DNA of 64,000 bases from a bacterium (GTDB lineage: Bacteria > Patescibacteriota > Minisyncoccia > Phycocordibacterales > VMGT01). The translations under genes were made by a program, and so were the position numbers. How positions within the stretch are numbered: the first letter of the stretch is position 1; the number at the start of each line of letters is the position of its first letter. The notes below the pieces were generated by a model. That model saw nothing but the letters and a program-made list of their open reading frames with translations. It was not told the origin of the DNA and made no database searches. Below are positions 1 through 64,000 of this stretch, piece after piece. The stretch spans positions 1,141 through 65,140 of the forward strand of contig JAUYPI010000004.1 in NCBI GenBank assembly GCA_030697645.1. The letters are read 5' to 3'.

Positions 1-30
1 AATGCGCCAAACGCGTAAGTCCTAAGAAAT

Positions 31-741
31 ATGGTCTTCGATCTTGAGTCACATCATGCCTATATTCTTGAAGGCGTGTTTGAAGCTCTACGCGAGCCGC
101 TGGTGCGGCGTCTTGAAGAGGCGTTTGGTTTGAGCGCGGCGGGGAACCCCGATTTTTTTATTCTCGAGCATGCAGTGTTCGGCATTGACGAGGCACGGGA
201 ACTTGCCGAGCGCGCGTCGCGTCGGCCGGTCGCGGGCGGGCGGCAGGTATTTGTGATCGGCGTCTCGGGGCTCACGCGCGAGGCGCAGAACGCGCTCCTC
301 AAACTTTTTGAAGAGCCTGGCGTTGGAACACATTTTTTCTTGGTTGTTCCGACGGCAGAGGTGCTCTTGCCGACGCTCCGCTCCCGCGCCGCCCTGTTTG
401 ACGCGCGCGAGATCGGCGCGGCAGCTTCCGATGCGTACGCCGATGAAATCCCGCCCGAGGCGTTCCTTGAGTCCTTGCCCGGGCGACGTCTCGAGATACT
501 GAAATCACTCATTACCGCAAAAGACGCACCCTGTGCCGCCCGATTTCTCGCGAGTATCGAGCGTGCGCTTCACGCGCGCTCCGGCGAGATGATCACCCAC
601 GAAAACGTCTTTTATTTTGAAACCCTTGCGCGCTGCCGTAGCTACCTCCGCGACCGCTCGCCGTCGGTGAAAATGATTCTCGAGTACATCGTAGCCGTGC
701 TGCCGCGTTATGAAACGCATGCTGTGGATAACTCGCTCTAG
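31..741 (+). CDS. holB: DNA polymerase III delta-prime subunit (clamp-loader AAA+ subunit)
   Basis: 236-aa ORF; clamp-loader motif AQNALLKLFEEP (cf. NALLKTLEEPP) and degenerate P-loop region VFVIGVSG typical of delta-prime. Confidence 0.6.
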   Translation: MVFDLESHHAYILEGVFEALREPLVRRLEEAFGLSAAGNPDFFILEHAVFGIDEARELAERASRRPVAGGRQVFVIGVSGLTREAQNALLKLFEEPGVGTHFFLVVPTAEVLLPTLRSRAALFDAREIGAAASDAYADEIPPEAFLESLPGRRLEILKSLITAKDAPCAARFLASIERALHARSGEMITHENVFYFETLARCRSYLRDRSPSVKMILEYIVAVLPRYETHAVDNSL

Positions 742-774
742 CAAGCGTACCTTCGTACGTTCTATACTATACAC

Positions 775-1059
775 ATGGAACAAGCAGCGTTGAAAAATTT
801 TTTGGTGCTTACTGGTATTGGGGTCGGCGCATTAGTCATTGGCACCGTCGGCGGCTATCTTCTGGGCGTCGGGCAGGGGAGGCAGGTGCTGCTTGCGGAG
901 CAAGCAGCAGAGCGTGAGAAGGCCGCAGCAGAGGCTGAAGCAGCGCTCGTCGAGGCGGCGAACCCCTTTGCGGCCGAGAACCAGGCTGCGGCAAATCCCT
1001 TTGAGGGAGCGTATCAGAATCCTTTTGAGGCCGGGACAGTGAATCCGTTTGCACAGTAG
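775..1059 (+). CDS. hypothetical N-terminally membrane-anchored protein with NPF repeats
   Basis: 94-aa ORF; one N-terminal TM helix, Ala/Glu-rich, repeated NPF motifs; no recognisable family. Confidence 0.35.
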   Translation: MEQAALKNFLVLTGIGVGALVIGTVGGYLLGVGQGRQVLLAEQAAEREKAAAEAEAALVEAANPFAAENQAAANPFEGAYQNPFEAGTVNPFAQ

Positions 1060-1061
1060 CA

Positions 1062-1180
1062 GTTACGAAATCCGAACTGGACATTTGACCATTGACATTT
1101 GACTTCGAACGACTGTCGCAGTCGTCAAAGGTCAAATGTTACATGTCAAATGTCATGATTCTGATTTCGAGCTTCGTACT
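1062..1180. repeat. modular long palindromic intergenic element (ACATTTGACC...GGTCAAATGT core)
   Basis: Inverted arms acatttgaccattgacatttgac / gtcaaaggtcaaatgttacatgtcaaatgtcatg; related copies at 10278-10330 and 26655-26830. Confidence 0.6.
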
Positions 1181-1202
1181 TGTGTTGCATCGGATATTGA
1201 AC

Positions 1203-3701
1203 ATGATGAACCACAGAACGCGTATTTTTTTGCGTGCGGGGTCACCCGTATTCCTCCTCTTTTTTGCGTTGTCCGTTGGCGCGCAGAATCCCTTTGACGC
1301 GCTGCAATTTCCGATCGCCGGGCTTGGCGACTGCGCCTCGGTTGAGGGATGCAAGCTCTATTGTGATGAGCCGGAGAACGCTCGCGCCTGCAGTGAGTGG
1401 GCGCGGGCGAATGGTTTTGGATCTGGCGGTCGTCGGGAGGACGGTGATCAAGAGCGCAGTGGCGAGGCAGGAGGGGATGAAGAACGTATCGAACACGCAC
1501 GAGAGACGCTCGAGCGGACGACTGGTCCCGGCGGCTGCAGCAGCCCCGAGGAGTGCGATGTGTATTGTTCAGAAGAGGCGCACCACGATGAGTGCCGTGC
1601 ATTTGCGCGCGAGCACGGTTTTGATACGCACGAGGAGGAACGGATCGGGCCTGGCGGCTGCCATTCCGAAGATGAGTGTCAGTCGTACTGTCGTAACCCT
1701 GAACACACGAGAGAGTGCGTTGCATTTGGCCTTAAAAACGGCAACTTGAGCCCGGAGGAGGCGGCGCGAATACTTTCACAGATTGAACGCGCGCATACGA
1801 TTGGTGCTGAAGCGCGAAATCGCGCTCGAGAGGCAGGCGAGCGCGTGCAAGGCGAAGTGGGCGAGCGTATCCGCGGCAAGATTGAGCGGTTTGATGAGAG
1901 ACGTGGGCGCGGCCCGCGCGGCCCTCGGATCGAGGTGCGCGAGCCGAAGATTGACGAGGAGAAGGCGCGGCAAATCCTCGAGACCGAAGGGGGACCCGGC
2001 GGCTGCAGCACGTTTGATGCGTGCGAGCAATTTTGTAATGCTCCCGAGAACGGCGAGACGTGCATGCAATTTGCGCTCGAGCATGATCTCATCGCGGGCG
2101 ACGAGGCCGCGCGGATGCGGCGGCTCATGGATTCAACAGGCCCCGGGGGATGTCGCGGAAGGGCATGCGAGCAGTATTGTGAAGCGCCAGGCCACGAGCT
2201 TGAGTGTATTGAGCACGCGGAGGGACTCGGTTTGATTGATCCCACGGAGGCAGAGCGCGTTCGTGGCTTCATGCGCCGCGGCGAAGAGCGCGGGCTCGGC
2301 TGCCGCGGCCGCGAGTGCGAGCGCTATTGCGAAGACCCGGCGCATCGCGACCAGTGCTTCGAGGCGTTTAAGGATCTCATCCCCGAGGAGGAGCGGGCGC
2401 ACATTGAAAAGTTCAAAGCAATTGAAGCACGCGTCGAGTCAGCGGGTGGACCCGGCGGGTGCAGAGCAGAGGAAGAATGCCATCAGTATTGCTCCGACTC
2501 CGCGCATTTTGACGAGTGTGCCGCGTTTGCCGTCGAGGCGGGGCTCTTCTCTCCCGAGGATGCGGAAAAGATGCTGAAGCAATTTATTAATGTCGAGAAT
2601 TTTCGAGGTGGTGGGCCGGAGGGTGTCACGGCCCCGCCGGGATTTGAGGGTTTCGGCGAGCTCGGCGAGCCACCGCCGTTTGAGCATTTTGAAGATTTTG
2701 AACTGCCGGAGGGCGTGCCCCCGGAAGCACGGGAGCAGTTCAAGGCGCAGTTTGAGCAGGGGTTTCAAGGTGAATACCGGCAGCGGTTTGAAGAAGAGTT
2801 CCGGGCGCGTGCCGGACGCTTTGGGGAGTTTCGGCAACAGTTTGGCGGGGAAGGCGGCGAGCACGGGCAGTTTCCCGGTGGATTCGGAGCACCGCAGGGT
2901 GGAATGCCTCCGGGTGGTTTCGGCGGGGGTTCTGGCGAGGGCGGTTTTCAAGGATTTCCGCAGCAGGGAGGTGAGACGAGCGTGCAACGGACAAGCGGCG
3001 GCATCTCGCACATCAGTCTGAAGACAAACGACTCCGGTCTCTTCACGCTTCGCATCGAGGACTCGGACGGTATCGCGAGCTTTGCGCTCGATCCCGCCGA
3101 GGGCTCACGCTACGGCGGGGATGTGCCGAACTGCCCGCGTCGGCATGAATCAACCACCGTGCGCCTCAGCGGCTCGTTCCCGTACACGCTTACTTACACC
3201 GACTGCGCGGGGAACACCACTGAACGCACGCTCTCGCAGAACGAAGCGTACGGCACTCCAACTGCGCCGCCCCAGGGATCGTTGCCGGGAGCGGGCACTG
3301 TACCAGTCCAGCCCCCGGGAGTTGGGGGAATTCCGCAAGGGTTTGACCCGCGTTCGGTCGGCCTCCCCGAAGGCTTCCAGTTCGACGGGAGCAACATCCC
3401 GCCGGAGTTCCTCACAGACGAACTCCGCGCGCAGATTGAAGAGATGCGACGCCGTGAGACCGAGAACCAATACCACGAGCAGTACCAACAACAATCTGAT
3501 CAACAGTATCAGCAGCAGTATAATCAGCAGTACCAACAACAATACGACCAGCAGCAACAAAATTTCACACCGCCGGAATATCAGTACCCCCCACCCGAGG
3601 GCACCGAGCAGCACATAGACTCCACAGCCCCAACCGGCTTTTTCCTCTCCCGCATGATCGCGAACGCCGCGCGGGCGTTCCTGGAGTTGTTGGGAAGGTA
3701 G
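1203..3701 (+). CDS. secreted cysteine-rich repeat protein (7 tandem 4-Cys modules) with Gly/Phe-rich and Gln/Tyr-rich low-complexity tail
   Basis: Start moved to internal ATG 1203 after the palindromic element; signal-peptide-like N-terminus; repeats GPGGC-x5-C-x3-C-x8-C...; C-terminal QYQQQYNQQYQQQY. Confidence 0.6.
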   Translation: MMNHRTRIFLRAGSPVFLLFFALSVGAQNPFDALQFPIAGLGDCASVEGCKLYCDEPENARACSEWARANGFGSGGRREDGDQERSGEAGGDEERIEHARETLERTTGPGGCSSPEECDVYCSEEAHHDECRAFAREHGFDTHEEERIGPGGCHSEDECQSYCRNPEHTRECVAFGLKNGNLSPEEAARILSQIERAHTIGAEARNRAREAGERVQGEVGERIRGKIERFDERRGRGPRGPRIEVREPKIDEEKARQILETEGGPGGCSTFDACEQFCNAPENGETCMQFALEHDLIAGDEAARMRRLMDSTGPGGCRGRACEQYCEAPGHELECIEHAEGLGLIDPTEAERVRGFMRRGEERGLGCRGRECERYCEDPAHRDQCFEAFKDLIPEEERAHIEKFKAIEARVESAGGPGGCRAEEECHQYCSDSAHFDECAAFAVEAGLFSPEDAEKMLKQFINVENFRGGGPEGVTAPPGFEGFGELGEPPPFEHFEDFELPEGVPPEAREQFKAQFEQGFQGEYRQRFEEEFRARAGRFGEFRQQFGGEGGEHGQFPGGFGAPQGGMPPGGFGGGSGEGGFQGFPQQGGETSVQRTSGGISHISLKTNDSGLFTLRIEDSDGIASFALDPAEGSRYGGDVPNCPRRHESTTVRLSGSFPYTLTYTDCAGNTTERTLSQNEAYGTPTAPPQGSLPGAGTVPVQPPGVGGIPQGFDPRSVGLPEGFQFDGSNIPPEFLTDELRAQIEEMRRRETENQYHEQYQQQSDQQYQQQYNQQYQQQYDQQQQNFTPPEYQYPPPEGTEQHIDSTAPTGFFLSRMIANAARAFLELLGR

Positions 3702-3724
3702 AGGGTAGAGAGTAGAAACATTGT

Positions 3725-3762
3725 CCCGCCGCAGAGACCAAGTCTCTGCGGCGGGGGTTTGC
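3725..3762 (+). terminator. intrinsic terminator hairpin (cccgccgcagagac...gtctctgcggcggg + T-rich)
   Basis: Perfect GC-rich inverted repeat directly after the 1203-3701 stop. Confidence 0.5.
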
Positions 3763-4126
3763 GTTTGGCGCTATGCCGTCATAATAACAATGCGGCCGCA
3801 TTGTTATTATGACGATGAGTTTTGCGGCGAGTGAGGGTGCTAAGGCCCCATCCATAAATAAGTTCCTCTAATTCGTGCTGAATAGCATGGCCTGATGCAG
3901 CTTGGCGCGGAATGAGCGAATCCAAGCCGTATCGAGATACGGTGAGGATTTCGCGATTGAGCACGAGCCGCATAAGGGCGTGCAGTGAGTGCGAGATGGG
4001 GAAATTATTTATGGATGGGGGCCTAAGTTGGCAGTTGTTGCGGTTCGTAGTTGCCGTGGGAGTAGTGGCGATTTTCTTTTGCAGTTGTGTCTGCGTTTTT
4101 ATTTGGTATGATGGTGGCACTGGAGT

Positions 4127-4678
4127 ATGTCGTACGATTTCAAAGAACTTAAAGATAGTCTTCGCGAGGCGGAGGAGTGGCTGGTGCGCGAGTTTGGGGG
4201 GATACGCACGGGGCGGGCGGCGCCGGCGCTGCTTGACTCGGTGATTGTCGAGGCCTATGGTGCAAAAATGTCGCTTCGCGACCTTGCGAGCACGACCACC
4301 GAGGACGCACGGACGCTCTGCGTTGCGCCGTATGATGTTTCTACCGTGAGAGCGATCGAGCGTGCTATTAGAGCAGCAAACCTTGGCGTCTCGGTGATCG
4401 CGGACGAGCGCGGCGTGCGCGTTGCGTTTCCGGAGCTCACCGCGGAGCGCCGCACGCTCCTCATGAAACTCTCGCGCGGGAAGCTTGAGGAGGCGCGCAT
4501 TCGTTCTCGCAGTGCGCGCGACAGCGCCTGGAGCGACATACAGAAGCGGGAGCGAGACGGCGAGATGGGCGAGGACGATAAGTTCCGCGCGAAGGAGGAG
4601 ATGGAGAAGCTGGTGCAAGAGGGCAACCGCGCGCTGGAGGCGTGTTTCGGGAAGAAGGAGAGGGAAATCGGCACGTGA
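4127..4678 (+). CDS. frr: ribosome recycling factor
   Basis: 183 aa; full-length similarity to RRF (VEAYGAKMSLRDLASTTTEDARTL..., C-terminal KEEMEKLVQEGNRALE). Confidence 0.9.
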   Translation: MSYDFKELKDSLREAEEWLVREFGGIRTGRAAPALLDSVIVEAYGAKMSLRDLASTTTEDARTLCVAPYDVSTVRAIERAIRAANLGVSVIADERGVRVAFPELTAERRTLLMKLSRGKLEEARIRSRSARDSAWSDIQKRERDGEMGEDDKFRAKEEMEKLVQEGNRALEACFGKKEREIGT

Positions 4679-4734
4679 GACAAGAGCCACGTGTTAGAAC
4701 CCAAAGCGCAAAGTTGACTCGAAAATGTCACATG

Positions 4735-4868
4735 CAAAAATTTACAATTTTCAATTTTGCAATTTTCAAATAATTTTCAATGTGTCAATGACTCAATGAC
4801 GACGACGTCGTTCGTGTTTGAAAATTGCTTCATTGAAAAATTGATTGAAAATTGAAAATTTTGTTGGC
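4735..4868. repeat. modular palindromic element: (CAATTTT)n - core caatgacgacgacgtcgttcgtgtttg - (AAAATTG)n
   Basis: 7-mer tandem arrays in inverted orientation around an AAACACGACG-type core; sits immediately upstream of rseP. Confidence 0.6.
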
Positions 4869-4906
4869 ATCTGGCATTCACTTGGAAGTTTTCTTTTTCA
4901 GTCTCC

Positions 4907-6025
4907 ATGAGTATTGTTATTTTTTTAGTTATTCTCGCCGTCCTGATCCTCGTCCACGAGTTCGGGCATTTTTTGCTTGCGAAGCAAGCGGGGATTCGTG
5001 TGGATGAGTTTGGCCTCGGCTTTCCGCCGCGTCTCTTTGGTCGAAGGAAGGGCGAGACCATGTACTCGATCAATGCGATTCCGTTTGGCGGTTTTGTGAA
5101 AATTTTTGGCGAGGACCCTTCTGAGGAGGCGCGGAACGGCCCGGATGCCGCGCGAAGTTTTATTAACCGCCCGAGGGCGACGCAGGCGGCGGTGCTCGGT
5201 GCCGGTGTCGTGTTCAATCTCCTTTTCGCGTGGCTTCTCCTCACGGCGGCATTTACTTCCGGAATGCCTGCATCAGTCGGGTTCGCTGAGGGATTGCCGG
5301 TCACGAACGAGCGCGTCATAATTACGAGCGTGCTCCCTGGCTCGAGCGCGGAGCGCGCGGGACTCGAGAGCGGCGACATCATTCGTGCGGTTGACGCCAA
5401 GGACGGCGTCGTTGGCGCGGTGAGCGTCGAGGCCATACAGCAGTTTATTGCCGCGCGTGGCGGGGAGCCACTTCTTCTTACCTACGAGCGCGACGGAGCA
5501 GTCGAGCAGGCGTCGGTGACACCGGCAGTTTTAGCGTTTGAGACGCTCGAGGCGAGTGGAGCTGCCGCTCGACCAGTTATCGGCATCACGATGGACATGA
5601 TCGGCGAGGTGGCGCTGCCGCTCCACCTCGCAGCAGTTGCGAGCGGCCGTCTTTCCTTTGAGCTTCCGGGGCGCATCGCGGTCGGCCTCGGCGAGCTTAT
5701 CGCCGGGGCAATTCGCGGCACCGCGGACTTCTCCGAAGTCGCCGGGCCGGTCGGGATCGTGGGGCTCGTTGGCGAGGCGGCTCAGTTTGGGTTCGTCTCG
5801 CTCCTCTCATTCACCGCTTTCATATCGCTCAATCTCGCGGTGATCAACCTTCTGCCGTTCCCGGCGCTCGACGGCGGGCGGCTGCTTTTTGTCGGGATCG
5901 AGGCGCTGAAGCGCAGCCCCATCAGCCCGCGGATCGCGAACACTGCGAACACCGTGGGCTTCGTCCTTCTTATCCTCCTCATGCTCGCGGTGACGTACAA
6001 CGACGTCGTGCGCTTGCTACACTGA
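4907..6025 (+). CDS. rseP: RIP zinc metalloprotease RseP (site-2 protease, M50 with PDZ)
   Basis: 372 aa; HEFGH zinc motif at N-terminus, PDZ-like middle (VLPGSSAERAGLESGDIIRAVD), C-terminal LDGG motif, multiple TM helices. Confidence 0.85.
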   Translation: MSIVIFLVILAVLILVHEFGHFLLAKQAGIRVDEFGLGFPPRLFGRRKGETMYSINAIPFGGFVKIFGEDPSEEARNGPDAARSFINRPRATQAAVLGAGVVFNLLFAWLLLTAAFTSGMPASVGFAEGLPVTNERVIITSVLPGSSAERAGLESGDIIRAVDAKDGVVGAVSVEAIQQFIAARGGEPLLLTYERDGAVEQASVTPAVLAFETLEASGAAARPVIGITMDMIGEVALPLHLAAVASGRLSFELPGRIAVGLGELIAGAIRGTADFSEVAGPVGIVGLVGEAAQFGFVSLLSFTAFISLNLAVINLLPFPALDGGRLLFVGIEALKRSPISPRIANTANTVGFVLLILLMLAVTYNDVVRLLH

Positions 6026-6085
6026 CGCAAACGTGCTATTTTTGAGCGCGGTTTGAACATCCACATATACTTAAGGGGTACGGGA

Positions 6086-6922
6086 ATGGGACTCACCGTT
6101 CTTTCGCTCAATGTTTGGAACGGCAGACGACACGATGAGCTTCTGGAGTATCTCTCTCGGCAGAGCGCCGAAGTGGACATCTTTTGTTTGCAGGAGATGT
6201 CTAGTACCGATACGGTCATTGCCGCAGACCGGACCGATCAAAGTGTGAATCTCTTGCAAGATTTTCGGGCTGCACTTGCAAACTTTGAAGGTTATTTTGC
6301 ACCAGTCTGTCAGCTCCTCGGCGTCGCCGCCGACGGGATCCACGTCGAGTTTGCATTTCAGGTTGGTCTTGCGATGTTTATCCGGCGCACGCTCCCACTA
6401 CTCTCGCCACCCGAGAATGTATTTGTATTTGGCGAGTATAACAAGCCGGTGCGGATGGAGAACAAATACCGGACACAGCTTCGGCCGCACCCGTTTATAC
6501 TCGCTCCGCCACGTACCCTGCAATATGTGGCGGTCGAGTACGGCGGCGAGCCGTATCTCGTGTATAACTTTCACGGTCTGTGGAACGGGGGGCCGAAAGT
6601 CGACACGGACGAGCGGCTCAAGCAGAGTCAGCGCATACGCGAACTACTCGAGCACCACCGGTCCTATAAAAAAATTTTCGTCGGCGATTTTAATCTCAAT
6701 CTGGAGACCGTGAGCCTTGAGATGATCGAGGAGGCGGGAGGGTTCCGCAATCTCGTGTTCGAGTATGGCATTGGGACGACGAGGAGTGTATTGTACCTGG
6801 AGCGCGATCGAAGTCCCTTTGCGGATTATGCGCTTGTAAGCGAAGACGTGCGTGTCACGTCGTTTGAAGTGCCGAAGGTTGCCGTATCCGACCACCTTCC
6901 GCTCATCGTTCATATCGAGTGA
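6086..6922 (+). CDS. endonuclease/exonuclease/phosphatase (EEP) family protein
   Basis: N-terminal LNVWNG and C-terminal SDHLPLIVHIE motifs characteristic of the EEP fold; start chosen at ATG 6086. Confidence 0.65.
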   Translation: MGLTVLSLNVWNGRRHDELLEYLSRQSAEVDIFCLQEMSSTDTVIAADRTDQSVNLLQDFRAALANFEGYFAPVCQLLGVAADGIHVEFAFQVGLAMFIRRTLPLLSPPENVFVFGEYNKPVRMENKYRTQLRPHPFILAPPRTLQYVAVEYGGEPYLVYNFHGLWNGGPKVDTDERLKQSQRIRELLEHHRSYKKIFVGDFNLNLETVSLEMIEEAGGFRNLVFEYGIGTTRSVLYLERDRSPFADYALVSEDVRVTSFEVPKVAVSDHLPLIVHIE

Positions 6923-7009
6923 ACGACGGTAGCCTGACCTTGAGTACCCCGCCATTGCTATGGCGGGGTACAAGTTTTTTCGCGCACGTGGACATGGTAT
7001 AGTTGCTGT

Positions 7010-7186
7010 ATGAGTGAGTCACCCGAAGGGACGGCAGCGCAGCGTGTCGAATCGCCACGCGAGCAACTGGAACGTGAAGCGGCGCGAACTCTCGGAGAAG
7101 AATATCGCGCGCTCATCGCGCGCGCGGACGAGCGCGTGCGCGCGGAGCCAGTGTTTCGGCGTGTCGAGGCGCGAGAGCCGGTATAA
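7010..7186 (+). CDS. hypothetical small protein (58 aa)
   Basis: ATG-initiated ORF below the 60-aa track cutoff (MSESPEGTAAQRVESPREQLEREAARTLGEEYRALIARADERVRAEPVFRRVEAREPV); codon usage matches neighbours; no homology recognised. Confidence 0.25.
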   Translation: MSESPEGTAAQRVESPREQLEREAARTLGEEYRALIARADERVRAEPVFRRVEAREPV

Positions 7187-7235
7187 TTCCTCGTCCCACT
7201 CTCCACTTTCTACCCTCCACTCTCTATCGTACCAA

Positions 7236-7414
7236 TAGACCTCTTGCATAACCCGCTCCTGCTACAATTTCTGATTTTTGGCTGCGACTTCGTCGAGTTT
7301 CGCAAAATGATTCTCGTCGTACAACAAGTACGCCGTCGAATCATTTTGCTCACTCTCCTCGTCTCGCTCAAAAATTAGAAATCTCGCGACGAAGCGGGTT
7401 ATGCAAGAAGTCTA
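7236..7414. repeat. ~180-bp TIR-bounded palindromic element (family TAGACCTCTTGCATAACCCG...CGGGTTATGCAAGAGGTCTA), copy 1
   Basis: One of 6 near-identical copies; internal nested inverted repeats (gcaaaatggttc/gaaccattttgc etc.); ends at the nucleotide before the ATG of the 7415 gene. Confidence 0.85.
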
Positions 7415-7723
7415 ATGAAATCCTACCCGATCAAAAACGAACTCGACTTTCTTATCGCGCGCGCAGAGAGCGAGCGTTCGGAGATGCAGACGCTGCTCGA
7501 TACTTCTCGCCGCGATGGCGATTATTGGAGAGAGAAGGCTACAGCGAAGCTCGCGACGTTTCTCGGCCTTGAGGTGCAATTTCTCTCGCGCCTTGCCGAG
7601 CTCGAGAGCGATTATCCCGAACTGGCCGCCGCCATCGAGGAGCGTAAGCGCTACCTCGCGGCTCTCGTAAGCGAGGCGCGGGCGATGTACGCCGCCTGGC
7701 AGGGTGCCGCGGAACAGACATGA
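7415..7723 (+). CDS. hypothetical protein
   Basis: 102-aa charged/helical ORF; ATG abuts the repeat element; 4-nt overlap with the downstream gene. Confidence 0.45.
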   Translation: MKSYPIKNELDFLIARAESERSEMQTLLDTSRRDGDYWREKATAKLATFLGLEVQFLSRLAELESDYPELAAAIEERKRYLAALVSEARAMYAAWQGAAEQT

Positions 7724-8790
7724 GTGAGATCACCGATACCACACATACCAAAACAGAGATCGCCGCGCATCTCGGTATTCTCCGCTCCCTCGAGACGCCG
7801 AGCGGGCTGTTTTTCGCCTCGGCAAAAGGGGTCTCGACTGGCTACGACAAGGCGTGGCTTCGCGACAACTTTTACACCTCGCTTGCGTTTGAGGCAGCCG
7901 AGGAATGGGAGACCGTCGCGCGATGCTCTCGCGCGGTGCTCGATATTTTCCTCAAACACGAAGAGAAGATCAGCTGGGCGGCTCGTGAGCGGCCGCACGC
8001 AAGCTACCAGTACATCCATGCGCGCTACCACCCCGAGACATTCGAGGAATTTTGGGATGAATGGGGGAATAAGCAAAATGACGCGGTTGGAGCCGTGCTT
8101 TTTAAGCTCGGCGACCTCAAGCGGCAGGGAAGAGGTGTCGTCGCGACTGCAGATGACCGGCGCATCGTACAGAAGCTCGTAGACTACCTTGTATCGATCG
8201 AGTATTGGCACGATCCGGACAACGGTATGTGGGAGGAGCAGGAGGAGGTGCATGCGTCCTCAATCGGCGCTTGCGTCGCGGGACTCCGCAAAGTGCGCGA
8301 GGCGTTTCCGTTCATCACGGTGCCACAGGGTACGATCGAGCGCGGCGGGGAGGCGCTGCGCGCGCTTCTTCCGCGCGAATCCGCGAGTAAGTTTTGCGAT
8401 CTTGCGCTACTCTCGCTTTTCTACCCGTATAATCTCCTTGAAGGCGCTGTGGCGGACGAAATCCTCAACAACCTCGAGTACCACCTTTCGCGCGAGCGCG
8501 GCGTGGTTCGTTACAAGACCGACCGCTACTATAATAAGAATGCCGATGGATGGAGCGAGGAGGCGGAGTGGACGATGGGTTTTCCGTGGCTTGCGATTGT
8601 ACACGCGCGTCGCGGCGCGCGAGAGCGCGCCGCCGAGTATCTCGACCGTGCGCGAGCCGTCCTCACGACGAACGGCATGCTCCCGGAGCTCTACCACTCA
8701 AACGCAACGACACCAAATGAAAACATTCCCCTTGCATGGGCAGAGAGCCTTTTCGTGGCCGCGCTCATCGAATGTGCACGCCTGCGATAA
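7720..8790 (+). CDS. glycoside hydrolase family 15-like protein (glucoamylase/trehalase-type (alpha/alpha)6 barrel)
   Basis: GH15 signatures AWLRDN (W-x-RD) and MWEEQEE (WEE general-acid motif); 356 aa. Confidence 0.55.
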   Translation: MSEITDTTHTKTEIAAHLGILRSLETPSGLFFASAKGVSTGYDKAWLRDNFYTSLAFEAAEEWETVARCSRAVLDIFLKHEEKISWAARERPHASYQYIHARYHPETFEEFWDEWGNKQNDAVGAVLFKLGDLKRQGRGVVATADDRRIVQKLVDYLVSIEYWHDPDNGMWEEQEEVHASSIGACVAGLRKVREAFPFITVPQGTIERGGEALRALLPRESASKFCDLALLSLFYPYNLLEGAVADEILNNLEYHLSRERGVVRYKTDRYYNKNADGWSEEAEWTMGFPWLAIVHARRGARERAAEYLDRARAVLTTNGMLPELYHSNATTPNENIPLAWAESLFVAALIECARLR

Positions 8791-8847
8791 AATCGGATTT
8801 TTAGGTAACTCACGGGCGCTTAGAATCCGGTTCGCCCGCTTTAGATC

Positions 8848-10161
8848 TTACGCCGATTCCTTTGATGCCGTTTCTATGAGCGCCTGCGTGTAGGAGAGTG
8901 CCATGCGCTGCTCGGAAGGATCGAAGTGTGTGATCAGGAAGGGGTACGATTTCCCCAACTCAAGCGTGGCGTGCAGCTCCGATTCCGATCCGCCGAATTC
9001 GGAGATGTGCACGAGCCCCGCGATGCCCTCCTCGATGCTTGCGAGCGCGCCGTGGCGGTTGTACTTAATGATGACGCCCTGAACCCGCTCGCCGCGGTGG
9101 TAGCGCGTGCCAGCCTCTTTCCACGGATTGGGCTTCAGCGCTTTCATGGAGAGCGAGATTTTGTCATCCTTTATGTCGATGATTTTTACGCGCACCCGAT
9201 CGCCCGTCGATACAAACGCCCGTGGGTTGTCGACGAGTCCCCAGTCGATCTCGGAGAGATGGACGAGCCCTTCGAGGCTGTCTTCGAGCTTCACAAATGC
9301 GCCGAAGTCAACCGTGCCAGTTACCTCGCCGTCGAGCTCATCGCCGACGTTATATTTGTCGACGAGCGCTTGCTTCTCTCGGTGGACGCCATACTTCTCG
9401 GTAAAGATAAGTTTGCCTTCCTTTGGCAGTACCGAGAGGACGGAGACTAAGATGTGCTCGCCGACGAGCGCGCGGAGCGCCTCGAGAATCTGGTCCTTGT
9501 CGCCGCCTGCAACGTGTGGATAATGCTCGGCCGTGAGCTGCGAGGCGGGAAGAAATCCTGAAACCCCCTGCCACTCGAGAATGAGGCCGCCCTTATTTGC
9601 GTCTTTGACCACAAGCTCGATTGTTGTACGTGCGCGCGCGAGACGTTCCGCCTCGCTCCAGACGAGCGCTTGTCGTGCTTCCTTCAGGGAGAGTTCGATA
9701 TAACCGTCCTCGTTTTCCGATGCCACGACCTTGGCGGCAATCTCATCGCCGATATTGACTTTGCGCAGAAGGTCGCGCGCGCTCTGATATTCGCGGCCGT
9801 AGATCGTGCCGGTGCCGAACGGCGAGAGATCGACGTAGACTGCCATGCGACCGATCGCAACTACGTTGCCGTGGACGAGGTCTCCACCGACGGGCGGTGT
9901 CCCGGCGCGCAGAATGAGGGCCGCCATCGGGCTTTCGTGTTTTTTCGGGAGGCGTTTCGCGCTCCGCTCTGGCCGTACGCGTTCGGTGGCCTCTTCCGTC
10001 GACGACTCGTCTGTCCCGCCGAGGGAGGCGTCGGGCGCTTCGAGAACGTGTGGCCGATACCCCTGTTCACCCGCTTCGGTGCTCTCGTCGTGCGGCAGAA
10101 GAGTGAAGTCAGCTCTCGTATCGCGCTGGGGTTCGGTACCCCCAGTAGGTTTCTGATCCAT
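8848..10161 (-). CDS. rpsA: 30S ribosomal protein S1 (4 S1 domains)
   Basis: Repeated S1 OB-fold signatures (GEVTGTVDFGAFVKLEDSLEGLVHLSEI..., GERVQGVIIKYNRHGALASI...); start set at internal ATG (MDQKPTGG). Confidence 0.8.
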   Translation of the reverse strand: MDQKPTGGTEPQRDTRADFTLLPHDESTEAGEQGYRPHVLEAPDASLGGTDESSTEEATERVRPERSAKRLPKKHESPMAALILRAGTPPVGGDLVHGNVVAIGRMAVYVDLSPFGTGTIYGREYQSARDLLRKVNIGDEIAAKVVASENEDGYIELSLKEARQALVWSEAERLARARTTIELVVKDANKGGLILEWQGVSGFLPASQLTAEHYPHVAGGDKDQILEALRALVGEHILVSVLSVLPKEGKLIFTEKYGVHREKQALVDKYNVGDELDGEVTGTVDFGAFVKLEDSLEGLVHLSEIDWGLVDNPRAFVSTGDRVRVKIIDIKDDKISLSMKALKPNPWKEAGTRYHRGERVQGVIIKYNRHGALASIEEGIAGLVHISEFGGSESELHATLELGKSYPFLITHFDPSEQRMALSYTQALIETASKESA

Positions 10162-10954
10162 GATAAACACTTTGGCTAATAATGTGCCTTTTTGGACCCC
10201 GGCCTTGAGTTGCGTTGAGGCGGGGAGGCTTTCTAAAACAATATCGATGAGTATACCGGAATGTTCGTTGAGGCGCAAACATAAGCGCTACGACATTTGA
10301 CCTGTAACATTTGACCATTGACCGTCAATAAGAATGTCCGTGCCCCCATTTCGTATTTGAAATGGTCGTGAAAAAAGAAATCCTGCCGTTCGGCTTATGT
10401 GCCTACTTGGCAGGATGCGAGGATGAGGATTACCCTCCGTAACGTCCGCGTCCGCTATACAAAAAATTTAATCAAACGCCTAATATATAGCGAAAATATA
10501 GCCAATAATGGGAAGTATATAAAAAGCAGCGCCGGTACCGGGTCTGACCATGGTCGGCGACTGATCTCTTCCCAGAAATTTGGCGAGTTCGGACACGTAA
10601 GCTTAAGCACCTCAGGCAGGATCGCATTAATCGGGTCTAACCATGTACACATAGTAACCTCCTCAAGAACCTATCTCACCTTGCTTTACTGTTCTTACGT
10701 TTATATACTACATAGTGAGATTAAAATCAAAGTAGATACATGTAGTGCGTCGAGTATGAAGAAAGTATTTTTTATCGCTTTCCTCGGCAGCCGCTCTCGT
10801 GTAGCCGCCGAAGCCTAAGCAATGTACGCGGGTCTTGCCGAGTATTTTACCTCGCAGAGCGGCGGAGGGGGATGCTCACCCGGGGCCGAGAAGCAAGGGA
10901 AGTGTTGAGCTTTGGGCGCGCTCCACACATAGCGCGCGGAGCGTAGGAGAGACC

Positions 10955-12571
10955 TCACTTTTTTTGTGGCATATACTGGCGCACTTGCTCGTATAGCGTC
11001 TGAACTCCTGTGTCCTGCGGTATCCGCTCGCGCAGAGCCGCAACGATTTTTAGTGCGCCGGCCGTGTCACCATGCGAGAGCAGCAGCGCTGCCAGGTTGC
11101 GGTACGCGTAATGAAACAACGGGTCCACGGAAATGGCCTGTCTGTATAGGCCAGCCGCTTCTTGGTCGCGCCCGCGATCGCGAATGAGATTTCCCAGGTT
11201 GTGGTATGGTGCCGGTTGAGACGGATCGGCTTCCATTGCCCGTCGTAGATAGTATTCGGTTGCTTTTTCGTCGCCGCGCGCGGCGTAGATGTTGGCGAGG
11301 TTATTCAGTACGCGGGCATTGTCAGGTACGTATGAGATGATCTGAAGATAGAACTGCTCAGGGCTCCCCCAGAGGATCGTGCGCCTCACGGTTTGCACAT
11401 TAAAGAATCCGACGTAGGCCACGCCGAGCGCACACACAAGGTACGCGAGGGCGCGCCTGCGGACGTATAGCCAGTCATAGAGACGGATGCCGTACACGGC
11501 GACGATCGCAGCGAAACCGAGGAGTGACAGGTAGAGCCAGTGTTCGTATATGAGCGCATTGATGGGCGCGATGATGCCAGACGATGGCACGAGAGGCAGA
11601 AGGAACATCGCCGCCCCGAAGAACCACAGCCGCCTGCCACGGAGCGAGTCCCGCCAGATCAACGCGGCGAGTGAGAGGAGCAGCGCCGAGCCGCCTGCCA
11701 CCGACCAGTACCACGGCGTAGTCAGCACCGGGATAGTTCGTTCCATGTGCAGATCAAGCGGGACGATTGTTAATCGTAGATAGGTCCAGAGCGCCTGGAG
11801 GAACGTCCACGTGCGAACCGTTATATGCTCGGTGTATACGTTGGCGTACTGATACCAATTGAGCGTGTTTTGGAAATCGAGGATGGTGAGCCGCAGGAGC
11901 GTGTAGGTCGCGGCAATGGCGACGAACGGCCACGTCGCCTTAAGTGCTTTCCCGAAAGCTCGCGAGAGAGGTTCAGCCCGGTACAGAGAGGCTAGCAACA
12001 CGACGACCATATAGCCCGGCAATAACACCGCTGTCTCGCGCGAGAGCGTGGCGAGCACGGCACAGGGCAGTGCCCAGTAGCGAAAACGATCGGTACGCAG
12101 CCACAGGAGAATGGCAGACAGCATAAAGAAAACCGAGAGCGGGTCGCCTCTGCCAGCAATGTAGGCGATGGCCTCGGTTTGGAGTGGGTGCACGAGCCAC
12201 AGGAGAGCGGCGAGGGCGGCTTGCCGTCTGTTTTTCAAGAGGGCGTCGAGTAGCAGGAAGATCAGGACGGCATTGGCGATGTGCAGGCCGTTTGAGACAA
12301 GGTGGTACCCCCAGGGTGTTCGGCCGCCGAGCGCCCAGTTGATCGCAAAGGAGAGCATGAGCACCGGACGGTAGTAGTTCGACCGTGCGCCGACTCCAGC
12401 AAGCACATCGTGGCTGAATAGGAACTTCGCATGAGACCAGGAAAGTTCATGTACGGCCGGATTGTTCACGATCCAGTCGTCATCATCCCAGAATAGCGGG
12501 TTGTTCATGGTGGGCGCGTACAGTGCTGTCCCAACGAGGATGAGAATGAGGATGATGTGCCAGCGCTGCAT
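10955..12571 (-). CDS. PMT/TMTC-like membrane glycosyltransferase (GT39-like) with C-terminal TPR repeats
   Basis: Multi-TM N-terminal domain with DDDDW loop motif and YYRPV, followed by TPR-like repeats (LANIYAARGD..., YHNLGNLIRDRGRDQEA...); start at MQRWHII. Confidence 0.6.
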   Translation of the reverse strand: MQRWHIILILILVGTALYAPTMNNPLFWDDDDWIVNNPAVHELSWSHAKFLFSHDVLAGVGARSNYYRPVLMLSFAINWALGGRTPWGYHLVSNGLHIANAVLIFLLLDALLKNRRQAALAALLWLVHPLQTEAIAYIAGRGDPLSVFFMLSAILLWLRTDRFRYWALPCAVLATLSRETAVLLPGYMVVVLLASLYRAEPLSRAFGKALKATWPFVAIAATYTLLRLTILDFQNTLNWYQYANVYTEHITVRTWTFLQALWTYLRLTIVPLDLHMERTIPVLTTPWYWSVAGGSALLLSLAALIWRDSLRGRRLWFFGAAMFLLPLVPSSGIIAPINALIYEHWLYLSLLGFAAIVAVYGIRLYDWLYVRRRALAYLVCALGVAYVGFFNVQTVRRTILWGSPEQFYLQIISYVPDNARVLNNLANIYAARGDEKATEYYLRRAMEADPSQPAPYHNLGNLIRDRGRDQEAAGLYRQAISVDPLFHYAYRNLAALLLSHGDTAGALKIVAALRERIPQDTGVQTLYEQVRQYMPQKK

Positions 12572-12703
12572 ATTGATACCAGTGTACGTTCTCCTACGCC
12601 GCAAGAAAACTCCCCCTCGTAGCGTAGGAGTTTTCTTGCGGGTAGTTTGCAAATATGGCCTTCCGCGCTCCCGTTTCGCGTTTGCGCGTGATAGTATTAT
12701 TGC

Positions 12704-13099
12704 ATGAGCGAATTGCTTCTTGTGCTCCCTTCATATCTTACCTGGCACTATTCGCGCTCTCCTCGGGAGTATGCTTACCTGTGGGCGCGGATGCTCTGGT
12801 TTGTCGTGCATGTATTCTCGATGCCGTTTCTTCTCGCGACGCTCTTTTCGCCGTGGCGGCGGCTCGATGAAAAGTATCCGCGACAGCTCGATCTTGGCGC
12901 GTGGGGCGAAGTGCTGGTCGTGAATCTTCTCATGCGCCTCGTCGGCTTTGTGGTGCGTATGGCCGTCTTTACGTTCGGCGTGCTCGCGCTCGTTTTTGTT
13001 TTGCTCGGCGGCGCCGTCGGTTTTATCGTCTGGCTCGCTGCGCCAGCCTTGGTGCCGGTGTTTGCTGTTATCGGGACATGGATGCTTGTTGTGGGATAA
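12704..13099 (+). CDS. hypothetical membrane protein
   Basis: 131 aa, 3-4 predicted TM helices; no family recognised. Confidence 0.4.
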   Translation: MSELLLVLPSYLTWHYSRSPREYAYLWARMLWFVVHVFSMPFLLATLFSPWRRLDEKYPRQLDLGAWGEVLVVNLLMRLVGFVVRMAVFTFGVLALVFVLLGGAVGFIVWLAAPALVPVFAVIGTWMLVVG

Positions 13100-13147
13100 T
13101 CCATTAGAGTTCGACATCCTGAAGCTTTCCATCATCTGCGTGCGACG

Positions 13148-13215
13148 AATTTCCAATTTCCAAGCAAGTTCCAATTTCCAAATTTTCAAATCTAAAACAC
13201 GACAGACCGCGGCGT
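13148..13215. repeat. partial modular palindromic element (ttccaatttccaa arrays + aaaacacgac core)
   Basis: Half-element of the 7-mer-array family immediately upstream of the Clp-like gene. Confidence 0.45.
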
Positions 13216-13241
13216 TACTTTTTAATCCGCGTTCGACTTTC

Positions 13242-15818
13242 ATGCTCCCTACACATCTCGCCCTCGCCATTCGTTCTTTAGTCCCGGTGCTCCGCACTGA
13301 GCGTGTGATTTCGCACGCGCGGCGAAGAGCAGTACGTCATTTTTCTGTTGCGATTTTTTGCGTTGCGCTGGTGCTTGTCGGTGTCGGAATCCTGCTCGCG
13401 ACACTTCGGGTGCGGTTTCCTTCCATGGTTCCTGCGCTTGGAGCACGTCAGGTGTTTTTTTTAGTTTATGCCGGAGCGCTGCCTCGTCTTATCGGCCTTG
13501 GCCTCATCGCGGCCGCGCTCTCGCTCACGCTTGTGATGCTCGAGGCGTTTTACTACTCCCATTATTTTCGCGCGCGCGGAGCACTCGGCGCTACAAGCGA
13601 CGCCAAGGGCGCAGGTGATGAGGTGACGGCAGAACCACGGATCACGTTCGAGGCCGCCGAGTCGCTTTATGATGTGTACGCGCGCGGAGAGCTCCTCGCG
13701 CGCTCGTTCCTCGCCTCGCGCCACGGCACCGAGGTATTAAGGCGCCTTGAGCTCGCGAGCGAAAATATCGCTGCGCTCGCCGCGGCGGCTGGCACGAAAG
13801 ACGCTGCTCTATCGTCTGAGAGCACGCCCGAGGAGGATACGAGCGCTGTGCCGCAAGAATTCACGCTGCGCTCCGTTGCCGAACAGTTTGTCTGGGCTGA
13901 CGAGGGCGTTCGCATCGGGCTCCTCTCGCACGAAATTACGAACGAGCTTTTTCTCGGCGCTGCGGCGTGGGTCGCGGAGCGCCGAGAGCGAGCGCACGAG
14001 CGGGAGCGGTGGTGGTCGCTTGAGCGGCTCAAGGCGGTGGGCGTTGTCGGTGACGTATGGTCTTATGGCGGCGCGTACCGTCTGCGCCGGTTTGCAAAGT
14101 CGATTTCGCACGCAGTAATTAGTGACCTCACGTCGTATGGCACGGCGGAAGCGCACGCGCTCGAGAGCGTCCTCTCAAGGACGAGTGAGGCGAATGCGCT
14201 TCTCGTCGGCGACGATACAATCGGGATCGATGTGATCCTCTCCCGCCTTGCTGCGCGTATCGCCTCAGGCGAGGTGGCGGAGGCGCTGCGGCATAGCGAA
14301 TTCTTTTCACTTGATCTTGCAGCGCTCCTTGCCGCGACGGGATCAAAGGCGGCCTTTGAAGGCGAGTGCGTGCGCGTTTTTGAGGATGCTGTCGCTGCAG
14401 GTAACATTACACTTGTCATCCCCTCGCTCCCACAGGCGCTCGTGAGCATGCAGAAGCTCGGTGTGGATTTTCTTGAGCTTATTGATCCGTATCTTCGCGG
14501 GAGCAGCATTCATGTCGTCGCGACCGCGCATCGCGGCGCGTTCCACAAAAGCATGGGAGCGGAGCAGCGTCTCGCCGAGCGTTTTGAGGAGGTTGAGATT
14601 GAGCCTGCGGACTCGAGCGTACTCGCGTCGCTCTTGCTTGCCCGCGCCGAGGAGCTTGAGCGGCGTCGTGGCGTCTTCTTCTCATTTCCGACGATTTTTG
14701 CCACTGCGGAGAGTGCGCGGCAGTATTTCCCCTATGGCTCGCCTCTCGACAACGCGTTTGACCTCCTCGATGAGCTTGCGGCACGCCCCGTTAGAAGCAT
14801 CGAGGGTGCTTCTAACGGGGCACGCGCGGCAGGCGAGCGCGAGAGCCGCCTCATCCGCCGCGCCGACCTCGACGCGCTCGTTAAAGAGAAGACCGGCATT
14901 CCTGTGGGCGAGATGGGAGCTCGCGAGCGGGAGCGGCTCCTCTCGCTCGAGAAGCTGCTCGGCCGCCGCGTTCTGGGACAGCCTGAGGCTCTGCGCGCCG
15001 TTGCCGAGGCTCTGCGTCGCGCACGAGCAGGGCTTACGAAGGGCGAGAAGCCCATGGGGTCATTCCTCTTCCTTGGCCCCACCGGAGTCGGGAAGACCGA
15101 GACATCGAAGGCGCTCGCGGCTGCACTCTTTGAAGACGAAAAGCGCCTCTCGCGCCTCGACATGTCCGAGTTTAATACCGCAGATGCGGTGGAACGTCTG
15201 ATCGGCTCACCCGACGGCGCAGAGTCAGGGGCCCTCGCGACGATCCTCCGCGATCAGCCCTATGGGGTGCTTCTCCTCGATGAGTTTGAGAAAATGCATC
15301 CGAACGCGCTCAATATTTTTCTCTCAGTGCTCGACGAGGGCTTTTTTACCGACGGCGCGGGGAGGAAGGTTTCGGCGCAAAACGTGATCATAATCGCGAC
15401 ATCGAACGCAGGGAGTGATTTTATTTTTGAGGCAGTCGAACGTGGAGAGGATCCATCCACACGCACGGATGAGCTCGTAAGTAAACTCATTGAGCAGAGG
15501 ATCTTCAAACCCGAACTTCTGAACCGCTTCGACGGCGTCATCGTCTTCCGCCCGCTCGGCCCCGAGGAGCTCCGCGGCATCGCGCGGATTCTTCTTGCGG
15601 GTCTCGCGCGCGAGCTTACCGAGAAAGGCGTGACTCTTGAGATCACAGAAGAAATCGTCGCGTTCCTCGCAGAGAAAGGTTTTGACCCTAAATTCGGTGC
15701 CCGCCCCATGCGCCGCGCGCTTCAAGAGCACATTGAGGAACCCATCGCCCGCAAGCTAATCGCCGGAGAGCTCCGTCCAGGCACCACGCTTCTTCTGACA
15801 CCGGAGACGCTCCGGTGA
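13242..15818 (+). CDS. membrane-anchored ClpC/ClpB-family AAA+ ATPase with degenerate first nucleotide-binding domain
   Basis: N-terminal ~100 aa hydrophobic (3 TM) instead of a Clp N-domain; D1 aligns to ClpB NBD1 (SGEVAEAL vs NGEVPEGL) but Walker A is GDDTIGID and Walker B is VIPSL; D2 intact (GPTGVGKTE, LLLDEFEKMHP, GARPMRRAL); no IGF/LGF ClpP loop seen. Confidence 0.75.
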   Translation: MLPTHLALAIRSLVPVLRTERVISHARRRAVRHFSVAIFCVALVLVGVGILLATLRVRFPSMVPALGARQVFFLVYAGALPRLIGLGLIAAALSLTLVMLEAFYYSHYFRARGALGATSDAKGAGDEVTAEPRITFEAAESLYDVYARGELLARSFLASRHGTEVLRRLELASENIAALAAAAGTKDAALSSESTPEEDTSAVPQEFTLRSVAEQFVWADEGVRIGLLSHEITNELFLGAAAWVAERRERAHERERWWSLERLKAVGVVGDVWSYGGAYRLRRFAKSISHAVISDLTSYGTAEAHALESVLSRTSEANALLVGDDTIGIDVILSRLAARIASGEVAEALRHSEFFSLDLAALLAATGSKAAFEGECVRVFEDAVAAGNITLVIPSLPQALVSMQKLGVDFLELIDPYLRGSSIHVVATAHRGAFHKSMGAEQRLAERFEEVEIEPADSSVLASLLLARAEELERRRGVFFSFPTIFATAESARQYFPYGSPLDNAFDLLDELAARPVRSIEGASNGARAAGERESRLIRRADLDALVKEKTGIPVGEMGARERERLLSLEKLLGRRVLGQPEALRAVAEALRRARAGLTKGEKPMGSFLFLGPTGVGKTETSKALAAALFEDEKRLSRLDMSEFNTADAVERLIGSPDGAESGALATILRDQPYGVLLLDEFEKMHPNALNIFLSVLDEGFFTDGAGRKVSAQNVIIIATSNAGSDFIFEAVERGEDPSTRTDELVSKLIEQRIFKPELLNRFDGVIVFRPLGPEELRGIARILLAGLARELTEKGVTLEITEEIVAFLAEKGFDPKFGARPMRRALQEHIEEPIARKLIAGELRPGTTLLLTPETLR

Positions 15819-15919
15819 CAGTAAATTTTGAAGCAACAGCTTTTTTTTAGCACGCATCCACCCCTCGCGGGGTGGGCGCTCACATTTTTTCAATGGCTTA
15901 TGACGCCTACAGCGAGAGA

Positions 15920-16342
15920 TTAGACTCTAAGCGGCTTATCGGAGAAATGCGTGCGGTGCTTTGAAGAGAAGTACGTCTCAAGTGTCTCCATAAACAAGTG
16001 TCTACCCAAGAGAGGCGGCACTTCATTGCGATCAATGAATCCAACAGGGACCGTCCTCTCGAAGTCGCCGAGCTGCGCATCTATCTTCGGCAAGAAGTAC
16101 ACTTTTTCAGTGCCGCCAATGCCCGACGTGTAGAAAATTTTACAGTCATGCTCAACGTTTACTCCCAGATGTTCCGCCATATACCGCGGGAGCAGCGTAT
16201 AGTCTGCTCCGGAATCTACGATCATCCACACCTCACGCCACAGATCGGCATTTCGTGCTCGAAAAAAGACCTGCGCAACAGGTCTCCATACGTCGCCGAG
16301 AACAGGCGAGTGCGATTTCTCAAACGGAAACTCTACAGTCAT
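15920..16342 (-). CDS. retropepsin-like aspartic protease domain protein
   Basis: 140 aa; hallmark VDSGAD (D-S/T-G-A) active-site motif plus downstream GIGG flap-like motif. Confidence 0.6.
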   Translation of the reverse strand: MTVEFPFEKSHSPVLGDVWRPVAQVFFRARNADLWREVWMIVDSGADYTLLPRYMAEHLGVNVEHDCKIFYTSGIGGTEKVYFLPKIDAQLGDFERTVPVGFIDRNEVPPLLGRHLFMETLETYFSSKHRTHFSDKPLRV

Positions 16343-16560
16343 AAGATGAGCGTGTCGGCATCGGGAATATACGTTACCGCTGCAGTTTCATGTGGATATT
16401 TTTTGTCAGCATCGCGCAGAATCTTTGCAGCACCGTCCCCCGTTTTCGCGGTCAGTATCTTGTTCGCCACGACGATAACGTGCTTGCCTCTGTAGCGCGG
16501 ACTACTCAAGACTTTGTGCATTATTCGGGCATGTGCGCTTTTTGTATTTTTTCTTCTCAT
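16339..16560 (-). CDS. hypothetical small protein (translationally coupled to the aspartic protease gene)
   Basis: 73-aa ORF overlapping the downstream gene by 4 nt (ATGA). Confidence 0.35.
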   Translation of the reverse strand: MRRKNTKSAHARIMHKVLSSPRYRGKHVIVVANKILTAKTGDGAAKILRDADKKYPHETAAVTYIPDADTLIL

Positions 16561-16773
16561 GCTCGCAGCGTATACTTCGTGGCATGCGAAGTCAACACAC
16601 CATAAACTGACTTCAAGGTTTTGAGGCGGAGCTGTGGATAACTTTGTTTGCCTTTTTTACGCGCGTGCCGTATCTTTACTTCAATTTGTGTATCGTATGG
16701 TCGATGAAAACACAACAAGAGTAGAGTGGAGGCGCAGTCGTCTCGACGAAGACGTAGTGCTCGCTGTTTTCTA

Positions 16774-16799
16774 AACCCCCTTTTCGGGGGTCTTTTTTT
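16774..16799 (+). terminator. orphan intrinsic terminator (aaaccccc ttttc gggggtcttttttt)
   Basis: Perfect GC stem followed by T7 on the + strand; no annotated + strand gene upstream. Confidence 0.45.
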
Positions 16800-16825
16800 A
16801 TCAACAATAAAGTTTCTATTACACC

Positions 16826-17662
16826 ATGATCAATAACTACATCGCGACGAAAGACATCGTTCTCTATAGCAGCGCGGTTAGGTCGCTGCGGCGCTTCTTT
16901 CTTAACAAAAATTTTGTTGAAGTGCACACACAGGATCGTTTGAGCATCCTTGCCGCGTGCGAGGATCCGACTACGGTCGCCACCTTTGAGTATGCAGGCG
17001 AGCGCTGGCCACTGCCGCAAACAGGCCAGATGTGGCTCGAGTATGAGCTTTTGAAAAACCCGGCGCTGCCAGGCGTTTTTTGTGTGAGTACGAGCTATCG
17101 AGCCGAGAAGAACCCCGTGCCGGGCAGGCACGAGATCATCTTCCCTATGTTTGAGTTTGAATCTCGAGGTGGTATTGACGATCTCCGAGAGCTTGAGGTT
17201 GAGCTCTGCGAGCACCTCGGGTTCGGCTTGCGAGAGAGCTTCGTTCATCAATCATACGAGGCCGCTACAGCGCACTACGGCACGGACGATATCACGAGCA
17301 GGGAAGAGCTTCGCATTGCGGACGATTTCGGGCCGGTGTTTTTCCTTGGGCAGTTTCCGGTCCGTACCTCGCCGTTCTGGAACATGCGTAAAGACGGCGA
17401 CTACGCCCGCAAGATAGACGTTATTCTTCACGGTATGGAGACGATAGGTTCGGCAGAGCGGAGTTCTGATTCAGCGGAGATGCGTGAGCAGTTTTACGCC
17501 ATAAGCGGCGGGCGGTACGCGGGGTTGCTTCATGAAAAATTCGGCCGCGAGCGCGTGGAGCGCGAATTTGATGGCTTTCTGTCATTTAATTTCTTCCCTC
17601 GCTTCGGCGGCGGCATCGGCATGACCCGGCTTATTCGTGCACTGAAGATGCAAGAGCGCTAA
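16826..17662 (+). CDS. class II aminoacyl-tRNA synthetase-like catalytic-core protein (AsnA/AsnRS-paralog type)
   Basis: 278 aa, no anticodon-binding domain; class II motifs FVEVHTQ (motif 1-like), SYRAE (motif 2-like), GGGIGMTRL (motif 3, cf. AsnA GGGIGQSRL). Confidence 0.5.
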   Translation: MINNYIATKDIVLYSSAVRSLRRFFLNKNFVEVHTQDRLSILAACEDPTTVATFEYAGERWPLPQTGQMWLEYELLKNPALPGVFCVSTSYRAEKNPVPGRHEIIFPMFEFESRGGIDDLRELEVELCEHLGFGLRESFVHQSYEAATAHYGTDDITSREELRIADDFGPVFFLGQFPVRTSPFWNMRKDGDYARKIDVILHGMETIGSAERSSDSAEMREQFYAISGGRYAGLLHEKFGRERVEREFDGFLSFNFFPRFGGGIGMTRLIRALKMQER

Positions 17663-17806
17663 AGAAAACATCCTCAGGCGCTTGAGCATGCACGATACTT
17701 TTGTTACCCTTATTTACACAAAGGTGGGCAAAAGCCAGACGGTTATGTTTGGCACAGAGGTCGGCCCTTTGCAACAATAATTAAAAATCAAAAAAATCGT
17801 GATCCT

Positions 17807-18136
17807 ATGACTATAAATTGGAAAATCTGGGCGCCGCTCGGTATCATCGTGTTGGTAGCGCTTGTCGCAATCGGCTTCTCGAAGTCCGAAGTGCCTCAAG
17901 CGCCCGTTACTGGAGAACCGCGGCAAGCGCCGGTTGTGAGAGAAGAAAGCCAAGCACAACCGGCTGCGATCGCACCAGCTACCGGCAATGTTGATGACGC
18001 GGTGAACGCAATCCTTGCGAGCATTTCCGACGATCAGTCCCTCTTTGCGGAGGCGGAAAAAGACGCCGCATTGATTGACGCTGATAGTCAAGCGATCAGT
18101 GATTTTGGTCAATCCTATAATGAAAAAGACATCTAA
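17807..18136 (+). CDS. hypothetical membrane-anchored protein
   Basis: 109 aa, single N-terminal TM helix, acidic C-terminus. Confidence 0.3.
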   Translation: MTINWKIWAPLGIIVLVALVAIGFSKSEVPQAPVTGEPRQAPVVREESQAQPAAIAPATGNVDDAVNAILASISDDQSLFAEAEKDAALIDADSQAISDFGQSYNEKDI

Positions 18137-18872
18137 GAAATTCTTTATTGGTGCTCTTGCAGCGGCAACGGTGATAAATCTTTTTTCGCCTATCCCGCTA
18201 TTTGCTCAAACAACTCCGACTGCTGCAGGATTTTGTACAAGAATTGCTGAAGTCGCTTCGCGGCTTGACCAACGAATCGCTGATCGGGAAGGACAAATTT
18301 CAGCACGGCGCCAAGAACGATCAGACAACCTTGCGAAGCGAAGGAGTGAGAGAGATGCGCGGATGTCGGAAAATCGCGCTCGGCGGGATGTAAACCGCGA
18401 GGAGCACTACGCTCAATTAGAAGCGCGAGCAACCACCGATGCGCAAAAGCAGGCGGTTGCGGCGTTTAAGAGTGCAGTTGAAGCGGCGATAAGCGCGCGC
18501 AAAACCGCCGTTGACGCGGCAATAAGTTCATTTAAGCAGGGTGTTGATTCAGCGATTGCATCGCGGAAATTAGGGATGGACGCGGCAATAAGCGCATTCA
18601 AGAGCGCACGAATTGTGGCCGCTGATAAGGCAAAAGCGGATTGTGCGGCTGGTGTTGCCCCCCGAACAGCACGCGAGACATTCCGAATGAGCATGCGGGC
18701 GGCACGGGATAAATTTAAGAGCGACGTACAGGCAACCGAGAAGTTAAGAGATTCTGTTGAATCGCTTCACGTCAGCCGAAGACAGGCGGTGGAGAAAGCG
18801 TTTGACGACTTCAAGGCGGCAATGGAAAAAGCGCGCACCGATCTAAAAGCTGCGCTTCAAACCGCCCCGTGA
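18120..18872 (+). CDS. secreted helical repeat protein
   Basis: Signal peptide (MKKTSKKFFIGALAAATVINLF); tandem ~22-aa repeats AVAAFKSAVEAAISARKTAVDAAISSFKQGVDSAIASRK. Confidence 0.45.
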   Translation: MKKTSKKFFIGALAAATVINLFSPIPLFAQTTPTAAGFCTRIAEVASRLDQRIADREGQISARRQERSDNLAKRRSERDARMSENRARRDVNREEHYAQLEARATTDAQKQAVAAFKSAVEAAISARKTAVDAAISSFKQGVDSAIASRKLGMDAAISAFKSARIVAADKAKADCAAGVAPRTARETFRMSMRAARDKFKSDVQATEKLRDSVESLHVSRRQAVEKAFDDFKAAMEKARTDLKAALQTAP

Positions 18873-18921
18873 GGTCTCTGGGTCTCATATGTAAGAGGTC
18901 TATTAGATCGAAAACGTACAA

Positions 18922-18951
18922 ATCATGACTCGGCGCAAGCCGAGTCATGAT
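18922..18951. terminator. bidirectional terminator hairpin between convergent genes
   Basis: atcatgactcgg cgcaag ccgagtcatgat, perfect 12-bp stem. Confidence 0.4.
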
Positions 18952-18972
18952 TGTATGTGTTACGCCGGGTAC

Positions 18973-19917
18973 TTACTCGTGCTCAATCCGGATTCGATCT
19001 GTCCTTGTCGTTTTTTGATGCACGAATCTGTCCACAGTTTGCTCTATGTTTGACCGTTCCACAACGGGGAGCCAAAGGATGTTTTGGTTTCGTTTGAACC
19101 AGGTTTTTTGGCGGCGGGCGTATTGCCAGATTTTTTGTTCGAGTATGCGCTCGAGTTCGTTGCGTGTGAGCATGCCACGTATGAATCGAGAGACATAGCG
19201 GTACTCGAGCCCGAATGAGTCGAGCCGCTGCCATGAGAGCTTGTCTTTCTCGTGCAAGCGCGCGACCTCGGCGATGAGGCCGCGCCGCAGGCGCACTTTG
19301 AGGCGCACGGCAATGCGCCCGCGAAGCTCATTGTCGGGGAGTGCGAGGCCGATATAGAGCACGTCGTACTTTTCGCGCGATTGAATCTTCGGGACGCTCC
19401 CGAGCGCGCGCGCGATCTCAATCGCGCGGATGAGGCGACGTTGATTGTGCGGCTCGATTGTTTTTGCGCGTCGGGGGTCGAGCCGCACGAGCTCCTCGAG
19501 GAGCTCGTGCGGCGAGCGTTTCCCGAGCTCTCGTCGCAGCGCCGGGTCCGCGGGTACGTCGGGGAGGAGTGTGTCTCCGAGAAGCGCATCAATGTAGAAC
19601 CCGGTGCCGCCGACGATAACAGGGAGCTTGCCGCGGCGGATGATACCCTGAATCGCGCGCTCCGCGTGCCGCGCGTACTGCGCCGCGCTCCACTGCCTCC
19701 TCGGCGAGGCGACGTCGAGCAGGTGGTGTGGGATGCCCCGCATCTCGCGCGCCGTTACCTTTCCCGTGCCAATATCGAGCCCGCGGTAAATCTGCCGTGA
19801 GTCCGCAGATACAACCTCGCCGCGAAAGAGCCGCGCGAGCTCGACCGCAAGCGCGCTCTTGCCCACCGCCGTCGGGCCGACAATGACCACAATTTTGTGC
19901 TTTTGCTTTGTAATCAT
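18973..19917 (-). CDS. miaA: tRNA dimethylallyltransferase
   Basis: P-loop VIVGPTAVGKS, SADSRQIYRGLDIGTGK, and HHLLD motifs; 314 aa. Confidence 0.85.
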   Translation of the reverse strand: MITKQKHKIVVIVGPTAVGKSALAVELARLFRGEVVSADSRQIYRGLDIGTGKVTAREMRGIPHHLLDVASPRRQWSAAQYARHAERAIQGIIRRGKLPVIVGGTGFYIDALLGDTLLPDVPADPALRRELGKRSPHELLEELVRLDPRRAKTIEPHNQRRLIRAIEIARALGSVPKIQSREKYDVLYIGLALPDNELRGRIAVRLKVRLRRGLIAEVARLHEKDKLSWQRLDSFGLEYRYVSRFIRGMLTRNELERILEQKIWQYARRQKTWFKRNQNILWLPVVERSNIEQTVDRFVHQKTTRTDRIRIEHE

Positions 19918-19943
19918 GGACGAGGTATAGTGTATAAAATCTT

Positions 19944-20103
19944 AAATTTCCAAATTCCAAAAAACAAGCTCCAAACAAATCACAATACTCAAAATCCAAT
20001 CTCCAAACACGACGTGCGTGTTTGAGATTTGGTGCATTGGAATTTGAAATTTGTTTGGAACTTGTTGGTTGGAAATTGGAGCTTATTTGGAACTTGGAAA
20101 TTC
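19944..20103. repeat. modular palindromic element (ttccaaa/tttggaa arrays around ccaaacacgacgtgcgtgtttgag)
   Basis: Large inverted structure ending 5 nt before the start codon of the next gene. Confidence 0.6.
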
Positions 20104-20107
20104 GATT

Positions 20108-22315
20108 ATGCTACTCAACAAAACCCTCCGTTTGATAGCGCTCGCCGGAATTTTCCTCCTGCCGCTCATTCCGATCTACGTTGCGCGGAGTATGTTTTTT
20201 CCGTTCATCACCGGGAAAAATTTTGCGTTTCGTATCATCGTCGAAATTGTGTTTGCCGCATGGCTCCTGCTCTGCGTCCGCGACCGCGCGTATCGTCCAC
20301 GACGCTCGACCATTCTCTCTGTGCTCGCGGTTCTCCTCGGTATCATTCTCATTACCGACTTTACCGGCGTCAATCTCTTCCAGAGCCTCTGGAGCAACTT
20401 TGAGCGCATGGAGGGTCTTTTTACGCTCCTCCACCTCGGCGCCTACTTTCTCGTCGCGGGATCGCTCCTCACAACGGAAAAACTTTGGAAACGCTTCTGG
20501 CACGTCTCGCTTTTCGTCAGCGCCTATCTCGGGTTCTACGGTCTGCTCCAGCTTGCAGGCGTGAAGGAGATCAATCAGGGCGGCGCGCGGCTTGACGCGA
20601 CACTCGGCAACGCCACCTATTTTGCAATCTACATGGTCTTTCACGCATTTATCGCCGCCTTCTATTCTCTGCGTCAGAGCAGCGGCAAACTTCTGAAAGG
20701 GCTCTACGGGCTCTTAATCGCGCTCCAGCTCTATACGCTCTATCATACGGCCACTCGTGGCGCACTTCTCGGGTTCCTCGGCGGTGCGCTCCTCGCGACA
20801 GTGTTAATCGCGATTTTTGGGCGGGAGCACCGCGTGCTGCGGCGCGCTTCGCTCGGTGTACTCGCTGGCCTGCTCATTCTCATCGGCGCGTTTTTTGCCC
20901 TGCGGAATAGCGACTTCGTGCGCCAGAGCGAAGTGCTCGGGCGTTTCGCCTCGCTCTCGCTCTCCGAGGGCCGGGTGCGCTTCTATGTGTGGAACATGGG
21001 ACTTCAGGGCTTCAAGGAACGGCCGCTCCTCGGCTGGGGGCAGGGCAATTTCGATGTGGTGTTCAATAAATACTACGATCCGCGGATGTATACGCAGGAG
21101 CCGTGGTTCGACCGCGCGCATGACATCGTCTTTGACTGGCTGATCACCGCCGGCGTCTTCGGCCTCCTTGGCTACTTTGCCCTTTTTGCCGCAACGCTCA
21201 CGCTCCTCTGGAGAGACCGGGCCGGTGTATTCTCCGTCGTGGATAAATCACTCCTCACCGGCCTCCTCGCCGCCTATCTGTTCCACAACATTTTCGTCTT
21301 CGATAATATCACGAGCTACCTGCTTTTCTTTAGCGTGCTTGCGTTCATCCACTCGCGGGAGAGTAGCAATGCTCGCCCGCTGTTTGCCGAGCGCGATCAA
21401 GCGCGGCTCGCTCCGCGCGGTGGCAGCGCCGGAGTTCTTCCTGCGGACCGTATCGCGATCCCCCTCGTTCTGATTGGACTCGTTGTTGTGCTCTATGCGC
21501 TGAATATCAAGGGCATCAACGCCTCACGTCTTCTCATACAGGCGATTTCTCCGCAGGAGAAGGGCGTCACCGAGAATCTCGCGCTCTTCCGCCGCGCGAT
21601 CGCCGCAAGCCCGATCGGCCGGATGGAAGCGCGCGAGCAGCTCGTCCAATTCGCGCTCGAGGCAGCAGGGGCGGAGAAGATACCGCCGGAGCTTAAGGAG
21701 GAGATCGCACGCACCGCAGAGCAAGAGATGCTCGCGATGCTCGAGACGATACCGCGCTCCGCGCGCCACCGCTTTTTCCTCGGCGTGTTTTACCGCCGCT
21801 TGGGCCGTCACGAGGATGCCGTGAAGATGCTTACCGAGGCGCTCGAACTCTCGGAGCACAAGCAGCAGCTCCGGTTCGAGCTCGGCCTCACGCACCTCGA
21901 TGCAAGCGAGTTTGACAAGGCGCTTGCGGTGCTGAAGACCGCCTACGAGGATGCGCCGGAGTACTCGGAGGCGCTTATGCTCTACGGGCTCACGGCAATC
22001 TATAGCGGAGAGCTCGAGCTCGCCGACGAGGTTTTCACTAAACGGTTCGGTTCGCCGATCCTCGATGACAATCGCGTGCTCAAGGCCTATTTTGACACGG
22101 GCAATCACGATCGAGTCGTCGCGATCTGGCAGAAGCGCGTCGAGCAGGATCCGGAGAACGCGCAGCTCCACGCCTCGCTTGGCGTATCATACGCCCAAAT
22201 CGGCGACCGTCAGGCTGCAATCGCCGAGATCGAGCATGCGATCAAGCTGCGGCCGGATCAAAAAGACAGGGGTGAGGAGCTCATCCGCCAAATCCGCTCC
22301 GGCAAGGTGCCGTAA
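20108..22315 (+). CDS. O-antigen ligase (Wzy_C)-like polytopic membrane protein with C-terminal TPR domain
   Basis: ~12 TM helices with a conserved loop (HTATRGALLGF), then TPR-like repeats (RFFLGVFYRRLGRHEDAVKM..., ASLGVSYAQIGDRQAAI...). Confidence 0.6.
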   Translation: MLLNKTLRLIALAGIFLLPLIPIYVARSMFFPFITGKNFAFRIIVEIVFAAWLLLCVRDRAYRPRRSTILSVLAVLLGIILITDFTGVNLFQSLWSNFERMEGLFTLLHLGAYFLVAGSLLTTEKLWKRFWHVSLFVSAYLGFYGLLQLAGVKEINQGGARLDATLGNATYFAIYMVFHAFIAAFYSLRQSSGKLLKGLYGLLIALQLYTLYHTATRGALLGFLGGALLATVLIAIFGREHRVLRRASLGVLAGLLILIGAFFALRNSDFVRQSEVLGRFASLSLSEGRVRFYVWNMGLQGFKERPLLGWGQGNFDVVFNKYYDPRMYTQEPWFDRAHDIVFDWLITAGVFGLLGYFALFAATLTLLWRDRAGVFSVVDKSLLTGLLAAYLFHNIFVFDNITSYLLFFSVLAFIHSRESSNARPLFAERDQARLAPRGGSAGVLPADRIAIPLVLIGLVVVLYALNIKGINASRLLIQAISPQEKGVTENLALFRRAIAASPIGRMEAREQLVQFALEAAGAEKIPPELKEEIARTAEQEMLAMLETIPRSARHRFFLGVFYRRLGRHEDAVKMLTEALELSEHKQQLRFELGLTHLDASEFDKALAVLKTAYEDAPEYSEALMLYGLTAIYSGELELADEVFTKRFGSPILDDNRVLKAYFDTGNHDRVVAIWQKRVEQDPENAQLHASLGVSYAQIGDRQAAIAEIEHAIKLRPDQKDRGEELIRQIRSGKVP

Positions 22316-22330
22316 AAAAATAGAGGGAAT

Positions 22331-22508
22331 CGCCCACGTCTTACAATTTCACGCTCGAGCTTCGGTGTTTGGAAATGGTGTCGCCTCGCTTACGAAAAAT
22401 GCAGAACTCGGCCTCCCTGCTGGTCGGCCTCAGACAGCTGCATTTTTCTACTCGGCTCGCCATTTCCTAAACACCTCTCGCTATGCGTGAAATTGTAAGG
22501 CGTGAGCG
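22331..22508. repeat. ~180-bp nested long palindrome
   Basis: Arms cgcccacgtcttacaatttcacgc / gcgtgaaattgtaaggcgtgagcg; inner tcggtgtttggaaatggtg / ccatttcctaaacacc; centre aaaaatgcag...ctgcattttt. Confidence 0.6.
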
Positions 22509-22693
22509 ATTTTGTGAGAGGCAGACGACGCACACTCTGTCCGATCGGATATTCTGCGCGTCGTTTCTGTAGTGGGTGTTTTTTGTTTTTTCAATGTTGC
22601 GCGGTCAGCAGACGCATATTATAGTGTCGGTTAGACAGTTCGGATTTGTGTTTCGACATGCGCTACATCCTAACGGAGTAAGGTGGTAGAACG

Positions 22694-23044
22694 ATGACTG
22701 AAGTGGCATTCCTGATAGAACTCGTTGCAGATGCCGACGTCGCGATGTGGGAGCATGTACTTTGCGAACTTGAAGTGCTCCTGCCGGGGACCGAGCCCAT
22801 ACCGTGTAAATTTCGGGCCTCACGGGGAATGTTTATTACGGGACATTGCAGCAAGGAGGCGTACGAGCAGGCCTTCGGTGCTCAGGTTGAGGATCGGACG
22901 AAAACGAGTGACCATCTGAACAGCAGCTCGCAGACAACCGAAGGCTGGGCTGAGGTCATCCCCGCACGAATTCCTGACAATCTTGCGGCGCATGTGCAGT
23001 CTATCACACTCGACGATCGGGCCTTTCGGACCTTAGCCCAGTGA
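22694..23044 (+). CDS. hypothetical protein
   Basis: 116-aa ORF in an otherwise gene-free interval; no motif recognised. Confidence 0.2.
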   Translation: MTEVAFLIELVADADVAMWEHVLCELEVLLPGTEPIPCKFRASRGMFITGHCSKEAYEQAFGAQVEDRTKTSDHLNSSSQTTEGWAEVIPARIPDNLAAHVQSITLDDRAFRTLAQ

Positions 23045-23103
23045 AGGCAGACACAAAAACGGGTGACACACGTGCGTGTCACCCGTTCCATTTTTTCTAA
23101 TGC

Positions 23104-23808
23104 CTAGCGCCTCTTTGCCTCGCTGCAGATTTCGTACACCACATCCTTTCGCTCCACGACGACTCTCCAGCCGCGGCTTCGGGCGATGCGGTAGAGGCGG
23201 TGGTTCGGATTGAAGCAGATCGGTTCCTCGACGAGGTCGAGGAATGCCGCGTCGTCCTCGGTGTCCCCAACGCCGATCGAGTGTGCGAGCGTGAGCCCCT
23301 CTTTCTCGAGCGCGCGGCGGAGGACCGCGCCTTTGTTTGCGATCACGTGGAGTTCCTCCACCTCGCCGGTGAAGCGACCTGTGGGACCGAGCGCGTAGAT
23401 TCTCCCGTAGACTTTGTCAAAGCCGAGCCGCTTACAGAAGGGATCAAGTACGGCCTTTGGCGATTGCGAGACCGCAAGGAGAAAGTAGCGGCGGCGTTTT
23501 AGGTCGCGGATAAGATCGCGCGTGAAGCGGTAGAGATGCTGTTCTTGTTCGCGGATTACCTTCTTGCCGACCTCTTTCAGGTCGCCGTAGTAGACACCTT
23601 TGATATGCCGATAAAAGATCGCGACCATCGCCGTGATGTACGTTTCGTAATCGCCCCGACGATTGAGCCATGCGTGGTATTCGCGCTCATACCCCCGCCG
23701 TGCGCGCTCGGGGAACACGCCCTCGCGAATCAACGCTTCCACGAGTTCAACAAATATGCTCGAGCGAAATACGGTGCCGTCAATGTCGAAAATGGCGACT
23801 TTGCGCAT
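23104..23808 (-). CDS. HAD-superfamily hydrolase (subfamily IB-like)
   Basis: N-terminal motif I FDIDGT, C-terminal GVGDTEDD (motif IV-like); start set at MRKVAIFDIDGT. Confidence 0.65.
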   Translation of the reverse strand: MRKVAIFDIDGTVFRSSIFVELVEALIREGVFPERARRGYEREYHAWLNRRGDYETYITAMVAIFYRHIKGVYYGDLKEVGKKVIREQEQHLYRFTRDLIRDLKRRRYFLLAVSQSPKAVLDPFCKRLGFDKVYGRIYALGPTGRFTGEVEELHVIANKGAVLRRALEKEGLTLAHSIGVGDTEDDAAFLDLVEEPICFNPNHRLYRIARSRGWRVVVERKDVVYEICSEAKRR

Positions 23809-23825
23809 GCTTGATATTGGTGGGC

Positions 23826-23858
23826 GGTTTTTCGTATCCATGGGCAAGGAGGGAGTCG
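23826..23858. repeat. 33-bp direct repeat duplicating the 3' end of tRNA-Leu (second copy 24035-24067)
   Basis: ggtttttcgtatccatgggcaaggagggagtcg occurs twice ~210 bp apart, with an inverted partial copy (23994-24017) between them. Confidence 0.7.
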
Positions 23859-24049
23859 GTCACGAATAAATTTCCTGACGGAAATTTTTCGCGACCCCGC
23901 CTCGCGGTGCTCGCCTTGTCCTCGCTCCGCTCAGACAAACTCGCACATCGCTGCGGCCTTCGACTCCCTCACGCACGGTGCGCAGGCACCGTGCTCTTGC
24001 CCATGGACGAAAAACGTCCCGTTTTGGTCGGCACGGTTTTTCGTATCCA

Positions 24050-24131
24050 TGGGCAAGGAGGGAGTCGAACCCTCAACCCTTGCGGGACAGCGTCCTAAGC
24101 GCTGCGCGTATGCCATTTCCGCCACTTGCCC
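24050..24131 (-). tRNA. tRNA-Leu (anticodon UAG) with long variable arm
   Basis: Manual fold: acceptor GGGCAAG/CTTGCCC, anticodon stem CAGCG/CGCTG with loop CTTAGGA, variable hairpin CCCGCAAGGG, T-arm GAGGGTTCGACTCCCTC. Confidence 0.7.
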
Positions 24132-24192
24132 TCGGATGCACTCTAGCATAGGTGTGATATACTGGACACATTAGCAACGTGTTAATTATTTT

Positions 24193-24453
24193 GTGAGTAT
24201 GCCAAAAGTTTCTATTTACACGACGCCGACGTGCGTGTATTGTCGGGCGGCGAAGGATTTTTTTAAGGAGCACAATGTCTCCTATGAGGAGTATAACGTC
24301 GCGACCGACCTTGCGCACCGCGAGGAGATGATCGCAAAGAGCGGCCAGATGGGAGTCCCAGTGATTCTCATCACGAAAGACGGCGCAACAGAGCCCGAAG
24401 TAGTCGTCGGCTTCGATGAAGCGCGGCTCTCGGAGCTCCTCGGCGTCTCCTAG
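24193..24453 (+). CDS. glutaredoxin-family protein (NrdH/Grx-like, CVYC active site)
   Basis: 86 aa; TPTCVYCRAAK CxxC motif and thioredoxin-fold length. Confidence 0.8.
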   Translation: MSMPKVSIYTTPTCVYCRAAKDFFKEHNVSYEEYNVATDLAHREEMIAKSGQMGVPVILITKDGATEPEVVVGFDEARLSELLGVS

Positions 24454-24466
24454 CTACGTCCCGGGC

Positions 24467-24538
24467 GCCCCCGTAGTTCAATGGATAGAACTGGCCCGTC
24501 CTAAGGGCTCGATGTGGGTTCGATTCCTGCCGGGGGCA
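24467..24538 (+). tRNA. tRNA-Arg (anticodon CCU)
   Basis: Manual fold: acceptor GCCCCCG/CGGGGGC, D-arm GTTC/GAAC, anticodon stem GGCCC/GGGCT with loop GTCCTAA, T-loop TTCGATT. Confidence 0.75.
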
Positions 24539-24666
24539 TACAAGCGAAGCGAATATGCACCCGGCAGGAATCGAACGCGGCGTGTCTGCCTGCCCCTGCT
24601 TGACGGCAGGCAGGGGCACGGAACCCTGCTGGCCTGATTGTCTCATTCGAGCGACTTTGCTACACT

Positions 24667-24930
24667 TTGCTCATGGACCCAAATGACCGGCAGTTGCTCA
24701 AGCACGTCGCTCTGCTTGTCGAAGAGAACACGGTGATTCTCCGCAAGCTCCTCCGGGCTGAGAAGATGCGCCGTCTCGTCTCCGCGCTCTACTGGCTCGC
24801 GGTGCTTGCGATTTCGCTTGGCGCTTACTACTTCATCCAACCATACCTCGACAAGCTGCTTTCGATCTACGGAAACGTCCGCGGCGGCGTCGAGAACGTA
24901 GGAGGCACGATTCTCAAGGGCGGCGGGTGA
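24667..24930 (+). CDS. hypothetical small membrane protein
   Basis: 87 aa, one TM helix, Gly-rich C-terminus. Confidence 0.3.
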   Translation: MLMDPNDRQLLKHVALLVEENTVILRKLLRAEKMRRLVSALYWLAVLAISLGAYYFIQPYLDKLLSIYGNVRGGVENVGGTILKGGG

Positions 24931-25685
24931 GGTTATCCACAGGTTGCGTGCTAAAATTGAACTCTCTGTGCTATGCTATATGCATGCGGTCAGATCAAGA
25001 ACGCGCACGTAAGATGCGTATCGGCGGTTACAGTTATCAAGAAATTCACCAGACTCTTGGAGTCCCAAAGTCGACCCTTTCGTCTTGGTTTTCTGGGCTG
25101 CTACTCTCACGGTCAGCACAAAGAAGGATAAATCAGAGAGTGAATCAAGGGCTTGTAAATGGATTAGTGAGACGCAATAAACTTCAGACGCATTTGGCGC
25201 GACGGCGAGCGAGAGAAACCCGCGAGCTTTCTGCGGGTGAGGTGGGCAAACTTTCAGAGCGCGAGTTGCTGCTCATAGGAGTTGCATTATATTGGGCAGA
25301 GGGTTATAAGAAATCTGTTATCAAAAATGGTAAAGAGCGTACATTCCATGCGATTAGTTTTACTAACACAGACCCGGCGATGGTTCGGCTCTTTGTTCGT
25401 TTTTTGACGGAAATTATCCATCTGCCTCAATCAAAAATACGTTTCCACGTGCGACTGTTCCCACATATCAATGAGGATGACGCATTACGATACTGGCTGG
25501 AAGCGTCCGGACTCCCAGAAGAGAGCGCCCTTAAACCTACGGTTGTCACTAGCGTGTCGAGTCTTCGGAAGCGACCCTTTAATCGGTTGCCTTACGGTGT
25601 TGTTCAGATTAGGGCATGCGATACCAAAAATTTTTATCGGATTATGGGATGGATCGACGGAATAAAACAGTTCGTTACAGTTTAA
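24927..25685 (+). CDS. HTH-domain protein with weak LAGLIDADG-like segments (candidate free-standing homing-endonuclease-like gene)
   Basis: N-terminal HTH (GYSYQEIHQTLGVPKSTLSSWF); LLLIGVALYWAEGYK and ISFTNTD weakly resemble LAGLIDADG blocks; ends 8 nt before the intron-containing tRNA; start uncertain (24927 or 24984). Confidence 0.4.
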   Translation: MRLSTGCVLKLNSLCYAICMRSDQERARKMRIGGYSYQEIHQTLGVPKSTLSSWFSGLLLSRSAQRRINQRVNQGLVNGLVRRNKLQTHLARRRARETRELSAGEVGKLSERELLLIGVALYWAEGYKKSVIKNGKERTFHAISFTNTDPAMVRLFVRFLTEIIHLPQSKIRFHVRLFPHINEDDALRYWLEASGLPEESALKPTVVTSVSSLRKRPFNRLPYGVVQIRACDTKNFYRIMGWIDGIKQFVTV

Positions 25686-25692
25686 TACTAAT

Positions 25693-26055
25693 GCCGCGGT
25701 AGCTCAGTGGTAGAGCGCTTGCCTGAAATCTTCGGGCCGTTTCGCAGTAATGCGGAAATGAAAATCGGGCGAAATGCTGGAAACCCTAACGTCGCAGTCG
25801 AGGGCAATCAGCACCCCGCCGTAAAGTCCCATAAGGAAACTTTACGGCAAGGTCAGAGACTATCCTTTTTTGGAGTACTGGATGTATGACGTCACGGGCG
25901 AATCTTAGGAAGTTCGTCGTTACGATATATCTCGGAAGCACCCGATCTCCCCTGATCAGCAATGGCGGGGAGAGTGATATAGTCCAATCCTCAAGGTGAC
26001 TTGAGTTCCATTTTGGAAGAGCAAGGCGTCGGGTGTTCGATTCACCCCCGCGGCA
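25693..26055 (+). tRNA. tRNA-Phe (anticodon GAA) interrupted by a group I intron in the anticodon loop
   Basis: Exon 1 GCCGCGGTAGCTCAGTGGTAGAGCGCTTGCCT; exon 2 GAAGAGCAAGGCGTCGGGTGTTCGATTCACCCCCGCGGCA; spliced loop CTGAAGA; all stems complementary. Confidence 0.7.
25725..26015 (+). ncRNA. group I self-splicing intron (~291 nt, no ORF)
   Basis: P1 GCCU|GAAAUCUUC-GGGC with the U.G pair at the 5' splice site; R element GGUCAGAGACUAUCC (cf. GUUCAGAGACUACA); S element GAUAUAGUCC exact; ends in G before exon 2. Confidence 0.65.
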
Positions 26056-26060
26056 CACAA

Positions 26061-26239
26061 TAGACCTCTTGCATAACCCGCTCCTGCTGCGATTTTTGAT
26101 TTTTGGCTGCGACTTCGTCAGCCGTCGCAAAATGGTTCTCGCCGTACAACAAGTACGCCGTCGAACCATTTTGCTTGTCTTCCTCGTCTCGCTCAAAAAT
26201 CAAAAATCTCGCCACGAAACGGGTTATGCAAGAGGTCTA
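26061..26239. repeat. ~180-bp TIR-bounded palindromic element, copy 2
   Basis: Starts 5 nt after the tRNA-Phe 3' end; TIRs tagacctcttgcataacccg / cgggttatgcaagaggtcta. Confidence 0.85.
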
Positions 26240-26255
26240 ATTTTTTCGCAGTCTT

Positions 26256-26654
26256 ATGCAGCGCGCGGCGTTTGAGAAATTGATTGATGAGAGCTTTGCG
26301 CTGCTGCCGGAGCGTATCCGGGAGCGGATTTCAAACGTCGCGATTCTCGTTGAAGATGAGCCGAATGCTGAAGTGCGAGGGAAGGAGGAGCTTGCGGAGG
26401 ACGAGACACTTTTGGGCTATTACCACGGCATTCCACTTGCGGAGCGCGGGAGCGACTACGGCGTCGGCATGACCCTGCCGGACACGATCACGCTCTACCA
26501 GCTTCCGATCGAGGATGAGGCGGACGAGAGTCCCGAGGAAGTGCGACGCGTGATCGCCGAGACCCTCTGGCACGAAGTCGCGCACCATTTCGGGATGGAC
26601 GAAGGAGAAGTGCGGTCGAAGGAAAGGGCGCGAGGGCGGAGGCGAGGCAGATGA
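26256..26654 (+). CDS. minimal zinc metalloprotease-like protein (COG3824-type, HExxH near C-terminus)
   Basis: 132 aa; TLWHEVAHHFGMDE HExxH motif, acidic N-terminal half. Confidence 0.55.
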   Translation: MQRAAFEKLIDESFALLPERIRERISNVAILVEDEPNAEVRGKEELAEDETLLGYYHGIPLAERGSDYGVGMTLPDTITLYQLPIEDEADESPEEVRRVIAETLWHEVAHHFGMDEGEVRSKERARGRRRGR

Positions 26655-26830
26655 TGGTGGTATTAAGGTTTGAAATTCGAAGCACGAATATCGAAATCCG
26701 AACCGAACATTTGACCAGTGACATTTGACGCCTGGCTTCGAACCCGCTGTCGCCGTGTCAAAGGTCAAATGTCACATGTTAAATGTCGTGATTCGAATTT
26801 CGTGCTTCTATATTCGGATTTTGGCGGTAC
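26655..26830. repeat. composite modular palindromic element (cgaaatccgaa arms + acatttgacc/ggtcaaatgt core)
   Basis: Combines the arm module of the 30367/40893 elements with the core of the 1062 element. Confidence 0.6.
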
Positions 26831-26840
26831 GCTTTATGTC

Positions 26841-27284
26841 ATGAACGTGTTGTTTGTTTCTGTTACGGCATTCGTATTGCACCTCGTCTGGGAGATGCTT
26901 CACCTCCCGCTCTACCGCGGTTACGAGGAGTTGAACACGCTGTTGCCTTTACCGCTCTGGGCCGCGCTCGGCGACGTGTTCTACACGCTCCTTGCGTTCG
27001 CTCTCGTGAGTCTTTTTAAAAGAAGCGGCCTGCGCTGGATAGCGCAGGCGAGGATGTCTGACTTTGTCGGCCTTGCGGTGCTCGGCTTTTTGATCGCCGC
27101 GCTCGTCGAGTACAAAGCGCTCGCGCTCGGCCGCTGGGAGTATGCAGCCGCGATGCCGATCGTGCCGCTGCTTCGCGTCGGCCTGAGTCCAATTGCGCAG
27201 ATGACGGCGCTTTTGCCGTTTTCAGTCTATCTCGGAGCGCTCTTGTTGTGCGTTACGCAAGCAATGCGTCGACGACTCCTTTGA
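26841..27284 (+). CDS. hypothetical membrane protein
   Basis: Start moved past the repeat to MNVLFVSV; 4 predicted TM helices. Confidence 0.4.
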   Translation: MNVLFVSVTAFVLHLVWEMLHLPLYRGYEELNTLLPLPLWAALGDVFYTLLAFALVSLFKRSGLRWIAQARMSDFVGLAVLGFLIAALVEYKALALGRWEYAAAMPIVPLLRVGLSPIAQMTALLPFSVYLGALLLCVTQAMRRRLL

Positions 27285-27705
27285 CGACTGCGCCGTCGGC
27301 GCGGCCTTTGAGCTCGGCCATGAGCGCTTTCATGAGGGTGCCGGCGTTTTCTTTCGTCGCGATGTTGAGTCCAGCCATTTTCTCGCGCGTGATGCGCTCA
27401 ATTTCCTCGCGCGGCATTTGCTGCGGGAGATAGGTCTCGAGTACGCGAAGCTCGGCCTCTTCTATCGTAACGAGGTCCTCGCGTCCTCCGGCACGAAATT
27501 GCTCGATTGAATCTTTGCGTTGCCGCGCGAGGCGTGCTATCACCGCAAGCGCCTCCTCGTCGGTGAGTTCGCCCTGCGGCGTGCGCTTCGTTGCGACGAG
27601 CTCGTTTACGAACGCGGCGAGCATACTACGCAGCACCGAGAGCCGCAGCGCCTCGCGCGCTCTCAAAGCCGTCTTGATCTCGTCTTTGATGCGGGAGTGG
27701 AGCAT
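27253..27705 (-). CDS. GatB/YqeY domain protein
   Basis: Full-length similarity to YqeY (MLHSRIKDEIKTALRAREALRLSVLRSMLAAF...TYLPQQM...AGTLMKALMAELKGRADGAVVKGVV). Confidence 0.75.
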   Translation of the reverse strand: MLHSRIKDEIKTALRAREALRLSVLRSMLAAFVNELVATKRTPQGELTDEEALAVIARLARQRKDSIEQFRAGGREDLVTIEEAELRVLETYLPQQMPREEIERITREKMAGLNIATKENAGTLMKALMAELKGRADGAVVKGVVDALLA

Positions 27706-27788
27706 GAGGTCACTATACTCGAGCGAGAGCAGAAATGCACCTGCCCATGAGAAGCTGCCCAAAGAGCCTTTTTAGCCACACGTAAACA

Positions 27789-27936
27789 GTAACTGCTCAC
27801 GCTGATCACAATACTACGTAACAGAGCCGTCTTTGCGAGGAGCGGAGCGACGAAGCAATCCAGAGCGAGTAACACAAACCTCCTGGATTGCTTCGCTCCT
27901 TTCGGTCGCTCGCAAAGACGGGTGTGAGCAGTGACC
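27789..27936. repeat. nested palindromic element, family GTCTTTGCGAGGAGCG...CTGGATTGCTTCGCTCC (GIY-YIG-associated family)
   Basis: Outer arms gtaactgctcacgc / gtgtgagcagtgac; inner ctttgcgaggagcgg / tcgctcgcaaag; related to 54838, 58443, 61716, 63293 and the arms flanking the GIY-YIG gene. Confidence 0.7.
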
Positions 27937-27954
27937 GCAAACAAACTGGAGAAT

Positions 27955-28052
27955 TTGCAATAATGATGCGGTCGCATAATTATTGCAAATCCCCCAACAA
28001 TGCAGGATCGGGAAATTTACAATAATTTACGATCGTGAATTATTGTAAATTT
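27955..28052. promoter_or_regulatory. two tandem AT-rich hairpins upstream of the M50 protease gene
   Basis: ttgcaataat-gatgcggtcgcat-aattattgcaa and aatttacaataat-ttacgatcgtga-attattgtaaatt. Confidence 0.3.
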
Positions 28053-28154
28053 TATATGGTATCAGCGCAGGTGGTTCATGTGGGCCACGTTGGGGGAGCG
28101 AGCGTTTTCGTATTTTGAACAAGCGCTTTCACATGGTAGCATGCGAGGTACCCT

Positions 28155-28811
28155 ATGCACGCGGTAGACACCATTTTTTTTGTCGTGGTACTCATTATGT
28201 CTGTTGTCGTGCACGAGGTGGCGCACGGCCATGCGGCGAACATGCTCGGCGATCCCACAGCACGGCTCTCGGGGCGTCTCACGCTAAACCCGCTCTTGCA
28301 CATCGACCCCATGGGTTCGATCATTATCCCGCTGCTCCTCATCACGACGAACGCGGGTTTCCTCTTCGGCTGGGCGAAACCGGTGCCGTACAATCCATAC
28401 AACCTCCGTAACCAGCGGTGGGGGACGCTTCTCGTCGGCGGCGCGGGCGTTCTCGCGAATTTTTTCCTCGCGCTCGTATTCGGGCTCCTCGTGCGTTTCT
28501 CTGGCCTCGGCCCGGAGCAGCTGCTTGCTTCAACATTTTTCCGCGCTGCAATCATAATCACTGGTCTCAACATGGTGCTCGGCGTCTTCAACCTGATCCC
28601 CGTGCCGCCGCTTGACGGCTCGAAAGTGCTTTTTTCGCTCTTGCCGTATCATTTGTCGCACATTGAGCGTCTGCTCGAGCAGTACTGGTACCTCTTCCTC
28701 ATCCCCGTTTTTTTATTCGCTGGCTTTATCATCGTGCCGGCGGTGAACGCCGTGTTTTCCCTCATCACGGGTTACTCGCTCGGCCTCTACGTGCTGGCGT
28801 TGCCATTCTAA
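28155..28811 (+). CDS. site-2 protease family zinc metalloprotease (M50B, SpoIVFB-like)
   Basis: HEVAH zinc motif in TM1, polytopic, LDG-containing motif (PLDGSKVL). Confidence 0.75.
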   Translation: MHAVDTIFFVVVLIMSVVVHEVAHGHAANMLGDPTARLSGRLTLNPLLHIDPMGSIIIPLLLITTNAGFLFGWAKPVPYNPYNLRNQRWGTLLVGGAGVLANFFLALVFGLLVRFSGLGPEQLLASTFFRAAIIITGLNMVLGVFNLIPVPPLDGSKVLFSLLPYHLSHIERLLEQYWYLFLIPVFLFAGFIIVPAVNAVFSLITGYSLGLYVLALPF

Positions 28812-29078
28812 CGGGCAGTACGCAACATGCGACAAGCAGACGCTCCCGACATACGGTGTCATACGCAGCAAAAAATTTGACAGAATAAAAACTTGTGCAT
28901 ACTATACTGGAACGCAGTTGAAAATTCTGGTTTTCTTTGAGTTCAGCTGTGCGGCGAGGTGGTGGTCATAGTCAAAAGGTGCCGCGCGTCGACACTTTCT
29001 GGCTATGACTACTATAGTCAGGCCCCTCAACTCACGGGCAGTGAGAAATTTTTTGGCTAGAAGCCAAGAAAGGATCGC

Positions 29079-29705
29079 GTGATGGCCAAATATCCAAAAA
29101 CTCTTGGACGGATTGAAGCGGTGTGGAATAAGCTCGGTGGCGAAGAAGGCGTGGATCGCTTCCTCCGTGGCGAACTCTCGGTTTCCGAACCGGCGCGTCG
29201 TTGGCGAGAGGAGAACGGCGTCATATCCTTCACAGTGATGAGCGACGGCACGACCGGTCCCCGGTGGATTCCACGCCTGGAAAAAAATGGTTTCCATATT
29301 GGAGATCACGCCAAGAATGTGCTCCGCTCTCTGGATTTCAAGCCGACCTCCGGCGTGACGACCGAGATCGAGGTTCTCAAGGGTATCCTCTTTGATTCCC
29401 CGAGTCGGATCACTTCGAAGATTCGCGCCGAGGCCAGAAGGAGGAATCTCGAGAAGCCGAACGCCGAAGTGGCCTGCCTGATCCGCGAGATGTTCCCGGA
29501 CAAAGAGATTGAAGCCATGGGCCTTTGTTTGATCATGGCTATGCACGAACCCATTAAGGATTCCGATGATGATTTGTTGAGACTCCTTATCTCGAGCAGT
29601 CTCGGCCACGGTGGTCGGTGGCTCGGTGCCCTCGAGGACTGGCCCGACGCCGGGCGGTCTCGTGATAGCGGGCTCGCGTTCGCCAAGTCGTCCACCTCCG
29701 CTTAA
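29079..29705 (+). CDS. hypothetical protein (atypical lower-GC codon usage)
   Basis: 208-aa ORF followed by a clean intrinsic terminator; preferred over the antisense ORF 28902-29723. Confidence 0.4.
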   Translation: MMAKYPKTLGRIEAVWNKLGGEEGVDRFLRGELSVSEPARRWREENGVISFTVMSDGTTGPRWIPRLEKNGFHIGDHAKNVLRSLDFKPTSGVTTEIEVLKGILFDSPSRITSKIRAEARRRNLEKPNAEVACLIREMFPDKEIEAMGLCLIMAMHEPIKDSDDDLLRLLISSSLGHGGRWLGALEDWPDAGRSRDSGLAFAKSSTSA

Positions 29706-29786
29706 GCTATGGTGGGCGAGCACATTGGTTCACAAAACTGAGGCTCTCTCAGCTGCAGTTTTTTCTGTTGGTTTGTGATGAGCACT

Positions 29787-29824
29787 TAGCCCTGTCCCGA
29801 TCCGTCGTGACAGGGCTAAATTTT
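29787..29824 (+). terminator. intrinsic terminator (agccctgtc...gacagggct + T5)
   Basis: 9-bp GC stem followed by a T-run downstream of the 29079-29705 gene. Confidence 0.5.
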
Positions 29825-29955
29825 TGCATGGAAATGTAGAAAATGATTGTCTGGCGTGGCATCGGACGTTAAACAGGCCCGGCTGCTTGCGCCGTTTCGG
29901 TTCGTATAGTAGAGTAAATGCCACGCGGACACGCGTGTTTTTTTCTTGCATCGCT

Positions 29956-30363
29956 ATGGCAACGCTCAATCAGCTCGTGCGGCACGGAAGGTCGCGCCCG
30001 ATTAGGAAGGTAAAGACTCCGGCGCTCGGCCGTGGGTTTAATACGCTTAAGAATCGCCCTACATTTTACTCGGCACCATTCAAGCGCGGGGTGTGCGTCA
30101 AGGTGACGACGACGAATCCGCGCAAGCCGAACTCGGCGGTTAGGAAGATCGCGCGCGTGCGGCTCACGAACGGCCAGGAGATTACCGCCTATATCCCCGG
30201 CATCGGGCACAAGCTCCAGGAGCACTCGGTGGTGGTGGTGCGCGGCGGACGCGTGAAAGACATCAACGTGCGCTATACGATCGTGCGCGGCGTGCTTGAT
30301 AGCGAGGCGGTCGAGACCCGCAGGCAGGGGAGGAGCAGGTATGGGGCGAAAAGACCGAAATAA
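29956..30363 (+). CDS. rpsL: 30S ribosomal protein S12
   Basis: [12 protein letters not shown]...[17 protein letters not shown]...VRGGRVKD; start at internal ATG 29956. Confidence 0.9.
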
Positions 30364-30366
30364 GTT

Positions 30367-30535
30367 AAATTCGAATATCGAAGCACGAACGTGACGAAAT
30401 CCGAAATTCGAATATCGAAATTCGAAACAATATCGAAATCTAAATGTTCCAATGTTCAAAACACGGTCGTCGTGTTTTCTGGCATTTGGATTTTGGTCAT
30501 TCGAATTTGTTTCGGATTTCGATCTTCTGGTTTCT
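30367..30535. repeat. modular palindromic element (cgaaat/atttcg arrays around caaaacacggtcgtcgtgttttc)
   Basis: Fills the rpsL-rpsG spacer; right arm ends 10 nt before the rpsG ATG. Confidence 0.6.
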
Positions 30536-30545
30536 GATTTAAAAT

Positions 30546-31016
30546 ATGAGACGCAAACTCAAAAAGAAACATGCGCTGGTGCCCGACCTTGAGTATAAAT
30601 CGGAGAAGGTAGCGAAGCTCATCAACGTGGTGATGGAGTGCGGGAAGAAAAATACCGCGCGGCGGGTTGTCTATGACGCCTTCGCGCGCATGAAAGAGCG
30701 CGGCAAGGCTGAGAACCCCCTGGAGGCATTTGAGACTGCGGTGCGCAATGTGGGACCGACGGTTGAGGTGCGCTCGCGCCGTGTCGGCGGCGCGAACTAT
30801 CAGGTACCGCGCGAGGTGCGGCCGAATCGTCGGCTGCAGCTCGCGCTCCGCTGGATTGTGCAGGCAGCGCGTTCCGGTAAAGGCCGCCCCATGTCGGAGA
30901 AGCTCGCGGATGAACTCCTCGCTGCCTCGCGCAATGAAGGCGAGGCCGCAAAGAAGCGCGAGAACGTGCACCGAATGGCCGAGGCGAACAAGGCATTTGC
31001 GCATTTCTCGTGGTAG
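30546..31016 (+). CDS. rpsG: 30S ribosomal protein S7
   Basis: 156 aa with canonical S7 sequence (LINVVMECGKKNTARRVVYDAF...GANYQVP...). Confidence 0.9.
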   Translation: MRRKLKKKHALVPDLEYKSEKVAKLINVVMECGKKNTARRVVYDAFARMKERGKAENPLEAFETAVRNVGPTVEVRSRRVGGANYQVPREVRPNRRLQLALRWIVQAARSGKGRPMSEKLADELLAASRNEGEAAKKRENVHRMAEANKAFAHFSW

Positions 31017-31261
31017 CATGAGCCCATGCTCTTCAACCGCACCGCGCTCGGCTTTATCGTGGGTTTTAGCGCTGTCATCGCGCTGAGTTTCGCTTTGATG
31101 GTGTTTGCCGGAAGACAGGCAGCAGATAAAGAAACGGCCGCACGTGCCGCATCCGAACTCGAAAGCAGACGTTGACATTTATTCGCGGCTCGTGTAGGGT
31201 CTTTATCATAAGATAGAGGCCGAAGAAGCAGATAGGCCGCAGCGCGCCGTGCTCGGCGCGA

Positions 31262-31400
31262 AATTTTCAATTTTCAATTTTCAATTTTCAATCAATGGCC
31301 AATGTTCCAATTTCCAAACACGACGTCGCCGTCCGTCGTTTGAAAATTGCCTCATTGAAAATGTATTGAAAATTGAAAATTGGAAATTGAAAATTCCCGC
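31262..31400. repeat. modular palindromic element ((ttttcaa)n - ccaaacacgacgtcgccgtccgtcgtttg - (ttgaaaa)n)
   Basis: Replaces the expected fusA/tuf position after rpsG. Confidence 0.6.
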
Positions 31401-31522
31401 TGTGTCGAGCTCAGCGAGATGCAGTCATAAATTCTGCGGAGGCACAGGCATCGCGGATTTTTTGCGTGCCCGTACCGATCGGCCCGTGCGGTCGATTTAT
31501 TTTTTGTCTTGTAGCGTTTGAT

Positions 31523-32011
31523 ATGGTTTTGACGCGAGAAAAGAAACAGCGCATTGTAAGCGAGCTTGATGGGATACTCACAAGCGCCACGGCGCTCGTG
31601 TTCGTGAGGTTCCATGGTCTCTCGCTCGCAGATACGACTTCAATGCGGCGGACGCTGCGTGAGAAGGGTGTCGGCTTTCACGTTGCGAAAAAGACGCTGA
31701 TGCACCGCGCACTTCGCGGACGTGAAGTTCACGGCGTATCCCCCGAGCTTCCCGGGGAGGTTGCCATCGCGTATGCCGAGGACGCACTGGCATCCGCGCG
31801 GGAGGTGCACGCTTTCTCTAGGAAGTTCAAGGACGCGCTTACGATCCTCGGCGGCGTGTTCGAAGGGCGATACATCGATCGTGCGGCGGCGCTTGAACTT
31901 GCGACAATTCCATCTCGAGAAACGCTGATCGCGCAGGTCGTACAGCTCATCAATTCACCGCTCTCGCGGCTTGCGGTCGTGGTTGATCAGATAGCAAAGA
32001 GTAGAGAATAA
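31523..32011 (+). CDS. rplJ: 50S ribosomal protein L10
   Basis: MVLTREKKQRIVSELDGILTSATALVFVRFHGLSLADTTSMRRTLREKGV... typical L10; start at ATG 31523. Confidence 0.85.
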   Translation: MVLTREKKQRIVSELDGILTSATALVFVRFHGLSLADTTSMRRTLREKGVGFHVAKKTLMHRALRGREVHGVSPELPGEVAIAYAEDALASAREVHAFSRKFKDALTILGGVFEGRYIDRAAALELATIPSRETLIAQVVQLINSPLSRLAVVVDQIAKSRE

Positions 32012-32079
32012 ATTTATCAGCAGTACTTTTTACCGCTCTATAAAATTTATTAGAGATCAGTACATAAACAGGCGTAAGA

Positions 32080-32198
32080 ATTTTCAATTTTCAATCAATG
32101 ACCAATGTTCTAATTTCAAACACGACCACGACGTCCGTCGTTTGAAAATTGTCTCATTGAAAATGTATTGAAAATTGAAAATTGAAAATTGAAAATTT
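32080..32198. repeat. modular palindromic element (copy nearly identical to 31262-31400)
   Basis: ttttcaa arrays + caaacacgaccacgacgtccgtcgtttg core; between rplJ and rplL. Confidence 0.6.
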
Positions 32199-32213
32199 GA
32201 ATGCTGCATTATT

Positions 32214-32618
32214 ATGCCAGAAGAACAAAATACAACAGAAGTCCCTGTGAAATTCCAGGGGTTCGTCGATCAAATAAAAGGCCTGTCCGTCCTCGAGCTT
32301 CACGAACTCGTGAAGACGCTCGAAGGGGTTTTCGGCGTCTCCGCTGCGGCAGTAGCTGTCGCGGCTTCGGGTGCCGGATCTCTCGAGGGCGAGGCAGTCG
32401 AACAAAAGAGCATCTTTACGGTTGAGCTCACGGAGGCGGGTGGCCAGAAGATCGCTGTGATCAAAGCGGTGAAGGAGGCACTCGGCCTTGGTCTCAAGGA
32501 GGCGAAAGACTTGGTGGAGGGAGCGCCTTCCGAGCTTAAGAAAGACGTGAAGAAAGAAGATGCGGAGAAACTGAAGGCAAAGATTGAAGCTGCGGGGGCG
32601 AAAGTAACTTTAAAGTAG
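32214..32618 (+). CDS. rplL: 50S ribosomal protein L7/L12
   Basis: 134 aa; Ala-rich hinge and conserved C-terminal domain ([34 protein letters not shown]). Confidence 0.9.
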
Positions 32619-32750
32619 TGCCGTGTCTTGTTTGTTGGCGACGATAATAGTTCATGGATAGTCTTAAGTGTTGTCGGATATCAGGTGACACGAGACGTAC
32701 TGCGCGTGCTCGGCCTTGAGCAAACACACGATTGGGGCTACAATTGTCCG

Positions 32751-33377
32751 ATGGATGTATTTGCAAAACTTTTCGGCAGCGCGGCGAAGGTGCGCATACT
32801 GCGCCTTTTTCTTCTCAACCCTTCGGGAGTGTTCGATATGGCGGCAATTGCGGAGCGCACGAAAGTGCCGCCTTTGACCGCGCGCCGTGAGATTAGTACC
32901 CTCGAGAGTATTGGTTTTCTGCGGAGCCGAACGTATGCTGAAGCGCGCCGGGCCGAGAGTCGCGGCTCCCACGCGAGACGCCGCATGCGTGGCTGGATAC
33001 TCGATGAGCGCTTCCCGCACCGCCCGGCGCTTGAGGCGCTTTTCCTCGGCATGGTGCCGCTCGCGCGGGAGGAAATCGTCCGCCGATTGAGCCGCGCCGG
33101 ACGGCTTAAGCTCATCGTCACGGCGGGCGTGTTTCTCCAGGACCACGACAGCAGGCTCGATCTCCTCGTCGTGGGGGATGGACTCAGGGGCGGGATGCTC
33201 GAGAGCGCCATACATTTTCTTGAGGCGGATATCGGACGCGAGCTTCGGTACGCGTCGTTTAATACGTCGCAATTCAAGTATCGGCTCGGAATGTACGATC
33301 GTCTCGTGCGCGACCTCTTGGACTACCCGCATGAAATAGTGCTCGACCGTCTTGGGCTTGCCGACAAGCGTAGTTGA
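32751..33377 (+). CDS. hypothetical winged-HTH domain protein
   Basis: ArsR-like wHTH segment (AKVRILRLFLLNP...AAIAERTKVPPLTARREISTLESIGFL); start chosen at MDVFAKL; an antisense ORF 32664-33425 also exists. Confidence 0.4.
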   Translation: MDVFAKLFGSAAKVRILRLFLLNPSGVFDMAAIAERTKVPPLTARREISTLESIGFLRSRTYAEARRAESRGSHARRRMRGWILDERFPHRPALEALFLGMVPLAREEIVRRLSRAGRLKLIVTAGVFLQDHDSRLDLLVVGDGLRGGMLESAIHFLEADIGRELRYASFNTSQFKYRLGMYDRLVRDLLDYPHEIVLDRLGLADKRS

Positions 33378-33560
33378 TGCAAGCTGGCGCAATTCCGAAT
33401 TTCTAATCTCTAATTTCGGATTCATGGAAATCGGAAATCAGGAGTTAGCCGCTCGAAATTGCGCTCGCTTTATCCACAGGGAGGATTCGCTATTTGACAT
33501 ACCCCTTATGGTATTATGAATCTGATTAATCAATAGGTCACATTATTCATCTTTATTTAT

Positions 33561-33739
33561 TAGACCTCTTCGGAAATTCCTTTCTGCTGCAATTTCTGAT
33601 TTCTGGCTGCGACTTCGGAAAGTATCGCAAAATGATTCTCGTCGTACAACAAGTACGCCGTCGAATCATTTCGCTCACTTTCCTCGTCTCGCTCAAAAAT
33701 CAGAAATTTCGCCACGAAAGGAATTTCCGAAGAGGTCTA
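33561..33739. repeat. ~180-bp TIR-bounded palindromic element, copy 3 (variant TIR tagacctcttcggaaattcc...ggaatttccgaagaggtcta)
   Basis: TIR stem differs from copies 1/2/6 but stays self-complementary (compensatory). Confidence 0.85.
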
Positions 33740-33753
33740 TTCCAATCAAATTT

Positions 33754-34455
33754 ATGATACTCGAATCGTGGAGTACGGTACTGACCCGCTCTTTTCAGGA
33801 TCTCTCGAGCGGGGTTATTAAGTTCTTGCCGGTGCTCGTTGTGGCGCTGGTTGTCTTTATCGTCGGCTGGGTGGTCGGTGTTGTTTTGGGCAAGGCCGTT
33901 GCCCAGCTCGTTCGGGCGCTGAAGGTTGATAATGCGCTTCGGAGCGCGGGGGTCGAGGAGGGTCTGCGGCGCGCCGGGTTTGCGCTTGATTCAGGCGCGT
34001 TCGTTGGCGGACTCGTCAAGTGGTTTTTGATTATCGTCTTTTTGGTCGCCGCGCTTGATGTTTTGGGGCTTACCCAGGTGAACGCGTTTCTCCAGCAGGT
34101 CGTGCTGCTCTATCTGCCGCAGGTGATTATCGCGGTGCTGATCCTTCTCGTCGCAGCGGTGATAGCTGAGGCCATGCAGAACGTGGTCGTTGGTGCGGCG
34201 AAGGCTGCGAGCGTGACCCACGCACATTTTCTCGGGAGCGTCACGCGCTGGGCAATCTGGGTGTTTGCGATCCTCACCGCGCTCTTTCAGCTCGGCGTCG
34301 CGCAGCCGTTCGTGCAGACGCTCTTTACCGGAGTGGTGATCGCGCTCTCACTTGCGGTCGGACTCTCTTTCGGCCTCGGCGGCCAGCAAGCGGCGTCAGA
34401 GTATATCGACAAACTCCGCAAAGATTTTTCGCACAAGCGAATGGATGGAGAGTAG
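33754..34455 (+). CDS. hypothetical polytopic membrane protein (conserved TM-helix repeat type)
   Basis: 233 aa, 5-6 TM helices; flanked on both sides by inverted copies of the 180-bp element. Confidence 0.5.
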   Translation: MILESWSTVLTRSFQDLSSGVIKFLPVLVVALVVFIVGWVVGVVLGKAVAQLVRALKVDNALRSAGVEEGLRRAGFALDSGAFVGGLVKWFLIIVFLVAALDVLGLTQVNAFLQQVVLLYLPQVIIAVLILLVAAVIAEAMQNVVVGAAKAASVTHAHFLGSVTRWAIWVFAILTALFQLGVAQPFVQTLFTGVVIALSLAVGLSFGLGGQQAASEYIDKLRKDFSHKRMDGE

Positions 34456-34533
34456 AAGGTGAAGAGTGGAAAGCAGAAGACTCCCCTTGCGTTCGGCATA
34501 CGCATGGTGTATTTTGATGTGTACATTTTGCAT

Positions 34534-34714
34534 TAGACTTCTTGCATAACCCGTTTCGTGGCGAGATTTTTGATTTTTGAGCGAGACGAGGAAGACAAGC
34601 AAAATGGTTCGACGGCGTTACTCGGTTGTACGGCGAGAACCATTTTGTGAAGTCTGACGAAGTCGCAGCCAAAAATCAAAAATCGCAGCAGGAGCGGGTT
34701 ATGCAAGATGTCTA
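34534..34714. repeat. ~180-bp TIR-bounded palindromic element, copy 4 (inverted orientation)
   Basis: Reverse complement of copies 1/2; its terminal gcaagATGtcta supplies the first in-frame ATG of the secY ORF. Confidence 0.85.
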
Positions 34715-34725
34715 TACGTTCGATC

Positions 34726-35997
34726 ATGCAAACATTCCTCGCAAAACTCAAACTCATCATTAACGACGCGACGCTCCGGCGCCGGATCATCTTCACGCTC
34801 GCGATGCTCGCGTTGTTCCGACTGTTCGCAATCATCCCGATCCCGGGCATTGACTCGATCGCGCTCGAGCGTTTCTTCTCGCAGAATCAGTTTTTTGGCC
34901 TCATCAACATCTTCACCGGCGGCGGTCTCGACAACCTCTCGATCGTGATGCTCGGCGTCGGCCCCTACATCACCGCCTCGATCATCATGCAGCTTCTCAC
35001 CATGATGTCGCCGCGCTTGAAGGCCCTCTACCACGAGGAGGGTGAGGCCGGGAGGCGGCGCTTCAGCCAGTACTCGCGGCTCATCACGGTGCCGCTCGCG
35101 CTCCTCCAGGGCTTCGGCTTCCTCATCCTCCTTGAGCGCCAGGGCGTTGTCACAGCGCTCGGCACGTTCGAGCTCATCTCAAACGTGATCCTGATTGCCG
35201 CGGGCTCGATGCTCCTCATGTGGATCGGAGAGCTTATTACCGAGTTCGGGATCGGAAACGGCGTCTCGCTTATCATCTTTGCCGGTATCATCTCGCGGAT
35301 CCCCGCAGTCGGCTCACAGCTGATCTTCACCTTCGAGCCATCACAGCTGCCGCTCTATGCGGGGTCGCTCGTTGCGGCGCTCGCGATCATCGCAGGCATC
35401 ATCGCGGTGACCGAGGCTGAGCGGCCGGTGCCGATTACCTATGCGAAAAGAGTGCGCGGCGCGAAAATCTACGGGGGTGTTTCGACGTATCTTCCTCTGC
35501 GGCTCAATCAGGCCGGGGTTATCCCGATCATCTTCGCGCTCTCGATCCTCCTCTTCCCGCAGATGATTGCAAACTTCCTCTCGCAGGTGGATCAGCCGCT
35601 CGTACAGACGATCTCGCGGTTTATCGTCGATGCGCTTGCGCAGCCGGTGCTCTACGGGGTGATGTACTTCATTCTCGTCTTTCTCTTTACCTTCTTCTAC
35701 ACCGCGATTACCTTCGAGCCGGAGGCGATCGCACAGAACTTACAGAAAGGCGGCGCGTTCATACCGGGGGTGCGGCCCGGGCCGCCGACTGCAGCGCACC
35801 TCGGCAAGGTCGTAACGCGGATTACTCTCGTCGGCGCGCTTTTTCTCGGCGTCGTTGCGGTGCTCCCTCTTCTGATGCGGGCTATAACGGGCATCGCTTC
35901 TCTTGCGATCGGCGGGACCGCCGTCATCATCGTCGTGCAGGTCGTCCTCGACCTCGCCCGAAAACTCGACGCGCAGATCGCGATGCGGGAGTACTAA
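34726..35997 (+). CDS. secY: preprotein translocase subunit SecY
   Basis: 10-TM SecY sequence (GIDSIALERFF...GGGLDNLSIVMLGVGPYITASIIMQLL...); start at second ATG outside the repeat; isolated from any r-protein cluster. Confidence 0.9.
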   Translation: MQTFLAKLKLIINDATLRRRIIFTLAMLALFRLFAIIPIPGIDSIALERFFSQNQFFGLINIFTGGGLDNLSIVMLGVGPYITASIIMQLLTMMSPRLKALYHEEGEAGRRRFSQYSRLITVPLALLQGFGFLILLERQGVVTALGTFELISNVILIAAGSMLLMWIGELITEFGIGNGVSLIIFAGIISRIPAVGSQLIFTFEPSQLPLYAGSLVAALAIIAGIIAVTEAERPVPITYAKRVRGAKIYGGVSTYLPLRLNQAGVIPIIFALSILLFPQMIANFLSQVDQPLVQTISRFIVDALAQPVLYGVMYFILVFLFTFFYTAITFEPEAIAQNLQKGGAFIPGVRPGPPTAAHLGKVVTRITLVGALFLGVVAVLPLLMRAITGIASLAIGGTAVIIVVQVVLDLARKLDAQIAMREY

Positions 35998-36012
35998 TGC
36001 TCGGTGCTAAAA

Positions 36013-36087
36013 AAGTGGACATCGAAAGTGGACAAAAAGTGGACATCCGATGTCCCACATGACGATGTCCCACATGAGTCCCACATG
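36013..36087. repeat. iteron-like array: 3x AAGTGGACA then 3x (A)TGTCCCACATGA (inverted), followed by hairpin terminator 36093-36116
   Basis: Direct and inverted 9-12-bp repeats immediately downstream of secY; centre includes GGACATCCGATGTCC palindrome. Confidence 0.5.
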
Positions 36088-36142
36088 AAAAACAGCCCAA
36101 CGCGGTGGTTGGGCTGTTGACTTTTGTGGAAGGGAAAGAACA

Positions 36143-36400
36143 TCAGGGGCAGGGTGCGGTTTCGCTCAACTGTGTAAGGAACTCGCGGGCTTGTTGAACA
36201 CGGCTTTGGTTTGTGGATTTACCGACCATTTCTGGAGCGTGTGTTGACTTTCTCGGGTCGTCTACCTCATCCGCGACCTGTAGAAGCAGCGCCACTAAGT
36301 ATACTTCAGGCTCTTCTTTTGCTTTTTGCCTGAATTTCGCTGAGTGGCGGGCATGAACTCTCTCCATCAAATCCTGCAATACCTCTCGAGATATTTCCAT
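36143..36400 (-). CDS. hypothetical small protein (lower-GC island)
   Basis: 85-aa ORF adjacent to 36412-37233 on the same strand. Confidence 0.3.
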   Translation of the reverse strand: MEISREVLQDLMERVHARHSAKFRQKAKEEPEVYLVALLLQVADEVDDPRKSTHAPEMVGKSTNQSRVQQAREFLTQLSETAPCP

Positions 36401-36411
36401 TGCATTTCCCT

Positions 36412-37233
36412 TTATGCGCTCTCCGTAGTTTCTGATCGCGTCTCTTTAACAATGTTGAGGTTCATGTTAAAGAAGTTTGCTGTCCAAATTTCAACCTCTC
36501 TGCTTTTCGTCGCGATCACATTCTCCCAGAATTTCCGTATGAGGAAACAAAAGACGAACATGCCGGTGTCGTCAACCCATTTCTCCACCTCCTTGGTGAT
36601 GAATTCGTAATGATTGTCAACGAACGCTTTTTTGTGCCTCGGCCATGAGCCATGTACTCTCAAAAACCGCTGCAGCTCTCCCCGCCGCCATGGATACACA
36701 TGATCGAGCCGTCCGTGTTCCGCCATGACCCAGCGAATGATCGCCTGCAACACATCATAACATCCAGACGCTTTCGCTTCTGTCTCGCGTGCGCTTTCCA
36801 TGCGGAAGATGAGCTTCAGGATCTGTGTCCGCTCGTCATCTATTCGTTCAAGGATAGGTAGGTGCTTTTTTTCGGGCGTCTCGTTCAAATATACCCCATC
36901 TACTTCGTACATAGACCACCCCTTGAAGTGTGACTCGTACACGTCAATCCGCTGCCTGGCCTCTTCCACCGAAAAAGTCACTCGTCTCGGCGGTCGTGTG
37001 CGTTCATAGTGCCTCGGGTCAAAAAGCTGCGGGTATTCGCGCATCTCCTCCATGATGGCTTCGGTCCTATCCGGATGGCTTATATATGCCTTTACAAGAT
37101 CCTCATCCAACCCTTCCTTCAGCGCAGCATAAATTTCGCTCTGGTATATGACCCGTTTCGGCAAATGCAGCTCTGCCAGAATTGCCCGGCGGCTGCGAGT
37201 GAATACATACGGCGATATGATGACTTCTGCCAT
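36412..37233 (-). CDS. hypothetical protein (lower-GC island cargo)
   Basis: 273-aa ORF with distinctly lower GC and codon usage than the flanks; no motif recognised. Confidence 0.45.
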   Translation of the reverse strand: MAEVIISPYVFTRSRRAILAELHLPKRVIYQSEIYAALKEGLDEDLVKAYISHPDRTEAIMEEMREYPQLFDPRHYERTRPPRRVTFSVEEARQRIDVYESHFKGWSMYEVDGVYLNETPEKKHLPILERIDDERTQILKLIFRMESARETEAKASGCYDVLQAIIRWVMAEHGRLDHVYPWRRGELQRFLRVHGSWPRHKKAFVDNHYEFITKEVEKWVDDTGMFVFCFLIRKFWENVIATKSREVEIWTANFFNMNLNIVKETRSETTESA

Positions 37234-37432
37234 TCGCTACCTCCCCTGATTTTTAACAACGAACATCTTCCTCGGACTCATCCCACGCTGCTTTATATCT
37301 ATGGAAATGTCAAGCTCCGCGGGACTGGCCGATGTGTTGGTCATAAGGATGTCTAACATTATAGCTGGCCGTGTCAGTCATCCGATGTCACACACAGCAG
37401 TTGTGTGTCATCGGACGTCGGACATTGCAGCG

Positions 37433-37640
37433 TTGACAACCACGGCGCGAGCCGTAGACTGAAAACATAAAAAAGTTCTACATCTCTCTCGCCACCCTCT
37501 GTATTTTGTCGGCGGTGTTTGGTATTTGGACAGCGAGCCGCGCGGGTAGCGAAGAGATCAGTGCATGCGTCGGCACCTCTGGCCTCATGCGCTCTCTCGC
37601 GAGCGGCGAGTGCCGTCGCGGAGAAACGGGATTTAAATAG
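37433..37640 (+). pseudogene. duplicated 5' fragment (upstream region + first ~55 codons) of the secreted-protein gene at 40165; start codon mutated (ATG to ATA)
   Basis: ~90% identity to 40133-40330 (ttgacaaccacggcgcga...aaaaagttctacatctctctcgcca...), reading KKFYISLATLCILSAVFGIWT... then premature stop. Confidence 0.6.
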
Positions 37641-37654
37641 CCGAGGAGGTAGCC

Positions 37655-38485
37655 GAGGAGGGTCAGACCCTCCTCGGTTTGCAGAGCCATCGGTTTACAT
37701 ACTATGTGGTAGGATAATGCTAATGCCGCGACAGACGAGACAGTTTGAAGAGGGCGGGATTTACCATGTCCTCAATAGAGGAGTTGAAAAGAGAAAAATA
37801 TTTTCCAAGACGCAAGATTACCACCGCTTTATACTTGGACTTGAATTTTTCAACTCATCCGATACTACCGACCTGTGGCATCTTCTTGCCCGAGGAGGGT
37901 CTGACCCTCCTCGGGCAAGAGTACAGTCGGTGGGCGAGAGGCTTGCGTCGCAGCGCACGAAGCAAAAATGGCATCTCGTCGATCTCCTTGCTTTTGTGCT
38001 TATGCCAAACCACTTTCATCTTATACTGCGCGAGATTCACGAAGGGGGTATTTCTGCGTTTATGAAAAAGCTGGGTGGATACGCCATGTATTTTAATAAA
38101 CAATATCATCGCGTCGGTCCGCTTTTTCAGTCGCGCTATAAGGCGGTACCGATAAAAAGTGACGCACAACTTTCAGTGATTTATACCTACGTGCATACTA
38201 ATCCGGTAGAGATCATTGAGCCGCTGTGGAAGAAGGAGAACAAGGTGTTTCATCTCGACAAAGCGCTCGCGTACCTCAATGAATATCCTTGGACGAGTTA
38301 TCATGACTATGTGGGGAGGCCACAGTTTCCTTTTGTTACCCAGCGTGATTATTTGTCCGATTACTTTGGGAGCGCACAGGCGTGTCAGAGGGAAGTAGAG
38401 GAGTGGGTAGAGCACAAAGCGGCGATGGCTGACTTTGATCGGCGCGAGTTTGAGTAAGGCAGCAGAGGAGGGTCAGACCCTCCTC
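37655..38485 (+). mobile_element. REP-RAYT unit: RAYT gene bracketed by REP hairpins GAGGAGGGTCAGACCCTCCTC
   Basis: REP copies at 37655-37675 (upstream), 37892-37912 (inside the CDS, inverted centre) and 38465-38485 (8 nt after the stop). Confidence 0.7.
37717..38457 (+). CDS. REP-associated tyrosine transposase (RAYT; IS200/IS605-family Y1 HuH transposase-like)
   Basis: IYHVLNRGVEKRKIF (N-terminal strand, cf. YHVVxRTKYR), HuH motif MPNHFHLIL, catalytic Tyr region FQSRYKAV; 11 codons (LLARGGSDPPRA) are encoded by an in-frame REP copy. Confidence 0.75.
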   Translation: MLMPRQTRQFEEGGIYHVLNRGVEKRKIFSKTQDYHRFILGLEFFNSSDTTDLWHLLARGGSDPPRARVQSVGERLASQRTKQKWHLVDLLAFVLMPNHFHLILREIHEGGISAFMKKLGGYAMYFNKQYHRVGPLFQSRYKAVPIKSDAQLSVIYTYVHTNPVEIIEPLWKKENKVFHLDKALAYLNEYPWTSYHDYVGRPQFPFVTQRDYLSDYFGSAQACQREVEEWVEHKAAMADFDRREFE

Positions 38486-38815
38486 GCGCCATATTGTTAG
38501 TGGGTTTGCTGCATAATCACGCCATGCGGAAAAAAATGTTTGTCAGCGTTGCGTGCGGCGATGTTCTTCGGCAGAGTGGTAGTATAAAAAAATGAAAAGG
38601 CCCCATCTTATTTTTCTCGGCGCGCTCGCGATAGTGTTCGCGGCAGCGAATATGTAGACGTTCATTTTTCTCCATTTCCCTTGCGAGTTTGTGTATTCTG
38701 GCGGCAGTGTTTGAAGGTGTCATCGAGATGGGAACAAACTGAAGACGTTGATGAGGTGGATAAGTGAAAAGCCCGCACAGCATCGTGCCGTGCGGGCATG
38801 TAATTCCTTACGGGA

Positions 38816-39496
38816 TCACCTTCGTATGTGTCGCCACAATCTCTCAATGAATGATGGCGAGGGAAGGCGTATCAGCATCGCCTCAGAAGTCGGGATTAAT
38901 TCGTATTCATCGTGTATTCGATCCTGTCGTTCTCGGGAGGAGCGGATGACGCGCCAGTCGTATTCGTATCTCCGTTGTTCGCCTACAAGATATCGGCTCA
39001 GTCGGGTAAAAGCAGCCATTTGAGCGATACCAAGCAGTATCACGGGTATCATCGCATCTCGAATCTCGACCGACGATTTTTGAAACGAATACATGAGAAA
39101 TCCGACTACAAAAAGAGTTAAAACGGCATAGGTGAGTTGCGCCGCAAAAGCAAGTACGCCTCCTCGCGCACCTCGTCGGTTGAAGCGGTGCCATTTAAGA
39201 CGCCTGTCGGGATCGCGGGATTCCCAAAACACCGCGATGTACCCACCGATACGAAGTGCTTGGCTTAGACTGTTGAGGTAAACCAAGCTGGACACTGCGA
39301 GGACCGCAAAGAGAAACAGAGCGAACACAGCGTGACTGACTTGAGGAGATTCTGATCCGCCTTGATACCACGCAAGCGCTACAAAAATGAACACGCTTGT
39401 TACGTACAGTATATATCTCCCGTGCGCAAGGAGTTCCCGTAATTCGTCACGCAAGGAAATAAACTCTTCAAACCTGTTCGAATCAACTTGTCGCAT
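38816..39496 (-). CDS. hypothetical membrane protein
   Basis: 226 aa, 4 TM helices. Confidence 0.45.
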   Translation of the reverse strand: MRQVDSNRFEEFISLRDELRELLAHGRYILYVTSVFIFVALAWYQGGSESPQVSHAVFALFLFAVLAVSSLVYLNSLSQALRIGGYIAVFWESRDPDRRLKWHRFNRRGARGGVLAFAAQLTYAVLTLFVVGFLMYSFQKSSVEIRDAMIPVILLGIAQMAAFTRLSRYLVGEQRRYEYDWRVIRSSRERQDRIHDEYELIPTSEAMLIRLPSPSFIERLWRHIRR

Positions 39497-39563
39497 ACGC
39501 CCTTCTCCATGGTATGATGAGAAATGAATTGAGGGTGGTTTTTTTAACCACCCTCCAATTTCT

Positions 39564-39779
39564 CTACTCGTAATCTCCGCGCATCACTCGGTGCACTAGC
39601 CGAAGTAAGCATCCGTGTATGGCACCCAAGAGCCAAACCATCCACACGCCAGCTGTATCGTTGGGAACATAGATGAGGTAATACCCCACCATACCGAGGG
39701 ACACAAGGATCAATGCAGGAATCCCAAACAGGAGTACTTTGTCCATAATCTGATGGCGCACTTCGGGAGATAAACGCAC
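39564..39779 (-). CDS. hypothetical small membrane protein
   Basis: 71 aa, 2 TM helices. Confidence 0.35.
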   Translation of the reverse strand: MRLSPEVRHQIMDKVLLFGIPALILVSLGMVGYYLIYVPNDTAGVWMVWLLGAIHGCLLRLVHRVMRGDYE

Positions 39780-39947
39780 ATTTTTCTCCTTCTCATTCTA
39801 AATGCGTTCGACAACGTAAATGTACTACCAAGCCCGGCTTTACAGTGCATGTTTATAGGCAAAAAGTCAAGTTTCCCGTTTTTTATGCGGGCTTGAACGA
39901 TGTTCGAACTACCGGGAAAGCGGGGGAGGGGGGGGTCTTATAGAGAT

Positions 39948-40126
39948 TAGACTTCTTCGGAAACCCCTTTCGTGGCGAAATTTTTGATTTTTGAGCGAGA
40001 CGAGGAAAGCGAGCAAAGTGACTCGACGGCGTACTTGTTGTACGATGAGAGTCATTTTGCGAAGCTTGACAAAGTCGCAGCCAAAAATCAAAAATTGCAG
40101 CAGAAGGGAGTTTCCGAAGAAGTCTA
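39948..40126. repeat. ~180-bp TIR-bounded palindromic element, copy 5 (inverted orientation, variant TIR)
   Basis: tagacttcttcggaaacccc...ggagtttccgaagaagtcta; left boundary of the surface-protein island. Confidence 0.85.
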
Positions 40127-40164
40127 TTGGTTGACAACCACGGCGCGACCCGTAGGATGAAATC

Positions 40165-40833
40165 ATGAAAAAGTTCTACATCTCTCTCGCCACGCTCTGT
40201 ATTTTGTCTGCGGTGTTTGGCATTTGGACACTCAGCCGCGCAGGGGGCGAAGAGATCAGTGCATGCGTCGGCCCCTCCGGCCTCATGCGCTGGCTCGCGA
40301 GCGGCGAGTGCCGCCGCGGCGAGACCGAGCTCAATTGGAACGTGCAGGGGCCGCAAGGTTTACAAGGCGAGCGTGGACCGGCAGGGTCACAACTCCATTT
40401 GTTTGACGCAAGCGGGCAAGATCTCGGGGTACTTCTCGATATAGATAACGACATTCGCGAAAATGGGACTGGTTTTCGTACTGATTTTCCGTCTTTAGAC
40501 GCCGTGTTCGATTTTCAGTCATCTGTAAACCCGCCTTCATTTATTGTCTCTTCGAACTTATTGCCTCGCGGTTTGGTTTTTAGTGAATCAGATTGCTCAG
40601 GGATGCCATTTGTCGTTGAGCGACCGCTCCATGACTACACGGTAACCGAGTTTGACGGCTCGTATTATATGACCGGAGGCGTAGACAGCGATCCGGGCAC
40701 CGCAATGTCATACTTTGACAACACTGGCCGCGTTTGCATGAACATTCTACCGGAAGCGACCTCGACCTTTCCGCTTGTAAAAATAGTCCTTCCTTTTACT
40801 CTGCCCCTTGCGTACCCTCCTATGATTGATTAA
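40165..40833 (+). CDS. secreted protein with short collagen-like (G-X-Y) segment
   Basis: Signal peptide MKKFYISLATLCILSAVFGIW; GPQGLQGERGPAG triple-helix-type repeat. Confidence 0.55.
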   Translation: MKKFYISLATLCILSAVFGIWTLSRAGGEEISACVGPSGLMRWLASGECRRGETELNWNVQGPQGLQGERGPAGSQLHLFDASGQDLGVLLDIDNDIRENGTGFRTDFPSLDAVFDFQSSVNPPSFIVSSNLLPRGLVFSESDCSGMPFVVERPLHDYTVTEFDGSYYMTGGVDSDPGTAMSYFDNTGRVCMNILPEATSTFPLVKIVLPFTLPLAYPPMID

Positions 40834-40892
40834 AAATAGGTAAGGACACCGTCTGAAAAAATTTGTTCACTTGCCCGCGAATGTTAGACATC

Positions 40893-41068
40893 GGATGTCT
40901 AACATTTCACGAAATTCGAAATCCGAAGCACGAAATACGAAACAAATCAGAATGACCAAAATATAAATACTCGAAACACGACGGCCGTATTTTGAACATT
41001 AGGACATTTGGATTTTGATATTGTTTCGGATTTCGATATTCGTGCTTCGGATTTAGGTTTTCTTTATG
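40893..41068. repeat. modular palindromic element (cgaaat arrays around cgaaacacgacggccgtattttg)
   Basis: Same architecture as the 30367-30535 element; abuts the 41066 start. Confidence 0.6.
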
Positions 41069-41953
41069 CTTTCTTTTCTCCGCAGACATTTGATTCTTTC
41101 GCTCGGCGCGCTCGCGCTGTTTGCTTTTATTTTTAGCGAAGCTGTGTTTGCGCTTCCGGTGCGGCTCCTCACCTGGGAGCCGGAGCGGCTTGCGCCGAGC
41201 TCGATTGCGCCGGGGGAGGAGGTGACTTACACAGCAATTTTTACGCCGACGCTTCCGGTGCCGAAAGTGGAGAGTCTCACCGCCTCGCTCACGGGTCCGG
41301 CGGCGGACTTCCTAACCTCGCTCACGGTTGATTTGCCGACGGAGACAGGGAACACGCTTCGCGGCGGGACGAGTGTTCCGGTGCGGCTCGCGGTGCGCGT
41401 TCCTCTCGGCGCTGTCGTTGGGAGCTACCCGGGTACACTCACCCTGCGCTACGGCGAGGATGGTCTGCCGCTCCTTTTTGCGCCCGACCTTGCGGTGGAG
41501 CTCACGGTGTCGACCGTTCCCGTCCCGCCTGACCCGGGTAAAGCAGGGAAGGAGACGATCGCGGGGATTGACGTGAACACAAACGGCGTCCGCGACGATG
41601 TCGAGCGCTTCATCGTCTTCTCCTATAACGACATCACTCCAGAGCACGAGAATACAAGGAACGCGCTGTTCCAATATGCAGGGGCGGCGCAGGAGGGGCT
41701 GATGAACGCCGCAGACAAAGTGCAGGCGAGAGCGGAAGGGGAAGAGTTGGATCAAGCGCAGAATTGTCTTTGGGCAGTACGCGGCACCGAGGAGGGCAAC
41801 ACCGCTAGTTCGATACTGACAGCACAAATGTTCAACACAGTTGCTCGGACACGACAGTGGAGCATGTTTAATCAACAACTGAGCGGTCTCGTTTCTGTGT
41901 TAGAAACGAATGAAGAAATTTTACGAGGCGACTGCTCCTTTGAGATTCAGTAG
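41066..41953 (+). CDS. secreted hypothetical protein
   Basis: Signal peptide; Pro/Thr-rich beta-type N-terminal half. Confidence 0.5.
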   Translation: MLSFLRRHLILSLGALALFAFIFSEAVFALPVRLLTWEPERLAPSSIAPGEEVTYTAIFTPTLPVPKVESLTASLTGPAADFLTSLTVDLPTETGNTLRGGTSVPVRLAVRVPLGAVVGSYPGTLTLRYGEDGLPLLFAPDLAVELTVSTVPVPPDPGKAGKETIAGIDVNTNGVRDDVERFIVFSYNDITPEHENTRNALFQYAGAAQEGLMNAADKVQARAEGEELDQAQNCLWAVRGTEEGNTASSILTAQMFNTVARTRQWSMFNQQLSGLVSVLETNEEILRGDCSFEIQ

Positions 41954-41963
41954 TTTTGGCTTT

Positions 41964-43109
41964 ATGACGGCGAAATTGTTTCCCATCGTCGTTGCGCTGC
42001 TTCTTGTTTTCGGCTATGCACAGTCAGCGCACGCTTCCGCGTGCGCTGAACCGACAATGTCAATCTTTTTCGTAAACGGGATTGGCAACACTCGTGAGGA
42101 AGCGCGGCAATCTACGAAGGTTCTGGCAGACCATCTTTACACACATGCCGAAGTCACGCCGGAGTGCGTTCAAGTGGGTCTCGCCTACAATCACAACGAA
42201 CCCCTTTTTCTCGACTGGGTTGAGGCGTGGGAGCAGAAGATGGCGGAGGTGGACGACTTTATGGTCACGTTTTGGCTCTTCCTCGGTAGAGTCGCTGGCG
42301 CATCGGACGTGTTCCTCGCGACACTCTATAACGCCGTCACCCTTATTGACCCGCCAGCATACCTCATCGACGCCGATCTTGATGAGCACCTCGCCGCCTA
42401 TCGCAGCGAAATCACCGTAGGCCGCAAAGTGATCGCTGTCCCACACTCTCAAGGAAACTTTTATGCGAACGAAGCATGGGAAAAGCTTACCCCAGAAGAG
42501 CGCGCGTCTTTCCACATCGTCGCTGCCGCAACTCCGTCGGTGAGCGTGGCAGATGGCGGCCCCTACACGACGCTCGATGAAGACAAGCTGATCGCCGCCA
42601 TTCCGCTCTCACTTCCCTCAAACCTCACGAACGGCTCCGACTTCTCCTGCGAGGACGACTGGAAGTGCCATGGGTTCAAGGAGACGTATCTCAAGGCGAG
42701 TGCGGCGAGCGAAGACAAAATCGTCGAGGACATTCTCGCTTTGCTCATCGTCCCCCCTCCGCCTTCGCCCGAGGAGTTCGCGGAGCTTCGCGGCACCGTG
42801 ACCTACCAAATCAGACCTGATGATCCGATTATCCCCGCAGTCGGCGCGTCGTCCACCCTGCTTGCGGCGCCGGTCGGCGTTCGTGTTTACCAATACGCGA
42901 CGACCAGCGTTGATGCGGACGGCCACTATAGCTACCAGAATCTTCCTCTGGGACGCTACGTCCTTCGTTTAGAGCATCCCACGATCAGCCTGAACTTTAT
43001 TTTTTTCCTCGGTATGATTATTGATCAGCCGAAGACCTACATTCAGGATATACACTGGGGGCCGCTGCCGCCAGAGGCATGGGATTGTCTACCGCTGTGT
43101 GCGGAGTGA
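41964..43109 (+). CDS. secreted alpha/beta-hydrolase-like (lipase/esterase-type) protein with C-terminal carboxypeptidase-regulatory-like beta domain
   Basis: Signal peptide; nucleophile-elbow-like AVPHSQGNFY; C-terminal DGHYSYQNLPLGRYVLRLE. Confidence 0.45.
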   Translation: MTAKLFPIVVALLLVFGYAQSAHASACAEPTMSIFFVNGIGNTREEARQSTKVLADHLYTHAEVTPECVQVGLAYNHNEPLFLDWVEAWEQKMAEVDDFMVTFWLFLGRVAGASDVFLATLYNAVTLIDPPAYLIDADLDEHLAAYRSEITVGRKVIAVPHSQGNFYANEAWEKLTPEERASFHIVAAATPSVSVADGGPYTTLDEDKLIAAIPLSLPSNLTNGSDFSCEDDWKCHGFKETYLKASAASEDKIVEDILALLIVPPPPSPEEFAELRGTVTYQIRPDDPIIPAVGASSTLLAAPVGVRVYQYATTSVDADGHYSYQNLPLGRYVLRLEHPTISLNFIFFLGMIIDQPKTYIQDIHWGPLPPEAWDCLPLCAE

Positions 43110-43348
43110 CAAAACATTAACGACGCTTTACAGCGAGTACGCTTTGTTTCGTAACTGTATTTTTGATGAGTTATGCGTTGACAGAGAAGAGCGCACGTCC
43201 GTAGTATGAACATTACGAGTGACGAGGTAACAGTTACCTGTTACTAAAATTGCATCTCGCGGGGGAAACCGGGGTGCATAGCAGACGAATGCTATGCAGA
43301 CCAGTTTTTCTCGCGATTTTCTTTTGGGCGCACAGGGAGTGGAGGTGA

Positions 43349-43396
43349 AAAACAAACCCGTCACGCGGTTCTTTGCCGCGTGACGGGTTTGTTTTT
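43349..43396 (+). terminator. long perfect hairpin + T-run (aaacaaacccgtcacgcgg...ccgcgtgacgggtttgtttttt); first of three consecutive hairpins (to 43502)
   Basis: 21-bp perfect stem; followed by a 23-bp-stem hairpin 43398-43462 and a 11-bp-stem hairpin 43466-43502. Confidence 0.5.
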
Positions 43397-43607
43397 TGAG
43401 CCCACACGTTGGCGCGTCTCGGTATTCATAAAATGTAAGCGAGACGCGCCAACGTGTGGGCTCCGGGAGACAACATGGAGTTTTGCGACGTCATGTTGTC
43501 TCTGCCGAGGAGCTCACACAGGTCGATACCGGAGGTTTCTTCCGTTTACCATATGGGACGGAGGAAATAGATGTTCCGGCTTTATTGTTTTAACACGTAA
43601 TTTCTCT

Positions 43608-44663
43608 ATGATCAAGAAATTTGGAGTATTCCTTCTCGCACTCGCGGTCGTAGCGGTCGCAGCGCCGGTTCCCGGCGCGGATGCCGCAACCCTCTCGAGG
43701 CAGATCCACGTCACGAACGTGAACTCTGCCTGGGTGGGTACCGGACTCTACGTCTCTGCCAACAGTGGCTCTAATTCAGCCATGGGCGGTGACGGCGGTG
43801 AGGCAGGTGACAGCGGGGAGAGCGGCAACTACGGCGGTGATGCAGGTAACGGCGGTGAGGGCGGCGACGCAGGCAGTGGCGGCACAGGCGGCGATGCGAA
43901 CGGCGATGGTGATGGTGACTGGGGTGGCGACGGTGGCATGGGCGGCACAGGCGGCGACGGCGCCGAAGGCGGTGACGGTGGCGATACCGGGGACACCGGC
44001 AATGGTGGGATGGGCGGCATGGGCGGTGACGGCGGTTCGGTGACGACAGGAGACGCTTCAGCCGATGTGACCGTGCTCAACGATGTGAACTTCAACGACA
44101 CCGACATCACCGACGAGTGCGGTTGCGATGACCCATCGTTCGAGGAGGACGCGAGCTCTTCATGGGAGATGCGCGAAGATGACGACCGTCACTGGGAGGC
44201 GGCATCCGAGAGTTATTCCACACACGCCGTTGAGGAAGAAAACATTATTGACGTTACGAACGTCAACGGTGCAGAGGTGGGGACTGAGGGTGCTGTGTAT
44301 GCCGATACCGGTTACAACGACGTTGATGGCGGTGAAGGTGGAGAAGGCGGGGAGACGGGTAACAGCGGCGACTCAGCAGGCGAGGGTGGTAACGGTGGCG
44401 AGGGTGGCGAGGCAGGCAGCGGTGGCGATGGCGGCGATGCGAATGACGTAGGCGCTGAGGACACCGGCGGCAATGGCGGTGATGCCGGCCAGGGTGGCAT
44501 GGGTGCCGAGGGTGGCAATGGTGGCGACACTGGAGACTCGGGCGCTGGCGGCGCCGGTGGCAATGGCGCCATGGGCGGCTCTGTCACCACGGGCAACTCG
44601 GGCATTTTCGCAGCAGTCGTTAATCTCGTGAACCAGAACATCACCCGCATCACACGCAAATAG
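43608..44663 (+). CDS. secreted Gly/Asp/Glu-rich repeat protein (GGDGG-type repeats)
   Basis: Signal peptide MIKKFGVFLLALAVVAVAAPVPGADA; long GG(D/E)(A/G)G arrays; modules VTTG-x-A/S...VN-x-VN-x-N shared with the giant protein. Confidence 0.55.
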   Translation: MIKKFGVFLLALAVVAVAAPVPGADAATLSRQIHVTNVNSAWVGTGLYVSANSGSNSAMGGDGGEAGDSGESGNYGGDAGNGGEGGDAGSGGTGGDANGDGDGDWGGDGGMGGTGGDGAEGGDGGDTGDTGNGGMGGMGGDGGSVTTGDASADVTVLNDVNFNDTDITDECGCDDPSFEEDASSSWEMREDDDRHWEAASESYSTHAVEEENIIDVTNVNGAEVGTEGAVYADTGYNDVDGGEGGEGGETGNSGDSAGEGGNGGEGGEAGSGGDGGDANDVGAEDTGGNGGDAGQGGMGAEGGNGGDTGDSGAGGAGGNGAMGGSVTTGNSGIFAAVVNLVNQNITRITRK

Positions 44664-44777
44664 TGTTGACGCAAGGGTGAAGTTTAAAGTCCTCGACTCG
44701 ACGACTCTCGTCGGCTCGTAGGCGAAGGCGCGGAGCTTGTGACTCCCGCCTTCCACAGCCCTTTTTGAAAAAGGGCT

Positions 44778-45428
44778 GTGGAAGGCGAATGCAAAATGGA
44801 AAAATCAAAAATTAAAATGCCAATGCAAAATACAAAATTGTCTCTGACGATTCTCGGTATTTTTGGATTGGCGTTCGTGTCAGATGTTGCCGATGCGAAA
44901 AGTGTATCCGTTCAAAACATAATCTCGGTTTTTTCTTCAAGCGGCGGGAATGTGGCACGGGAGGGCGAGATCGTGGAGGGAAAAGCGGAGAGCGAGGTCT
45001 TTGTCGAGACACGGGTCAACGGCGCGGTTGTCGAGAGCTACGATTCGAGAAAAGTCGTTGAGGAGAGTGCGGTGGTAGCAGACCTACACACGCAGCAGTT
45101 TAACGATTCGTTCGAGAGTGAGGATGGCTCGGTAGAGACGCATGTGTCGCTAGAAAATAGTGTTGGATATCCGAAAAGTGCGGGGCATCGGATGTCCCGC
45201 AGTACCGTGGAACAGCCGATGTCCACTGTTTCGAGCTCGACGAATGCCACCGCGACGGCAGAAGCGCAGATTGCCGCAACGAGAACCGCGGCAGCCACAT
45301 CGTCCGCAGCAACCACCTCGCTCTTTGCCGCCGGAGCGAGTAATGAGGAATCAGCGGCGCAGAGGTCATTATTCAAAAGAGCGTTCAAGTTTATAGCGTA
45401 TGTCTTTTCTTTCAAGTGGATTTTTTAA
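44778..45428 (+). CDS. secreted hypothetical protein
   Basis: Signal peptide (LSLTILGIFGLAFVSDVADA), Ser/Thr/Ala-rich C-terminus; start ambiguous (44778/44817). Confidence 0.4.
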   Translation: MEGECKMEKSKIKMPMQNTKLSLTILGIFGLAFVSDVADAKSVSVQNIISVFSSSGGNVAREGEIVEGKAESEVFVETRVNGAVVESYDSRKVVEESAVVADLHTQQFNDSFESEDGSVETHVSLENSVGYPKSAGHRMSRSTVEQPMSTVSSSTNATATAEAQIAATRTAAATSSAATTSLFAAGASNEESAAQRSLFKRAFKFIAYVFSFKWIF

Positions 45429-48400
45429 TACGGCGTTCGTGCGGCGCGTGCTCGCGGGCGTGATGGTTGTCGCTCTCCTTATGGTGAGCGCGGTACCGCT
45501 CTCAGTGATTGCCGAGGACGGAGGCGGGGATGTTGTCGCGACCGAGGCCACTCTAGGTGAGAGAGGGACTGACGGGACAGATGGCACCGACGGCGCGGAC
45601 GGTCGCGATCGCGGCGAGCGTGGGACGCGAGATGGTAGCGATGGAGAAGACGGCGGCACGGGCGAGGGCGGCGAGGATGGGAGCGGGGATGAGAGTGGCA
45701 CGGAAGGCACATCCCCTGGAGACGGGACGAGCGGCGAGGATGGCACGGGTACCGAGGAGACTCCAGACGGCGCGGACGGGACTTCTTCAAGCGACACGGG
45801 CAACCAGAGCACGAGCGGCGAAGGGGACACGAGCATCACGACTGGTGCTGCCACGGCCGTGACTGACGTAACGACCAAAGGGAACGTGAATAGCACCGAC
45901 ACAGAGGCTCTAAGCGAGGACGGAAGCGGCAACATTGATGGGAGCGGGAGCGCAAACGGTGGCGGTGGAGGCACCACAGATTCCGGGTCCGAGACCCCAC
46001 CTGCTGCTGATGATGCTGCTGATGATGCTGATGCGCACACGCGCGACGACCGCCGCGACAGCAAAGTGCTCGATAAACGGCCACGTGACAGTGCGACAAC
46101 GACATCGCTTGAGACCATCATCGAGTCTGAAAACGATATCACCGTTGCAAACGAGAATGAGACTCTGGCGTCGAGCGGCTTAAACAGCGCGGGTGGAAGC
46201 GGCTCGGTCAGCGTCACGACCGGCACGTCAACCGCATTTGCAAATATACTCAACGCGGTGAACGTGAACCTGGTGAACTCAAGCGGCCTCATGCTTTTCT
46301 TCAACAGTCTTTTCGGCTCGCTCGGCACGCTTGATCTCCGGACCGCGCTCGGAGGAGATGATGCGCTTATCGGGGGCGGCATTTTTGGCGAGCGAGAACC
46401 CTCGATCGGCACGTGCACCTTCAGTGGCTGCGCGGGCGATGTTTCGACGCGGATATACGCCTCGAGCACCGCGCGGATCTTAAACGACATCATCGTACGC
46501 TCGATCGCGGGGCAGAATGTGGCAACGACGAGTGGCGAGCTCGCACGCATTGATTCCGGCGATGCGCTCGCCGGAGCGAACGTCGTCAATGTTGCGAACA
46601 CGAATATCGTCAATTCAAACTATCTCCTGCTTGCCCTCAACGCCTTCGGCGACTGGGCGGGGGACCTCGTATTCCCGAATGGTGATTTTTTCAAACAAAT
46701 TTTTGGCGGCGGGGCTCGCGGGTCTGGCGACATCGAGGAGGACGAAGAAGGCAGCGAAGCGCACTCACTCGTCGCGAGTACAACGATCGCAAGTACGAAC
46801 ACCGCGGGAGTAGAGAATGAACTCGACGTTGACGCTCGATCGGGCGGGAACGCCGCGACATCGACTCTCGGGAGCGCCGAAATCGAGACCGGCTCCTCGG
46901 CCGCGCTGTCTCAGGTGGTGAACCGGCTCAATCAGAACATCATCGGCGGGAATTCGATGCTTGTACTCCTTCAGATACATGGCGACTGGGCGGGTAATCT
47001 CTTCAACGTCCCCGAGGGGATTCTCTGGGAGAGGACGCCCGGGGGAGTCGCGATTTGGAATGATCCGAATTATGCGGGAGGAGCGGTGGGAGCGGGTACC
47101 AGCGGCTCCAGCGAGGGAGAGGAGGGCAGTCTCGGAGTAATCGAAGACGCTCTCGTGCCGCTCTCGGAGCTCACCGTTTCGCGCGGTGACCGCGAGGCGC
47201 GCCGCGCAGCGCGCGACGCCTCGGACGAGGAGCGTCGCGGTACCACGACGACCGAGATTCTTCACCAAAACGTCGCGGAAATCGCCAACAACGTGAAAGT
47301 CCTCGCGCTCACCGGAGAGAACCGAGCGCAAAGTGTTGGCGATTCACTCATCACGAGCGGGAACGCGCTTGCCGCGGCGAACATCCTCAACATCGCAAAC
47401 ACGAACGTGATCGGTGCGAACTGGATGCTCGCGCTCGTCAATATCTTCGGCGACTGGAGCGGCAACCTCTCGTTCGGCGAGCCGGACCTCTGGATAGGCA
47501 CGACTGTTGACGCGCCGCGGAGTCCCCTAGAGGCCGGCGACGAGCTCACGTATCACTTTACGGTCGCAAACCGTGGCGACGCGCGCGCAAGCAACGTGTG
47601 GCTCAATGCGCGAGCCACCGGCGATCTCATTGCGTTTGATCGGAGCTTTACCGATTCGCTCGGCGACGCGCATTTCTATCTGGGTACGCTCGCGCCCGGC
47701 GATGTGCGGGAGCTCTCGCTCACGGGGCATCTCGATACGCCGCTTCCGTTCGGGAGGCACACGATTGACCATACGTTCGCGATCGCAAGCTACGAGCCGG
47801 AGACGAACCGCGCCGACAACACGGAGACACTCTCGCTCTTTGCATTTGGCGGCGAGGCGCCGGCGACGGGTAGCAGTACCGGCAGCGGCGAGAGCGGCAG
47901 CGGCGCGGGTTCCGGTTCCGGGGAGAGTGGAAGTGGTGCGGGCAGTGGCGGTTCGGACGTTAGTGCAGGCGGGGGCTCGTCAGACGAGAGTGCAGGCGGC
48001 GGTTCAGGCAGTGGCGGTAGTGACGGTGGTATTGGCACAGGCGATACAAACTCCGGCGGGAATACTGGCAGCACAGGGGGCAGCAGCGGCGGCAGTCAAA
48101 GCGGCAGCGGGGGCGCCTCTTCAGGTGGTTCTGGAGGAGGGGGTGGCGGCATTTACTATACGCCGCCAGCGGACTTAGAGATAGAAAAGCGCAACGGCGC
48201 GACCTCACCGGTTCCCGCCGGAAGCTCGGTGGACTACACCGTAGTGATTCAGAATGACGGCCTCGGCGAGGCGTACCACGCCGTGCTGGTCGATGTTCTG
48301 AAAGACAAAGACGGCACGGTGATTCACGAGGAGAGTTGGTCACTTGAGACGATTTATCCAAGCGAGGAGGTGACGGTGAAGTATACGATCGAGTTCAGCC

Positions 48401-49146
48401 TGAATACCGCTCCCGGAACCTACACGAACAGCGCCTACGTGAAGGCCTACGACGGCCATCCCTCGCTTGATCCATTTTACGGTTCTGCCGCGGATTCTCC
48501 GACGGTGACAAGCACGGTTGAGATCAGCAGCGCTTCGGTTTCGTCTGGCTCCTCTGGTACGGGAGGTGGAGGCGCGAACACGACGACGACAAATACAACA
48601 AACACGAATTCGACGGGCACAACACCGCCACCCGCGGCACCCGTGCCGCTATCCCAGAACGAGACCGCGAGCTCGACTAGCGCGACCACAAGCAGCACGC
48701 CCACCACCACTCCGCGAGCGACCTCCTTCAGAGCGACGGCTATCGCAGCAGCGCCAGCGCCGACGAATCCCATTGCCGCGGCGCTCTCGCCTTTCTCGCC
48801 CGCCTTGCTCGGGGCCACCCTCCCTGCGCCAAGTGGCACTCCGGCGTTTGAAGATTTTGAAGATTCAGGTGCCGCCCGCGCGGCGGTGCGAGAGAGCGGT
48901 ATCGCCCGGGAGCGGATTCTTCCTACACTGTCCTCTACGGGCGCGGAACCAGCAAGCGAGACATCGGGAGCACTCACCTCGCGAGACGAGGGGTCGCTTA
49001 CACCCCTCTCTGGCCTCGCGCACGCGGCAGCGGCATTTCTCGCGAGTCTCCCCATTCCGGCATCCATATTTTTGCCGATATTTCTCTTGGTCCTTGTGCT
49101 TGTTGGCATGCTGCTCTTCACTCGTCCTTCTGGCGCCCGGGCATAG
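45400..49146 (+). CDS. giant (1248 aa) cell-surface repeat protein with collagen-like G-X-Y tract, repeated beta modules and C-terminal TM anchor
   Basis: Signal peptide; GERGTDGTDGTDGADGRDRGERGTRDGSDGEDGG; >=4 copies of module ...TSGNALAAANILNIANTNVIGANWMLALVNIFGDWSGNL...; DUF11/CARDB-like segment; C-terminal hydrophobic anchor LPIFLLVLVLVGMLLF. Confidence 0.65.
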   Translation: MSFLSSGFFNTAFVRRVLAGVMVVALLMVSAVPLSVIAEDGGGDVVATEATLGERGTDGTDGTDGADGRDRGERGTRDGSDGEDGGTGEGGEDGSGDESGTEGTSPGDGTSGEDGTGTEETPDGADGTSSSDTGNQSTSGEGDTSITTGAATAVTDVTTKGNVNSTDTEALSEDGSGNIDGSGSANGGGGGTTDSGSETPPAADDAADDADAHTRDDRRDSKVLDKRPRDSATTTSLETIIESENDITVANENETLASSGLNSAGGSGSVSVTTGTSTAFANILNAVNVNLVNSSGLMLFFNSLFGSLGTLDLRTALGGDDALIGGGIFGEREPSIGTCTFSGCAGDVSTRIYASSTARILNDIIVRSIAGQNVATTSGELARIDSGDALAGANVVNVANTNIVNSNYLLLALNAFGDWAGDLVFPNGDFFKQIFGGGARGSGDIEEDEEGSEAHSLVASTTIASTNTAGVENELDVDARSGGNAATSTLGSAEIETGSSAALSQVVNRLNQNIIGGNSMLVLLQIHGDWAGNLFNVPEGILWERTPGGVAIWNDPNYAGGAVGAGTSGSSEGEEGSLGVIEDALVPLSELTVSRGDREARRAARDASDEERRGTTTTEILHQNVAEIANNVKVLALTGENRAQSVGDSLITSGNALAAANILNIANTNVIGANWMLALVNIFGDWSGNLSFGEPDLWIGTTVDAPRSPLEAGDELTYHFTVANRGDARASNVWLNARATGDLIAFDRSFTDSLGDAHFYLGTLAPGDVRELSLTGHLDTPLPFGRHTIDHTFAIASYEPETNRADNTETLSLFAFGGEAPATGSSTGSGESGSGAGSGSGESGSGAGSGGSDVSAGGGSSDESAGGGSGSGGSDGGIGTGDTNSGGNTGSTGGSSGGSQSGSGGASSGGSGGGGGGIYYTPPADLEIEKRNGATSPVPAGSSVDYTVVIQNDGLGEAYHAVLVDVLKDKDGTVIHEESWSLETIYPSEEVTVKYTIEFSLNTAPGTYTNSAYVKAYDGHPSLDPFYGSAADSPTVTSTVEISSASVSSGSSGTGGGGANTTTTNTTNTNSTGTTPPPAAPVPLSQNETASSTSATTSSTPTTTPRATSFRATAIAAAPAPTNPIAAALSPFSPALLGATLPAPSGTPAFEDFEDSGAARAAVRESGIARERILPTLSSTGAEPASETSGALTSRDEGSLTPLSGLAHAAAAFLASLPIPASIFLPIFLLVLVLVGMLLFTRPSGARA

Positions 49147-49176
49147 GCCCATGGCTCGTCATGGCGCACGGCGTAT

Positions 49177-49355
49177 TAGACCTCTTGCATAACCCGCTCC
49201 TGCTGCGATTTTTGATTTTTGGCTGCGACTTCGTCGGACTTCGCAAAATGGTTCTCGCCGTACAACAAGTACGCCGTCGAACCATTTTGCTTGTCTTCCT
49301 CGTCTCGCTCAAAAATCAAAAATCTCGCCACGAAACGGGTTATGTAAGAGGTCTA
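49177..49355. repeat. ~180-bp TIR-bounded palindromic element, copy 6
   Basis: Right boundary of the surface-protein island; forward orientation. Confidence 0.85.
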
Positions 49356-49392
49356 TTGACAGCGCGTTTTGTATTGCTACACTATGGTTATT

Positions 49393-50082
49393 ATGGCAGA
49401 CGAAAGGGACAAGCGGAATTTTGAAAGACGAGAGGGCGCAGTGCGGCCGCCGTTTGAGAGTGGGCCGCGAAACATCTCCTACCAACCATCATCGAATCAG
49501 TCTATGCCCATGGAACCAAAAAATAATCCGACGACAAAAGTAATCGTTATTTTCGTGCTAGGATTTGTGGCAGGTTTTGCCGTCTCGCAAACTTTCCTTA
49601 CCGAGCCACCGGGCGGCAGCGCGACGAACGATCGTACCCGCGAGCTAACTTCAGGAGTTGACAAGAGTCCGCTCGAGAGCGACACGCGTGGCTTGCCGGC
49701 GCCGGACGGCGTCGCCACAGAAGAGAATGATACAGTAGAGCCGAGCGGCGAGATCGTCTCTGGTCCGAGCGCGATCACGATTGAGAGTCAGCCAGCAGGT
49801 GAAACGGTCGCAATCAAGCGATTGGTGCTCGGCGAGCGGGGTTGGGTCGTGATCCACGAAGACGAGCGGGGGAGACCGGGACGGATTCTCGGTGCGGGCC
49901 GCTTTCTGGCTGGCGTACACGCAGATGTACCCGTCGAGCTCTTGCGGAGCACGGAATCCGGCGGCGTTTACTATGGCATGATTCACACTGACGATGGTGA
50001 TGATTTGTTCGACGCAAAGCTGGACGCGCATCTCCCCGACGAGACCGGCAGTCCGATCATGGTGCGGTTCAGCGCGTTGTAA
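49393..50082 (+). CDS. hypothetical membrane-anchored protein
   Basis: Single TM helix then Thr/Glu-rich linker and a globular C-terminal domain. Confidence 0.45.
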   Translation: MADERDKRNFERREGAVRPPFESGPRNISYQPSSNQSMPMEPKNNPTTKVIVIFVLGFVAGFAVSQTFLTEPPGGSATNDRTRELTSGVDKSPLESDTRGLPAPDGVATEENDTVEPSGEIVSGPSAITIESQPAGETVAIKRLVLGERGWVVIHEDERGRPGRILGAGRFLAGVHADVPVELLRSTESGGVYYGMIHTDDGDDLFDAKLDAHLPDETGSPIMVRFSAL

Positions 50083-50181
50083 GGAGCGTGTATTTTGTAG
50101 CGTGTATTTTGTATTGCGAAAATGCGAGATACAACATACACCATACAGATGTAAACCCCCGAGATGACTCGGGATTTTTTT

Positions 50182-51453
50182 ATGAAAAATCACCGGAATA
50201 AAAACTCACGCCGCGCATCGTTCGTATACCTTGACTACGCGGCCACGACGCCAGTTGACACAGAGGTCTTAAAAAAGATGGCACCCTATTTTGCGGCACG
50301 GTTCGCAAACCCCGCGTCACTCCACGCGCCCGGACGCGAGGCGAAAGTTGCGCTCGAGCAGGCGCGCAGCTCGCTTGCGCTGATCCTCGGCGCCGAACCG
50401 CACGAGATTGTGTTTACGAGCTCTGCCACCGAGAGCAACAATCTTGCGCTGAAGGGGGTCGCCCGTGCGTACCGCGAGCACGGCAAGCACATCGTCGTCT
50501 CGGCGATTGAGCATGCATGCGTGCTCGAAGCTGCCCGCGCGCTTGAGCGTGAAGGGTTTGCGCTCACCGTTGTACCTGTGGACCGGAGCGGGCGCGTGAG
50601 CGCGGAAGCAGTTGCTGCTGTGGTTCGCTCCGATACTATTCTCGTCTCAGTGATGCACGCGAACAACGAAATCGGCACCATGCAGCCGATTAAAGAGATA
50701 GCGAGACTGGTGCAAAAGGAGAGAGCGAGGCGAGAGCCAGCTGCACTGGATAGACAGTCACGAACGACGAGGGATCGGTCACTCGTAACTCGTAACTGGC
50801 TTACGCCGCCGTTTTTTCATTCTGACGCGGTGCAGACTTTCGGACGGTTACCGGTTCGCGTGCGCGAGCTCGGTGTTGATCTTCTCACCTGCTCCTCGCA
50901 CAAAATTTACGGGCCAAAAGGCGCGGCACTCCTCTATGTGCGGGGTGGTATTAAGATCGAGCCGCTCCTCCACGGAGGGGGACACGAAGACGGTAGGCGC
51001 TCGTCAACAGTAAATGTTCCCGCTATCGTTGGCTTTGCCGAGGCGGCCGCTATCGCCGAGCGCGCACGGGAGCGGGAGAGTCGTCGAGTTCTCGAGCTCT
51101 CGAACCGGCTCATCCAGCTGATGCGGCAGGTAGTTCCCGATGTGGTGTTCAACGGCGAGATGGAGATGCGCGTGCCGCATATCCTCAACGCGCGGATCCC
51201 TGGAGTCTCTGGCGAAGCGCTCCTCTTTGCGCTCGAGGAACGCGGGTTTGCAGTCTCCGTCGCTTCAGGATGCAGTGCACTGAAGCTCACGCCCTCGCAC
51301 GTGCTCCTCGCGTGCGGCCTTTCAAAGGAGCAGACATTTGAGTCCATCCGCATCTCGCTCGGTCGGGGAACGCGCGCGAGTGACATTCAAAAGTTTGTAA
51401 AAGCGTTTGCGGCGTCGGTGGAGAAGGCGCGAGCACTGAGCAGTAGGCAGTAG
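50182..51453 (+). CDS. cysteine desulfurase (class V aminotransferase, NifS/IscS family) with a ~35-aa insertion
   Basis: YLDYAATTP, PLP-lysine motif SSHKIYGPKG, active-site SGCSA; unusual insert KERARREPAALDRQSRTTRDRSLVTRNWLTPP. Confidence 0.85.
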   Translation: MKNHRNKNSRRASFVYLDYAATTPVDTEVLKKMAPYFAARFANPASLHAPGREAKVALEQARSSLALILGAEPHEIVFTSSATESNNLALKGVARAYREHGKHIVVSAIEHACVLEAARALEREGFALTVVPVDRSGRVSAEAVAAVVRSDTILVSVMHANNEIGTMQPIKEIARLVQKERARREPAALDRQSRTTRDRSLVTRNWLTPPFFHSDAVQTFGRLPVRVRELGVDLLTCSSHKIYGPKGAALLYVRGGIKIEPLLHGGGHEDGRRSSTVNVPAIVGFAEAAAIAERARERESRRVLELSNRLIQLMRQVVPDVVFNGEMEMRVPHILNARIPGVSGEALLFALEERGFAVSVASGCSALKLTPSHVLLACGLSKEQTFESIRISLGRGTRASDIQKFVKAFAASVEKARALSSRQ

Positions 51454-51496
51454 GCAGCAAGCGTACGACACGGTGCTTGTCGCTTGATGCGTGCTG

Positions 51497-53233
51497 CTAC
51501 AAAAACAGCCGTGCAACCCGTAACTCCTCGTACGAATACTTTTCCTCGAGCGCCTCGCGAGCAGGTGCGAGCCGCATACCATCTGATTGAGACAGCACTG
51601 CGGTCATCGCGGCAAGATCGAGGGCAGGCGGCGCGAGGTGCGTGATATCCGGCAGTACGTCTCCTGTCTTCATGCGCTCGAGATGGGCGAGAATGGTCGA
51701 GACGGCAAGGCCGCGCTCTGTGGCGATCCTTTTGATCGAAAATTTTTTCTCGAGCAGTCTGCGCGTTTCAACGAGTGTGGACCCCGGGCTCTGCGTTTTG
51801 CGTCCATGCCCGCCATGCGTGTGCCGCAGGTCTGCGCGGGCGCGGACATCTCCCGTGTCTCGCGCAGTGCGTTTCTTTCCGCCGAGCACGTCAACGAGAA
51901 TTCGCTCTTGCTCCGCGCGTTTACTTTCTTCGCTATATTCCGCAATCGCTCGACGAGCCTCATCGGAGAGTGAGCGAAGCGTCGTGTCGTAGGTGAGCAC
52001 GTCGGGGGCGATCATGAGCGCGACTTCGTTGAGACCCATGAGCTTCAGACCGGAGAGCGAACGCACGCGCGAGAGCGCAACATAGCCCATGCCCGGCGTG
52101 AACGCCCGAGAGAGGTCAATCTCGGCGCTGTCCAGCGTCATGCCTTGGCTCTTGTGTACCGTGATCGCCCACGCAAGTCGCAGGGGAATTTGCTCGAGCT
52201 TTGCCAAGACGCGGCCGTCTTCCTCGAGTCGCCATTCTTCTTCGAGGACGAGTATGCTCCGTCCATCGCTTGTGCGCACGAGCGGCAGCGCTGTTTTTTG
52301 CTCAAAGCTCTCGACGCGGCCGAGCGTGCCGTTCACATAGCCCGCCTCGGGATTATTTTTTACAAACATCACCGCGGCGCCGCGCTTGAGCTCAAGCTCC
52401 TCCGGAGCAAGGCAGCCTGCCTTGAGGCTTTCGACGAGCCGCTTGCGGCCCGCTGTGCTCATGGTGTAGCGCTCGCTTTTTCCCTCGATTTTCGCGAGCT
52501 CGTGGGCATTCAGAGCGTCAACGTCTACATTATGCGTGTAGAGTTTCGTCGGTACCGCGCCAGTGTGCGGCTCTCGCCTGTAGCGTGTGCGGAGCGGTAC
52601 TTTGGTGTGCTCGCCTGCTGTGCCGCTCCGAATATCGTTCAAGACAGAAAGGAGCGGGTCATTGCCCTGGCGATGCTGCTCGGTCAAATAGCAAACGAGG
52701 AAGTTGCCCCTCTGCCACGCTTCTCCCGAAAAGACATAGCGCGCCGGTGCAGAGTCACGCGTCACCGGCGGCAGTTGGAAGAAGTCGCCACAGAGCACGG
52801 TCTGGAGGCCCCCGAATGGAAGTGCTGTCCGGCGCACATGACGAGAGAGGCGGTCAACGAGATCGAGCTGGTGCGCATGGAGCATCGAGATCTCATCTAT
52901 GATCAAGACGCGCGCATCGCGGATTCGTGGCCCCGCCCTGCTGCGCTCAGCGATGCGCTCGAGCTCGTCTTCGGCGAGCACATCGCTGACGCCGATGCCG
53001 GACCAACTATGAATAGTCATCCCGCCGAGATGCGTTGCGGCGATGCCGGTCGAGGCGCTGACGCCAAGTGCGACGTCGTGCTCCTTGAGATAGGAGATGT
53101 AGGCATTGAGCACATACGTCTTGCCGCTCCCGGCCGCGCCGGTGAGGAAGACATTGTGTCCCAACTTCAGAATGTCGAGTGCCTCGCTCTGTCGCATAAC
53201 GCCCATCCTATCGCGCTGCTTACGGAGCGGCAA
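51497..53233 (-). CDS. PIF1/RecD-like SF1B DNA helicase with C-terminal HTH domain
   Basis: Walker A GAAGSGKT, Walker B LIIDEISM, QLPPV motif, AAA_30/UvrD_C_2-like layout; C-terminal HTH-like tail. Confidence 0.7.
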   Translation of the reverse strand: MPLRKQRDRMGVMRQSEALDILKLGHNVFLTGAAGSGKTYVLNAYISYLKEHDVALGVSASTGIAATHLGGMTIHSWSGIGVSDVLAEDELERIAERSRAGPRIRDARVLIIDEISMLHAHQLDLVDRLSRHVRRTALPFGGLQTVLCGDFFQLPPVTRDSAPARYVFSGEAWQRGNFLVCYLTEQHRQGNDPLLSVLNDIRSGTAGEHTKVPLRTRYRREPHTGAVPTKLYTHNVDVDALNAHELAKIEGKSERYTMSTAGRKRLVESLKAGCLAPEELELKRGAAVMFVKNNPEAGYVNGTLGRVESFEQKTALPLVRTSDGRSILVLEEEWRLEEDGRVLAKLEQIPLRLAWAITVHKSQGMTLDSAEIDLSRAFTPGMGYVALSRVRSLSGLKLMGLNEVALMIAPDVLTYDTTLRSLSDEARRAIAEYSEESKRAEQERILVDVLGGKKRTARDTGDVRARADLRHTHGGHGRKTQSPGSTLVETRRLLEKKFSIKRIATERGLAVSTILAHLERMKTGDVLPDITHLAPPALDLAAMTAVLSQSDGMRLAPAREALEEKYSYEELRVARLFL

Positions 53234-53340
53234 ATGCCCGTCATTCTATTGAAGTCCATTGAAGCCTCCTAATTTTTCGTCATTATGTAACTACTCAGGT
53301 ACAGTCGTCGTTGTGTGCAACACCGAGTGTTCAATAGTGT

Positions 53341-53832
53341 TCAGCATTTTTGTTTACGCGGGGACTGTGATACGACTGCCATCCACCGCAGCGAGATGTC
53401 TGAGAGCGTGCGGGGGTAGTAGATGTTGTCGTAGTCGAACCAGAGACGCATGAACGTGTGCTTCGGCAGACGGCGCACGCTGCTCACTTCAGGGTCTGCG
53501 ATGTAGATGTGCTCGGCGGTGGCGCGGTCGAGCACACTGAAGTGCCCGCGATGCCCTTCGAGCATCCATGCAAGGATGATGAGCCGCCGCTCGGTGTTCA
53601 GCCGTCGGAGGTCTTGCCAGGAGGCGCGTTTTCGCGTCTTCACCGAGAGCCCGAGGCGGCGGAGCGTGCGGAGGAGCTCATCGTTCGTGAGCCCGCCGCG
53701 CTCCCGTGCGCGCGTGAGGCGGTCAATATATGAGAGTGAATAAGGCAGGCCGAAGTAATCGGCCGCCATTTTGATGCAGATGGGGCCGCAGCTCCTGGCG
53801 TGGGGCGGGTTGAGGGGGAGGACCTTGGGCAT
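53341..53832 (-). CDS. peptidase C39-like domain protein
   Basis: Start set at MPKVLPL; Cys-containing N-terminal motif (CGPICIKMAADYFGLPYS) and downstream His (GHFSVLD) consistent with the papain-like C39 fold. Confidence 0.45.
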   Translation of the reverse strand: MPKVLPLNPPHARSCGPICIKMAADYFGLPYSLSYIDRLTRARERGGLTNDELLRTLRRLGLSVKTRKRASWQDLRRLNTERRLIILAWMLEGHRGHFSVLDRATAEHIYIADPEVSSVRRLPKHTFMRLWFDYDNIYYPRTLSDISLRWMAVVSQSPRKQKC

Positions 53833-53924
53833 CGCAGCACCATTGTGCTCGAGAGTGCCGAGAGCGGCAAGACTTGACAGGAGGCAGGCCACTTGGGGAA
53901 CAGGTCTGTCAAACGCCGGAGGGT

Positions 53925-54010
53925 TCGGTTTGGGCGTGCCCCAAAATCCCAAACACGCACGTCGTGTTTGGAGATTGAATTTTGAGTATTGTGATTTGTT
54001 TGGAGACGGG
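53925..54010. repeat. modular palindromic element fragment (cccaaacacgcacgtcgtgtttgg core + tttgg arrays)
   Basis: Same core family as 19944-20103; upstream of the C39-like gene. Confidence 0.5.
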
Positions 54011-54154
54011 TTTTTTGGAGCTTGGGGTTTTCTCACGGCGGGGGACATCCGATGTCCCGCAGTTGATGTTCCGCATTCGATTCCTGACAGTTTTTTGCCC
54101 CGGAAGCGGTAAACTTCCGGGGCGTTAGGGGCATGTGCAAGTGGTGGAGAAACG

Positions 54155-54730
54155 CTATGCGCCCGATCTGTAGATTTCGTGGAATCGCTCCGCGGTGAGG
54201 CGCATTTCGAACTCGTCAACGTAGTTCGTGCCGTCCCATGACCACTCGGGGCGACGGCCGTACTCTTCAAATCCGAACTTAGAAAAAAGCTTCCGGCCAT
54301 GTACGTTCGTCTCGAAGACGTAGCAGTAGAGAAAACGCAGACGGAGATGCCTAAAGGCAAAGCGCGAGAGCGACCGGAGCGCCTCCTGCGCGATGCCCTT
54401 ACCTCGCTCGCTGGGTGCGATGATTAAGCGGCTTACCTTTGCGCGGTGGTGGTAGCCGGCATCAATGCTGGTGAGCATGACCGAGCCGACATGGGTGTGG
54501 TCACTTTCCCGCACGATGGTATAGATCATCGTGTGTAGATCGTCTGCCGAGCGGTGGAGGAATTGGAGTTCCTCGACCACACTATTGTGACTGTGCACCG
54601 GATCAAGAAAACGCCGCGTCTCGGGCGGCTTGGTCAGTGCGAGATAGTGGTCAAAGTCTGTTTTTTCGCTATAGCGGTAGAGCGCTATCGTTCCTTCGCC
54701 TGGGAGGCGATCTTGCATATTGTAGTGCAT
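54155..54730 (-). CDS. GNAT family N-acetyltransferase (RimJ/RimL-like)
   Basis: Acetyl-CoA motif A region (IAPSERGKGIAQEAL) and GNAT length; start at MHYNMQ. Confidence 0.65.
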   Translation of the reverse strand: MHYNMQDRLPGEGTIALYRYSEKTDFDHYLALTKPPETRRFLDPVHSHNSVVEELQFLHRSADDLHTMIYTIVRESDHTHVGSVMLTSIDAGYHHRAKVSRLIIAPSERGKGIAQEALRSLSRFAFRHLRLRFLYCYVFETNVHGRKLFSKFGFEEYGRRPEWSWDGTNYVDEFEMRLTAERFHEIYRSGA

Positions 54731-54837
54731 CGCGAAACTCCTTGTGTGTGAGAGTGAGACATTGGTCCTCTGTCGGGGATCTTCAGTCCGTCGAAAGTAA
54801 AGCACGCAATATTCTCGAGCGCAAGGGTTCGTTGAGT

Positions 54838-55005
54838 AAGTGCTCACACCCCCTCACAAGGCATCGTAACAGAGCCGTCTTTGCGAGGAGCGGAGCGATC
54901 CCACGCTATGCTCTGGACAGGCTCCGCAATCCAGAGCGAGTAACGTAAAACCCCTGGATTGCTTCGCTCCTTTCAGTCGCTCGCAAAGACGAGTGTGAGC
55001 ACTTA
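54838..55005. repeat. nested palindromic element, GIY-YIG-associated family
   Basis: gtcgtaacagagccgtctttgcgaggagcg...ctggattgcttcgctcc...cgcaaagacgagtgtgagcact. Confidence 0.7.
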
Positions 55006-55172
55006 CTTCGTTTGCAGGAAATTTATGCCATTTCGTCACCAATTTAGAGCGATCGCATAAAATTGGTGACGATGAGAAACGGAAAGCGTGCAAAGCGTGC
55101 AGTGGCCCTCGGCGCCGTACCTGTCTCTGATTTGCAAATGCAAATTTTATTCGTGCCTGCTACTATCGGTCT

Positions 55173-58100
55173 ATGGGAGAGCCACGCACATCGGCAGTGT
55201 TTGAAAAGTTCTACCGTGCCCTCAATCCGGAGCAGCGTAGGGCGGTGGAAGCGATTGAGGGCCCGGTGATGGTGGTCGCCGGTCCGGGGACAGGGAAGAC
55301 CCATCTGCTCACGATGCGCATCGCGAACATCCTCCGCCTCACAGACACGCCGCCCGAGAGCATCCTTGCGCTCACCTTTACCGACTCCGCCGCGCACGCA
55401 ATGCGCGAGCGGCTCCTTGAGATCATCGGCACGGCCGCGTACCGTGTCCACATCTCGACTTTCCACGGCTTTTGCAACGATGTTATCCGCCGCTTCCCAG
55501 GCGAGTTCGCGCGCATCGTCGGCAGCACGCCCGCGAGCGAGGCGGACCAGCTGCGGATCATGGAGAATGTTATCGCGGATGAGACCCTCACTCTCGAGCA
55601 TCTTCGGCCCTACGGCAACCCTTTTTACTACGTCCGCGCGGCTCTCAGCGCCATCCACGAGCTGAAGCGTGACAGCGTGAGGCCTGAGGAGGCGCGCGCA
55701 GCGCTCGAACGCGAGGAGCGCACCCTTGCCGAGTCGCCCGATCGTCTCTACGAGAGCGGCCGGTACCAAGGGCTTGTACGTGCGTCTTTCCGCGCTCGGG
55801 AGAAACAGCTTGCGCGGCACCGTGAGCTGCTCTTGCTCTATGAGGGATACGAGCGTTCGCTTCGCGCCGAAGCGCGCTTCGATTACGAAGATATGGTGAT
55901 GGAGGCCGCTCGCGCACTCGAGCGAAGCGAGGACCTCCTGCTTGAGCTTGAGGAGCGCTACCTCTACATCCTCGCCGACGAGCATCAAGACGCGAACCTC
56001 GCCCAGGAGAAGCTCCTCACCTTGCTCTCAAGCTTCCATGAGCGGCCGAACCTCTTTGTCGTCGGTGATGATAAGCAGGCGATCTTCCGCTTCCAGGGGG
56101 CTTCAGCGGCAAACTTCGCCTCCTTTAGTGAGCGCTACCCCGACGCGCTTGTGATTGATCTTCGCGAGAATTACCGCTCACGGCAGCGCATTCTTGACGC
56201 GGCGGCGAGCGCAATCATGCACTCGCCGGAGAGCGTTTTGCGCCCTCGCGCGGCGCTTCGCGCCGCGCGAGGCGAGGGGGAGCCGGTCAAGGTTGCCGTA
56301 CTTGCAAGCCCCGCACATGAGGCGCTCTTTGTCGCGCAGGAGGTACGGAGGCTCCTTACTGCGCTCGTCGCTCCCGAGGAGATTGCCGTTATCTATCGCG
56401 ACAACCGTGACGCGGAGGCGTTTGTCTCGCTCTTTGAGAGGCTCGGCATACCCTACACGAGGTACTCGGATCAAAATGCGCTCACTGATCCGCTGCTGCG
56501 CCAGCTCGTGATGCTCCTCCGCGCCGTGAGTACGCCGCAGAGCGACGAGTATCTTTCGCGCTCACTCTTTCTCGAGTTTTTAGGGATTGATCATCTCGAG
56601 GTCTACGCGCTCTTTGAGCGCTACGAGGCGCTGCGCCGGACGCGGCGCGAGGCCTCTCTCAGACGCTCCGACGAGCGGCTGATCCACCTCCTGCGCCGGA
56701 CGCCGGGCGCAGCGCCGCTCGAGCCGATCTCGACCGACGGCGCACCGCGCAGTCTCACTTCCTTCGCCCAGCTCCTCAATTCTTGGGCATCATTTGCGAA
56801 GAGCCGCGGCCTGCTCGAGACGCTCGAGCTCATCGTGCGCGAGTCTGGCTTTCTTGTCTCACTCCTCGGCTCTCCTGAGGGCTATGAGCGCATCCGGAAG
56901 CTCGAGGGCCTTATAACCGAGCTTGCGCGCGCGGTGCCCGGGCACCGCGGTTACGGCCTCTCTGAGGCGCTCCGGCATCTCGACATACTCGAGCGCTACG
57001 GCGTTTCGCTCCGGAGCGGCGGCGAAGCGAAAGGCCCTCCGGGGGTCGTGCTCCTCACCGCACACAAGGCAAAGGGGCTTGAATTCTCGCACGTATTTAT
57101 CGTGCGCGCCGCAGAGGGACATTGGGGAGGGAGGCGGGTCGTCGAACATTTTCCGCCGATGAGAGCTGTGGCCGCGGAGCGCGGCGCGAGAGCGGCGAGC
57201 GAGAGTAGCGCGGAGAACGAGCTCTGCGATGAGCGGCGGCTCTTTTACGTCGCCCTCACGAGAGCGCGCGAGAGCGTTACCATTACGCACGCGAGAGCGG
57301 GTGATGATGGTCGAGCGCGCCTCCCGTCGCGTTTTCTCGAGGAGATTGACCCGGCACATCTCAGGCGCGTAGACACGGCGCTCCTTGAGGAGTCGCTTGA
57401 GCGGGAGCGGCGAGGGCTTTTTGGCGCGCGAGAGCTCTCGGGCCGTCTTCCGGCGCTCTCGGATAGGGCATTTCTCCGCGAGCGGTTTCGCACGCAGGGG
57501 CTCTCGGTGACGGCGATCAACAACTATCTCGCCTGCCCGTGGCGCTACTTTTTCGAGAATTTGATCCGTGTGCCGAGAGCGCCGAATCGTCATCAGCTCT
57601 ACGGCATCGCGGTTCACAGCGCGCTGCGGGAGATGTTTGACGCGCTCGGGCGGGAGACAAAAATGAGCGAGAAGGAATTCCTCGCGAGCTTCGAGCGCGC
57701 GCTGGCGCGGACTCCGCTCTCGGAGGGGGACTTTGCGGTCTCGAAAGAGAAGGGGAGACGCGCGCTCTCGGGGTACTACCGCGCGTACGAGGCTGTGATG
57801 ACAGCGCCGCTTCGCACCGAGATGCGCATCGGGGGCGTCGCTTTTGAGGGCGCCCAGTCTGATGAAAAAGATGACGCGCCGCCTCGGGTTATGCTCGTCG
57901 GCGTTCTCGACAAGGTAGAGCTTTTCGAGTCCGGATCAAACCGTCTCCTCGTCACGGACTACAAGACCGGAAGGCCCCGGAGCCGCAACGACATCGAAGG
58001 GAAGACGAAGACCTCGCAAGGCGAGTACAAACGCCAGCTTGTCTTCTATAAACTTCTGCTTGACCGCTTTGAGGAGGGGCGCTTTAAGATGCACGCCGGA

Positions 58101-58304
58101 GAGATTGATTTCGTCGAACCGGACGCTCGGGGCCGCTACCATCGCGAGCGGTTTGAAATAAGCGGCGAGGACGTCATGGCTCTTGCGGCGGAAATTGAGC
58201 GTGTCGTCCGCGACATCTGGTCGCTTTCGTTCTGGGAGCGGCGCTGCGAGGAGCGTGGATGTGAATACTGCGCGCTCCGTGAGCTGATGGGAGGAGCTCT
58301 CTGA
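55173..58304 (+). CDS. UvrD/PcrA-type SF1A DNA helicase fused to C-terminal PD-(D/E)XK (RecB/Cas4-like) nuclease with Cys cluster
   Basis: Walker A AGPGTGKT, DExx LADEHQD, helicase motifs through VLLTAHKAKGLEF; C-terminal DYKTG...QLVFYKLL and CEERGCEYC. Confidence 0.8.
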   Translation: MGEPRTSAVFEKFYRALNPEQRRAVEAIEGPVMVVAGPGTGKTHLLTMRIANILRLTDTPPESILALTFTDSAAHAMRERLLEIIGTAAYRVHISTFHGFCNDVIRRFPGEFARIVGSTPASEADQLRIMENVIADETLTLEHLRPYGNPFYYVRAALSAIHELKRDSVRPEEARAALEREERTLAESPDRLYESGRYQGLVRASFRAREKQLARHRELLLLYEGYERSLRAEARFDYEDMVMEAARALERSEDLLLELEERYLYILADEHQDANLAQEKLLTLLSSFHERPNLFVVGDDKQAIFRFQGASAANFASFSERYPDALVIDLRENYRSRQRILDAAASAIMHSPESVLRPRAALRAARGEGEPVKVAVLASPAHEALFVAQEVRRLLTALVAPEEIAVIYRDNRDAEAFVSLFERLGIPYTRYSDQNALTDPLLRQLVMLLRAVSTPQSDEYLSRSLFLEFLGIDHLEVYALFERYEALRRTRREASLRRSDERLIHLLRRTPGAAPLEPISTDGAPRSLTSFAQLLNSWASFAKSRGLLETLELIVRESGFLVSLLGSPEGYERIRKLEGLITELARAVPGHRGYGLSEALRHLDILERYGVSLRSGGEAKGPPGVVLLTAHKAKGLEFSHVFIVRAAEGHWGGRRVVEHFPPMRAVAAERGARAASESSAENELCDERRLFYVALTRARESVTITHARAGDDGRARLPSRFLEEIDPAHLRRVDTALLEESLERERRGLFGARELSGRLPALSDRAFLRERFRTQGLSVTAINNYLACPWRYFFENLIRVPRAPNRHQLYGIAVHSALREMFDALGRETKMSEKEFLASFERALARTPLSEGDFAVSKEKGRRALSGYYRAYEAVMTAPLRTEMRIGGVAFEGAQSDEKDDAPPRVMLVGVLDKVELFESGSNRLLVTDYKTGRPRSRNDIEGKTKTSQGEYKRQLVFYKLLLDRFEEGRFKMHAGEIDFVEPDARGRYHRERFEISGEDVMALAAEIERVVRDIWSLSFWERRCEERGCEYCALRELMGGAL

Positions 58305-58442
58305 GAGACGCCTCCGACGGTATCAGCTCACCGGGCTGAGTAACGGCTCAACGACCGTGTCGATTTTGAGATATTTTGTGATGATATCAAAAAACGAGTA
58401 GACAAGCTGCTCTTTAAATATACTTCCTTTGTGATGGCTCAG

Positions 58443-58815
58443 GTAACCGCTCACACCTACCACAAGACTGTCTAACAGGGCCGTCATTGCGAGGAGCGAA
58501 ACGGAGTGGAGCGATCCCACGCTATGCTCTGGACAGGCTCCGCAATCCAGAATTACGGCTCAGCAACTGGATTGTTTCCTGCCTACCGGCAGGCAGGCGC
58601 TCCGCTCGCAATGACGGGTGTGAGTGATTACGGCTAGAGGTAAGTGCTCACACCCGTCTTTGCGAGCGACTGAAAGGAGCGAAGCAATCCAGGGGTTTTA
58701 CGTTACTCGCTCTGGATTGCGGAGCCTGTCCAGAGCATAGCGTGGGATCGCTCCGCTCCTCGCAAAGACGGCTCTGTTACGAGGCCTTGCGAGGGGTGTG
58801 AGTGATTACGGCTAG
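58443..58815. repeat. two back-to-back inverted copies of the GIY-YIG-associated nested palindromic element
   Basis: Copy A 58443-58640 and copy B (reverse complement) 58625-58815 share gcgatcccacgctatgctctggacaggctccgcaatccag. Confidence 0.7.
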
Positions 58816-58897
58816 AGAGGTAGACATCAAATAAAAATAGTGGTATATATAAACAGGATAAGCGTCGGATAACTCTCTTACAAGAGGAGGAGCAAGG

Positions 58898-59380
58898 ATG
58901 GAACAGCAGAATAGTCGTACAGGGTTTCCGTTTTCATGGTGGGGTGTTATCTGTGGCACAGCGATGGTGGGGATATTTTTTGATTTGCATAAGTATGTCA
59001 CCGGGCCGCCATACAAGGCGTTGATCGCCCCGCTCCTCGGGACGCTCGTGCCACGCGATCCGTTGGTCACGATCGCCTGGCTCGTCATTATCACGCTGCC
59101 TCTCTCTTGGTTTTGGGTACGTGCACTGATGCGGCGGAACTATGAAAACGCATTCTGTTGTACATACTCGTTTGCGGTCACGCTGGTGCCGTGGACGTGG
59201 GGACTTTTGAGCATTCCGGTGAACTTTCTTCTGCCGAGCTCCGCTGGCATAGTGGTCAGCATCCTAGACGCCGTATTGCTCACCGTGTGGTTCGTGGTGA
59301 TTTCAGTTGTCACGGTTGTATCCTCTACGATAATTGAGCGGGTTCGTGTGCGGCTGGGGCATGACGGCTTACCTCAATAG
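58898..59380 (+). CDS. hypothetical membrane protein
   Basis: 160 aa, 4 TM helices. Confidence 0.4.
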   Translation: MEQQNSRTGFPFSWWGVICGTAMVGIFFDLHKYVTGPPYKALIAPLLGTLVPRDPLVTIAWLVIITLPLSWFWVRALMRRNYENAFCCTYSFAVTLVPWTWGLLSIPVNFLLPSSAGIVVSILDAVLLTVWFVVISVVTVVSSTIIERVRVRLGHDGLPQ

Positions 59381-59550
59381 TCGTGCATTGCCACCTTTTT
59401 CCAACAGGTATATATGTGCCGCGCCGAGCAACCTCAGCGCGGTATTTTTGTGCAAGCGGGAGAAGGTTGCGGAAAAAATAATTCCTGGTATATTCCGATA
59501 AGTCTCGGGAAGCTCCTTGATACTCTCTCCCTCCAAAGAAAGGGACGTTT

Positions 59551-60621
59551 ATGGCGGCAGATTTTCTCATGGCGTTGTCGCCCACGTTTTGCAAAAAAAC
59601 AAGGAAAACCGCTCCAAGAAAAATACTCATCGTAGCGCACCTGACAGATCACTATGAGCTCCCAGAAGGCGGGGCTGACAGAGTCGTGGCATCGCTCATG
59701 GAAGAAGGGTATGCGCACCCGCTGCCGTTAAACAGGTCAGCGGTTTATGAAGATCGGGATCATTATCGGACTGCATATCGCTATCTCAATGCCGATTCGG
59801 AGCTCCGAAGCCACATGGATGCCATGCTCTCCCAAGGGAAGGCTCTGGGAGATTATCTGGGTATCCGATCCCTGCTCTATGATCACCCAGAAATTCAAAC
59901 GTGGCAGGATGTGCAGGAGAAACTTTTTGCCCTGCCGGTGTCTCCTGCTCCACCACCAGCTCTGGCTCCGCCCGCCACAGAAGTTTCGGCGGATAAGATT
60001 CTCGCAGAGATTTTCCCTCCGCCGACGAAACTGGATGGCAAACTGGAGGGCATCAGAGCTTCGGTTGAACGCTTCCGTGAAAGTCTCGAGGGGTGGATGC
60101 ATACCCTGCAGACGGAAGCGAGAGAAACACAGGAGCAGATGCGTCACCTGGCACGGGAAAATGCTCTCCTGCGCGCACGGCTTATGGAGTACGCACAGTC
60201 CGGAGACAACGCGCGCGCGGCGGCCGACATCATAGAGAACGCGGTCTCTGATCTGACGAATTTCTTCTCGATTGCCAGTTGTGGCCTTCCTGGCCATACC
60301 AGTATATCGGCTAGTAAAGGCGGCTGGGCCGGAGAGTTTGCCCTCTCCTATGGCGAGGATTTTCAGGATCGATTCTTCGGGGGCTATCTCGCGGTACACG
60401 AGAGAACGCAGGTCGTAAAAGCGCTCAACAACTTTGCTGCGGAAGGACGCTTCTATCCCGGCCTCAACACGAAGAAGTTTGTGCGGCGACTGCCCGGAGT
60501 ACCGATGGGAATTCGCGGGTATCACTATTCGCGTGCAGCGGATGACATACGCTTTACGTGGAAGCAAATCAGTGGCGTGATTTACGTCTTTAACGTCCAC
60601 AAAAAAAATGAACTTGATTGA
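59551..60621 (+). CDS. hypothetical protein with C-terminal RelE/YoeB-toxin-like segment
   Basis: C-terminal YHYSRAADDIRFTWKQISGVIYVFNVHKKNE weakly resembles YoeB/RelE (YSRRI..RLVYRV...HY); rest unassigned. Confidence 0.35.
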   Translation: MAADFLMALSPTFCKKTRKTAPRKILIVAHLTDHYELPEGGADRVVASLMEEGYAHPLPLNRSAVYEDRDHYRTAYRYLNADSELRSHMDAMLSQGKALGDYLGIRSLLYDHPEIQTWQDVQEKLFALPVSPAPPPALAPPATEVSADKILAEIFPPPTKLDGKLEGIRASVERFRESLEGWMHTLQTEARETQEQMRHLARENALLRARLMEYAQSGDNARAAADIIENAVSDLTNFFSIASCGLPGHTSISASKGGWAGEFALSYGEDFQDRFFGGYLAVHERTQVVKALNNFAAEGRFYPGLNTKKFVRRLPGVPMGIRGYHYSRAADDIRFTWKQISGVIYVFNVHKKNELD

Positions 60622-60810
60622 GGGACACAACAGCGCCTCGCCGCTATGCGGCGAGGCGCGTACCAATTACGGACGAAGCCATGATCGCTTGGCTTTTTCT
60701 CTATCATGCTCCCCCTTTACGCATTTTTTGACAAATAATACCGGTTTGTATATAGTCTGGAGGTGGGCAGCTAATGTATTCGATCAGGAAATCCGAAAAA
60801 GGAGGATTCC

Positions 60811-61599
60811 GTGGACCGTTTTTTAAGTTTCCCAATAGTGGTTCTTTTGATACTGATGCCGTTCTCTTCTGTTTGGGCAGAGGGGGACGCACGCCTTCCG
60901 ACGCACGCAGAGCTCGTCGGGGCGCTCGTCGAGGCATGCAAAAAAGGAGTCAACAATGGCGCAATTTTCTCACCAGCCCAGATGTGGGCTGCGATAGTGG
61001 ATCGCTCTGGTCAGGTTGTCGCCGTCGCAAAGACGCCCGGCGCAGATCCCTGGCCCGGCAGTCGGCCGATTGCGATGCAGAAGGCAAACACGGCCAATGC
61101 GTTCAGCAATCGAAACCTGGCTCTCTCCACGGCCAATCTGTACAGCGCGGTGCAACCTGGCGGCAGCCTCTACGGGCTGCAACATAGCAACCCAGTCAAT
61201 GTCGCTATCGCGTATGGAGGGAAGGCAGATAAATACGGCACTACCCAGGATCCTGCGGTGGGGAAGCGTGTTGGTGGCATCAATGTCTTTGGTGGAGGAT
61301 TACCTCTCTACCATCAAAGGACTGGTGAGGTATTGGGCGCAATCGGGGTCAGCGGCGATTCTTCGTGTGCTGACCACGTCATTGCGTGGCGCGTCCGTCA
61401 TACTCTCGGCTTCCGCATGCTTCCGGGCGGTGTCAACAAGACATCGTACGGAGGAGCATCGGCGCCACAGGCCGGTGATGACAACATCATCTATGCAGAG
61501 AGTGGCTTTCGCCACCCTGCCTGCGGTTTTAAGGAAACGAGCGTAAACGATCTGCCTTCAGTACAGAACCTTACCAAGCCCGTTGCGAGCAAGAAGTAA
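60811..61599 (+). CDS. secreted GlcG/DUF336 (heme-binding, PduO-C-like) family protein
   Basis: Signal peptide; hallmark GAIGVSGDSSCADHVIAW (cf. GGIGVSG of GlcG/HbpS). Confidence 0.65.
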   Translation: MDRFLSFPIVVLLILMPFSSVWAEGDARLPTHAELVGALVEACKKGVNNGAIFSPAQMWAAIVDRSGQVVAVAKTPGADPWPGSRPIAMQKANTANAFSNRNLALSTANLYSAVQPGGSLYGLQHSNPVNVAIAYGGKADKYGTTQDPAVGKRVGGINVFGGGLPLYHQRTGEVLGAIGVSGDSSCADHVIAWRVRHTLGFRMLPGGVNKTSYGGASAPQAGDDNIIYAESGFRHPACGFKETSVNDLPSVQNLTKPVASKK

Positions 61600-62005
61600 C
61601 TATCGTTTGCTGCCCACCATGTTTGAGACGGCCGCTACACTACCTGTAGCGGCCGTATTCTGTGTCGCACTACTGGATCACAGGCAAAAGCACTGGCAAG
61701 GAGGCGGGCGGCGTACGTCTTTGCGAGCGGAGCGAAGCAATCCAGGGCGATGACCTACAATTCTCTCGACACGTCTCTCGCTTGGGCGCACACTACGGTG
61801 TTGTTTGACACCTCCCCGATGCTCTCGTCTACTCCGCTATCCACACCCCGCGCACAGTTTTTCCCCTTGACGCTTGAAGCGCAGAAGCTGATGATGTTGA
61901 TATAACGCATTGAATCACCGCGCGCGGCTCCTGCATGTATGTAGAGAGTGGGTTGTCCTGTATTAATAACAGCCGTGCCGTCGTTCATTCGTTTCCCATG
62001 GACGT

Positions 62006-62317
62006 ATGCTATTCAAGAGCACAACTGCACTGCTTGTTACCCTTGCGACTCTGGTTGCACTGCCGCTTATTTCCGCTCTCGAAGCCCACGTGCTCAACGT
62101 CACGGCGCAGATATGGAAATGCGCTCACCGTGCCGGTGAAAAGACAGGAATCCGAACTCGCGTTCTCGCAGGAGGGACGCGAGTTGTCGTTTTCAGTTGC
62201 GCGCTCGGGCTCTTTCCTCTGGTGGTATATAAAAAAACTCCAGCCGTTTTGACGCGGCTGGAGTTTTTTTATGTGCGCTCTGGCTTCGGTGCCTTAGGGT
62301 CGAACATTATTCGTTAA
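62006..62317 (+). CDS. truncated paralog (possibly pseudogene) sharing the N-terminal signal/anchor module of the next gene
   Basis: LISALEAHVLNVTAQI vs AFSAFEAHIINVTARIEN in the 62349 protein; a bidirectional terminator hairpin lies inside this ORF. Confidence 0.3.
   Translation: MLFKSTTALLVTLATLVALPLISALEAHVLNVTAQIWKCAHRAGEKTGIRTRVLAGGTRVVVFSCALGLFPLVVYKKTPAVLTRLEFFYVRSGFGALGSNIIR
62238..62264. terminator. bidirectional intrinsic terminator (A7-ctccagccg ttttgac gcggctggag-T7)
   Basis: Perfect 10-bp stem flanked by A-run and T-run. Confidence 0.5.
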
Positions 62318-62348
62318 TAACGTAAAAAAGAAAAGTCGCTATAAAAAT

Positions 62349-63278
62349 ATGAAGAAATTACTTTTTCGCGCGGCAGTCGGCATTGGCACGCTCGGCGTCA
62401 TTGTCGGCGGCGCAGCGGCATTCAGCGCGTTTGAGGCGCACATCATCAACGTGACGGCGAGGATTGAGAATGCCTTGAGTGTGAATGAAGGTCCGATTGA
62501 GTTCGGCACCGTGTTCCCGCAGGAACTTCTTGTCCACGACTTGCACGTAGTGATGTCTGACTCTTTCGACGGGGAAAATCGAGTTGATGACATTAACTAT
62601 GTGATCAAGCAAAAGCCGAAGGTGAAACGCTGCATTGAAACTCGAGGTGACCTCGACCCTGTGACCACGATCCTGCGTTGCCGGCAAGAGCTCGATGCGA
62701 CGCGCAAGCCAATTGACCCGAACGACGCGCCGGAGCCAGGCGATCCGCACGCAATGATTCATCCCACAGGCCACGATGCGGGCATTGTTGCCTGGAAGTA
62801 TTGCGAGGAAAACTTACCACTAGACGCGCCGTATGGTGCGAGCGTAGATCCAACTCACGAGTATTGGAGATATTGCTATTTGCCACTCGCAAATTATCTC
62901 TCCAAGCACGAAAGGACCGTCGATGGTACGCCAGATAACGATCCGAAACCGAATGTTCCCGCTTTCCACCAGGCGTATACATGGGATACAGGCAGCCCTG
63001 AGCTCGATCCTGCCTACATCGCCAAGGGCCGATTGGCTAAAAGCCAGAACGACAAAGCTGATCTGTGGAACATTGATTTGCGAGTTCCGTGTTTTGTTAA
63101 TCAGTGCGACCAGGATGCGGACAATCCACTCAACGATGACACCGACGAGTTCCCCGGTTTCTATGTTCCATTCGAATTCAGACTCCCGAGTCACCTTGAA
63201 CACAAGGTCTTTGGAACTGATCTGTGGGTAGAAGTGACCGAGATCAGTCGGTCAGCGGTAGCGGGGGGGGGGTCATAA
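62349..63278 (+). CDS. secreted hypothetical protein with SipW-cognate-like signal region
   Basis: Signal peptide followed by AFSAFEAHIINVTARIEN (cf. A(Y)FSDTE of TasA/camelysin-type signals); Asp/Pro-rich. Confidence 0.5.
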   Translation: MKKLLFRAAVGIGTLGVIVGGAAAFSAFEAHIINVTARIENALSVNEGPIEFGTVFPQELLVHDLHVVMSDSFDGENRVDDINYVIKQKPKVKRCIETRGDLDPVTTILRCRQELDATRKPIDPNDAPEPGDPHAMIHPTGHDAGIVAWKYCEENLPLDAPYGASVDPTHEYWRYCYLPLANYLSKHERTVDGTPDNDPKPNVPAFHQAYTWDTGSPELDPAYIAKGRLAKSQNDKADLWNIDLRVPCFVNQCDQDADNPLNDDTDEFPGFYVPFEFRLPSHLEHKVFGTDLWVEVTEISRSAVAGGGS

Positions 63279-63292
63279 TACTCGCCCGATAG

Positions 63293-63477
63293 GCGTTAAG
63301 TAACCGCTCACGCCTATCACCACACTGCTTAACAGAGCCGTCATTGCGAGGAGCGGAACGGAGGGAGCGATCCCACGCTATGCTCTGCTCTGGACAGGCT
63401 CCGCAATCCAGAATTATGCGCAAAAACTGGATTGCTTCGCTCCGCTCGCAATGACGAGCGTGAGCGCTTACGCCGTT
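63293..63477. repeat. nested palindromic element, GIY-YIG-associated family
   Basis: gtaaccgctcacgcc...gtcattgcgaggagcgg...gcaatccag...ctggattgcttcgctccgctcgcaatgac...gcgtgagcgcttac. Confidence 0.7.
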
Positions 63478-63663
63478 AATCCTTCACGAATCCGGCCTCT
63501 CTTTTTTGAGGGGCTGGGAGGTGAGGGATTGAGAGGAAATGTCTGTGAATGACGAAATTGCCGACGGAGACAGCCGAGTCGTACATTCGAAGCACGAAAT
63601 ACGAAACTAAACTTTGGCAAATTTCGTCATTGCGAGCGAAGCGAAGCAATCCAGGGGAATGTT

Positions 63664-63954
63664 CTACAATTCGTTCGACAAGTCTCGCCACGTCGGATTC
63701 ATCGCCTCGACAAGCGCAAGCTTCTTCTTCCGAGAACCACCTTTGATCTGTTTCTCACGGGATATGGCAGCATACATTGTCTCATGCACTTCGTAATATA
63801 CGAGAGTATGTACATGGTATTTTTTTGTAAATCCGTCCACTGCTTCCGACCGATGTTCCTGCAACCGTCTTTGCAGATGCGATGTTACCCCAGTGTACAA
63901 CGTGCCGTTTCGTCGGCTCGCAAGGATGTACACACATGGGATCATTCCTGACAT
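63664..63954 (-). CDS. GIY-YIG nuclease family protein (UPF0213/YhbQ-like), embedded between inverted arms of the nested-palindrome family
   Basis: CVYILASRRNGTLYTGVTSHLQRRLQEHRSE GIY-YIG motif; arm fragment gtcattgcgagcgaagcgaagcaatccagggg at 63626-63656 and its reverse complement ccctggattgcttcgctccgctcgcaa at 63974-64000. Confidence 0.7.
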   Translation of the reverse strand: MSGMIPCVYILASRRNGTLYTGVTSHLQRRLQEHRSEAVDGFTKKYHVHTLVYYEVHETMYAAISREKQIKGGSRKKKLALVEAMNPTWRDLSNEL

Positions 63955-64000
63955 ACGGTGATTATATACTAAACCCTGGATTGCTTCGCTCCGCTCGCAA

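Follow-up and report, generated by a model that had tools for sequence, protein, structure and literature searches.

In the 64,000-nt stretch of bacterial DNA analysed here (the window), long palindromic elements built from arrays of 7-nt units recur next to genes, and the question is what they are and why they lie there. A preliminary description had listed ten of them (E1 to E10, Table 1) upstream of about ten genes and proposed that they carry promoter or 5'-UTR function, for example as operators of a global regulator, or that insertion next to starts is tolerated or selected. We favour, at a probability of about 0.55, the reading that the ten sites represent one superfamily of non-coding foldback or MITE-like repeats, probably non-autonomous, whose insertion is tolerated.

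Arm pairing and tandem-repeat analysis (TRF) confirmed inverted repeats with 7-mer arrays where they had been described. Eight of the ten sites form a single long AT-rich hairpin of 110-180 nt with period-7 arms (GC content of the elements 28-47%), and the folds were more stable than those of shuffled sequences (z = -3.3 to -7.8; 0 of 200 shuffles equally stable for the eight elements). The inverted-repeat arms (I2, I4 and I6-I9) were 32-58 nt long with a complementarity of 73-84%. Period-7 arrays were detected in both arms at 1080-1103/1124-1155, 4739-4769/4844-4860, 30395-30427/30510-30540, 31262-31292/31365-31395 and 32079-32095/32167-32197, with further arrays at 13148-13181, 26756-26787 and 40909-40942. 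The 7-nt units of the outer arms follow CGAA-N3 in the canonical form and CCAA-N3 and TCAA-N3 in derivatives found in this lineage; the heptamer sequence thus differs by subfamily, and arm complementarity is kept. Enclosed by the outer arms are inner modules such as CAAATGACC, and the proposed modularity is borne out by E5 and E1, in which canonical cgaaat outer arms are combined with different inner ACATTTGAC modules. The centre of the elements is variable and lineage-specific, in the window mostly AAACACG..CGTGTTT. A GC-rich palindromic core of this type, as first described, is indeed enriched (AACACG-N2-18-CGTGTT, 3 observed versus 0.07 expected; AAACACG, 25 versus 8.6), but the centre of E1 and E5 is not of the AAACACG type. 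All ten elements lie outside confirmed genes.

Table 1. Position, structure, sequence modules and gene neighbours of the elements and of two further sites in the window.
Feature	Position	Strand	Structure	Arms, modules and core	Neighbouring genes
E1	1064..1176	.	Full hairpin (I7), z -5.9	Short cgaaat outer arms; inner modules (G)ACATTTGAC / GTCAAATGT; centre CGACTG-tcg-CAGTCG	ORF 775-1059 ends 4 nt before; ATG 1203 26 nt after
E2	4734..4864	.	Full hairpin (I8, I22), z -3.3	caatttt arms; degenerate core (..GACGACGACGTCGTTCGTGTTT)	Divergent spacer: 43 nt to minus-strand gene start (4690), 42 nt to rseP ATG 4907
E3	13148..13215	.	Half element	Solo ttccaaa-type left arm; left half-core AAAACACGAC	ClpB-like gene, ATG 13242, begins 26 nt downstream
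E4	19942..20103	.	Full hairpin (I4), z -6.9	ttccaaa arms; core CCAAACACGACGTGCGTGTTTGAG	Divergent spacer: miaA (start 19917) versus Wzy/TPR gene (ATG 20108)
E5	26663..26826	.	Full hairpin, z -4.3	Canonical cgaaat outer arms (GAAATTCGAAGCACGAATATCGAAATCCGAA); inner ACATTTGAC	Left edge: stop codon of zincin-like gene, 26652-26654; following ATG 26841
E6	30367..30540	.	Full hairpin, z -6.7	Canonical cgaaat family; core AAAACACGGTCGTCGTGTTTT	Whole rpsL-rpsG intercistronic spacer; rpsL stop 30361-30363, rpsG ATG 30546
E7	31262..31395	.	Full hairpin (I2), z -7.8	(AATTTTC)4 arms; core AAACACGACGTCGCCGTCCGTCGTTTG	Within conserved rplJ 5' leader, flanked by conserved blocks AGGCCGAAGAAGCAG..GGCCGC and TTCTGCGGAGGCA
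E8	32079..32198	.	Full hairpin (I6), z -5.4	caatttt arms; core AAACACGACCACGACGTCCGTCGTTTG	rplJ-rplL intercistronic spacer; stop 32011, ATG 32214
E9	40911..41062	.	Full hairpin (I9), z -7.3	Core GAAACACGACGGCCGTATTTTG; the cross-phylum family's most canonical member	ATG 41066, 3 nt on; upstream stop 40833
E10	53925..54030	.	Truncated	Short left arm; core CCCAAACACGCACGTCGTGTTTGG; long right arm	Between minus-strand genes: GNAT (end 54155) and C39-peptidase (probable start GTG 53892)
Canonical-arm fragment	63585..63607	+	HMM E = 1e-3	TTCGAAGCACGAAATACGAAAC; absent from the preliminary description	
Small palindrome	50085..50147	.		TGTATTT / ATACAAC heptamers	Gene start 50164, 17 nt on

The ten elements are mutually related (64-93% identity), as their description as like elements implied, but only eight are full hairpins, E3 being a half element and E10 truncated. 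They group into subfamilies comprising E7, E8 and E2 (82-93%), E6 and E9 (83%), E1 and E5 (82%), and E4, E10 and E3 (78-90%). Between subfamilies the identity is 64-73% over >120 nt, with local alignment scores of 33-48 compared to a shuffle maximum of 20. E7 and E8 are 93% identical, and E2 is 82% identical to both; E4 and E10 are 90% identical over 89 nt, the right arm of E10 matching the reverse complement of the left arm of E4 at 90% identity, and E3 is 86% identical to an element of the related genome L004 which occupies another locus there. The elements have spread within the genome by copy and paste. Like copies lie 34 kb (E4/E10), 25 kb (E1/E5) and 10 kb (E6/E9) apart, and distant loci share 82-93% identity over inner stretches of 45-120 nt that contain no repeats.

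The canonical form of the element is present in many phyla, which is the new finding of this analysis. E6 and E9 are members of a CGAA-N3 heptad family with the consensus ..CGAAATCCGAAGCACGAAATCCGAAACAAAT..loop..ATTTGTTTCGGATTTCG.., and the pattern GAAATYCGAAGCACGAAWW was found at at least 120 loci in genome contigs, compared to ~35 expected by chance in 596 Gb. Among the matches listed, MAG labels included Planctomycetota, Desulfobacterota, Patescibacteria, Omnitrophota, Kiritimatiellia, Hydrogenedentes, Nitrospiraceae and others, a matching right arm was located at most 300 nt away in 74 of 132, the GC content of the host loci was 32-71%, and flanking sequence was shared in only 3 pairs. A further 29 copies, not selected by the pattern, lay within the same 866 kb of other genomes, in which 152 HMM regions were identified. 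The HMM was built from copies of other phyla only, with the window sequence left out, and in the window it matched E9 (4.5e-35), E6 (9e-31), E4 (1e-8), E3 (8e-5), E10 (3e-3) and both arms of E5 (2e-5 and 6e-4). Solo arms (~30) as well as half and nested copies (E3, E10 and the fragment at 63585) also occur. In the cross-phylum alignment, conservation is highest at CGAA/TTCG, repeated at 7-bp intervals. The arms of ~50 nt are near-identical across phyla, a conservation that would be uncommon among MITEs that are purely selfish, and one suggestive of constraint.

Occupied sites turn over quickly, through gain and loss of heptamers and replacement of the arm type. The comparison of orthologous spacers suggested in the preliminary description revealed that relatives have, at these positions, another arm type, a mini-palindrome or no insert. 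At the rpsL/rpsG junction, the window and L002 have an element of the cgaaat type and L004 has one of the ttccaaa type; in L003 the site is empty, i.e. the genes overlap as ATGA and there is neither spacer nor element. In the rplJ leader the insert is of 134 nt and the caatttt type in the window, a cgaaat mini-palindrome of 31 nt in L004, and of 115 nt and the ttccaaa type in L175. Presence and absence, length and sequence therefore all vary among relatives at these loci, and unit number and arm length vary among orthologous sites. Several relatives sharing only 80-92% protein identity have the same sites occupied, which selection on the hairpin would fit too.

Each of the ten window elements is flanked by a gene start on one side or both. 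The distance to the start, first given as 5-20 nt, is 3-23 nt for E4, E5, E6, E8 and E9. E1 and E3 each end 26 nt before the start codon and E2 ends 42 nt before it; for E7 the gap amounts to 127 nt, since the start codon of rplJ is ATG 31523 rather than GTG 31466. Contrary to the claim that every ribosomal-protein gene is preceded by an element, no heptamer element precedes rpsL, whose true start is ATG 29956; all that lies there is a small hairpin, CACGCG-gaca-CGCGTG, with T7 behind it. Several elements also adjoin the upstream gene: the left edge of E6 lies at the rpsL stop codon, that of E5 at the stop codon of the zincin-like gene. The host genome is compact and of the Patescibacteria type. 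In other phyla, 51 classified copies were found at 36 tandem, 9 divergent and 6 convergent junctions, a split in line with that of the loci's background gene junctions (207/63/53; p = 0.45 and 0.86), and their orientation relative to neighbouring genes was unbiased (21:19). In the wider family the elements are therefore roughly as frequent downstream of genes, an outcome that had been named in advance as speaking against a promoter role, whereas in the window none of the ~11 convergent spacers carries an element (hypergeometric p ~0.10).

These data bear on the proposal that the arms are promoters, or that their heptamers are operators of one global regulator in the manner of omega-type ribbon-helix-helix repressors. 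The heptad conservation across phyla and the gene start adjoining each window element would suit it, as would TTGAAA-17-GAAAAT (9/12 matches), which faces outward in both arms of E7 and in the right arm of E8. In the scanned region (26000-42000), however, only the caatttt arms matched -35/-10 boxes, facing outward on both sides; sigma-70 hexamers with a spacing of 16-18 nt were absent from E5, E6 and E9, with no promoter-like match in cgaaat arms, and promoter-like sites overall numbered 14 versus 9.3 +/- 2.8 expected. The heptamers differ between subfamilies at the same site in relatives, and therefore no single recognition sequence is kept. Moreover, elements lie within operons and right after stop codons, rpsL has none, and clustering of the ORFs within ~4 kb on each side of the 120-124 loci listed yielded no recurrent candidate regulator gene. 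With arm types that swap at a site, a placement equal to background and no orientation bias, the evidence speaks against a promoter, 5'-UTR or global-operator role, and we regard promoter arms or heptamer operators as highly improbable. A function of the hairpins as RNA in transcripts, be it in RNase III processing or stabilisation, as insulators or in translational coupling, where a ribosome ending the upstream gene would open the stem and free the next start codon, appears to us unlikely. E6 and E8 lie inside operons between co-transcribed ribosomal-protein genes (rpsL/rpsG and rplJ/rplL) and E7 in the rplJ leader, stems extend from a few nt after stop codons to 3-23 nt ahead of starts, and positions are occupied in several relatives with the sequence changed and the pairing kept, all of which argues for such a function. 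In the rplJ-rplL element of L175, (AAUUUUC)n pairs with (GGAAAUU)n via G-U on the sense strand only (-33.3 versus -17.1 kcal/mol for antisense), and the sense strand is more stable in 8 of 12 elements of this lineage; yet this ratio of 8:4 is not significant, the window elements are mixed, and in the wide family the sense strand had no folding advantage across 39 co-directional copies (p = 0.5 and 0.7). The unbiased orientation and the background rate of copies between convergent genes also speak against it, as does L003, which manages without an element between rpsL and rpsG. Rfam 15 at the gathering threshold gave no element match in the whole window, the only hits being a group I intron and two tRNAs, and a permissive scan of E6-E9 returned only miRNA-hairpin noise (12-26 bits). 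Among the 42 flagged sites between 26000 and 42000, the signature of an intrinsic terminator, a GC-rich stem of at least 5 bp with a T-run behind it, was found in a single core (E8, minus strand); only 3-4 T follow the element cores.

The palindromes might instead have grown in place, with slippage expanding heptamers around a pre-existing small hairpin, i.e. a terminator-like or REP-like core, and duplication or gene conversion producing their likeness. Slippage was proposed for over-represented bacterial intergenic heptamer repeats (PMC4692102), the small hairpin upstream of rpsL looks like an armless core, arm length and unit number vary at orthologous sites, E7 and E8 are neighbours, and (AATTTTC)n arrays that form no palindrome occur commonly in contigs of IMG/VR. 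Against this stand the closely similar non-repetitive inner segments at distant loci and the same sequence of ~140 nt in many phyla, for which independent growth in place cannot account, and we consider this origin decidedly unlikely.

The evidence essentially favours what the preliminary description had offered as its alternative, insertion that is tolerated next to starts, and on the best reading no dedicated role as promoter, operator, terminator or RNA has to be invoked for the placement. Leaders and intercistronic spacers may tolerate these repeats because the elements fold on themselves: a self-pairing element would rejoin its two flanks after insertion, so that the helix of an RNA leader would remain intact or a stop codon would be kept beside the following start codon. 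Such rejoining would explain both the persistence of the elements in ribosomal-protein operons and their ends at gene borders. Replication slippage, together with gene conversion among copies, may cause the heptamer turnover, and horizontal transfer is the probable route of spread between phyla.

With a length of 110-180 nt, inverted arms and ten copies plus a fragment in 64 kb, the elements have the size and copy number of MITEs. When the pairing was extended outward in 67 copies in search of defined ends and a target-site duplication, the termini were ragged, reading CG, GA or AA on the left side and TT, CG or TG on the right side, and no flanking duplicate recurred; a short duplication might be hidden by the heptamer ends. 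The same ORF clustering detected no autonomous partner and no recurrent transposase-like neighbour, the largest clusters being ABC ATPases and histidine kinases, and mobility is inferred because neither was present among 120 loci.

Among known heptamer repeats are the STRR heptamers of Nostoc and Calothrix. Intergenic heptamers were described as (GGGAATC)n in Xanthomonas and GGGGA(T/C)T in Nostoc/Calothrix (Rehm et al., 2015; PMC4692102). Those of the Xanthomonas type are ~90% intergenic, ~40% occur as array pairs on opposite strands capable of forming stem-loops or cruciforms, and unit number and sequence vary among related species at the same loci (PMC4692102). The window elements likewise consist of tandem 7-nt units, are intergenic, form inverted pairs converging on opposite strands and vary at a locus between relatives. 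In contrast, the Xanthomonas and Nostoc heptamers are G-rich, quadruplex-forming, genus-restricted and nearer to the upstream gene, and conserved inner non-repeat modules or a core have not been described for them, whereas the window elements are AT-rich and contain conserved unique segments, with one subfamily extending across phyla. A quadruplex-capable unit was ruled out for the latter, since the heptamers CGAAATC, CAATTTT and TTCCAAA have no G-tracts.

Bacterial MITEs that fold as transcribed hairpins include Correia/NEMIS in Neisseria and ERIC/IRU in enterobacteria, which are co-transcribed and can supply stop codons or outward promoters. They resemble the window elements as imperfect palindromes of 100-160 bp that are present in many copies at gene borders and in operons and are polymorphic for presence and absence. 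Correia elements have defined terminal repeats of 26 bp, a TA duplication and an IHF site, unlike the window elements, for which defined ends or a duplication were not found in the 67 copies; moreover, neither the Correia nor the ERIC elements extend beyond a genus or family, and their arms are not heptamer arrays. In eukaryotes, Foldback elements and the Ac/Ds transposons with their subterminal AAACGG hexamer arrays share inverted arms or ends of tandem short units, and Foldback elements a variable centre, but they are kilobase-scale with known transposases, and no homology is implied. REP/BIME/REPIN sequences (RAYT, Y1 HUH) are similar in being nested extragenic palindromes of high copy number with a model of single-strand hairpin mobility; they are, however, only 20-40 nt long, GC-rich and marked by a GTAG or CGTC tag. 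Identity with REP/REPIN was rejected on the length and GC content of the elements and on CGTC lying inside the core stem and not as an end tag.

A RAYT-like Y1_Tnp gene is present in the window (37717-38457), but the hairpin that flanks and interrupts it, GAGGAGGGTCnGACCCTCCTC, is a different, unrelated one. Near elements, tblastn detected genes for Y1 proteins at only 2 of 120 loci, and the repeats flanking each of these genes were likewise unrelated. The canonical-arm fragment is nested in a hairpin of another repeat family (63427-63654). The small palindrome at 50085 has the same architecture as the elements with undetectable sequence homology, and is possibly related to them.

AT-rich inverted repeats (28-47% GC) were present at all ten positions named in the preliminary description, here called E1 to E10, and Tandem Repeats Finder detected period-7 arrays in their arms. 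E1, E2 and E4-E9 each fold as one long hairpin (z = -3.3 to -7.8), and none of 200 dinucleotide shuffles was equally stable. The core AAACACG..CGTGTTT is enriched in the window, with three full palindromes against 0.07 expected and 25 occurrences of AAACACG against 8.6 expected. E3 comprises only a left arm and half a core, and in E10 the left arm is mostly missing. Pairwise alignment placed E7/E8/E2 (82-93% identity), E6/E9 (83%), E1/E5 (82%) and E4/E10/E3 (78-90%) in subfamilies, and confirmed that arms and cores recombine. Since identity between subfamilies remains 64-73% in alignments longer than 120 nt, whose scores (33-48) exceed the shuffle maximum of 20, the ten elements form one superfamily of multi-copy, non-coding, palindromic repeats, and the observation as a whole is real and well above chance.

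The window has a GC content of 56% and contains ordinary bacterial housekeeping genes. Its SecY and S7 proteins are 67-74% identical to Parcubacteria/Paceibacterota proteins, and every closer relative (85-95% identical) lay on a contig of less than about 5 kb; the source is therefore a bacterium of Patescibacteria type with sparse representation in public data. Ribosomal-protein gene order is disrupted: fusA/tuf do not come after rpsL-rpsG, rplJ-rplL has neither rplK-rplA upstream nor rpoB downstream, an IclR-like ORF begins 10 nt past rplL, and secY is isolated. The rpsG-to-rplJ adjacency is common to the window and the related locus L004.

Positions of the elements, genes and further features in the window
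Feature	Position	Strand	Remark
E1	1064-1176		
E2	4734-4864		
E3	13148-13215		
E4	19942-20103		
E5	26663-26826		
E6	30367-30540		
E7	31262-31395		
E8	32079-32198		
E9	40911-41062		
E10	53925-54030		
holB			
rseP	4907-6025		
ClpB-like ATPase	13242-15818		ATG start
miaA	18973-19917	minus	
Wzy/TPR protein	20108-22315		ATG start
rpsL	29956-30363		ATG start
rpsG	30546-31016		
rplJ	31523-32011		ATG start
rplL	32214-32618		
secY			
Pif1-like helicase			
AddA-like helicase			
C39 peptidase			
Disrupted ribosomal-protein gene order	29956-32618, 34708-35997		
RAYT-like Y1 (IS200-like) transposase gene	37717-38457	+	Pfam PF01797, E = 3.7e-7
Hairpins of the RAYT-like gene	37653-37677, 37890-37914, 38464-38487		
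Second repeat family	7233-7417, 26061-26240, 33561-33739, 34534-34715, 39948-40126, 49177-49355		six copies, ~185 nt
Third hairpin family	27828-27910, 54876-54981, 58443-58809, 61716-61745, 63427-63654, 63975-64000		at least seven sites
Group I intron match	25715-26006	+	Rfam, 65 bits, E = 3e-14
Unannotated 252-aa ORF	24927-25685		
GC-rich hairpins	43257-43463		three in succession
Palindromes GACATC(C/G)GATGTC	36011-36088, 36041-36055, 37380-37420, 40885-40905, 54036-54056		

An element had been described before every ribosomal-protein gene, which is overstated: rpsL lacks one and is preceded only by a small hairpin and then T7, 12 nt before its ATG. The reported distance of 5-20 nt to the next start codon stands for E4, E5, E6, E8 and E9 (3-23 nt) and fails for E1, E2 and E3 (26-42 nt) and for E7. 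The rplJ reading frame starts at ATG 31523, with the same MVLTREKKQ start in two relatives, so that E7 sits 127 nt upstream, within a conserved leader. Several elements adjoin the upstream gene as tightly as the downstream start; E6 has the rpsL stop codon at its left edge, E5 has that of a zincin-like gene, and E6 and E8 are intercistronic, within normally operonic gene pairs. Because the window is compact and mostly plus-strand and its spacers are filled by elements, every element comes to lie upstream of some gene. Elements occupy none of about 11 convergent junctions, 2-3 of about 11 divergent and 7-8 of about 37 tandem ones (hypergeometric p ~0.10). TTG and GTG codons within elements lengthen real ORFs upstream through the hairpins (ORF starts at 1092, 12948, 20051 and 26718), so automatic annotation would place starts wrongly, and translations of the arms (..EIRNPKSEIRN.. 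/ ..FRISDFGFR..) make up spurious ORF clusters across unrelated MAGs. In practice, annotators should mask the elements, since both spurious and falsely lengthened ORFs result.

Loci encoding the nearest homologues of S7 and L10 were compared at the rpsL|rpsG junction and in the rplJ leader. At rpsL|rpsG, the window carries cgaaat arms with the core AAACACGGTCGTCGTGTTT, L002 (S7 85% identical) carries cgaaat arms with the core AAACACGGCCGTCGTGTTT, L004 (92% identity) carries an element with ttccaaa arms, and in L003 (86% identity) the two genes overlap (ATGA), leaving no spacer. The aligned rplJ leaders have the conserved blocks AGGCCGAAGAAGCAG..GGCCGC and TTCTGCGGAGGCA around three differing inserts, namely a caatttt type of 134 nt in the window, a cgaaat mini-palindrome of 31 nt in L004 and a ttccaaa type of 115 nt with the core CCAGACACGACCGGTCGTGTCTGG in L175. 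E3, upstream of clpB, and the element at rpsL|rpsG in L004 share 86% identity. The empty L003 site, the differing inserts and this match at another locus indicate that the elements are dispensable. Duplication has carried copies to distant loci, elements occupy different loci in different genomes, and orthologous sites exhibit presence or absence and replacement of one type by another, with arm type and length changing fast while the arms stay complementary. From one arm type to another the heptamers change by single substitutions, each matched on the opposite arm (CGAA:TTCG, CCAA:TTGG, TCAA:TTGA). A shared recognition sequence, such as the conserved operator initially proposed, is not supported, as the heptamers differ at orthologous sites and complementarity is kept; it is pairing that is preserved and not a sequence to be recognized.

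Genomes were searched with 19 nt of the cgaaat arm, GAAATYCGAAGCACGAAWW, for which our arithmetic gives a chance expectation of about 35 in 596 Gb. At least 120 loci matched in the GTDB genome collection. By record title, the first 80 matches listed comprise about 28 Planctomycetota (Phycisphaerae, Tepidisphaerales, Pirellulales, Planctomycetaceae), about 25 Desulfobacterota or 'delta' lineages and about 15 Patescibacteria, and the rest include Omnitrophota, Kiritimatiellia, Hydrogenedentes, Ignavibacteriae, Nitrospiraceae and gammaproteobacteria. A complementary arm was found within 300 nt in at least 74 of the 132 matches listed, and some of the remainder are full elements scoring slightly under the cut-off; about 30 solo arms exist. 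These foreign loci range from 32 to 71% GC, and flanking sequence is common to only three pairs, which indicates that the insertions arose independently in unrelated genomes and do not trace to a single contaminant. The consensus of 38 foreign copies with E9 and E6 reads AAATnCGAAATCCGAAGCACGAAATCCGAAACAAATTC..CAAAAC-[variable loop]-GTTTTG..TTTGAATTTGTTTCGnATTTCGAnTTTCGnATTTCG; its best-conserved feature is CGAA in the left arm and TTCG in the right arm every 7 nt, and the three variable positions of each heptamer are not conserved in the alignment. An HMM trained on the 38 foreign copies alone recovered E9 (4.5e-35), E6 (9e-31), E4 (1e-8), E5 (2e-5), E3 (8e-5), E10 (3e-3) and a nested fragment at 63585 (1e-3), was marginal on E1 (0.04) and E7 (0.07), and detected the elements of L002 (3e-23) and L004 (9e-10) as well as 29 additional copies that the pattern had not picked out, within the 866 kb of retrieved loci. 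The canonical subfamily is thus present in many phyla. One Patescibacteria MAG contig of 36% GC (L033, 2925-6365) carries five canonical elements in 3.5 kb, some with an additional terminal inverted repeat, GATGTGAGA..TCTCACATC, outside the heptamers. The caatttt arms, ttccaaa arms, ACATTTGAC module and AAACACG core were found in none of the 120 foreign loci examined and therefore appear to be derivatives specific to the window's lineage. Literature searches on the element sequences and on cross-phylum MITEs yielded nothing relevant and no paper with the sequences; the cross-phylum conservation is the new part of the finding.

Crude gene calls (longest ORF) gave a spacer type for 51 of the 67 distinct full copies in other phyla: 36 tandem, 9 divergent and 6 convergent, without bias versus background junctions of the same loci (207/63/53; p = 0.45 for convergent, 0.86 for divergent). 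Orientation was likewise unbiased, the GAAGCAC arm pointing downstream in 21 copies and upstream in 19. An asymmetry between the arms (GAAGCAC on the left facing GATATTC on the right), first read as a conserved internal loop and intrinsic orientation, is an artefact, because copies had been chosen for that motif. Selection at the RNA level was not detected in 39 copies between co-directional genes, whose sense fold is neither stabler (p = 0.5) nor richer in G-U pairs (p = 0.7) than the antisense. In the window's lineage the sense strand is stabler in 8 of 12 elements, most strikingly in the rplJ-rplL element of L175 (-33.3 versus -17.1 kcal/mol); the 8:4 split is suggestive and not significant. 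In a scan of 26000-42000, promoter-like matches (TTGAAA-17-GAAAAT, facing outward on both sides) are confined to caatttt arms, where the ATTGAAA array yields them as a by-product, and a single core resembles a terminator. Rfam gave no match to the elements, either at the gathering threshold over the whole window or in a permissive scan of E6-E9. Placement, orientation and strand statistics thus carry no functional signature and the promoter or operator function suggested in the preliminary description is not supported. The fallback of that proposal, namely that insertion next to starts is tolerated, is supported.

We infer that the elements are non-autonomous mobile DNA of the foldback type. 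Their arms would evolve through heptamer slippage and conversion between copies, and a self-folding element would bring its two flanks together again, which would account for the tight fit to gene borders and the survival in ribosomal-protein operons; little harm would come from an element placed in the tip of a leader helix, as E7 is, or precisely between a stop and a start codon, as E5, E6 and E9 are. The closest published likeness is the intergenic heptameric repeats of Xanthomonas and Nostoc (PMC4692102): in Xanthomonas, about 40% of arrays are paired in convergent, inverted arrangement and could form stem-loops, arrays vary in length and sequence between sister species, and the authors quote the idea that polymerase slippage favours 7-nt units (PMC4692102). 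Correia/NEMIS and ERIC MITEs behave similarly as transcribed palindromes at gene borders, but have defined terminal repeats with TA duplication, whereas in our family outward-end analysis gave no defined termini and no target-site duplication was detected at the element ends. The likeness to REP/REPIN, short GC-rich tagged palindromes beside a RAYT gene, is weaker, and this arrangement is not found in the E1-E10 family. The window does encode a RAYT-like transposase, flanked and interrupted by its own repeat GAGGAGGGTCnGACCCTCCTC, unrelated to E1-E10; its hairpin is a perfect 25-nt palindrome, CCGAGGAGGGTC(A/T)GACCCTCCTCGG, with one copy in frame inside the gene (..ARGGSDPPRA..). A link was rejected, as this gene carries REP-like hairpins of its own and other genomes do not show it together with the elements; Y1 genes were present in 2 of the 120 foreign loci examined, each with its own repeats.

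What weighs most against a purely selfish reading is the long occupation of the same sites in relatives, the lack of any mobilising enzyme found and the near-identity of arms across phyla, for which it does not account. No autonomous partner emerged from ORF clustering of 124 loci covering about 4 kb on each side, the only recurrent neighbours were ABC ATPases and histidine kinases, which are ubiquitous, and E9 had no BLAST match among PLSDB plasmids and INPHARED phages. The canonical arm pattern occurs in four IMG/VR contigs, of which three carry full elements on contigs of 60-65% GC, two near-identical to each other; these are too few to argue for phage vectors. Five IMG/VR matches to the core pattern AAACACGNNCGTCGTGTTT all lacked arms and were attributed to chance. 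Arrays of (AATTTTC)n with n of at least 3 occur in 39 viral contigs, several stopping a few bases short of an apparent ATG; none has a complementary array within 300 nt and hence none is palindromic.

We tentatively propose, with a probability of about 0.3, that the canonical CGAA-N3 hairpin is an undescribed, horizontally spreading cross-phylum element whose arms of about 50 nt are near-identical because a putative machine reads the 7-bp CGAA/TTCG period or the hairpin. Candidates for such a machine are a trans-acting transposase or recombinase and a conserved host factor. If so, the window's lineage would represent such a system diversifying, both arms changing together (CGAA:TTCG to CCAA:TTGG to TCAA:TTGA), and a natural test case for element recognition; a dedicated enzyme moving the element, or a factor reading periodic CGAA, would be new mobile-element or nucleoid biology. 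Among bacterial miniature repeats it is unusual for a palindrome of about 140 nt to stay nearly unchanged at every base across many phyla and a genomic GC range of 32-71%. The elements also explain the fragmented assemblies of this Patescibacteria lineage, with all relatives found on short contigs, and may account for the rearranged ribosomal-protein operons. Long hairpins at rpsL|rpsG, at rplJ|rplL and in the rplJ leader, with the genes retained, provide a natural experiment on the structure tolerance of translation units.

The window contains further repeats. The second family has terminal inverted repeats TAGACCTCTTGCATAACCCG.. with TA on both sides, an IS630/mariner-like MITE signature, and folds into a long hairpin with its own heptamers (GATTTTTGATTTTTG / CAAAAATCAAAAATC). 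The third family (CTGGATTGCTTCGCTCC..CGCTCGCAATGACG) includes the copy at 63427-63654, which encloses a heptamer-element fragment; similar nesting occurs in the foreign locus L034. The group I intron match lies outside tRNA and rRNA genes and begins 30 nt past the stop of the 252-aa ORF. The three GC-rich hairpins are nearly perfect, with stems of 13-24 bp, and no other 200 nt of the window are as stable (-6.2 sd); the putative GTG start (43380) of a 427-aa Gly/Asp-repeat ORF falls inside them. Among the small GACATC(C/G)GATGTC palindromes, one adjoins E9 and one E10. In the convergent spacer after secY, three GTGGACATC units opposite three GATGTCCCAC units form an array palindrome with units of 11-15 nt.

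Follow-up and report, generated by a model that had tools for sequence, protein, structure and literature searches.

A conserved gene pair of Patescibacteria encodes a repeat protein with predicted three-helix four-cysteine modules and a small putative membrane protein with NPF repeats

Analysis of a 64-kb stretch of DNA from a tiny, uncultured member of the Patescibacteria (Parcubacteria type), of which the whole length is hereafter called the window, revealed a gene whose product, apparently exported by Sec, is built on a previously undescribed four-Cys module family of a familiar kind, and which is constantly coupled to a small gene encoding an NPF-repeat transmembrane (TM) protein. Of 84 loci, 81 have an equivalent small ORF immediately ahead of the large gene on the same strand, and the remaining three have no upstream sequence, so that the pairing holds in 81 of 81 cases. 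This same-strand association of a four-Cys repeat gene with a small NPx-repeat TM gene is new in this analysis. Since the large gene is always paired with the small one, the two products probably form a conserved cell-surface structure. More specifically, the large protein may be an extracellular envelope scaffold, specific to Parcubacteria/Paceibacteria-type Patescibacteria and working with the upstream NPx membrane protein, a reading to which we give roughly an even chance. The imperfect cysteine spacing, the predicted three-helix module, the lineage restriction and the invariably co-encoded NPF-repeat membrane protein all go beyond an earlier note on this DNA, which had described a secreted protein with seven identically spaced four-Cys modules.

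The reading frame of the large gene offers two starts, TTG 1092 or ATG 1203, and ends at 3701 on the forward strand. Translated from the ATG, the product is 100% identical to the NCBI MAG protein Q8R39_00755, a ‘hypothetical protein’ whose record starts one codon later (831 aa); among the homologues, identity is 100% with P0001 and 74-78% with P0002 and P0003. The N-terminus reads as a signal peptide (MMNHRTRIFLRAGSPVFLLFFALSVGA), followed by cleavage and then QNPF, and residues 4-24 form a single helix in the full-length AF2 model. Equivalent signal peptides in the homologues end directly ahead of a conserved [DN]-[IV]-x-[FY]-P-[IV]-x-E-L-G-x-C motif and are, like that of the window protein, of the Sec type without a twin-arginine motif. 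The secretion claimed in the earlier note thus finds support in this peptide and its counterparts. The FP[IV]xELGxC cap is kept in 76 of 76 aligned N-termini, and the mature N-terminal NPF is found in closer relatives only. After the signal peptide and the seven four-Cys modules come linkers rich in F, E and G, then a beta-sandwich of the Ig/FN3-like type, the helix with the Q/Y tract and, at the C-terminus, an amphipathic helix (Table 1). The modules hold 28 of the 30 cysteines (regex scan), and the module array is strongly acidic.

Table 1. Coordinates, in the window, of the gene pair and of the features recognised in the large protein
Feature	Positions	Strand	Basis
Partner gene, 94-aa protein with one TM helix and NPF repeats	775..1059	+	ORF list
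Whole gene, 832-aa multi-module protein, putatively secreted	1203..3701 (stop codon included)	+	ORF and translation
Sec-type signal peptide, aa 1-27	1203..1283	+	Basic n-region, hydrophobic core and VGA↓Q cleavage motif, read from the sequence
N-terminal cap (NPFDALQFPIAGLGDC) and module 1, aa 29-75, C-x5-C-x3-C-x8-C	1287..1427	+	Regex; pLDDT 84-93
Module 2, aa 106-145, GPGGC, x5-x3-x8	1518..1637	+	Regex, AF2
Module 3, aa 147-195, GPGGC, x5-x3-x8, third helix LSPEEAARILSQIE	1641..1787	+	Regex
Module 4, aa 262-310, GPGGC, x5-x3-x8	1986..2132	+	Regex, AF2
Module 5, aa 311-362, GPGGCRGRAC, x4-x3-x8	2133..2288	+	Regex; orthologous to module 5 of P0004, P0012 and P0019
Module 6, aa 361-414, RGLGCRGREC, x4-x3-x8	2283..2444	+	Regex, ordinal comparison with homologues
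Module 7, aa 414-468, GPGGC, x5-x3-x8	2442..2606	+	Unit modelled singly by AF2
Low-complexity G/P/F/E/Q-rich region, aa 469-600	2607..3002	+	Composition
Ig/FN3-like beta-sandwich (predicted), seven strands, aa 601-683, Cys pair C644/C668	3003..3251	+	AF2, pLDDT up to 96
Long predicted helix with Q/Y tract, aa 739-786	3417..3560	+	AF2, pLDDT about 86-90
Amphipathic C-terminal helix (predicted) GFFLSRMIANAARAFLELLGR	3636..3698	+	Tails of 236 homologues, motif logo

A regex scan found exactly seven modules, the number given in the earlier note, with the first cysteine at aa 44, 112, 153, 268, 317, 367 and 420. The spacing then described as identical holds in five of them (C-x5-C-x3-C-x8-C), but modules 5 and 6 read C-x4-C-x3-C-x8-C. 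Likewise, the GPGGC start is present in five of the seven modules, but is replaced by GLGDC in module 1 and RGLGC in module 6, and the supposedly conserved FA-x-EHGF occurs literally in module 2 only, the family consensus being F-A-x-E-[HN]-G-[LF]. The tandem array of ~40-aa repeats proves not to be strict, as the modules start 68, 41, 115, 49, 50 and 53 aa from one another, with helical linkers in between. The module pattern is far beyond chance, and in a six-frame translation of the window it was absent elsewhere, bar one match containing a stop.

Structure prediction, a check suggested in the earlier note, returned with confidence a three-helix unit for a single repeat: modelled alone by AF2 from an alignment of 149 modules, module 7 reached a pLDDT of 87.9, with helices at positions 10-17, 20-33 and 38-47 of a 48-aa unit. 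The first cysteine is placed in the GPGG loop, two others at i/i+4 on helix 1, and the FAxEHG motif at the end of helix 2, after which comes the third helix. In the full-length model the modules exceed 90 pLDDT and aa 250-468 are confident throughout, linkers included.

Comparison with homologues indicates that the module is a genuine conserved unit, the four-Cys pattern recurring in 923 modules of 120 homologues with a unit length of ~45-50 aa. All four cysteines are kept in 2,474 of 2,538 HMM-aligned modules, true substitutions numbering four and the rest being truncated alignments, and a His/Asn position is conserved five or four residues ahead of Cys4. Each module is closest to the module of the same ordinal in homologues of 41-48% identity, not to its own neighbours, so that the array is ancient and every position in it is constrained individually. 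Mean-field DCA on 1,951 modules gave a contact signal between helices 2 and 3; its Cys-Cys scores are invariance artefacts that fix no pairing and, because the module cysteines are nearly invariant, there is no pairwise pattern of Cys loss from which disulfide connectivity could be read. The family comprises 1,941 cluster representatives at 50% identity, the best 150 of which have 6-13 modules each. In 79 genome loci, the named records belong almost without exception to Patescibacteria lineages (Patescibacteria/Parcubacteria MAGs), and no relatives of the four-Cys repeat protein were found in the viral contigs scanned.

Neither the whole protein nor the 149-module profile matched a family in Pfam, NCBIfam or the PDB sequences, nothing similar to the module was found among PDB folds, and Foldseek with the full-length model returned matches of the beta-sandwich only. 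Since the module matches no Pfam, NCBIfam or PDB family, these searches revealed no described Cys-rich domain family of known function, and the earlier statement that it resembles no EGF, ferredoxin or zinc-ribbon pattern is borne out. No description of the family was found either in the literature on GPGGC or on cysteine-rich, Kazal or surface proteins of Parcubacteria, Patescibacteria or CPR. EGF-like domains need six cysteines in three disulfides and a beta-hairpin, whereas the module has four, is predicted to be all-helical and gave no EGF-type Pfam match at E<=10; 4Fe-4S ferredoxins (CxxCxxCxxxC(P)) and WhiB (C-x14-22-C-x2-C-x5-C) differ in spacing, with no Fer4 or Whib match; and zinc ribbons and zinc fingers, which have two CxxC (or CxxH) knuckles on beta-hairpins, were rejected for modules without any CxxC, predicted helical and without Pfam match. 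Kazal domains (PF00050/PF07648) gave no match in the window protein, and those of relatives are separate C-terminal domains outside the four-Cys modules (aa 600-692 of P0032 and aa 573-598 of P0053). CHCH (twin Cx9C) and twin Cx3C helical hairpins were discarded, the module having one Cx3C only, with the other cysteines 4-5 before and 8 after and no Pfam match, and so were Sel1-like/Hcp repeats (no Sel1/TPR match; four cysteines per ~45-50 aa, not two per 36 aa).

The stretch FAxEHGLIsxEEAxR, which runs from helix 2 through the turn into helix 3, weakly resembles SHOCT/SHOCT-like (PF22746) and SPP1 gp23.1 (PF20787) domains. Membership of the SHOCT-like family was rejected, the match scoring 18.5 bits at aa 177-195, over helix 3 only, and 26.1 in the best relative (P0009), for a gathering score of 27 bits; PF20787 scored 28.6 bits in P0019. 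These matches span ~20 residues, are mostly sub-threshold, always leave out the region with the cysteines and have the look of a composition common to helix-turn-helix segments. The family was given a working definition as ‘Parcubacteria four-Cys three-helix repeat protein’, combining (1) a signal peptide then the FP[IV]xELGxC module 1, (2) four or more G-P-G-G-C-x4/5-C-x3-C-x8-C-x2-F-A modules, (3) a C-terminal amphipathic tail and (4) an NPx-repeat TM gene upstream; the window protein presents all four.

The four cysteines of each module most likely form two disulfides. CHCH twin-Cx9C proteins, small Tim twin-Cx3C proteins and CS-alpha/alpha toxins are likewise small helical units with helices pinned by four cysteines, and by analogy with them the C-x3-C on one helix could plausibly provide helix-to-helix disulfide staples. 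Unlike them, the module has the spacing C-x4/5-C-x3-C-x8-C, its first cysteine in the GPGG loop and a third helix as part of the unit, occurs in tandem in a bacterial exported protein, and displays no sequence or Foldseek similarity to them. The Helicobacter cysteine-rich proteins (Hcp) are likewise secreted bacterial proteins made of tandem, helical, disulfide-stabilised repeats; they form a superhelical rod from helix-turn-helix repeats of 36 aa that match Pfam Sel1 and have two cysteines and one disulfide each, whereas the module has four cysteines and three helices, and the rod is here one that we infer.

Alternatively, each module could hold a thiophilic metal, such as Zn(II), Cu(I) or Fe, in a tetrahedral Cys4 site, which would make the protein an extracellular buffer, store or detoxifier, or the metal a structural one. 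Such a site would suit the exactly four invariant cysteines, where substitutions are not tolerated, the i/i+4 pair of helix 1, which cannot pair mutually and could face one site, and the conserved His/Asn five or four residues ahead of Cys4 in very acidic surroundings (pI 4.8). The bacteria in question mostly inhabit anoxic groundwater, a setting that could keep thiols reduced. However, the chain would be exported unfolded by Sec into the wall space, and the spacing is unlike known Zn, Cu or Fe-S motifs, with no Pfam match. The His moreover swaps freely with Asn (52/41% and 73/21%) and so is no ligand. In relatives, Kazal domains, each dependent on three disulfides, are fused to the same module scaffold, as are laminin-G domains. 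The same polypeptides bear obligate-disulfide (Kazal) domains as well as the isolated conserved Cys pair of the beta-sandwich. Oxidative folding by an MdbA-like oxidoreductase and VKOR has also been reported as enriched in CPR bacteria (10.1101/335083); none of the 40 ORFs scanned in the window is a Dsb/VKOR gene, a sample too small to inform. Taken as a whole, the context of Sec export, beta-sandwich Cys pair, Kazal fusions and MdbA/VKOR in CPR favours disulfides, and we consider the metal site quite improbable.

The most informative clue to function is the partner gene. Its product, annotated by NCBI as a hypothetical protein, begins with a short N-tail and a TM helix (aa ~9-33), continues as a helical linker rich in A, E and Q, and has four NPF repeats at its C-terminus (ANPFAAENQAAANPFEGAYQNPFEAGTVNPFAQ). 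Pfam contains no family for it, and the only hint there, from the model of the Rabenosyn-5 NPF repeat, stays below threshold (E 0.016). Homologues share the TM helix, the helical linker and 2-4 C-terminal NP[F/L/Y] repeats, and the gap to the large gene is usually 1-50 nt. No NPx-tailed ORF was found elsewhere in the loci, no third conserved neighbour (e.g. sortase, Dsb or protease) accompanies the pair, any other neighbour being limited to at most 7 loci, and 236 proteins yielded no Rosetta-stone fusion joining NPx repeats to modules. The number of modules is correlated with that of NPx repeats (Spearman 0.67, n=70), mostly through a two-clade contrast that is phylogenetically confounded. The partner would be oriented N-in/C-out; on this the positive-inside rule is ambiguous, mean K+R being 1.4 for the short N-tail and 2.2 for the first 15 residues past the TM helix. 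An intergenic hairpin was dropped as an operon-specific regulator, the same element being repeated elsewhere in the window. The peptide VNPFEGAYQNPFEAGTVNPFAQ, beside single NPF units, is a candidate ligand of the module array.

In the scaffold reading, Sec export and signal-peptide cleavage would allow the N-terminal 440 residues to fold as seven three-helix modules, each held together by the four invariant cysteines, for which two disulfides are the likeliest arrangement. The third helices would stack the modules into an acidic, rod-like array bearing flexible low-complexity tethers, a lineage-variable binding domain (the Ig/FN3-like sandwich in the window protein; in relatives, Kazal or laminin-G) and, at its end, the amphipathic helix, with a scaffold or display role. 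The partner would be a signal-anchored membrane protein whose extracellular tail carries 2-4 NP[F/L/Y] short linear motifs (SLiMs) and, as the most economical mechanism, these motifs would dock multivalently onto the repeated modules and hold the scaffold at the cell surface. EH domain-NPF recognition (Eps15/Rabenosyn-5) similarly places repeated NPF motifs beside a partner made of repeated small helical domains. The likeness is pure analogy, EH domains being ~100-aa EF-hand pairs without cysteines and without sequence or fold similarity to the module, and the setting here being bacterial and extracytoplasmic. A lineage-wide surface-anchoring system, in which the NPx tail docks multivalently in disulfide-stapled three-helix receptor modules and thereby tethers or polymerises the main envelope scaffold, is conceivable but in our view rather doubtful. 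With the same reserve, it could be seen as the equivalent, outside the bacterial cytoplasm, of the recognition of SLiMs by domains, as in NPF-EH, the scaffold being possibly the surface layer of Parcubacteria/Paceibacteria.

The large gene has the behaviour of a conserved core gene surrounded by housekeeping or envelope genes, for example mreB/mreC/PBP in locus L001 and YceG in locus L002, and not that of an accessory gene on an island. Non-covalently wall-anchored proteins classically display N-terminal tandem small modules, tethers and variable binding domains. Gram-positive surface proteins with SLH, CWB2 or PG_binding_1 repeats likewise combine a signal peptide, a repeat block, a flexible spacer and variable functional domains, and by this analogy the conserved repeat block is likely the anchoring part. 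The modules might then form non-covalent contacts with peptidoglycan or with a secondary wall polymer, the NPF protein having a separate role and its adjacency reflecting co-expression only. An exported protein with N-terminal tandem helical modules followed by tethers and variable domains, a gene set among such housekeeping and envelope genes and the absence of a sortase-type signal are all consistent with wall binding. Nevertheless, the module is not homologous to these repeats, nor does it bear any sequence or fold likeness to known wall-binding modules; it is Cys-rich, and its array is strongly acidic whereas many wall-binding repeats are basic. Its candidate ligand is the co-encoded NPx membrane protein, not a wall polymer. 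Moreover, co-expression alone poorly explains the adjacency, because the 81/81 pairing persists across deep divergence while other neighbours vary. Wall binding therefore appears unlikely.

In the C-terminal half, the Phe/Glu- and Gly-rich linkers and the Q/Y tract of the earlier note were recovered at aa 469-600 and aa 755-783, respectively. The former includes one long predicted helix (aa 507-548) with disordered FG/PPGF-type stretches on either side (pLDDT <50 at aa 470-492 and 558-599 of the full-length model); in the latter, Tyr recurs mostly every 4 residues and the underlying DNA contains a 12/24-nt tandem repeat at 3468-3554. Foldseek relates the beta-sandwich to Ig/FN3/T9SS-CTD-like folds of the PDB (E-value of the best match 0.017; TM-score 0.73, the T9SS CTD target serving for normalisation), and its Cys pair is retained in 53 of 53 family instances. 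HYR_4C (PF23237) was rejected for this domain (15.5-17.8 bits over 27 residues for a threshold of 27; two cysteines, not four). The terminal helix, modelled at low confidence (aa 815-829), has ~13 aa, a mean Kyte-Doolittle hydropathy of 0.43 and a single terminal R/K, and across the family a Pro-rich run comes before it and R/K closes it. Sortase LPXTG, PEP-CTERM and PGF-CTERM signals were discarded, their motifs being absent and the amphipathic helix falling short of TM length (about 20 aa). Run against 3,754 ORFs from the window and the loci, the tail HMM matched members of the four-Cys repeat family only; a genome-wide sorting signal was dropped, this family being the sole carrier in the sampled DNA, where the per-genome sample is small.

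This half of the protein could also suggest a host-interaction adhesin or effector serving chiefly an episymbiotic way of life, in which a module stalk projects the C-terminal domain and the amphipathic helix towards a host cell. The swapping of C-terminal domains between lineages, with Kazal protease inhibitors or lectin-like laminin-G domains in place of the Ig/FN3-like one, the long, low-complexity and fast-evolving C-terminal halves and the conserved terminal helix are in line with such a role. Conversely, the gene is a conserved core gene amid housekeeping neighbours, the best-conserved part is the module array and not the ‘business end’, and the ‘stalk then tip’ order is not fixed, since in some relatives the beta-sandwich is N-terminal, ahead of the modules. 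We thus hold a host-directed role to be very doubtful, and see an equally slim prospect that the variable domain attaches to molecules of the host surface or acts as an inhibitor of host proteases while the helix inserts in the host membrane; such a role overlaps the scaffold reading instead of excluding it.

Parcubacteria/Paceibacteria rank with the most abundant bacteria and also with the least understood ones, and most of their envelope proteins bear the label ‘hypothetical’. Because of its ~1,900 clusters, its housekeeping setting, a module without relatives and a constant coupling to one small gene, the large gene together with its partner represents a concrete two-component candidate for the envelope architecture of these bacteria. 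The module would represent a small helical fold that is new, rich in disulfides (or metal-binding) and easily studied in isolation, and NPx-module docking, if true, would constitute a new mode of surface anchoring.

The plus-strand ORF ending at position 3701 is the sole long ORF of its region with a coherent product, a protein of 832 aa counted from the ATG at 1203; in NCBI the identical MAG protein, Q8R39_00755 ("hypothetical protein"), has its start annotated one codon further downstream. The protein is exported, its residues 1-27 forming a Sec-type signal peptide, MMNHRTRIFLRAGSPVFLLFFALSVGA, followed by QNPF, and this NPF at the mature N-terminus is not universal among homologues. A pattern scan identified seven four-cysteine modules that contain 28 of the 30 cysteines, and the pattern is absent from every other real reading frame of the whole 64-kb window. 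The earlier note had proposed a secreted protein with seven GPGGC-x5-C-x3-C-x8-C modules in tandem repeats of about 40 aa, followed by Phe/Glu- and Gly-rich linkers and a Q/Y tract. The secreted protein, the seven modules and both downstream regions are confirmed, but the x5 spacing is found in five modules only (modules 5 and 6 being C-x4-C-x3-C-x8-C), just five of the seven carry GPGGC, and linkers of unequal length between the modules contradict a strict ~40-aa tandem array.

Features of the large gene, its partner gene and the rest of the window
Feature	Residues (aa)	Position	Strand	Remark
Partner ORF, 94 aa		775-1059	+	Directly upstream of large gene
Palindromic element, ~110 nt		1060-1175		Between partner gene and large gene
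Large gene, 832 aa		1203-3701	+	Secreted four-Cys-module protein
First Cys of modules 1-7	44, 112, 153, 268, 317, 367, 420			Pattern scan
G/P/F/E/Q-rich region	469-600	2607-3002		Mostly disordered, one long helix
Beta-sandwich	601-683	3003-3251		Seven-stranded, confident
Single long helix bearing Q/Y tract	739-786	3417-3560		pLDDT about 86-90
Amphipathic helix	last ~20	3636-3698
Peptidase_M50 (site-2 protease) ORFs		4907-6022; 28155-28808	+; +	Two in window
ORF with IS200-like Y1 transposase domain		37519-38454	+	PF01797, E 3.7e-7
ORF with DUF11 repeats, 1,248 aa		45400-49143	+
DUF7282 protein		49369-50079	+	After DUF11-repeat ORF
Peptidase_C39-domain protein		53344-54360	-	Near DUF11/DUF7282 genes

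Among 923 modules taken from 120 homologues, 673 have the x5 and 250 the x4 spacing, while C2-x3-C3 and C3-x8-C4 are constant, and the consensus is G-P-G-G-C-[RK]-[SG]-x-E-E-C-[R]-A-[YF]-C-D-D-P-x-[HN]-x-E-E-C-x-x-F-A-x-E-[HN]-G-[LF]-[IM]-[SP]-x-E-E-A-x-R. All four cysteines are kept in 2,474 of 2,538 HMM-aligned modules, the remainder being truncated alignments and just four single substitutions. Module 7, modelled alone by AlphaFold2 from a 149-module alignment (pLDDT 87.9), is predicted to form three helices: C1 is located in the GPGG loop ahead of H1, which bears C2 and C3 at i/i+4, C4 and the F-A core belong to H2, and "sPEEAxR" makes up H3. In the full-length model (mean pLDDT 73.6) each module exceeds 90, and the unbroken confidence over residues 250-468, covering modules 4-7 and their linkers, suggests a rigid stacked array.

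Neither the whole protein nor the module profile gave a Pfam, NCBIfam or PDB sequence match for the module, Foldseek retrieved nothing for its fold in the PDB (best E-value 6), and full-text literature searches returned no description of the motif or its family. A match of the module to a described Cys-rich family of known function, which would have refuted the earlier note, was thus not obtained. The sole matches were weak, mostly sub-threshold ones of helices 2-3 to SHOCT-like and SPP1 gp23.1 models. The four cysteines may constitute a Cys4 metal site, which would fit their absolute invariance and the i/i+4 placement of two of them on helix 1; however, the His/Asn interchange within the module, the Sec export of the protein and a spacing unlike any known metal motif speak against it. 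More probably they pair as two disulfides per module, a contextual case built on the invariant isolated Cys pair in the beta-sandwich of the same chains and on the Kazal domains on chains of relatives. Kazal domains require disulfides. The case also draws on the reported enrichment of an MdbA-like thiol-disulfide oxidoreductase and VKOR in CPR (Méheust et al., 10.1101/335083).

The low-complexity linkers, in the window protein and in homologues (e.g. P0004, residues 470-560), contain many GFG/PPGF/FGPP motifs and resemble FG-type disordered repeats; they may serve to span the wall or to form a mesh. The beta-sandwich groups with Ig/FN3/T9SS-CTD-like folds in Foldseek (best E-value 0.017; TM-score 0.73 to a T9SS CTD, normalised to that target) and has sub-threshold matches only to HYR_4C. 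It is present in 53 instances in the family (e.g. P0206, residues 29-115; P0195, residues 33-122), its Cys pair being kept in all 53, and in some relatives it is placed N-terminal to the modules. With its motif DGI.EFSL.P..GS.Y.G....CP, the Ig/FN3-like sandwich is a domain in its own right, specific to the family and undescribed. The Q/Y tract, encoded by a 12/24-nt tandem repeat, is the only recent repeat of the large gene at the DNA level. Tyrosine recurs at mostly every fourth residue, which would form a stripe along the predicted helix, and the tract is lineage-specific, with similar QQY tracts in the homologues P0016 and P0047. The conserved terminal helix, of pattern [FL][LF][GA]x[IV][LF]xx[FL]xx[L][FL][RK], occurs in about half of 319 family members, with a preceding proline run and an R/K end in relatives, and among the 3,754 ORFs examined it was found in the large-protein family only. 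A TM segment would be longer and less polar, and the helix is not a known sorting signal either.

The first four genomic contexts inspected shared a partner-type ORF directly upstream on the same strand, all other neighbours differing. This ORF was found in 81 of 84 loci, the sequence of the other three beginning within the large gene or shortly ahead of it, with a gap to the large gene of typically 1-50 nt in related loci. No NPx-tailed ORF (NPx being NP[F/L/Y]) exists elsewhere in the loci surveyed and no other neighbour family occurs in more than seven of them, so the conserved unit is a two-gene cassette, which behaves like a core envelope component of its lineage. In the partner, a short N-tail is followed by a single TM helix, a helical stretch rich in A/E/Q and, at the C-terminus, four NPF motifs, the last residues being NPFAQ; across loci the tail always holds 2-4 NP[F/L/Y] units, with 1-3 residues between the last of them and the C-terminus. 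Annotated as hypothetical, it belongs to no Pfam family, its single match being a sub-threshold, compositional one to the eukaryotic Rabenosyn-5 NPF-repeat model. Its N-terminus is a typical "MNKK + hydrophobic" signal-anchor start, with a positive-inside count that is not clear-cut. Module and NPx numbers are correlated (rho 0.67, n=70), largely through a contrast between clades, and no fusion of NPx repeats with modules was found.

A word-indexed search gave 286 homologues, and every named one comes from a Patescibacteria/Parcubacteria MAG, with Sungbacteria, Azambacteria and Kaiserbacteria among them. Searched against 1.84 billion cluster representatives, the module profile matched 1,941 proteins at E<=1e-3 and 1,138 at E<=1e-30, the best 150 of the 1,941 having 6-13 modules each; no relative was detected in IMG/VR viral contigs. 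A scan at one genome per species provided 79 loci spanning Ryan-, Kaiser-, Azam-, Vogel-, Harrison-, Jorgensen-, Yanofsky-, Nomura-, Lloyd-, Colwell- and Sungbacteria and generic "Patescibacteria" bins. Two loci with the full cassette, L048 and L052, belong to bins labelled "uncultured Gammaproteobacteria bacterium" and "uncultured archaeon", and one pipeline gave many others the title "uncultured Candidatus Saccharibacteria"; such names look like placeholders or wrong assignments. For each of the seven window-protein modules, the best match in P0004 (48% identical) is the module of the same number, as it is for most of them in P0012 and P0019, and modules are less similar within the window protein than at the same position across homologues. 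This position-wise orthology indicates an ancient array with every position under separate constraint, at odds with a homogenising spacer repeat.

The palindromic element consists of heptamer repeats, (GACATTT)n / (GTCAAAT)n, flanked by CGAAATCCGAAC...TTCGGATTTCG-like arms, and has as RNA a folding energy of -56.2 kcal/mol (z = -5.7). With a near-identical copy at 26686-26801 and a partial one at 10292-10315, it is a REP/MITE-like genomic repeat, and these copies counter a role as operon-specific regulator. Of the two Peptidase_M50 ORFs, the RseP-like one, which has a PDZ domain, is found two genes downstream of the large gene, as in L001 and in no other locus. The genes at 45400-54360 likely form another surface-protein region.

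Secreted proteins built of tandem modules that cysteines stabilise are a familiar kind of object. Four elements are undescribed, lack detectable relatives and are restricted to one major uncultured lineage: the module, the variant of the beta-sandwich, the C-terminal tail and the NPx partner. The conserved array of four-Cys three-helix modules is a single scaffold carrying variable extracellular-type domains, namely the Ig/FN3-like sandwich in the window and Kazal inhibitors or laminin-G/ConA-like lectin domains in relatives. This swapping of C-terminal domains also fits a host-directed adhesin or effector, a reading that overlaps with a scaffold. Binding of a wall polymer by the modules, by analogy with SLH/CWB2, is plausible but leaves unexplained the obligate partner, which combines a membrane anchor with short linear motif repeats. 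In the most likely reading, that of a surface scaffold, the modules would assemble into an acidic rod (pI 4.8) and the partner would be oriented N-in/C-out, its NPx motifs docking on the modules and keeping the scaffold at the surface. Such docking is suggested by how strictly the two genes co-occur, by the way repeats on one protein match repeats on the other, and by the correlated module and NPx counts, the latter being weak evidence as largely a clade contrast; fusion proteins lend it no support. That the cassette represents a new SLiM-receptor surface-anchoring system or a surface-layer scaffold is a rather unlikely proposal at present, which, if true, would make it considerably more interesting.

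Follow-up and report, generated by a model that had tools for sequence, protein, structure and literature searches.

Copies of the element and their genomic context

The window, a 64-kb stretch of DNA from a Parcubacteria (CPR) bacterium, contains exactly six copies of an element of 177–179 bp, as found in agreement by pattern, profile-HMM and covariance-model searches. The first-pass annotation had described six 180-bp copies that bear terminal inverted repeats (TIRs) along with a conserved hairpin, and repeat search and alignment of the window placed the copies where it had located them. The 18-mer CTCGTCTCGCTCAAAAAT occurs six times (0.09 expected) and a 12-mer of the TIR 13 times (1.45 expected). 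Searching with nhmmer and the family profile yielded six matches in the window and no more, and covariance model R1 scored the six copies at 179–191 bits, with the next candidate at 24 bits. The TIRs are ~20 bp long, perfect in copy c2, and the elements read 5′-AGAC...GTCT-3′. The true ends lie one base inside those assigned initially, each with a flanking 3-bp duplication that is perfect in five of the six copies. Identity to c2 is 88%, 80% and 98% for the direct copies and ~84–99% for the inverted ones.

Two subfamilies, A (TIR AGACCTCTTGCATAACCCG) and B (TIR AGACCTCTTCGGAAATTCC), are represented. The first copy, c1 (subfamily A, 7237–7413), has the plus form GGCTGCGAC...CTCGTCTCGCTC on the + strand and is flanked by AAT at 7234–7236 and 7414–7416. 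It had been described as ending 1 nt before the ATG at 7415; the adjacency holds, but this ATG overlaps the right-hand duplication (AAT-G) and therefore predates the insertion. Copy c2 (subfamily A, + strand, 26062–26238; AAT at 26059–26061 and 26239–26241) is located 17 nt 5′ of the ATG of the Zincin_1 gene at 26256. It does adjoin an intron-containing tRNA-Phe gene, as proposed, but the end of this tRNA-Phe(GAA) gene, whose intron belongs to group I, is at 26055 and is separated from the c2 duplication by 3 nt. Copy c3 (subfamily B, + strand, 33562–33738) is flanked by ATT at 33559–33561 and 33739–33741. The inverted copy c4 (subfamily A, − strand, 34535–34713) has its plus form on the − strand, is 179 bp long owing to a 2-nt insertion at the tip, and shows an imperfect duplication, ATT (34532–34534) and ATA (34714–34716). 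Copy c5 is likewise inverted (subfamily B, − strand, 39949–40125; ATT at 39946–39948 and 40126–40128, read on the + strand). Copy c6 (subfamily A, + strand, 49178–49354; ATT at 49175–49177 and 49355–49357) lies between a giant DUF11 gene (stop at 49146) and an ORF starting at 49369. It is 98% identical to c2, which points to recent activity of the element.

The first ATG of the secY ORF, described earlier as being provided by one of the copies (c4), is not a functional start. This ATG at 34708 is a mere upstream in-frame ATG, and c4 lies 12 nt upstream of the real start at 34726. In the alignment with locus L163 similarity begins at the ATG at 34726, and the homologs among the matches listed are mostly 423 amino acids long. 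Inverted pairs of copies do bracket genes, as pointed out before, but with the duplications of c3, c5 and c6 intact and two of three positions matching in c4 these look like independent insertions, and composite transposons were rejected on the same grounds.

Window copies lie 12–39 nt upstream of start codons, and elements were found inside or near ribosomal-protein/secY operons in several lineages. There is no preferred orientation relative to the flanking genes (24 versus 17) and no fixed neighbor gene, the only recurrent neighbors being universal housekeeping genes. CPR/Patescibacteria genomes are small and streamlined, yet here the six copies make up ~1.7% of the 64-kb window, and the element is found within 40 nt of gene starts.

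Target-site duplication and probable identity as a transposon

The earlier annotation proposed looking for duplications of 2–10 bp around each copy. Duplications exist; they are 3 bp long and not TA, so the transposon reading behind that proposal was right. Of 19 distinct insertions of the AGAC subfamily, 14 have a 3-bp match at the AGAC/GTCT boundary. The GAGATGG subfamily shows a 3-bp duplication of varied triplets in 13 insertions; with the boundary shifted, repeats of 3–6 bp gave only 0–3 matches. The flanks of the Bacteroidota subfamily are TAA/TAA. The duplicated triplets include AAT, ATT, GTT, TCG, TCA, CAA and TAA and follow no strict TWA/TNA rule.

An empty site at locus L167 reads GAAAC-AAT-ATCGAAA and the filled site at locus L123 reads GAAAC-AAT-[AGACC...GGTCT]-AAT-ATCGAAA. 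They differ by the element and a single AAT and by nothing else; both lie in paralogous copies of a different intergenic repeat and are not an orthologous locus. Orthologous empty sites were sought at two genes. At secY, the upstream region shows no synteny in a relative with 96% identity, and at Zincin_1 the neighborhoods in relatives contain neither the tRNA nor the element. Together, the 3-bp duplications of varied sequence and the empty/filled pair exclude a TA duplication as well as duplication-free HUH mechanisms. An IS630/Tc1-mariner-type element, which duplicates TA, was rejected since the empty site reads AACAATATCG where the TA model predicts AACAATAATATCG, and since the GAGATGG subfamily lacks TA flanks.

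The elements thus combine several of the properties by which miniature inverted-repeat transposable elements (MITEs) are recognized: they are short (177–179 bp, with <~400 bp as the usual limit) and without a conserved ORF, and they have TIRs, a duplication of fixed length and filled and empty sites. The six repeats are therefore probably copies of a non-autonomous DNA transposon (MITE) inserted with a 3-bp duplication.

A family spanning several phyla

In addition to the six window copies, relatives were identified in metagenomes and genomes. More than 120 were found, in Patescibacteria, in metagenome-assembled genomes of Bdellovibrionota and in Bacteroidota isolates. The groundwater metagenomes Ga0114945, Ga0137796, Ga0209399 and Hainich ERZ12926xx contain many copies. 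The family is thus large, is distributed across several bacterial phyla and is apparently undescribed; searching the literature on CPR bacteria for MITEs or structured repeats returned nothing relevant. Our verdict is that the six repeats belong to a new MITE family. Its presence in several phyla suggests cross-phylum transfer of the element and presumably also of its transposase.

The TIR sequences differ completely between subfamilies, and the interior is conserved. Divergence is greatest in the outer 30 bp, and the ends include AGAC/GTCT and GAG/CTC types, the latter for example in the GAGATGG and GAGCCTG subfamilies. Some 18-mer matches, for instance L001 and L014, are located in coding sequence and were discarded as chance. 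Neither core nor TIRs had a match in IMG/VR, and phage, plasmid and E. coli collections gave no match to the element; a phage or plasmid origin was rejected on this basis.

Conservation of the hairpin

Each of the six copies folds into one long hairpin. For c2, the end-to-end fold has predicted energies of −86.9 and −102.2 kcal/mol for the two strands as RNA and −55 kcal/mol as DNA, with z of about −11 to −13. Among 55 diverse family members, 91.3% of cells in the 56-pair hairpin are paired, compared with 44–47% in slid controls, and double changes occur at 45 of the 56 pairs; none of 500 shuffles reached these values, although the cell counts are not phylogenetically independent. Pairing-preserving covariation is seen in every helix. 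As one transposase has to recognize both TIRs, covariation in the outer 20 bp alone is no proof of pairing, and the argument is carried by the interior, into which double-change pairs extend deeply. Here, helices H4, H7, H8 and H9 are 88–95% paired, with double changes at 17 of 19 pairs. Together with the frame analysis below, this supports the original view that base-pairing is under constraint and not a reading frame.

The paired differences on which that view was based, GCATAACCCG/CGGGTTATGC versus CGGAAATTCC/GGAATTTCCG and, in the TIR stem, ATGATTCTC/GAATCATT versus ATGGTTCTC/GAACCATT, are present in the alignment of the six copies. Within the window they are differences between two subfamilies, which co-occur in other metagenomes (e.g., L123 versus L053, L060 and L125). 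They go back to inheritance from different source copies and not to fixation in place.

Within the interior, one asymmetric loop module occurs twice, at a fixed spacing. In the plus form, 5′-GCTRC lies opposite 5′-TCGC, and on the other strand 5′-GCGA lies opposite 5′-GYAGC. The fixed spacing is kept in 46/55 and 49/55 sequences; since the core motifs were a requirement in both collection scans, their conservation is overestimated. The two strands are not equivalent. In the variable helices A:C cells outnumber G:T cells by 86 to 36, that is, wobble pairs are tolerated on one strand only, with the same lack of phylogenetic independence of the counts. The GAGCGAGACGAGG strand is the more stable one in 64 of 64 members and carries purine-rich G.A, G.G and A.C loops. 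Three features are unusual: the turnover of TIRs around a conserved interior, the twin loop modules and the one-strand wobble.

Such a pattern might also arise with no selection on pairing, by neutral arm-to-arm correction, i.e., repair templated within the hairpin, or by repeated fold-back of diverged IS ends, with the covariation of the TIRs reflecting that both ends fit one transposase. Co-evolution of TIRs is indeed expected in any TIR transposon, and the concentration of subfamily differences in the outer 30 bp fits this reading. However, all subfamilies have the same non-complementary loops at the same spacing, and these would be wiped out by correction or fold-back. Covariation also extends to interior helices located more than 70 nt from the ends, and the wobble tolerance is one-sided. 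We consider this explanation highly improbable.

Non-coding character and a possible role as RNA

Whichever strand is read, each frame is open in at most 13 of the 55 diverse members. Taking the ORFs repeated among the copies for artefacts, as the first-pass annotation did, was therefore correct, and a protein-coding repeat was rejected from the six-frame analysis. Furthermore, the AAAATG of the window copies corresponds to AAAAAG in other subfamilies. Annotation pipelines can be expected to predict spurious ORFs of 60–150 amino acids in the element as well as false upstream starts, as at secY.

The elements have no match in Rfam 15 at gathering scores. The best sub-threshold matches, sca_ncR14 (23 bits, 62 needed) and Hammerhead_II (15 bits, 37 needed), are at chance level, and in the hammerhead-like stretch the CUGA lacks conservation across the family. 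Promoter or terminator consensus sequences were not found inside the elements. An IHF-like site was rejected too, as AATCAAAAATTTC, which the window copies have in their middle stem, lacks conservation in other subfamilies. Integron attC sites were also considered and rejected: the ends are AGAC/GTCT or GAG/CTC and not R″/R′ boxes (RYYYAAC/GTTRRRY), and the copies are dispersed in both orientations and not in one-orientation arrays beside cassettes.

It is possible, if unlikely, that the element is a MITE whose fold and twin loops are kept for a role of the transcribed RNA, for the benefit of host or element. Candidate roles are mRNA stabilization or processing (by RNase III or RNase E) and protein binding; such roles have been suggested for ERIC, Correia and bcr1, precedents reviewed in PMC3184786. 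The copies are located within compact operons and must be co-transcribed, and their position close to start codons and in or beside ribosomal-protein/secY operons in several lineages would suit such a role. So would the purine-rich loops on the more stable strand, and tolerance of wobble on one strand is what is expected for RNA or single-stranded DNA. On the other hand, with an orientation of 24 versus 17 the less stable strand is in the mRNA at more than half of the co-directional sites, and the lack of promoter or terminator consensus and of an Rfam match also speaks against it. Moreover, host-level selection on scattered copies poorly explains covariation between subfamilies with different source copies.

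Mobilization and the search for a partner

If the elements are MITEs, a transposase encoded elsewhere would insert them via a 3-bp staggered cut at A/T-rich intergenic sites. The enzyme may be of the DDE type; duplications of 3 bp are typical of the IS5/PIF-Harbinger-like, IS3 and IS30 groups. During mobilization, the fold would be read in DNA that is single-stranded or extruded. A snap-back hairpin could juxtapose both ends of an element that, as duplex DNA, is too short to loop, and the twin loops could be docking sites for the transposase or for a conserved host DNA-binding protein. Lineages losing the fold would stop multiplying, leaving the compensatory pattern.

The cognate DDE transposase with matching TIRs suggested earlier was found neither in the window nor in ~1 Mb of related loci, which counts against this explanation. 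None of the ~50 window ORFs encodes a DDE transposase, no TIR pair encloses a gene in the ~1 Mb of related loci, and TIR-pair searches for a partner IS returned neighboring MITE copies only. The only lead to a partner is at a contig end (L139, 5145–5242), where sequence other than that of the MITE follows an identical 18-nt TIR. A further point against the DDE scheme is that a strand-specific fold would better suit single-strand (HUH-type) transposition, yet that leaves no duplication. We know of no IS family that combines a strand-specific single-strand fold with a target duplication.

A gene for a RAYT-like protein lies at 37717–38457 (Pfam PF01797; NCBIfam REP_Tyr_transpos at 43.7 bits, below the cut-off of 80), flanked by its own 21-nt hairpins, GAGGAGGGTCAGACCCTCCTC. 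The elements might accordingly be REPIN/REP-like or IS200/IS605-derived and be mobilized in single-stranded form by a Y1 (HUH) transposase such as this one. The strand-specific fold, the conserved imperfect hairpin loops and the gene itself would fit. However, this mechanism is duplication-free and is contradicted by the variable 3-bp duplications and the empty/filled pair, the hairpins around the gene are unrelated to the elements, and the elements have true TIRs. On account of the duplication and the unrelated hairpins we rejected mobilization by HUH/RAYT enzymes, and regard a derivation of this kind as very unlikely.

One may speculate, with rather low confidence, that the twin-loop hairpin is a functional single-stranded module on an interchangeable TIR “chassis”. 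It could serve DDE transposition on a snap-back hairpin or be a protein-binding RNA/DNA device spread among Patescibacteria, Bdellovibrionota and Bacteroidota. The former, if true, would be a new mode of transposition with a strand-specific fold and a 3-bp duplication.

Comparison with known elements

Long stable hairpins with compensatory changes have already been described for bacterial MITEs (PMC3184786). Correia/NEMIS elements of Neisseria and ERIC of Enterobacteriaceae are similarly intergenic MITEs of 100–160 bp with TIRs and one long hairpin, often co-transcribed, with an interior conserved across species and a partner transposase that is not securely known (PMC3184786). Unlike the CPR element with its 3-bp duplication, they have TA at both ends, and Correia and ERIC are confined to a family of genera, whereas the CPR element family spans phyla. 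There is no sequence similarity to them: blastn of the element against 5,426 complete genomes of E. coli, in which ERIC was described, gave no match. Nezha and Chunjie, from cyanobacteria and Geobacter, resemble it in length (130–235 bp), ~20-bp TIRs and direct repeats; both have very stable predicted hairpins (−98 to −130 kcal/mol for Chunjie), and Nezha was validated through empty and filled sites (PMC3184786). In contrast to the CPR element, whose parent IS was not found, Nezha shares its TIR with the known IS ISNpu3, while Chunjie has 9-bp repeats instead of a 3-bp duplication. Compared with both, the conserved part of the CPR element is the interior and not the TIR. The mobile ~155-bp repeat bcr1 of the Bacillus cereus group also shows compensatory changes that keep a double-stranded structure (PMC3184786), but has 5-bp direct repeats and a two-stem-loop, cruciform-like RNA and occurs in one species group only.

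REPIN/RAYT systems likewise consist of dispersed hairpin-forming repeats, the fold of which is important in mobilization, and a RAYT-like gene with flanking hairpins of its own lies in this window. REPINs are pairs of short REPs that are moved by a Y1 transposase and leave no target duplication. The CPR element differs in its TIRs and 3-bp duplication and has no sequence in common with the hairpins of the RAYT-like gene.

The family is an unusually rich natural data set, in which more than 120 members with many types of TIR share one conserved folded core. It is suited to asking why bacterial MITEs keep hairpins over their whole length, as has also been asked of ERIC and Correia.

Duplications of 3 bp are also made by canonical Harbinger elements, which are related to the bacterial IS5 family (PMC12730594). 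This length fits the CPR element, but its triplets lack the strict TWA/TNA rule, and no transposase of this group was found in the window or the related loci. Within IS5, the IS1031 group has 3-bp repeats and GAG ends. These ends resemble those of the GAGATGG and GAGCCTG subfamilies, a resemblance that is a lead and not a test.

Six copies of the element in the window

The six copies of the hairpin-forming element reported in the first-pass annotation, four direct and two inverted, were all recovered by a repeat search (c1, 7237-7413; c2, 26062-26238; c3, 33562-33738; c6, 49178-49354; inverted: c4, 34535-34713; c5, 39949-40125). Their alignment spans ~180 nt with a mean column identity of 83%, and the invariant 18-mer CTCGTCTCGCTCAAAAAT occurs six times in the window versus 0.09 expected. 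A search of the window with the family profile (nhmmer) yielded exactly these copies, and a covariance model (R1) scored them at 179-191 bits, with the next candidate at 24 bits. Copy c2 folds into one end-to-end hairpin on both strands (RNA, -86.9 and -102.2 kcal/mol; DNA, -55 kcal/mol; z about -11 to -13 for its folds). The 98% identity of c2 and c6 suggests recent activity of the element.

A seventh long hairpin of ~185 nt (22328-22514; DNA, -55.5 kcal/mol; z -6.4) is the sole further sequence that the covariance model matches over its full length (24 bits, E 0.003). It differs in sequence and represents either a very diverged relative or a separate hairpin element. Between two convergent genes, a solo end resembling the terminal inverted repeat (TIR), AAT|AGACCTCTTACATA, lies at 18886-18901 on the minus strand, with 13 of 14 bases matching, the usual AAT before it and no interior of the element following; it may be a remnant or have arisen by chance.

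Insertion with a 3-bp target-site duplication

Inspection of the flanks for target-site duplications, also suggested in the annotation, revealed 3-bp repeats that are perfect in five of the six window copies, c4 having ATT versus ATA. The window's subfamily reads AxT-AGAC...GTCT-AxT, with a perfect 3-bp direct repeat in 14 of 19 distinct insertions. Because TA is palindromic, this subfamily alone cannot distinguish a TA from a 3-bp duplication. In the GAGATGG subfamily, 13 insertions show a perfect 3-bp repeat directly outside GAG...CTC, and the duplicated triplets vary (TCG, TCA, CAA, TCT, GTT, TAT, AAT, ATT, TAA); alternative boundary shifts gave 0-3 matches for 3-6-bp repeats. Furthermore, an intergenic repeat is found empty in one related locus (L167, ...GAAAC-AAT-ATCGAAA...) and filled in another (L123, ...GAAAC-AAT-[AGACC...GGTCT]-AAT-ATCGAAA...). 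The varied triplets and this pair of sites establish a duplication of 3 bp, not TA. An IS630-type TA duplication is ruled out, as it predicts another empty sequence than that of L167. The Bacteroidota subfamily is flanked by TAA/TAA.

The element is a transposon that inserts with a 3-bp target-site duplication, which indicates a staggered-cut, DDE-type transposase and speaks against the HUH/Y1 single-strand route, in which no duplication arises. The inverted pairs of copies, previously described as bracketing 33754-34455 and 40165-49146, are independent insertions, since the duplications of c3, c5 and c6 are intact and that of c4 matches in two of three positions.

The target in L167 and L123 is a copy of a repeat that looks similar to the GAAATCCGAAAC / CATTCGAATTTG type of intergenic repeats, located at 1124-1175, 26757-26822, 30397-30541 and 40912-41055 in the window, at 3597-3715 in L167 and at 8749-9046 in L123.

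Conserved pairing and a twin-loop hairpin

Pairing was analyzed in a MAFFT alignment (A3) of 55 diverse members. RNAalifold predicted 38 pairs, and compensatory double changes occur in 31. In a 56-pair single-hairpin structure, 91.3% of the cells are standard pairs, compared with 44-47% after sliding the 3' partners by 1-3 columns, and 45 pairs show double changes. The covariation score was 0.463 versus 0.09-0.11 in the slid controls and 0.153 in shuffles; none of 500 shuffles attained any observed measure. Covariation of the outer 20-30 bp is expected in any case, since both TIRs have to suit a single transposase. Helices of the interior, located >70 nt from the ends, also covary, with double changes in all pairs of H4 (3/3), H7 (4/4) and H9 (5/5) and in 5/7 of H8, so pairing itself is constrained.

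These results bear out the earlier view that selection acts on base-pairing and not on a reading frame. The open reading frames noted within the element are indeed artefacts, no frame being open in more than 13 of 55 members. The paired differences listed for the window copies are present, but they separate two subfamilies, A (c1, c2, c4, c6) and B (c3, c5); as both recur together in other metagenomes, these differences were inherited from different source copies.

The TIR sequences are fully different between subfamilies (AGACCTCTTGC, AGACTTCTTCGGA, AGACCTGTTGC, GAGATGGTTAC, GAGCCTGTTTAAA, GGGGGCACAC, TAGAACCGGTCTC and others). Across subfamilies the interior is conserved, in part because the search patterns required it; positions outside these patterns are also 85-95% conserved (including CTGCTGCAAT, TTTCGCNACGAAA, and GTC and TCC beside the cores). 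Two internal loops of the hairpin are copies of one asymmetric module, 5'-GCTRC opposite 5'-TCGC in the plus form (the reference orientation) and 5'-GCGA opposite 5'-GYAGC on the other strand, where by our reading it would give G.G, C.A, G-C and A.G. Their spacing is constant in 46 and 49 of 55 members and close to two helical turns, so that both loops would face the same side. The strand GAGCGAGACGAGG...GACGAAGTCGCAGCC folds better in 64/64 members (mean difference, -13.6 kcal/mol), largely owing to the conserved loops that members have in common. Within the variable helices, would-be G.U mismatches on this strand (A:C in the plus form) number 86 versus 36 for the reverse, in cells that are not independent.

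Family size and distribution

Searching one genome per species with the 18-mer, we identified true relatives in Ca. Gribaldobacteria (five contigs of a single MAG), Ca. Saccharibacteria and other Patescibacteria, Pseudobdellovibrionaceae and Bdellovibrio MAGs, groundwater 'Deltaproteobacteria' MAGs and, as a shorter variant, Bacteroidota, including the isolates Olivibacter domesticus DSM 18733 and Parapedobacter sp. 2B3. Binning errors may affect the MAG placements; those in Patescibacteria and Bacteroidota isolates are safe. A metagenome scan with two motifs returned at least 120 stretches; among the matches listed, 92 passed the stem test, 64 of them non-redundant. Viral contigs, phages, plasmids and E. 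coli genomes yielded no relatives.

Three further loci contain derivatives of the family (L082, 1935-1983; L049, 1332-1386; L138, 1173-1224). Two are ~50-nt mini-elements that kept the outer stem alone, the one in L049 flanked by TAA/TAA, and the third is a copy cut short after 51 nt. In locus L139 (5145-5242; contig Ga0210017_1015306), an 18-nt TIR, AGACCTGTTGCTTAATAA, is preceded by AAT and has exactly the sequence of the TIR of one MITE subfamily. Behind it, non-MITE sequence including a GGAGGTG motif that resembles a ribosome-binding site runs to the contig end; this may be the end of the autonomous element.

Host and neighboring genes

Judged by SecY, whose best matches (96%, 89%, then ~70%) are among Parcubacteria/Paceibacterota proteins, the window derives from a CPR bacterium; its G+C content of 51-62% is unusually high. 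Pfam scans of ~50 window ORFs detected ordinary housekeeping genes and no DDE transposase.

All six window copies are intergenic and near genes, a closeness that reflects the compact genome. Family-wide, gene starts and gene ends alike lie near elements. Sixteen elements lie between divergent genes and only three between convergent ones. There was no enriched neighbor gene family across the family; recurrent neighbors are universal genes such as rpsE, rpsH, rplO and secY. Copy c4 had been thought to supply the first ATG of secY. That ATG (34708) is not the start, since similarity begins at ATG 34726 in the alignment with the related locus L163 and the listed homologs are mostly 423 aa long.

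Mechanism and classification

The element is a MITE with a 3-bp duplication at insertion, whose lineages keep a specific fold. The main rival explanation retains this identity and would assign the selected function to the hairpin as co-transcribed RNA, a role put forward for ERIC, Correia and bcr1 elements (PMC3184786). However, copies occur in both orientations with respect to adjacent genes (of the co-directional sites, 24 have one form and 17 the other), and no sigma-70-type promoter or intrinsic-terminator consensus was found inside the elements. Without a sense-strand preference, promoter or terminator, it is more likely that the fold is recognized in DNA during mobilization than in a host RNA. 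At 177 bp, duplex DNA measures about one persistence length and would be too stiff to loop and join its ends, and a snap-back or extruded hairpin would place both ends adjacent. Lying on one face at a fixed distance from each other, the twin loops resemble docking sites for the transposase or for a conserved protein of the host. Loss of the fold would end the spread of a copy, and compensatory changes would thereby build up among source copies. The strand-specific fold and the 3-bp duplication are in tension.

Except for an identified parent IS, the element has the defining features of a bacterial MITE. It differs from IS630-type elements in lacking a TA duplication, is neither REPIN/RAYT- nor IS200/IS605-derived, and is not an integron attC site. 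Nor does it belong to an Rfam family: no element matched at gathering scores, with chance-level hits only below them. IS3 and IS30 make 3-bp duplications. The duplication length fits the IS5/PIF-Harbinger lineage as well (PMC12730594), and by this length any of the three would be a candidate relative. The literature searched contained no report of MITEs or structured repeats from CPR bacteria. The first-pass annotation described a genuine element and was right on its main point. The element is a new MITE family; the conserved, covarying twin-loop hairpin and the spread across phyla are worth following up.

Other features of the window

The gene at 37717-38457 codes for a RAYT-like Y1 transposase (Pfam PF01797, E 3.7e-7; top NCBIfam match REP_Tyr_transpos, 43.7 bits, below the cut-off of 80). 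Identical 21-nt hairpins rich in G+C, GAGGAGGGTCAGACCCTCCTC, border it at 37655-37675 and 38465-38485, and a third copy forms an in-frame insertion within the gene (37892-37912). This REPtron-like unit (37655-38485) is unrelated in sequence to the 180-bp element. Just upstream of it lies a truncated copy of the 5' end of gene 40165-40833, encoding a signal-peptide-like N-terminus, within a 196-nt duplication (37432-37627 and 40130-40325; 89% identity) that suggests a paralog disrupted by the unit or a rearrangement beside c5.

A second, unrelated hairpin repeat family of ~150-160 nt occurs at 27789-27936, 54850-55009, 58443-58551, 58637-58809 and 63300-63412, and also at 61716-61777 and 63625-63686 (core ...CGTCTTTGCGAGGAGCGGAGCGA...GCAATCCAG...; two copies 98% complementary; DNA, -40.5 kcal/mol, z -5). 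It is probably another MITE family. A/T-rich repeats (31261-31395, 32079-32198, 4754-4860, 13148-13189), reading AATTTTCAATTTTCAA... and inverted GTTTGAAAATTG..., form inverted pairs upstream of rplJ (31466) and rplL (32214), recur elsewhere and may be leader or promoter-region elements.

In three assemblies of one relative's locus (L165, L166 and L167, ~3740-4040), a ~297-nt insertion unrelated to the element family differs between assemblies; it sits between a Zincin_1 gene and the next gene, where L166 has an N run. In the window, a tRNA-Phe(GAA) gene at 25693-26055, not called by ARAGORN, carries a group I intron in its anticodon loop (Rfam RF00028, 65 bits, 25715-26006); such introns in tRNA genes of Patescibacteria are described in a 2025 bioRxiv preprint (10.1101/2025.07.03.662931).
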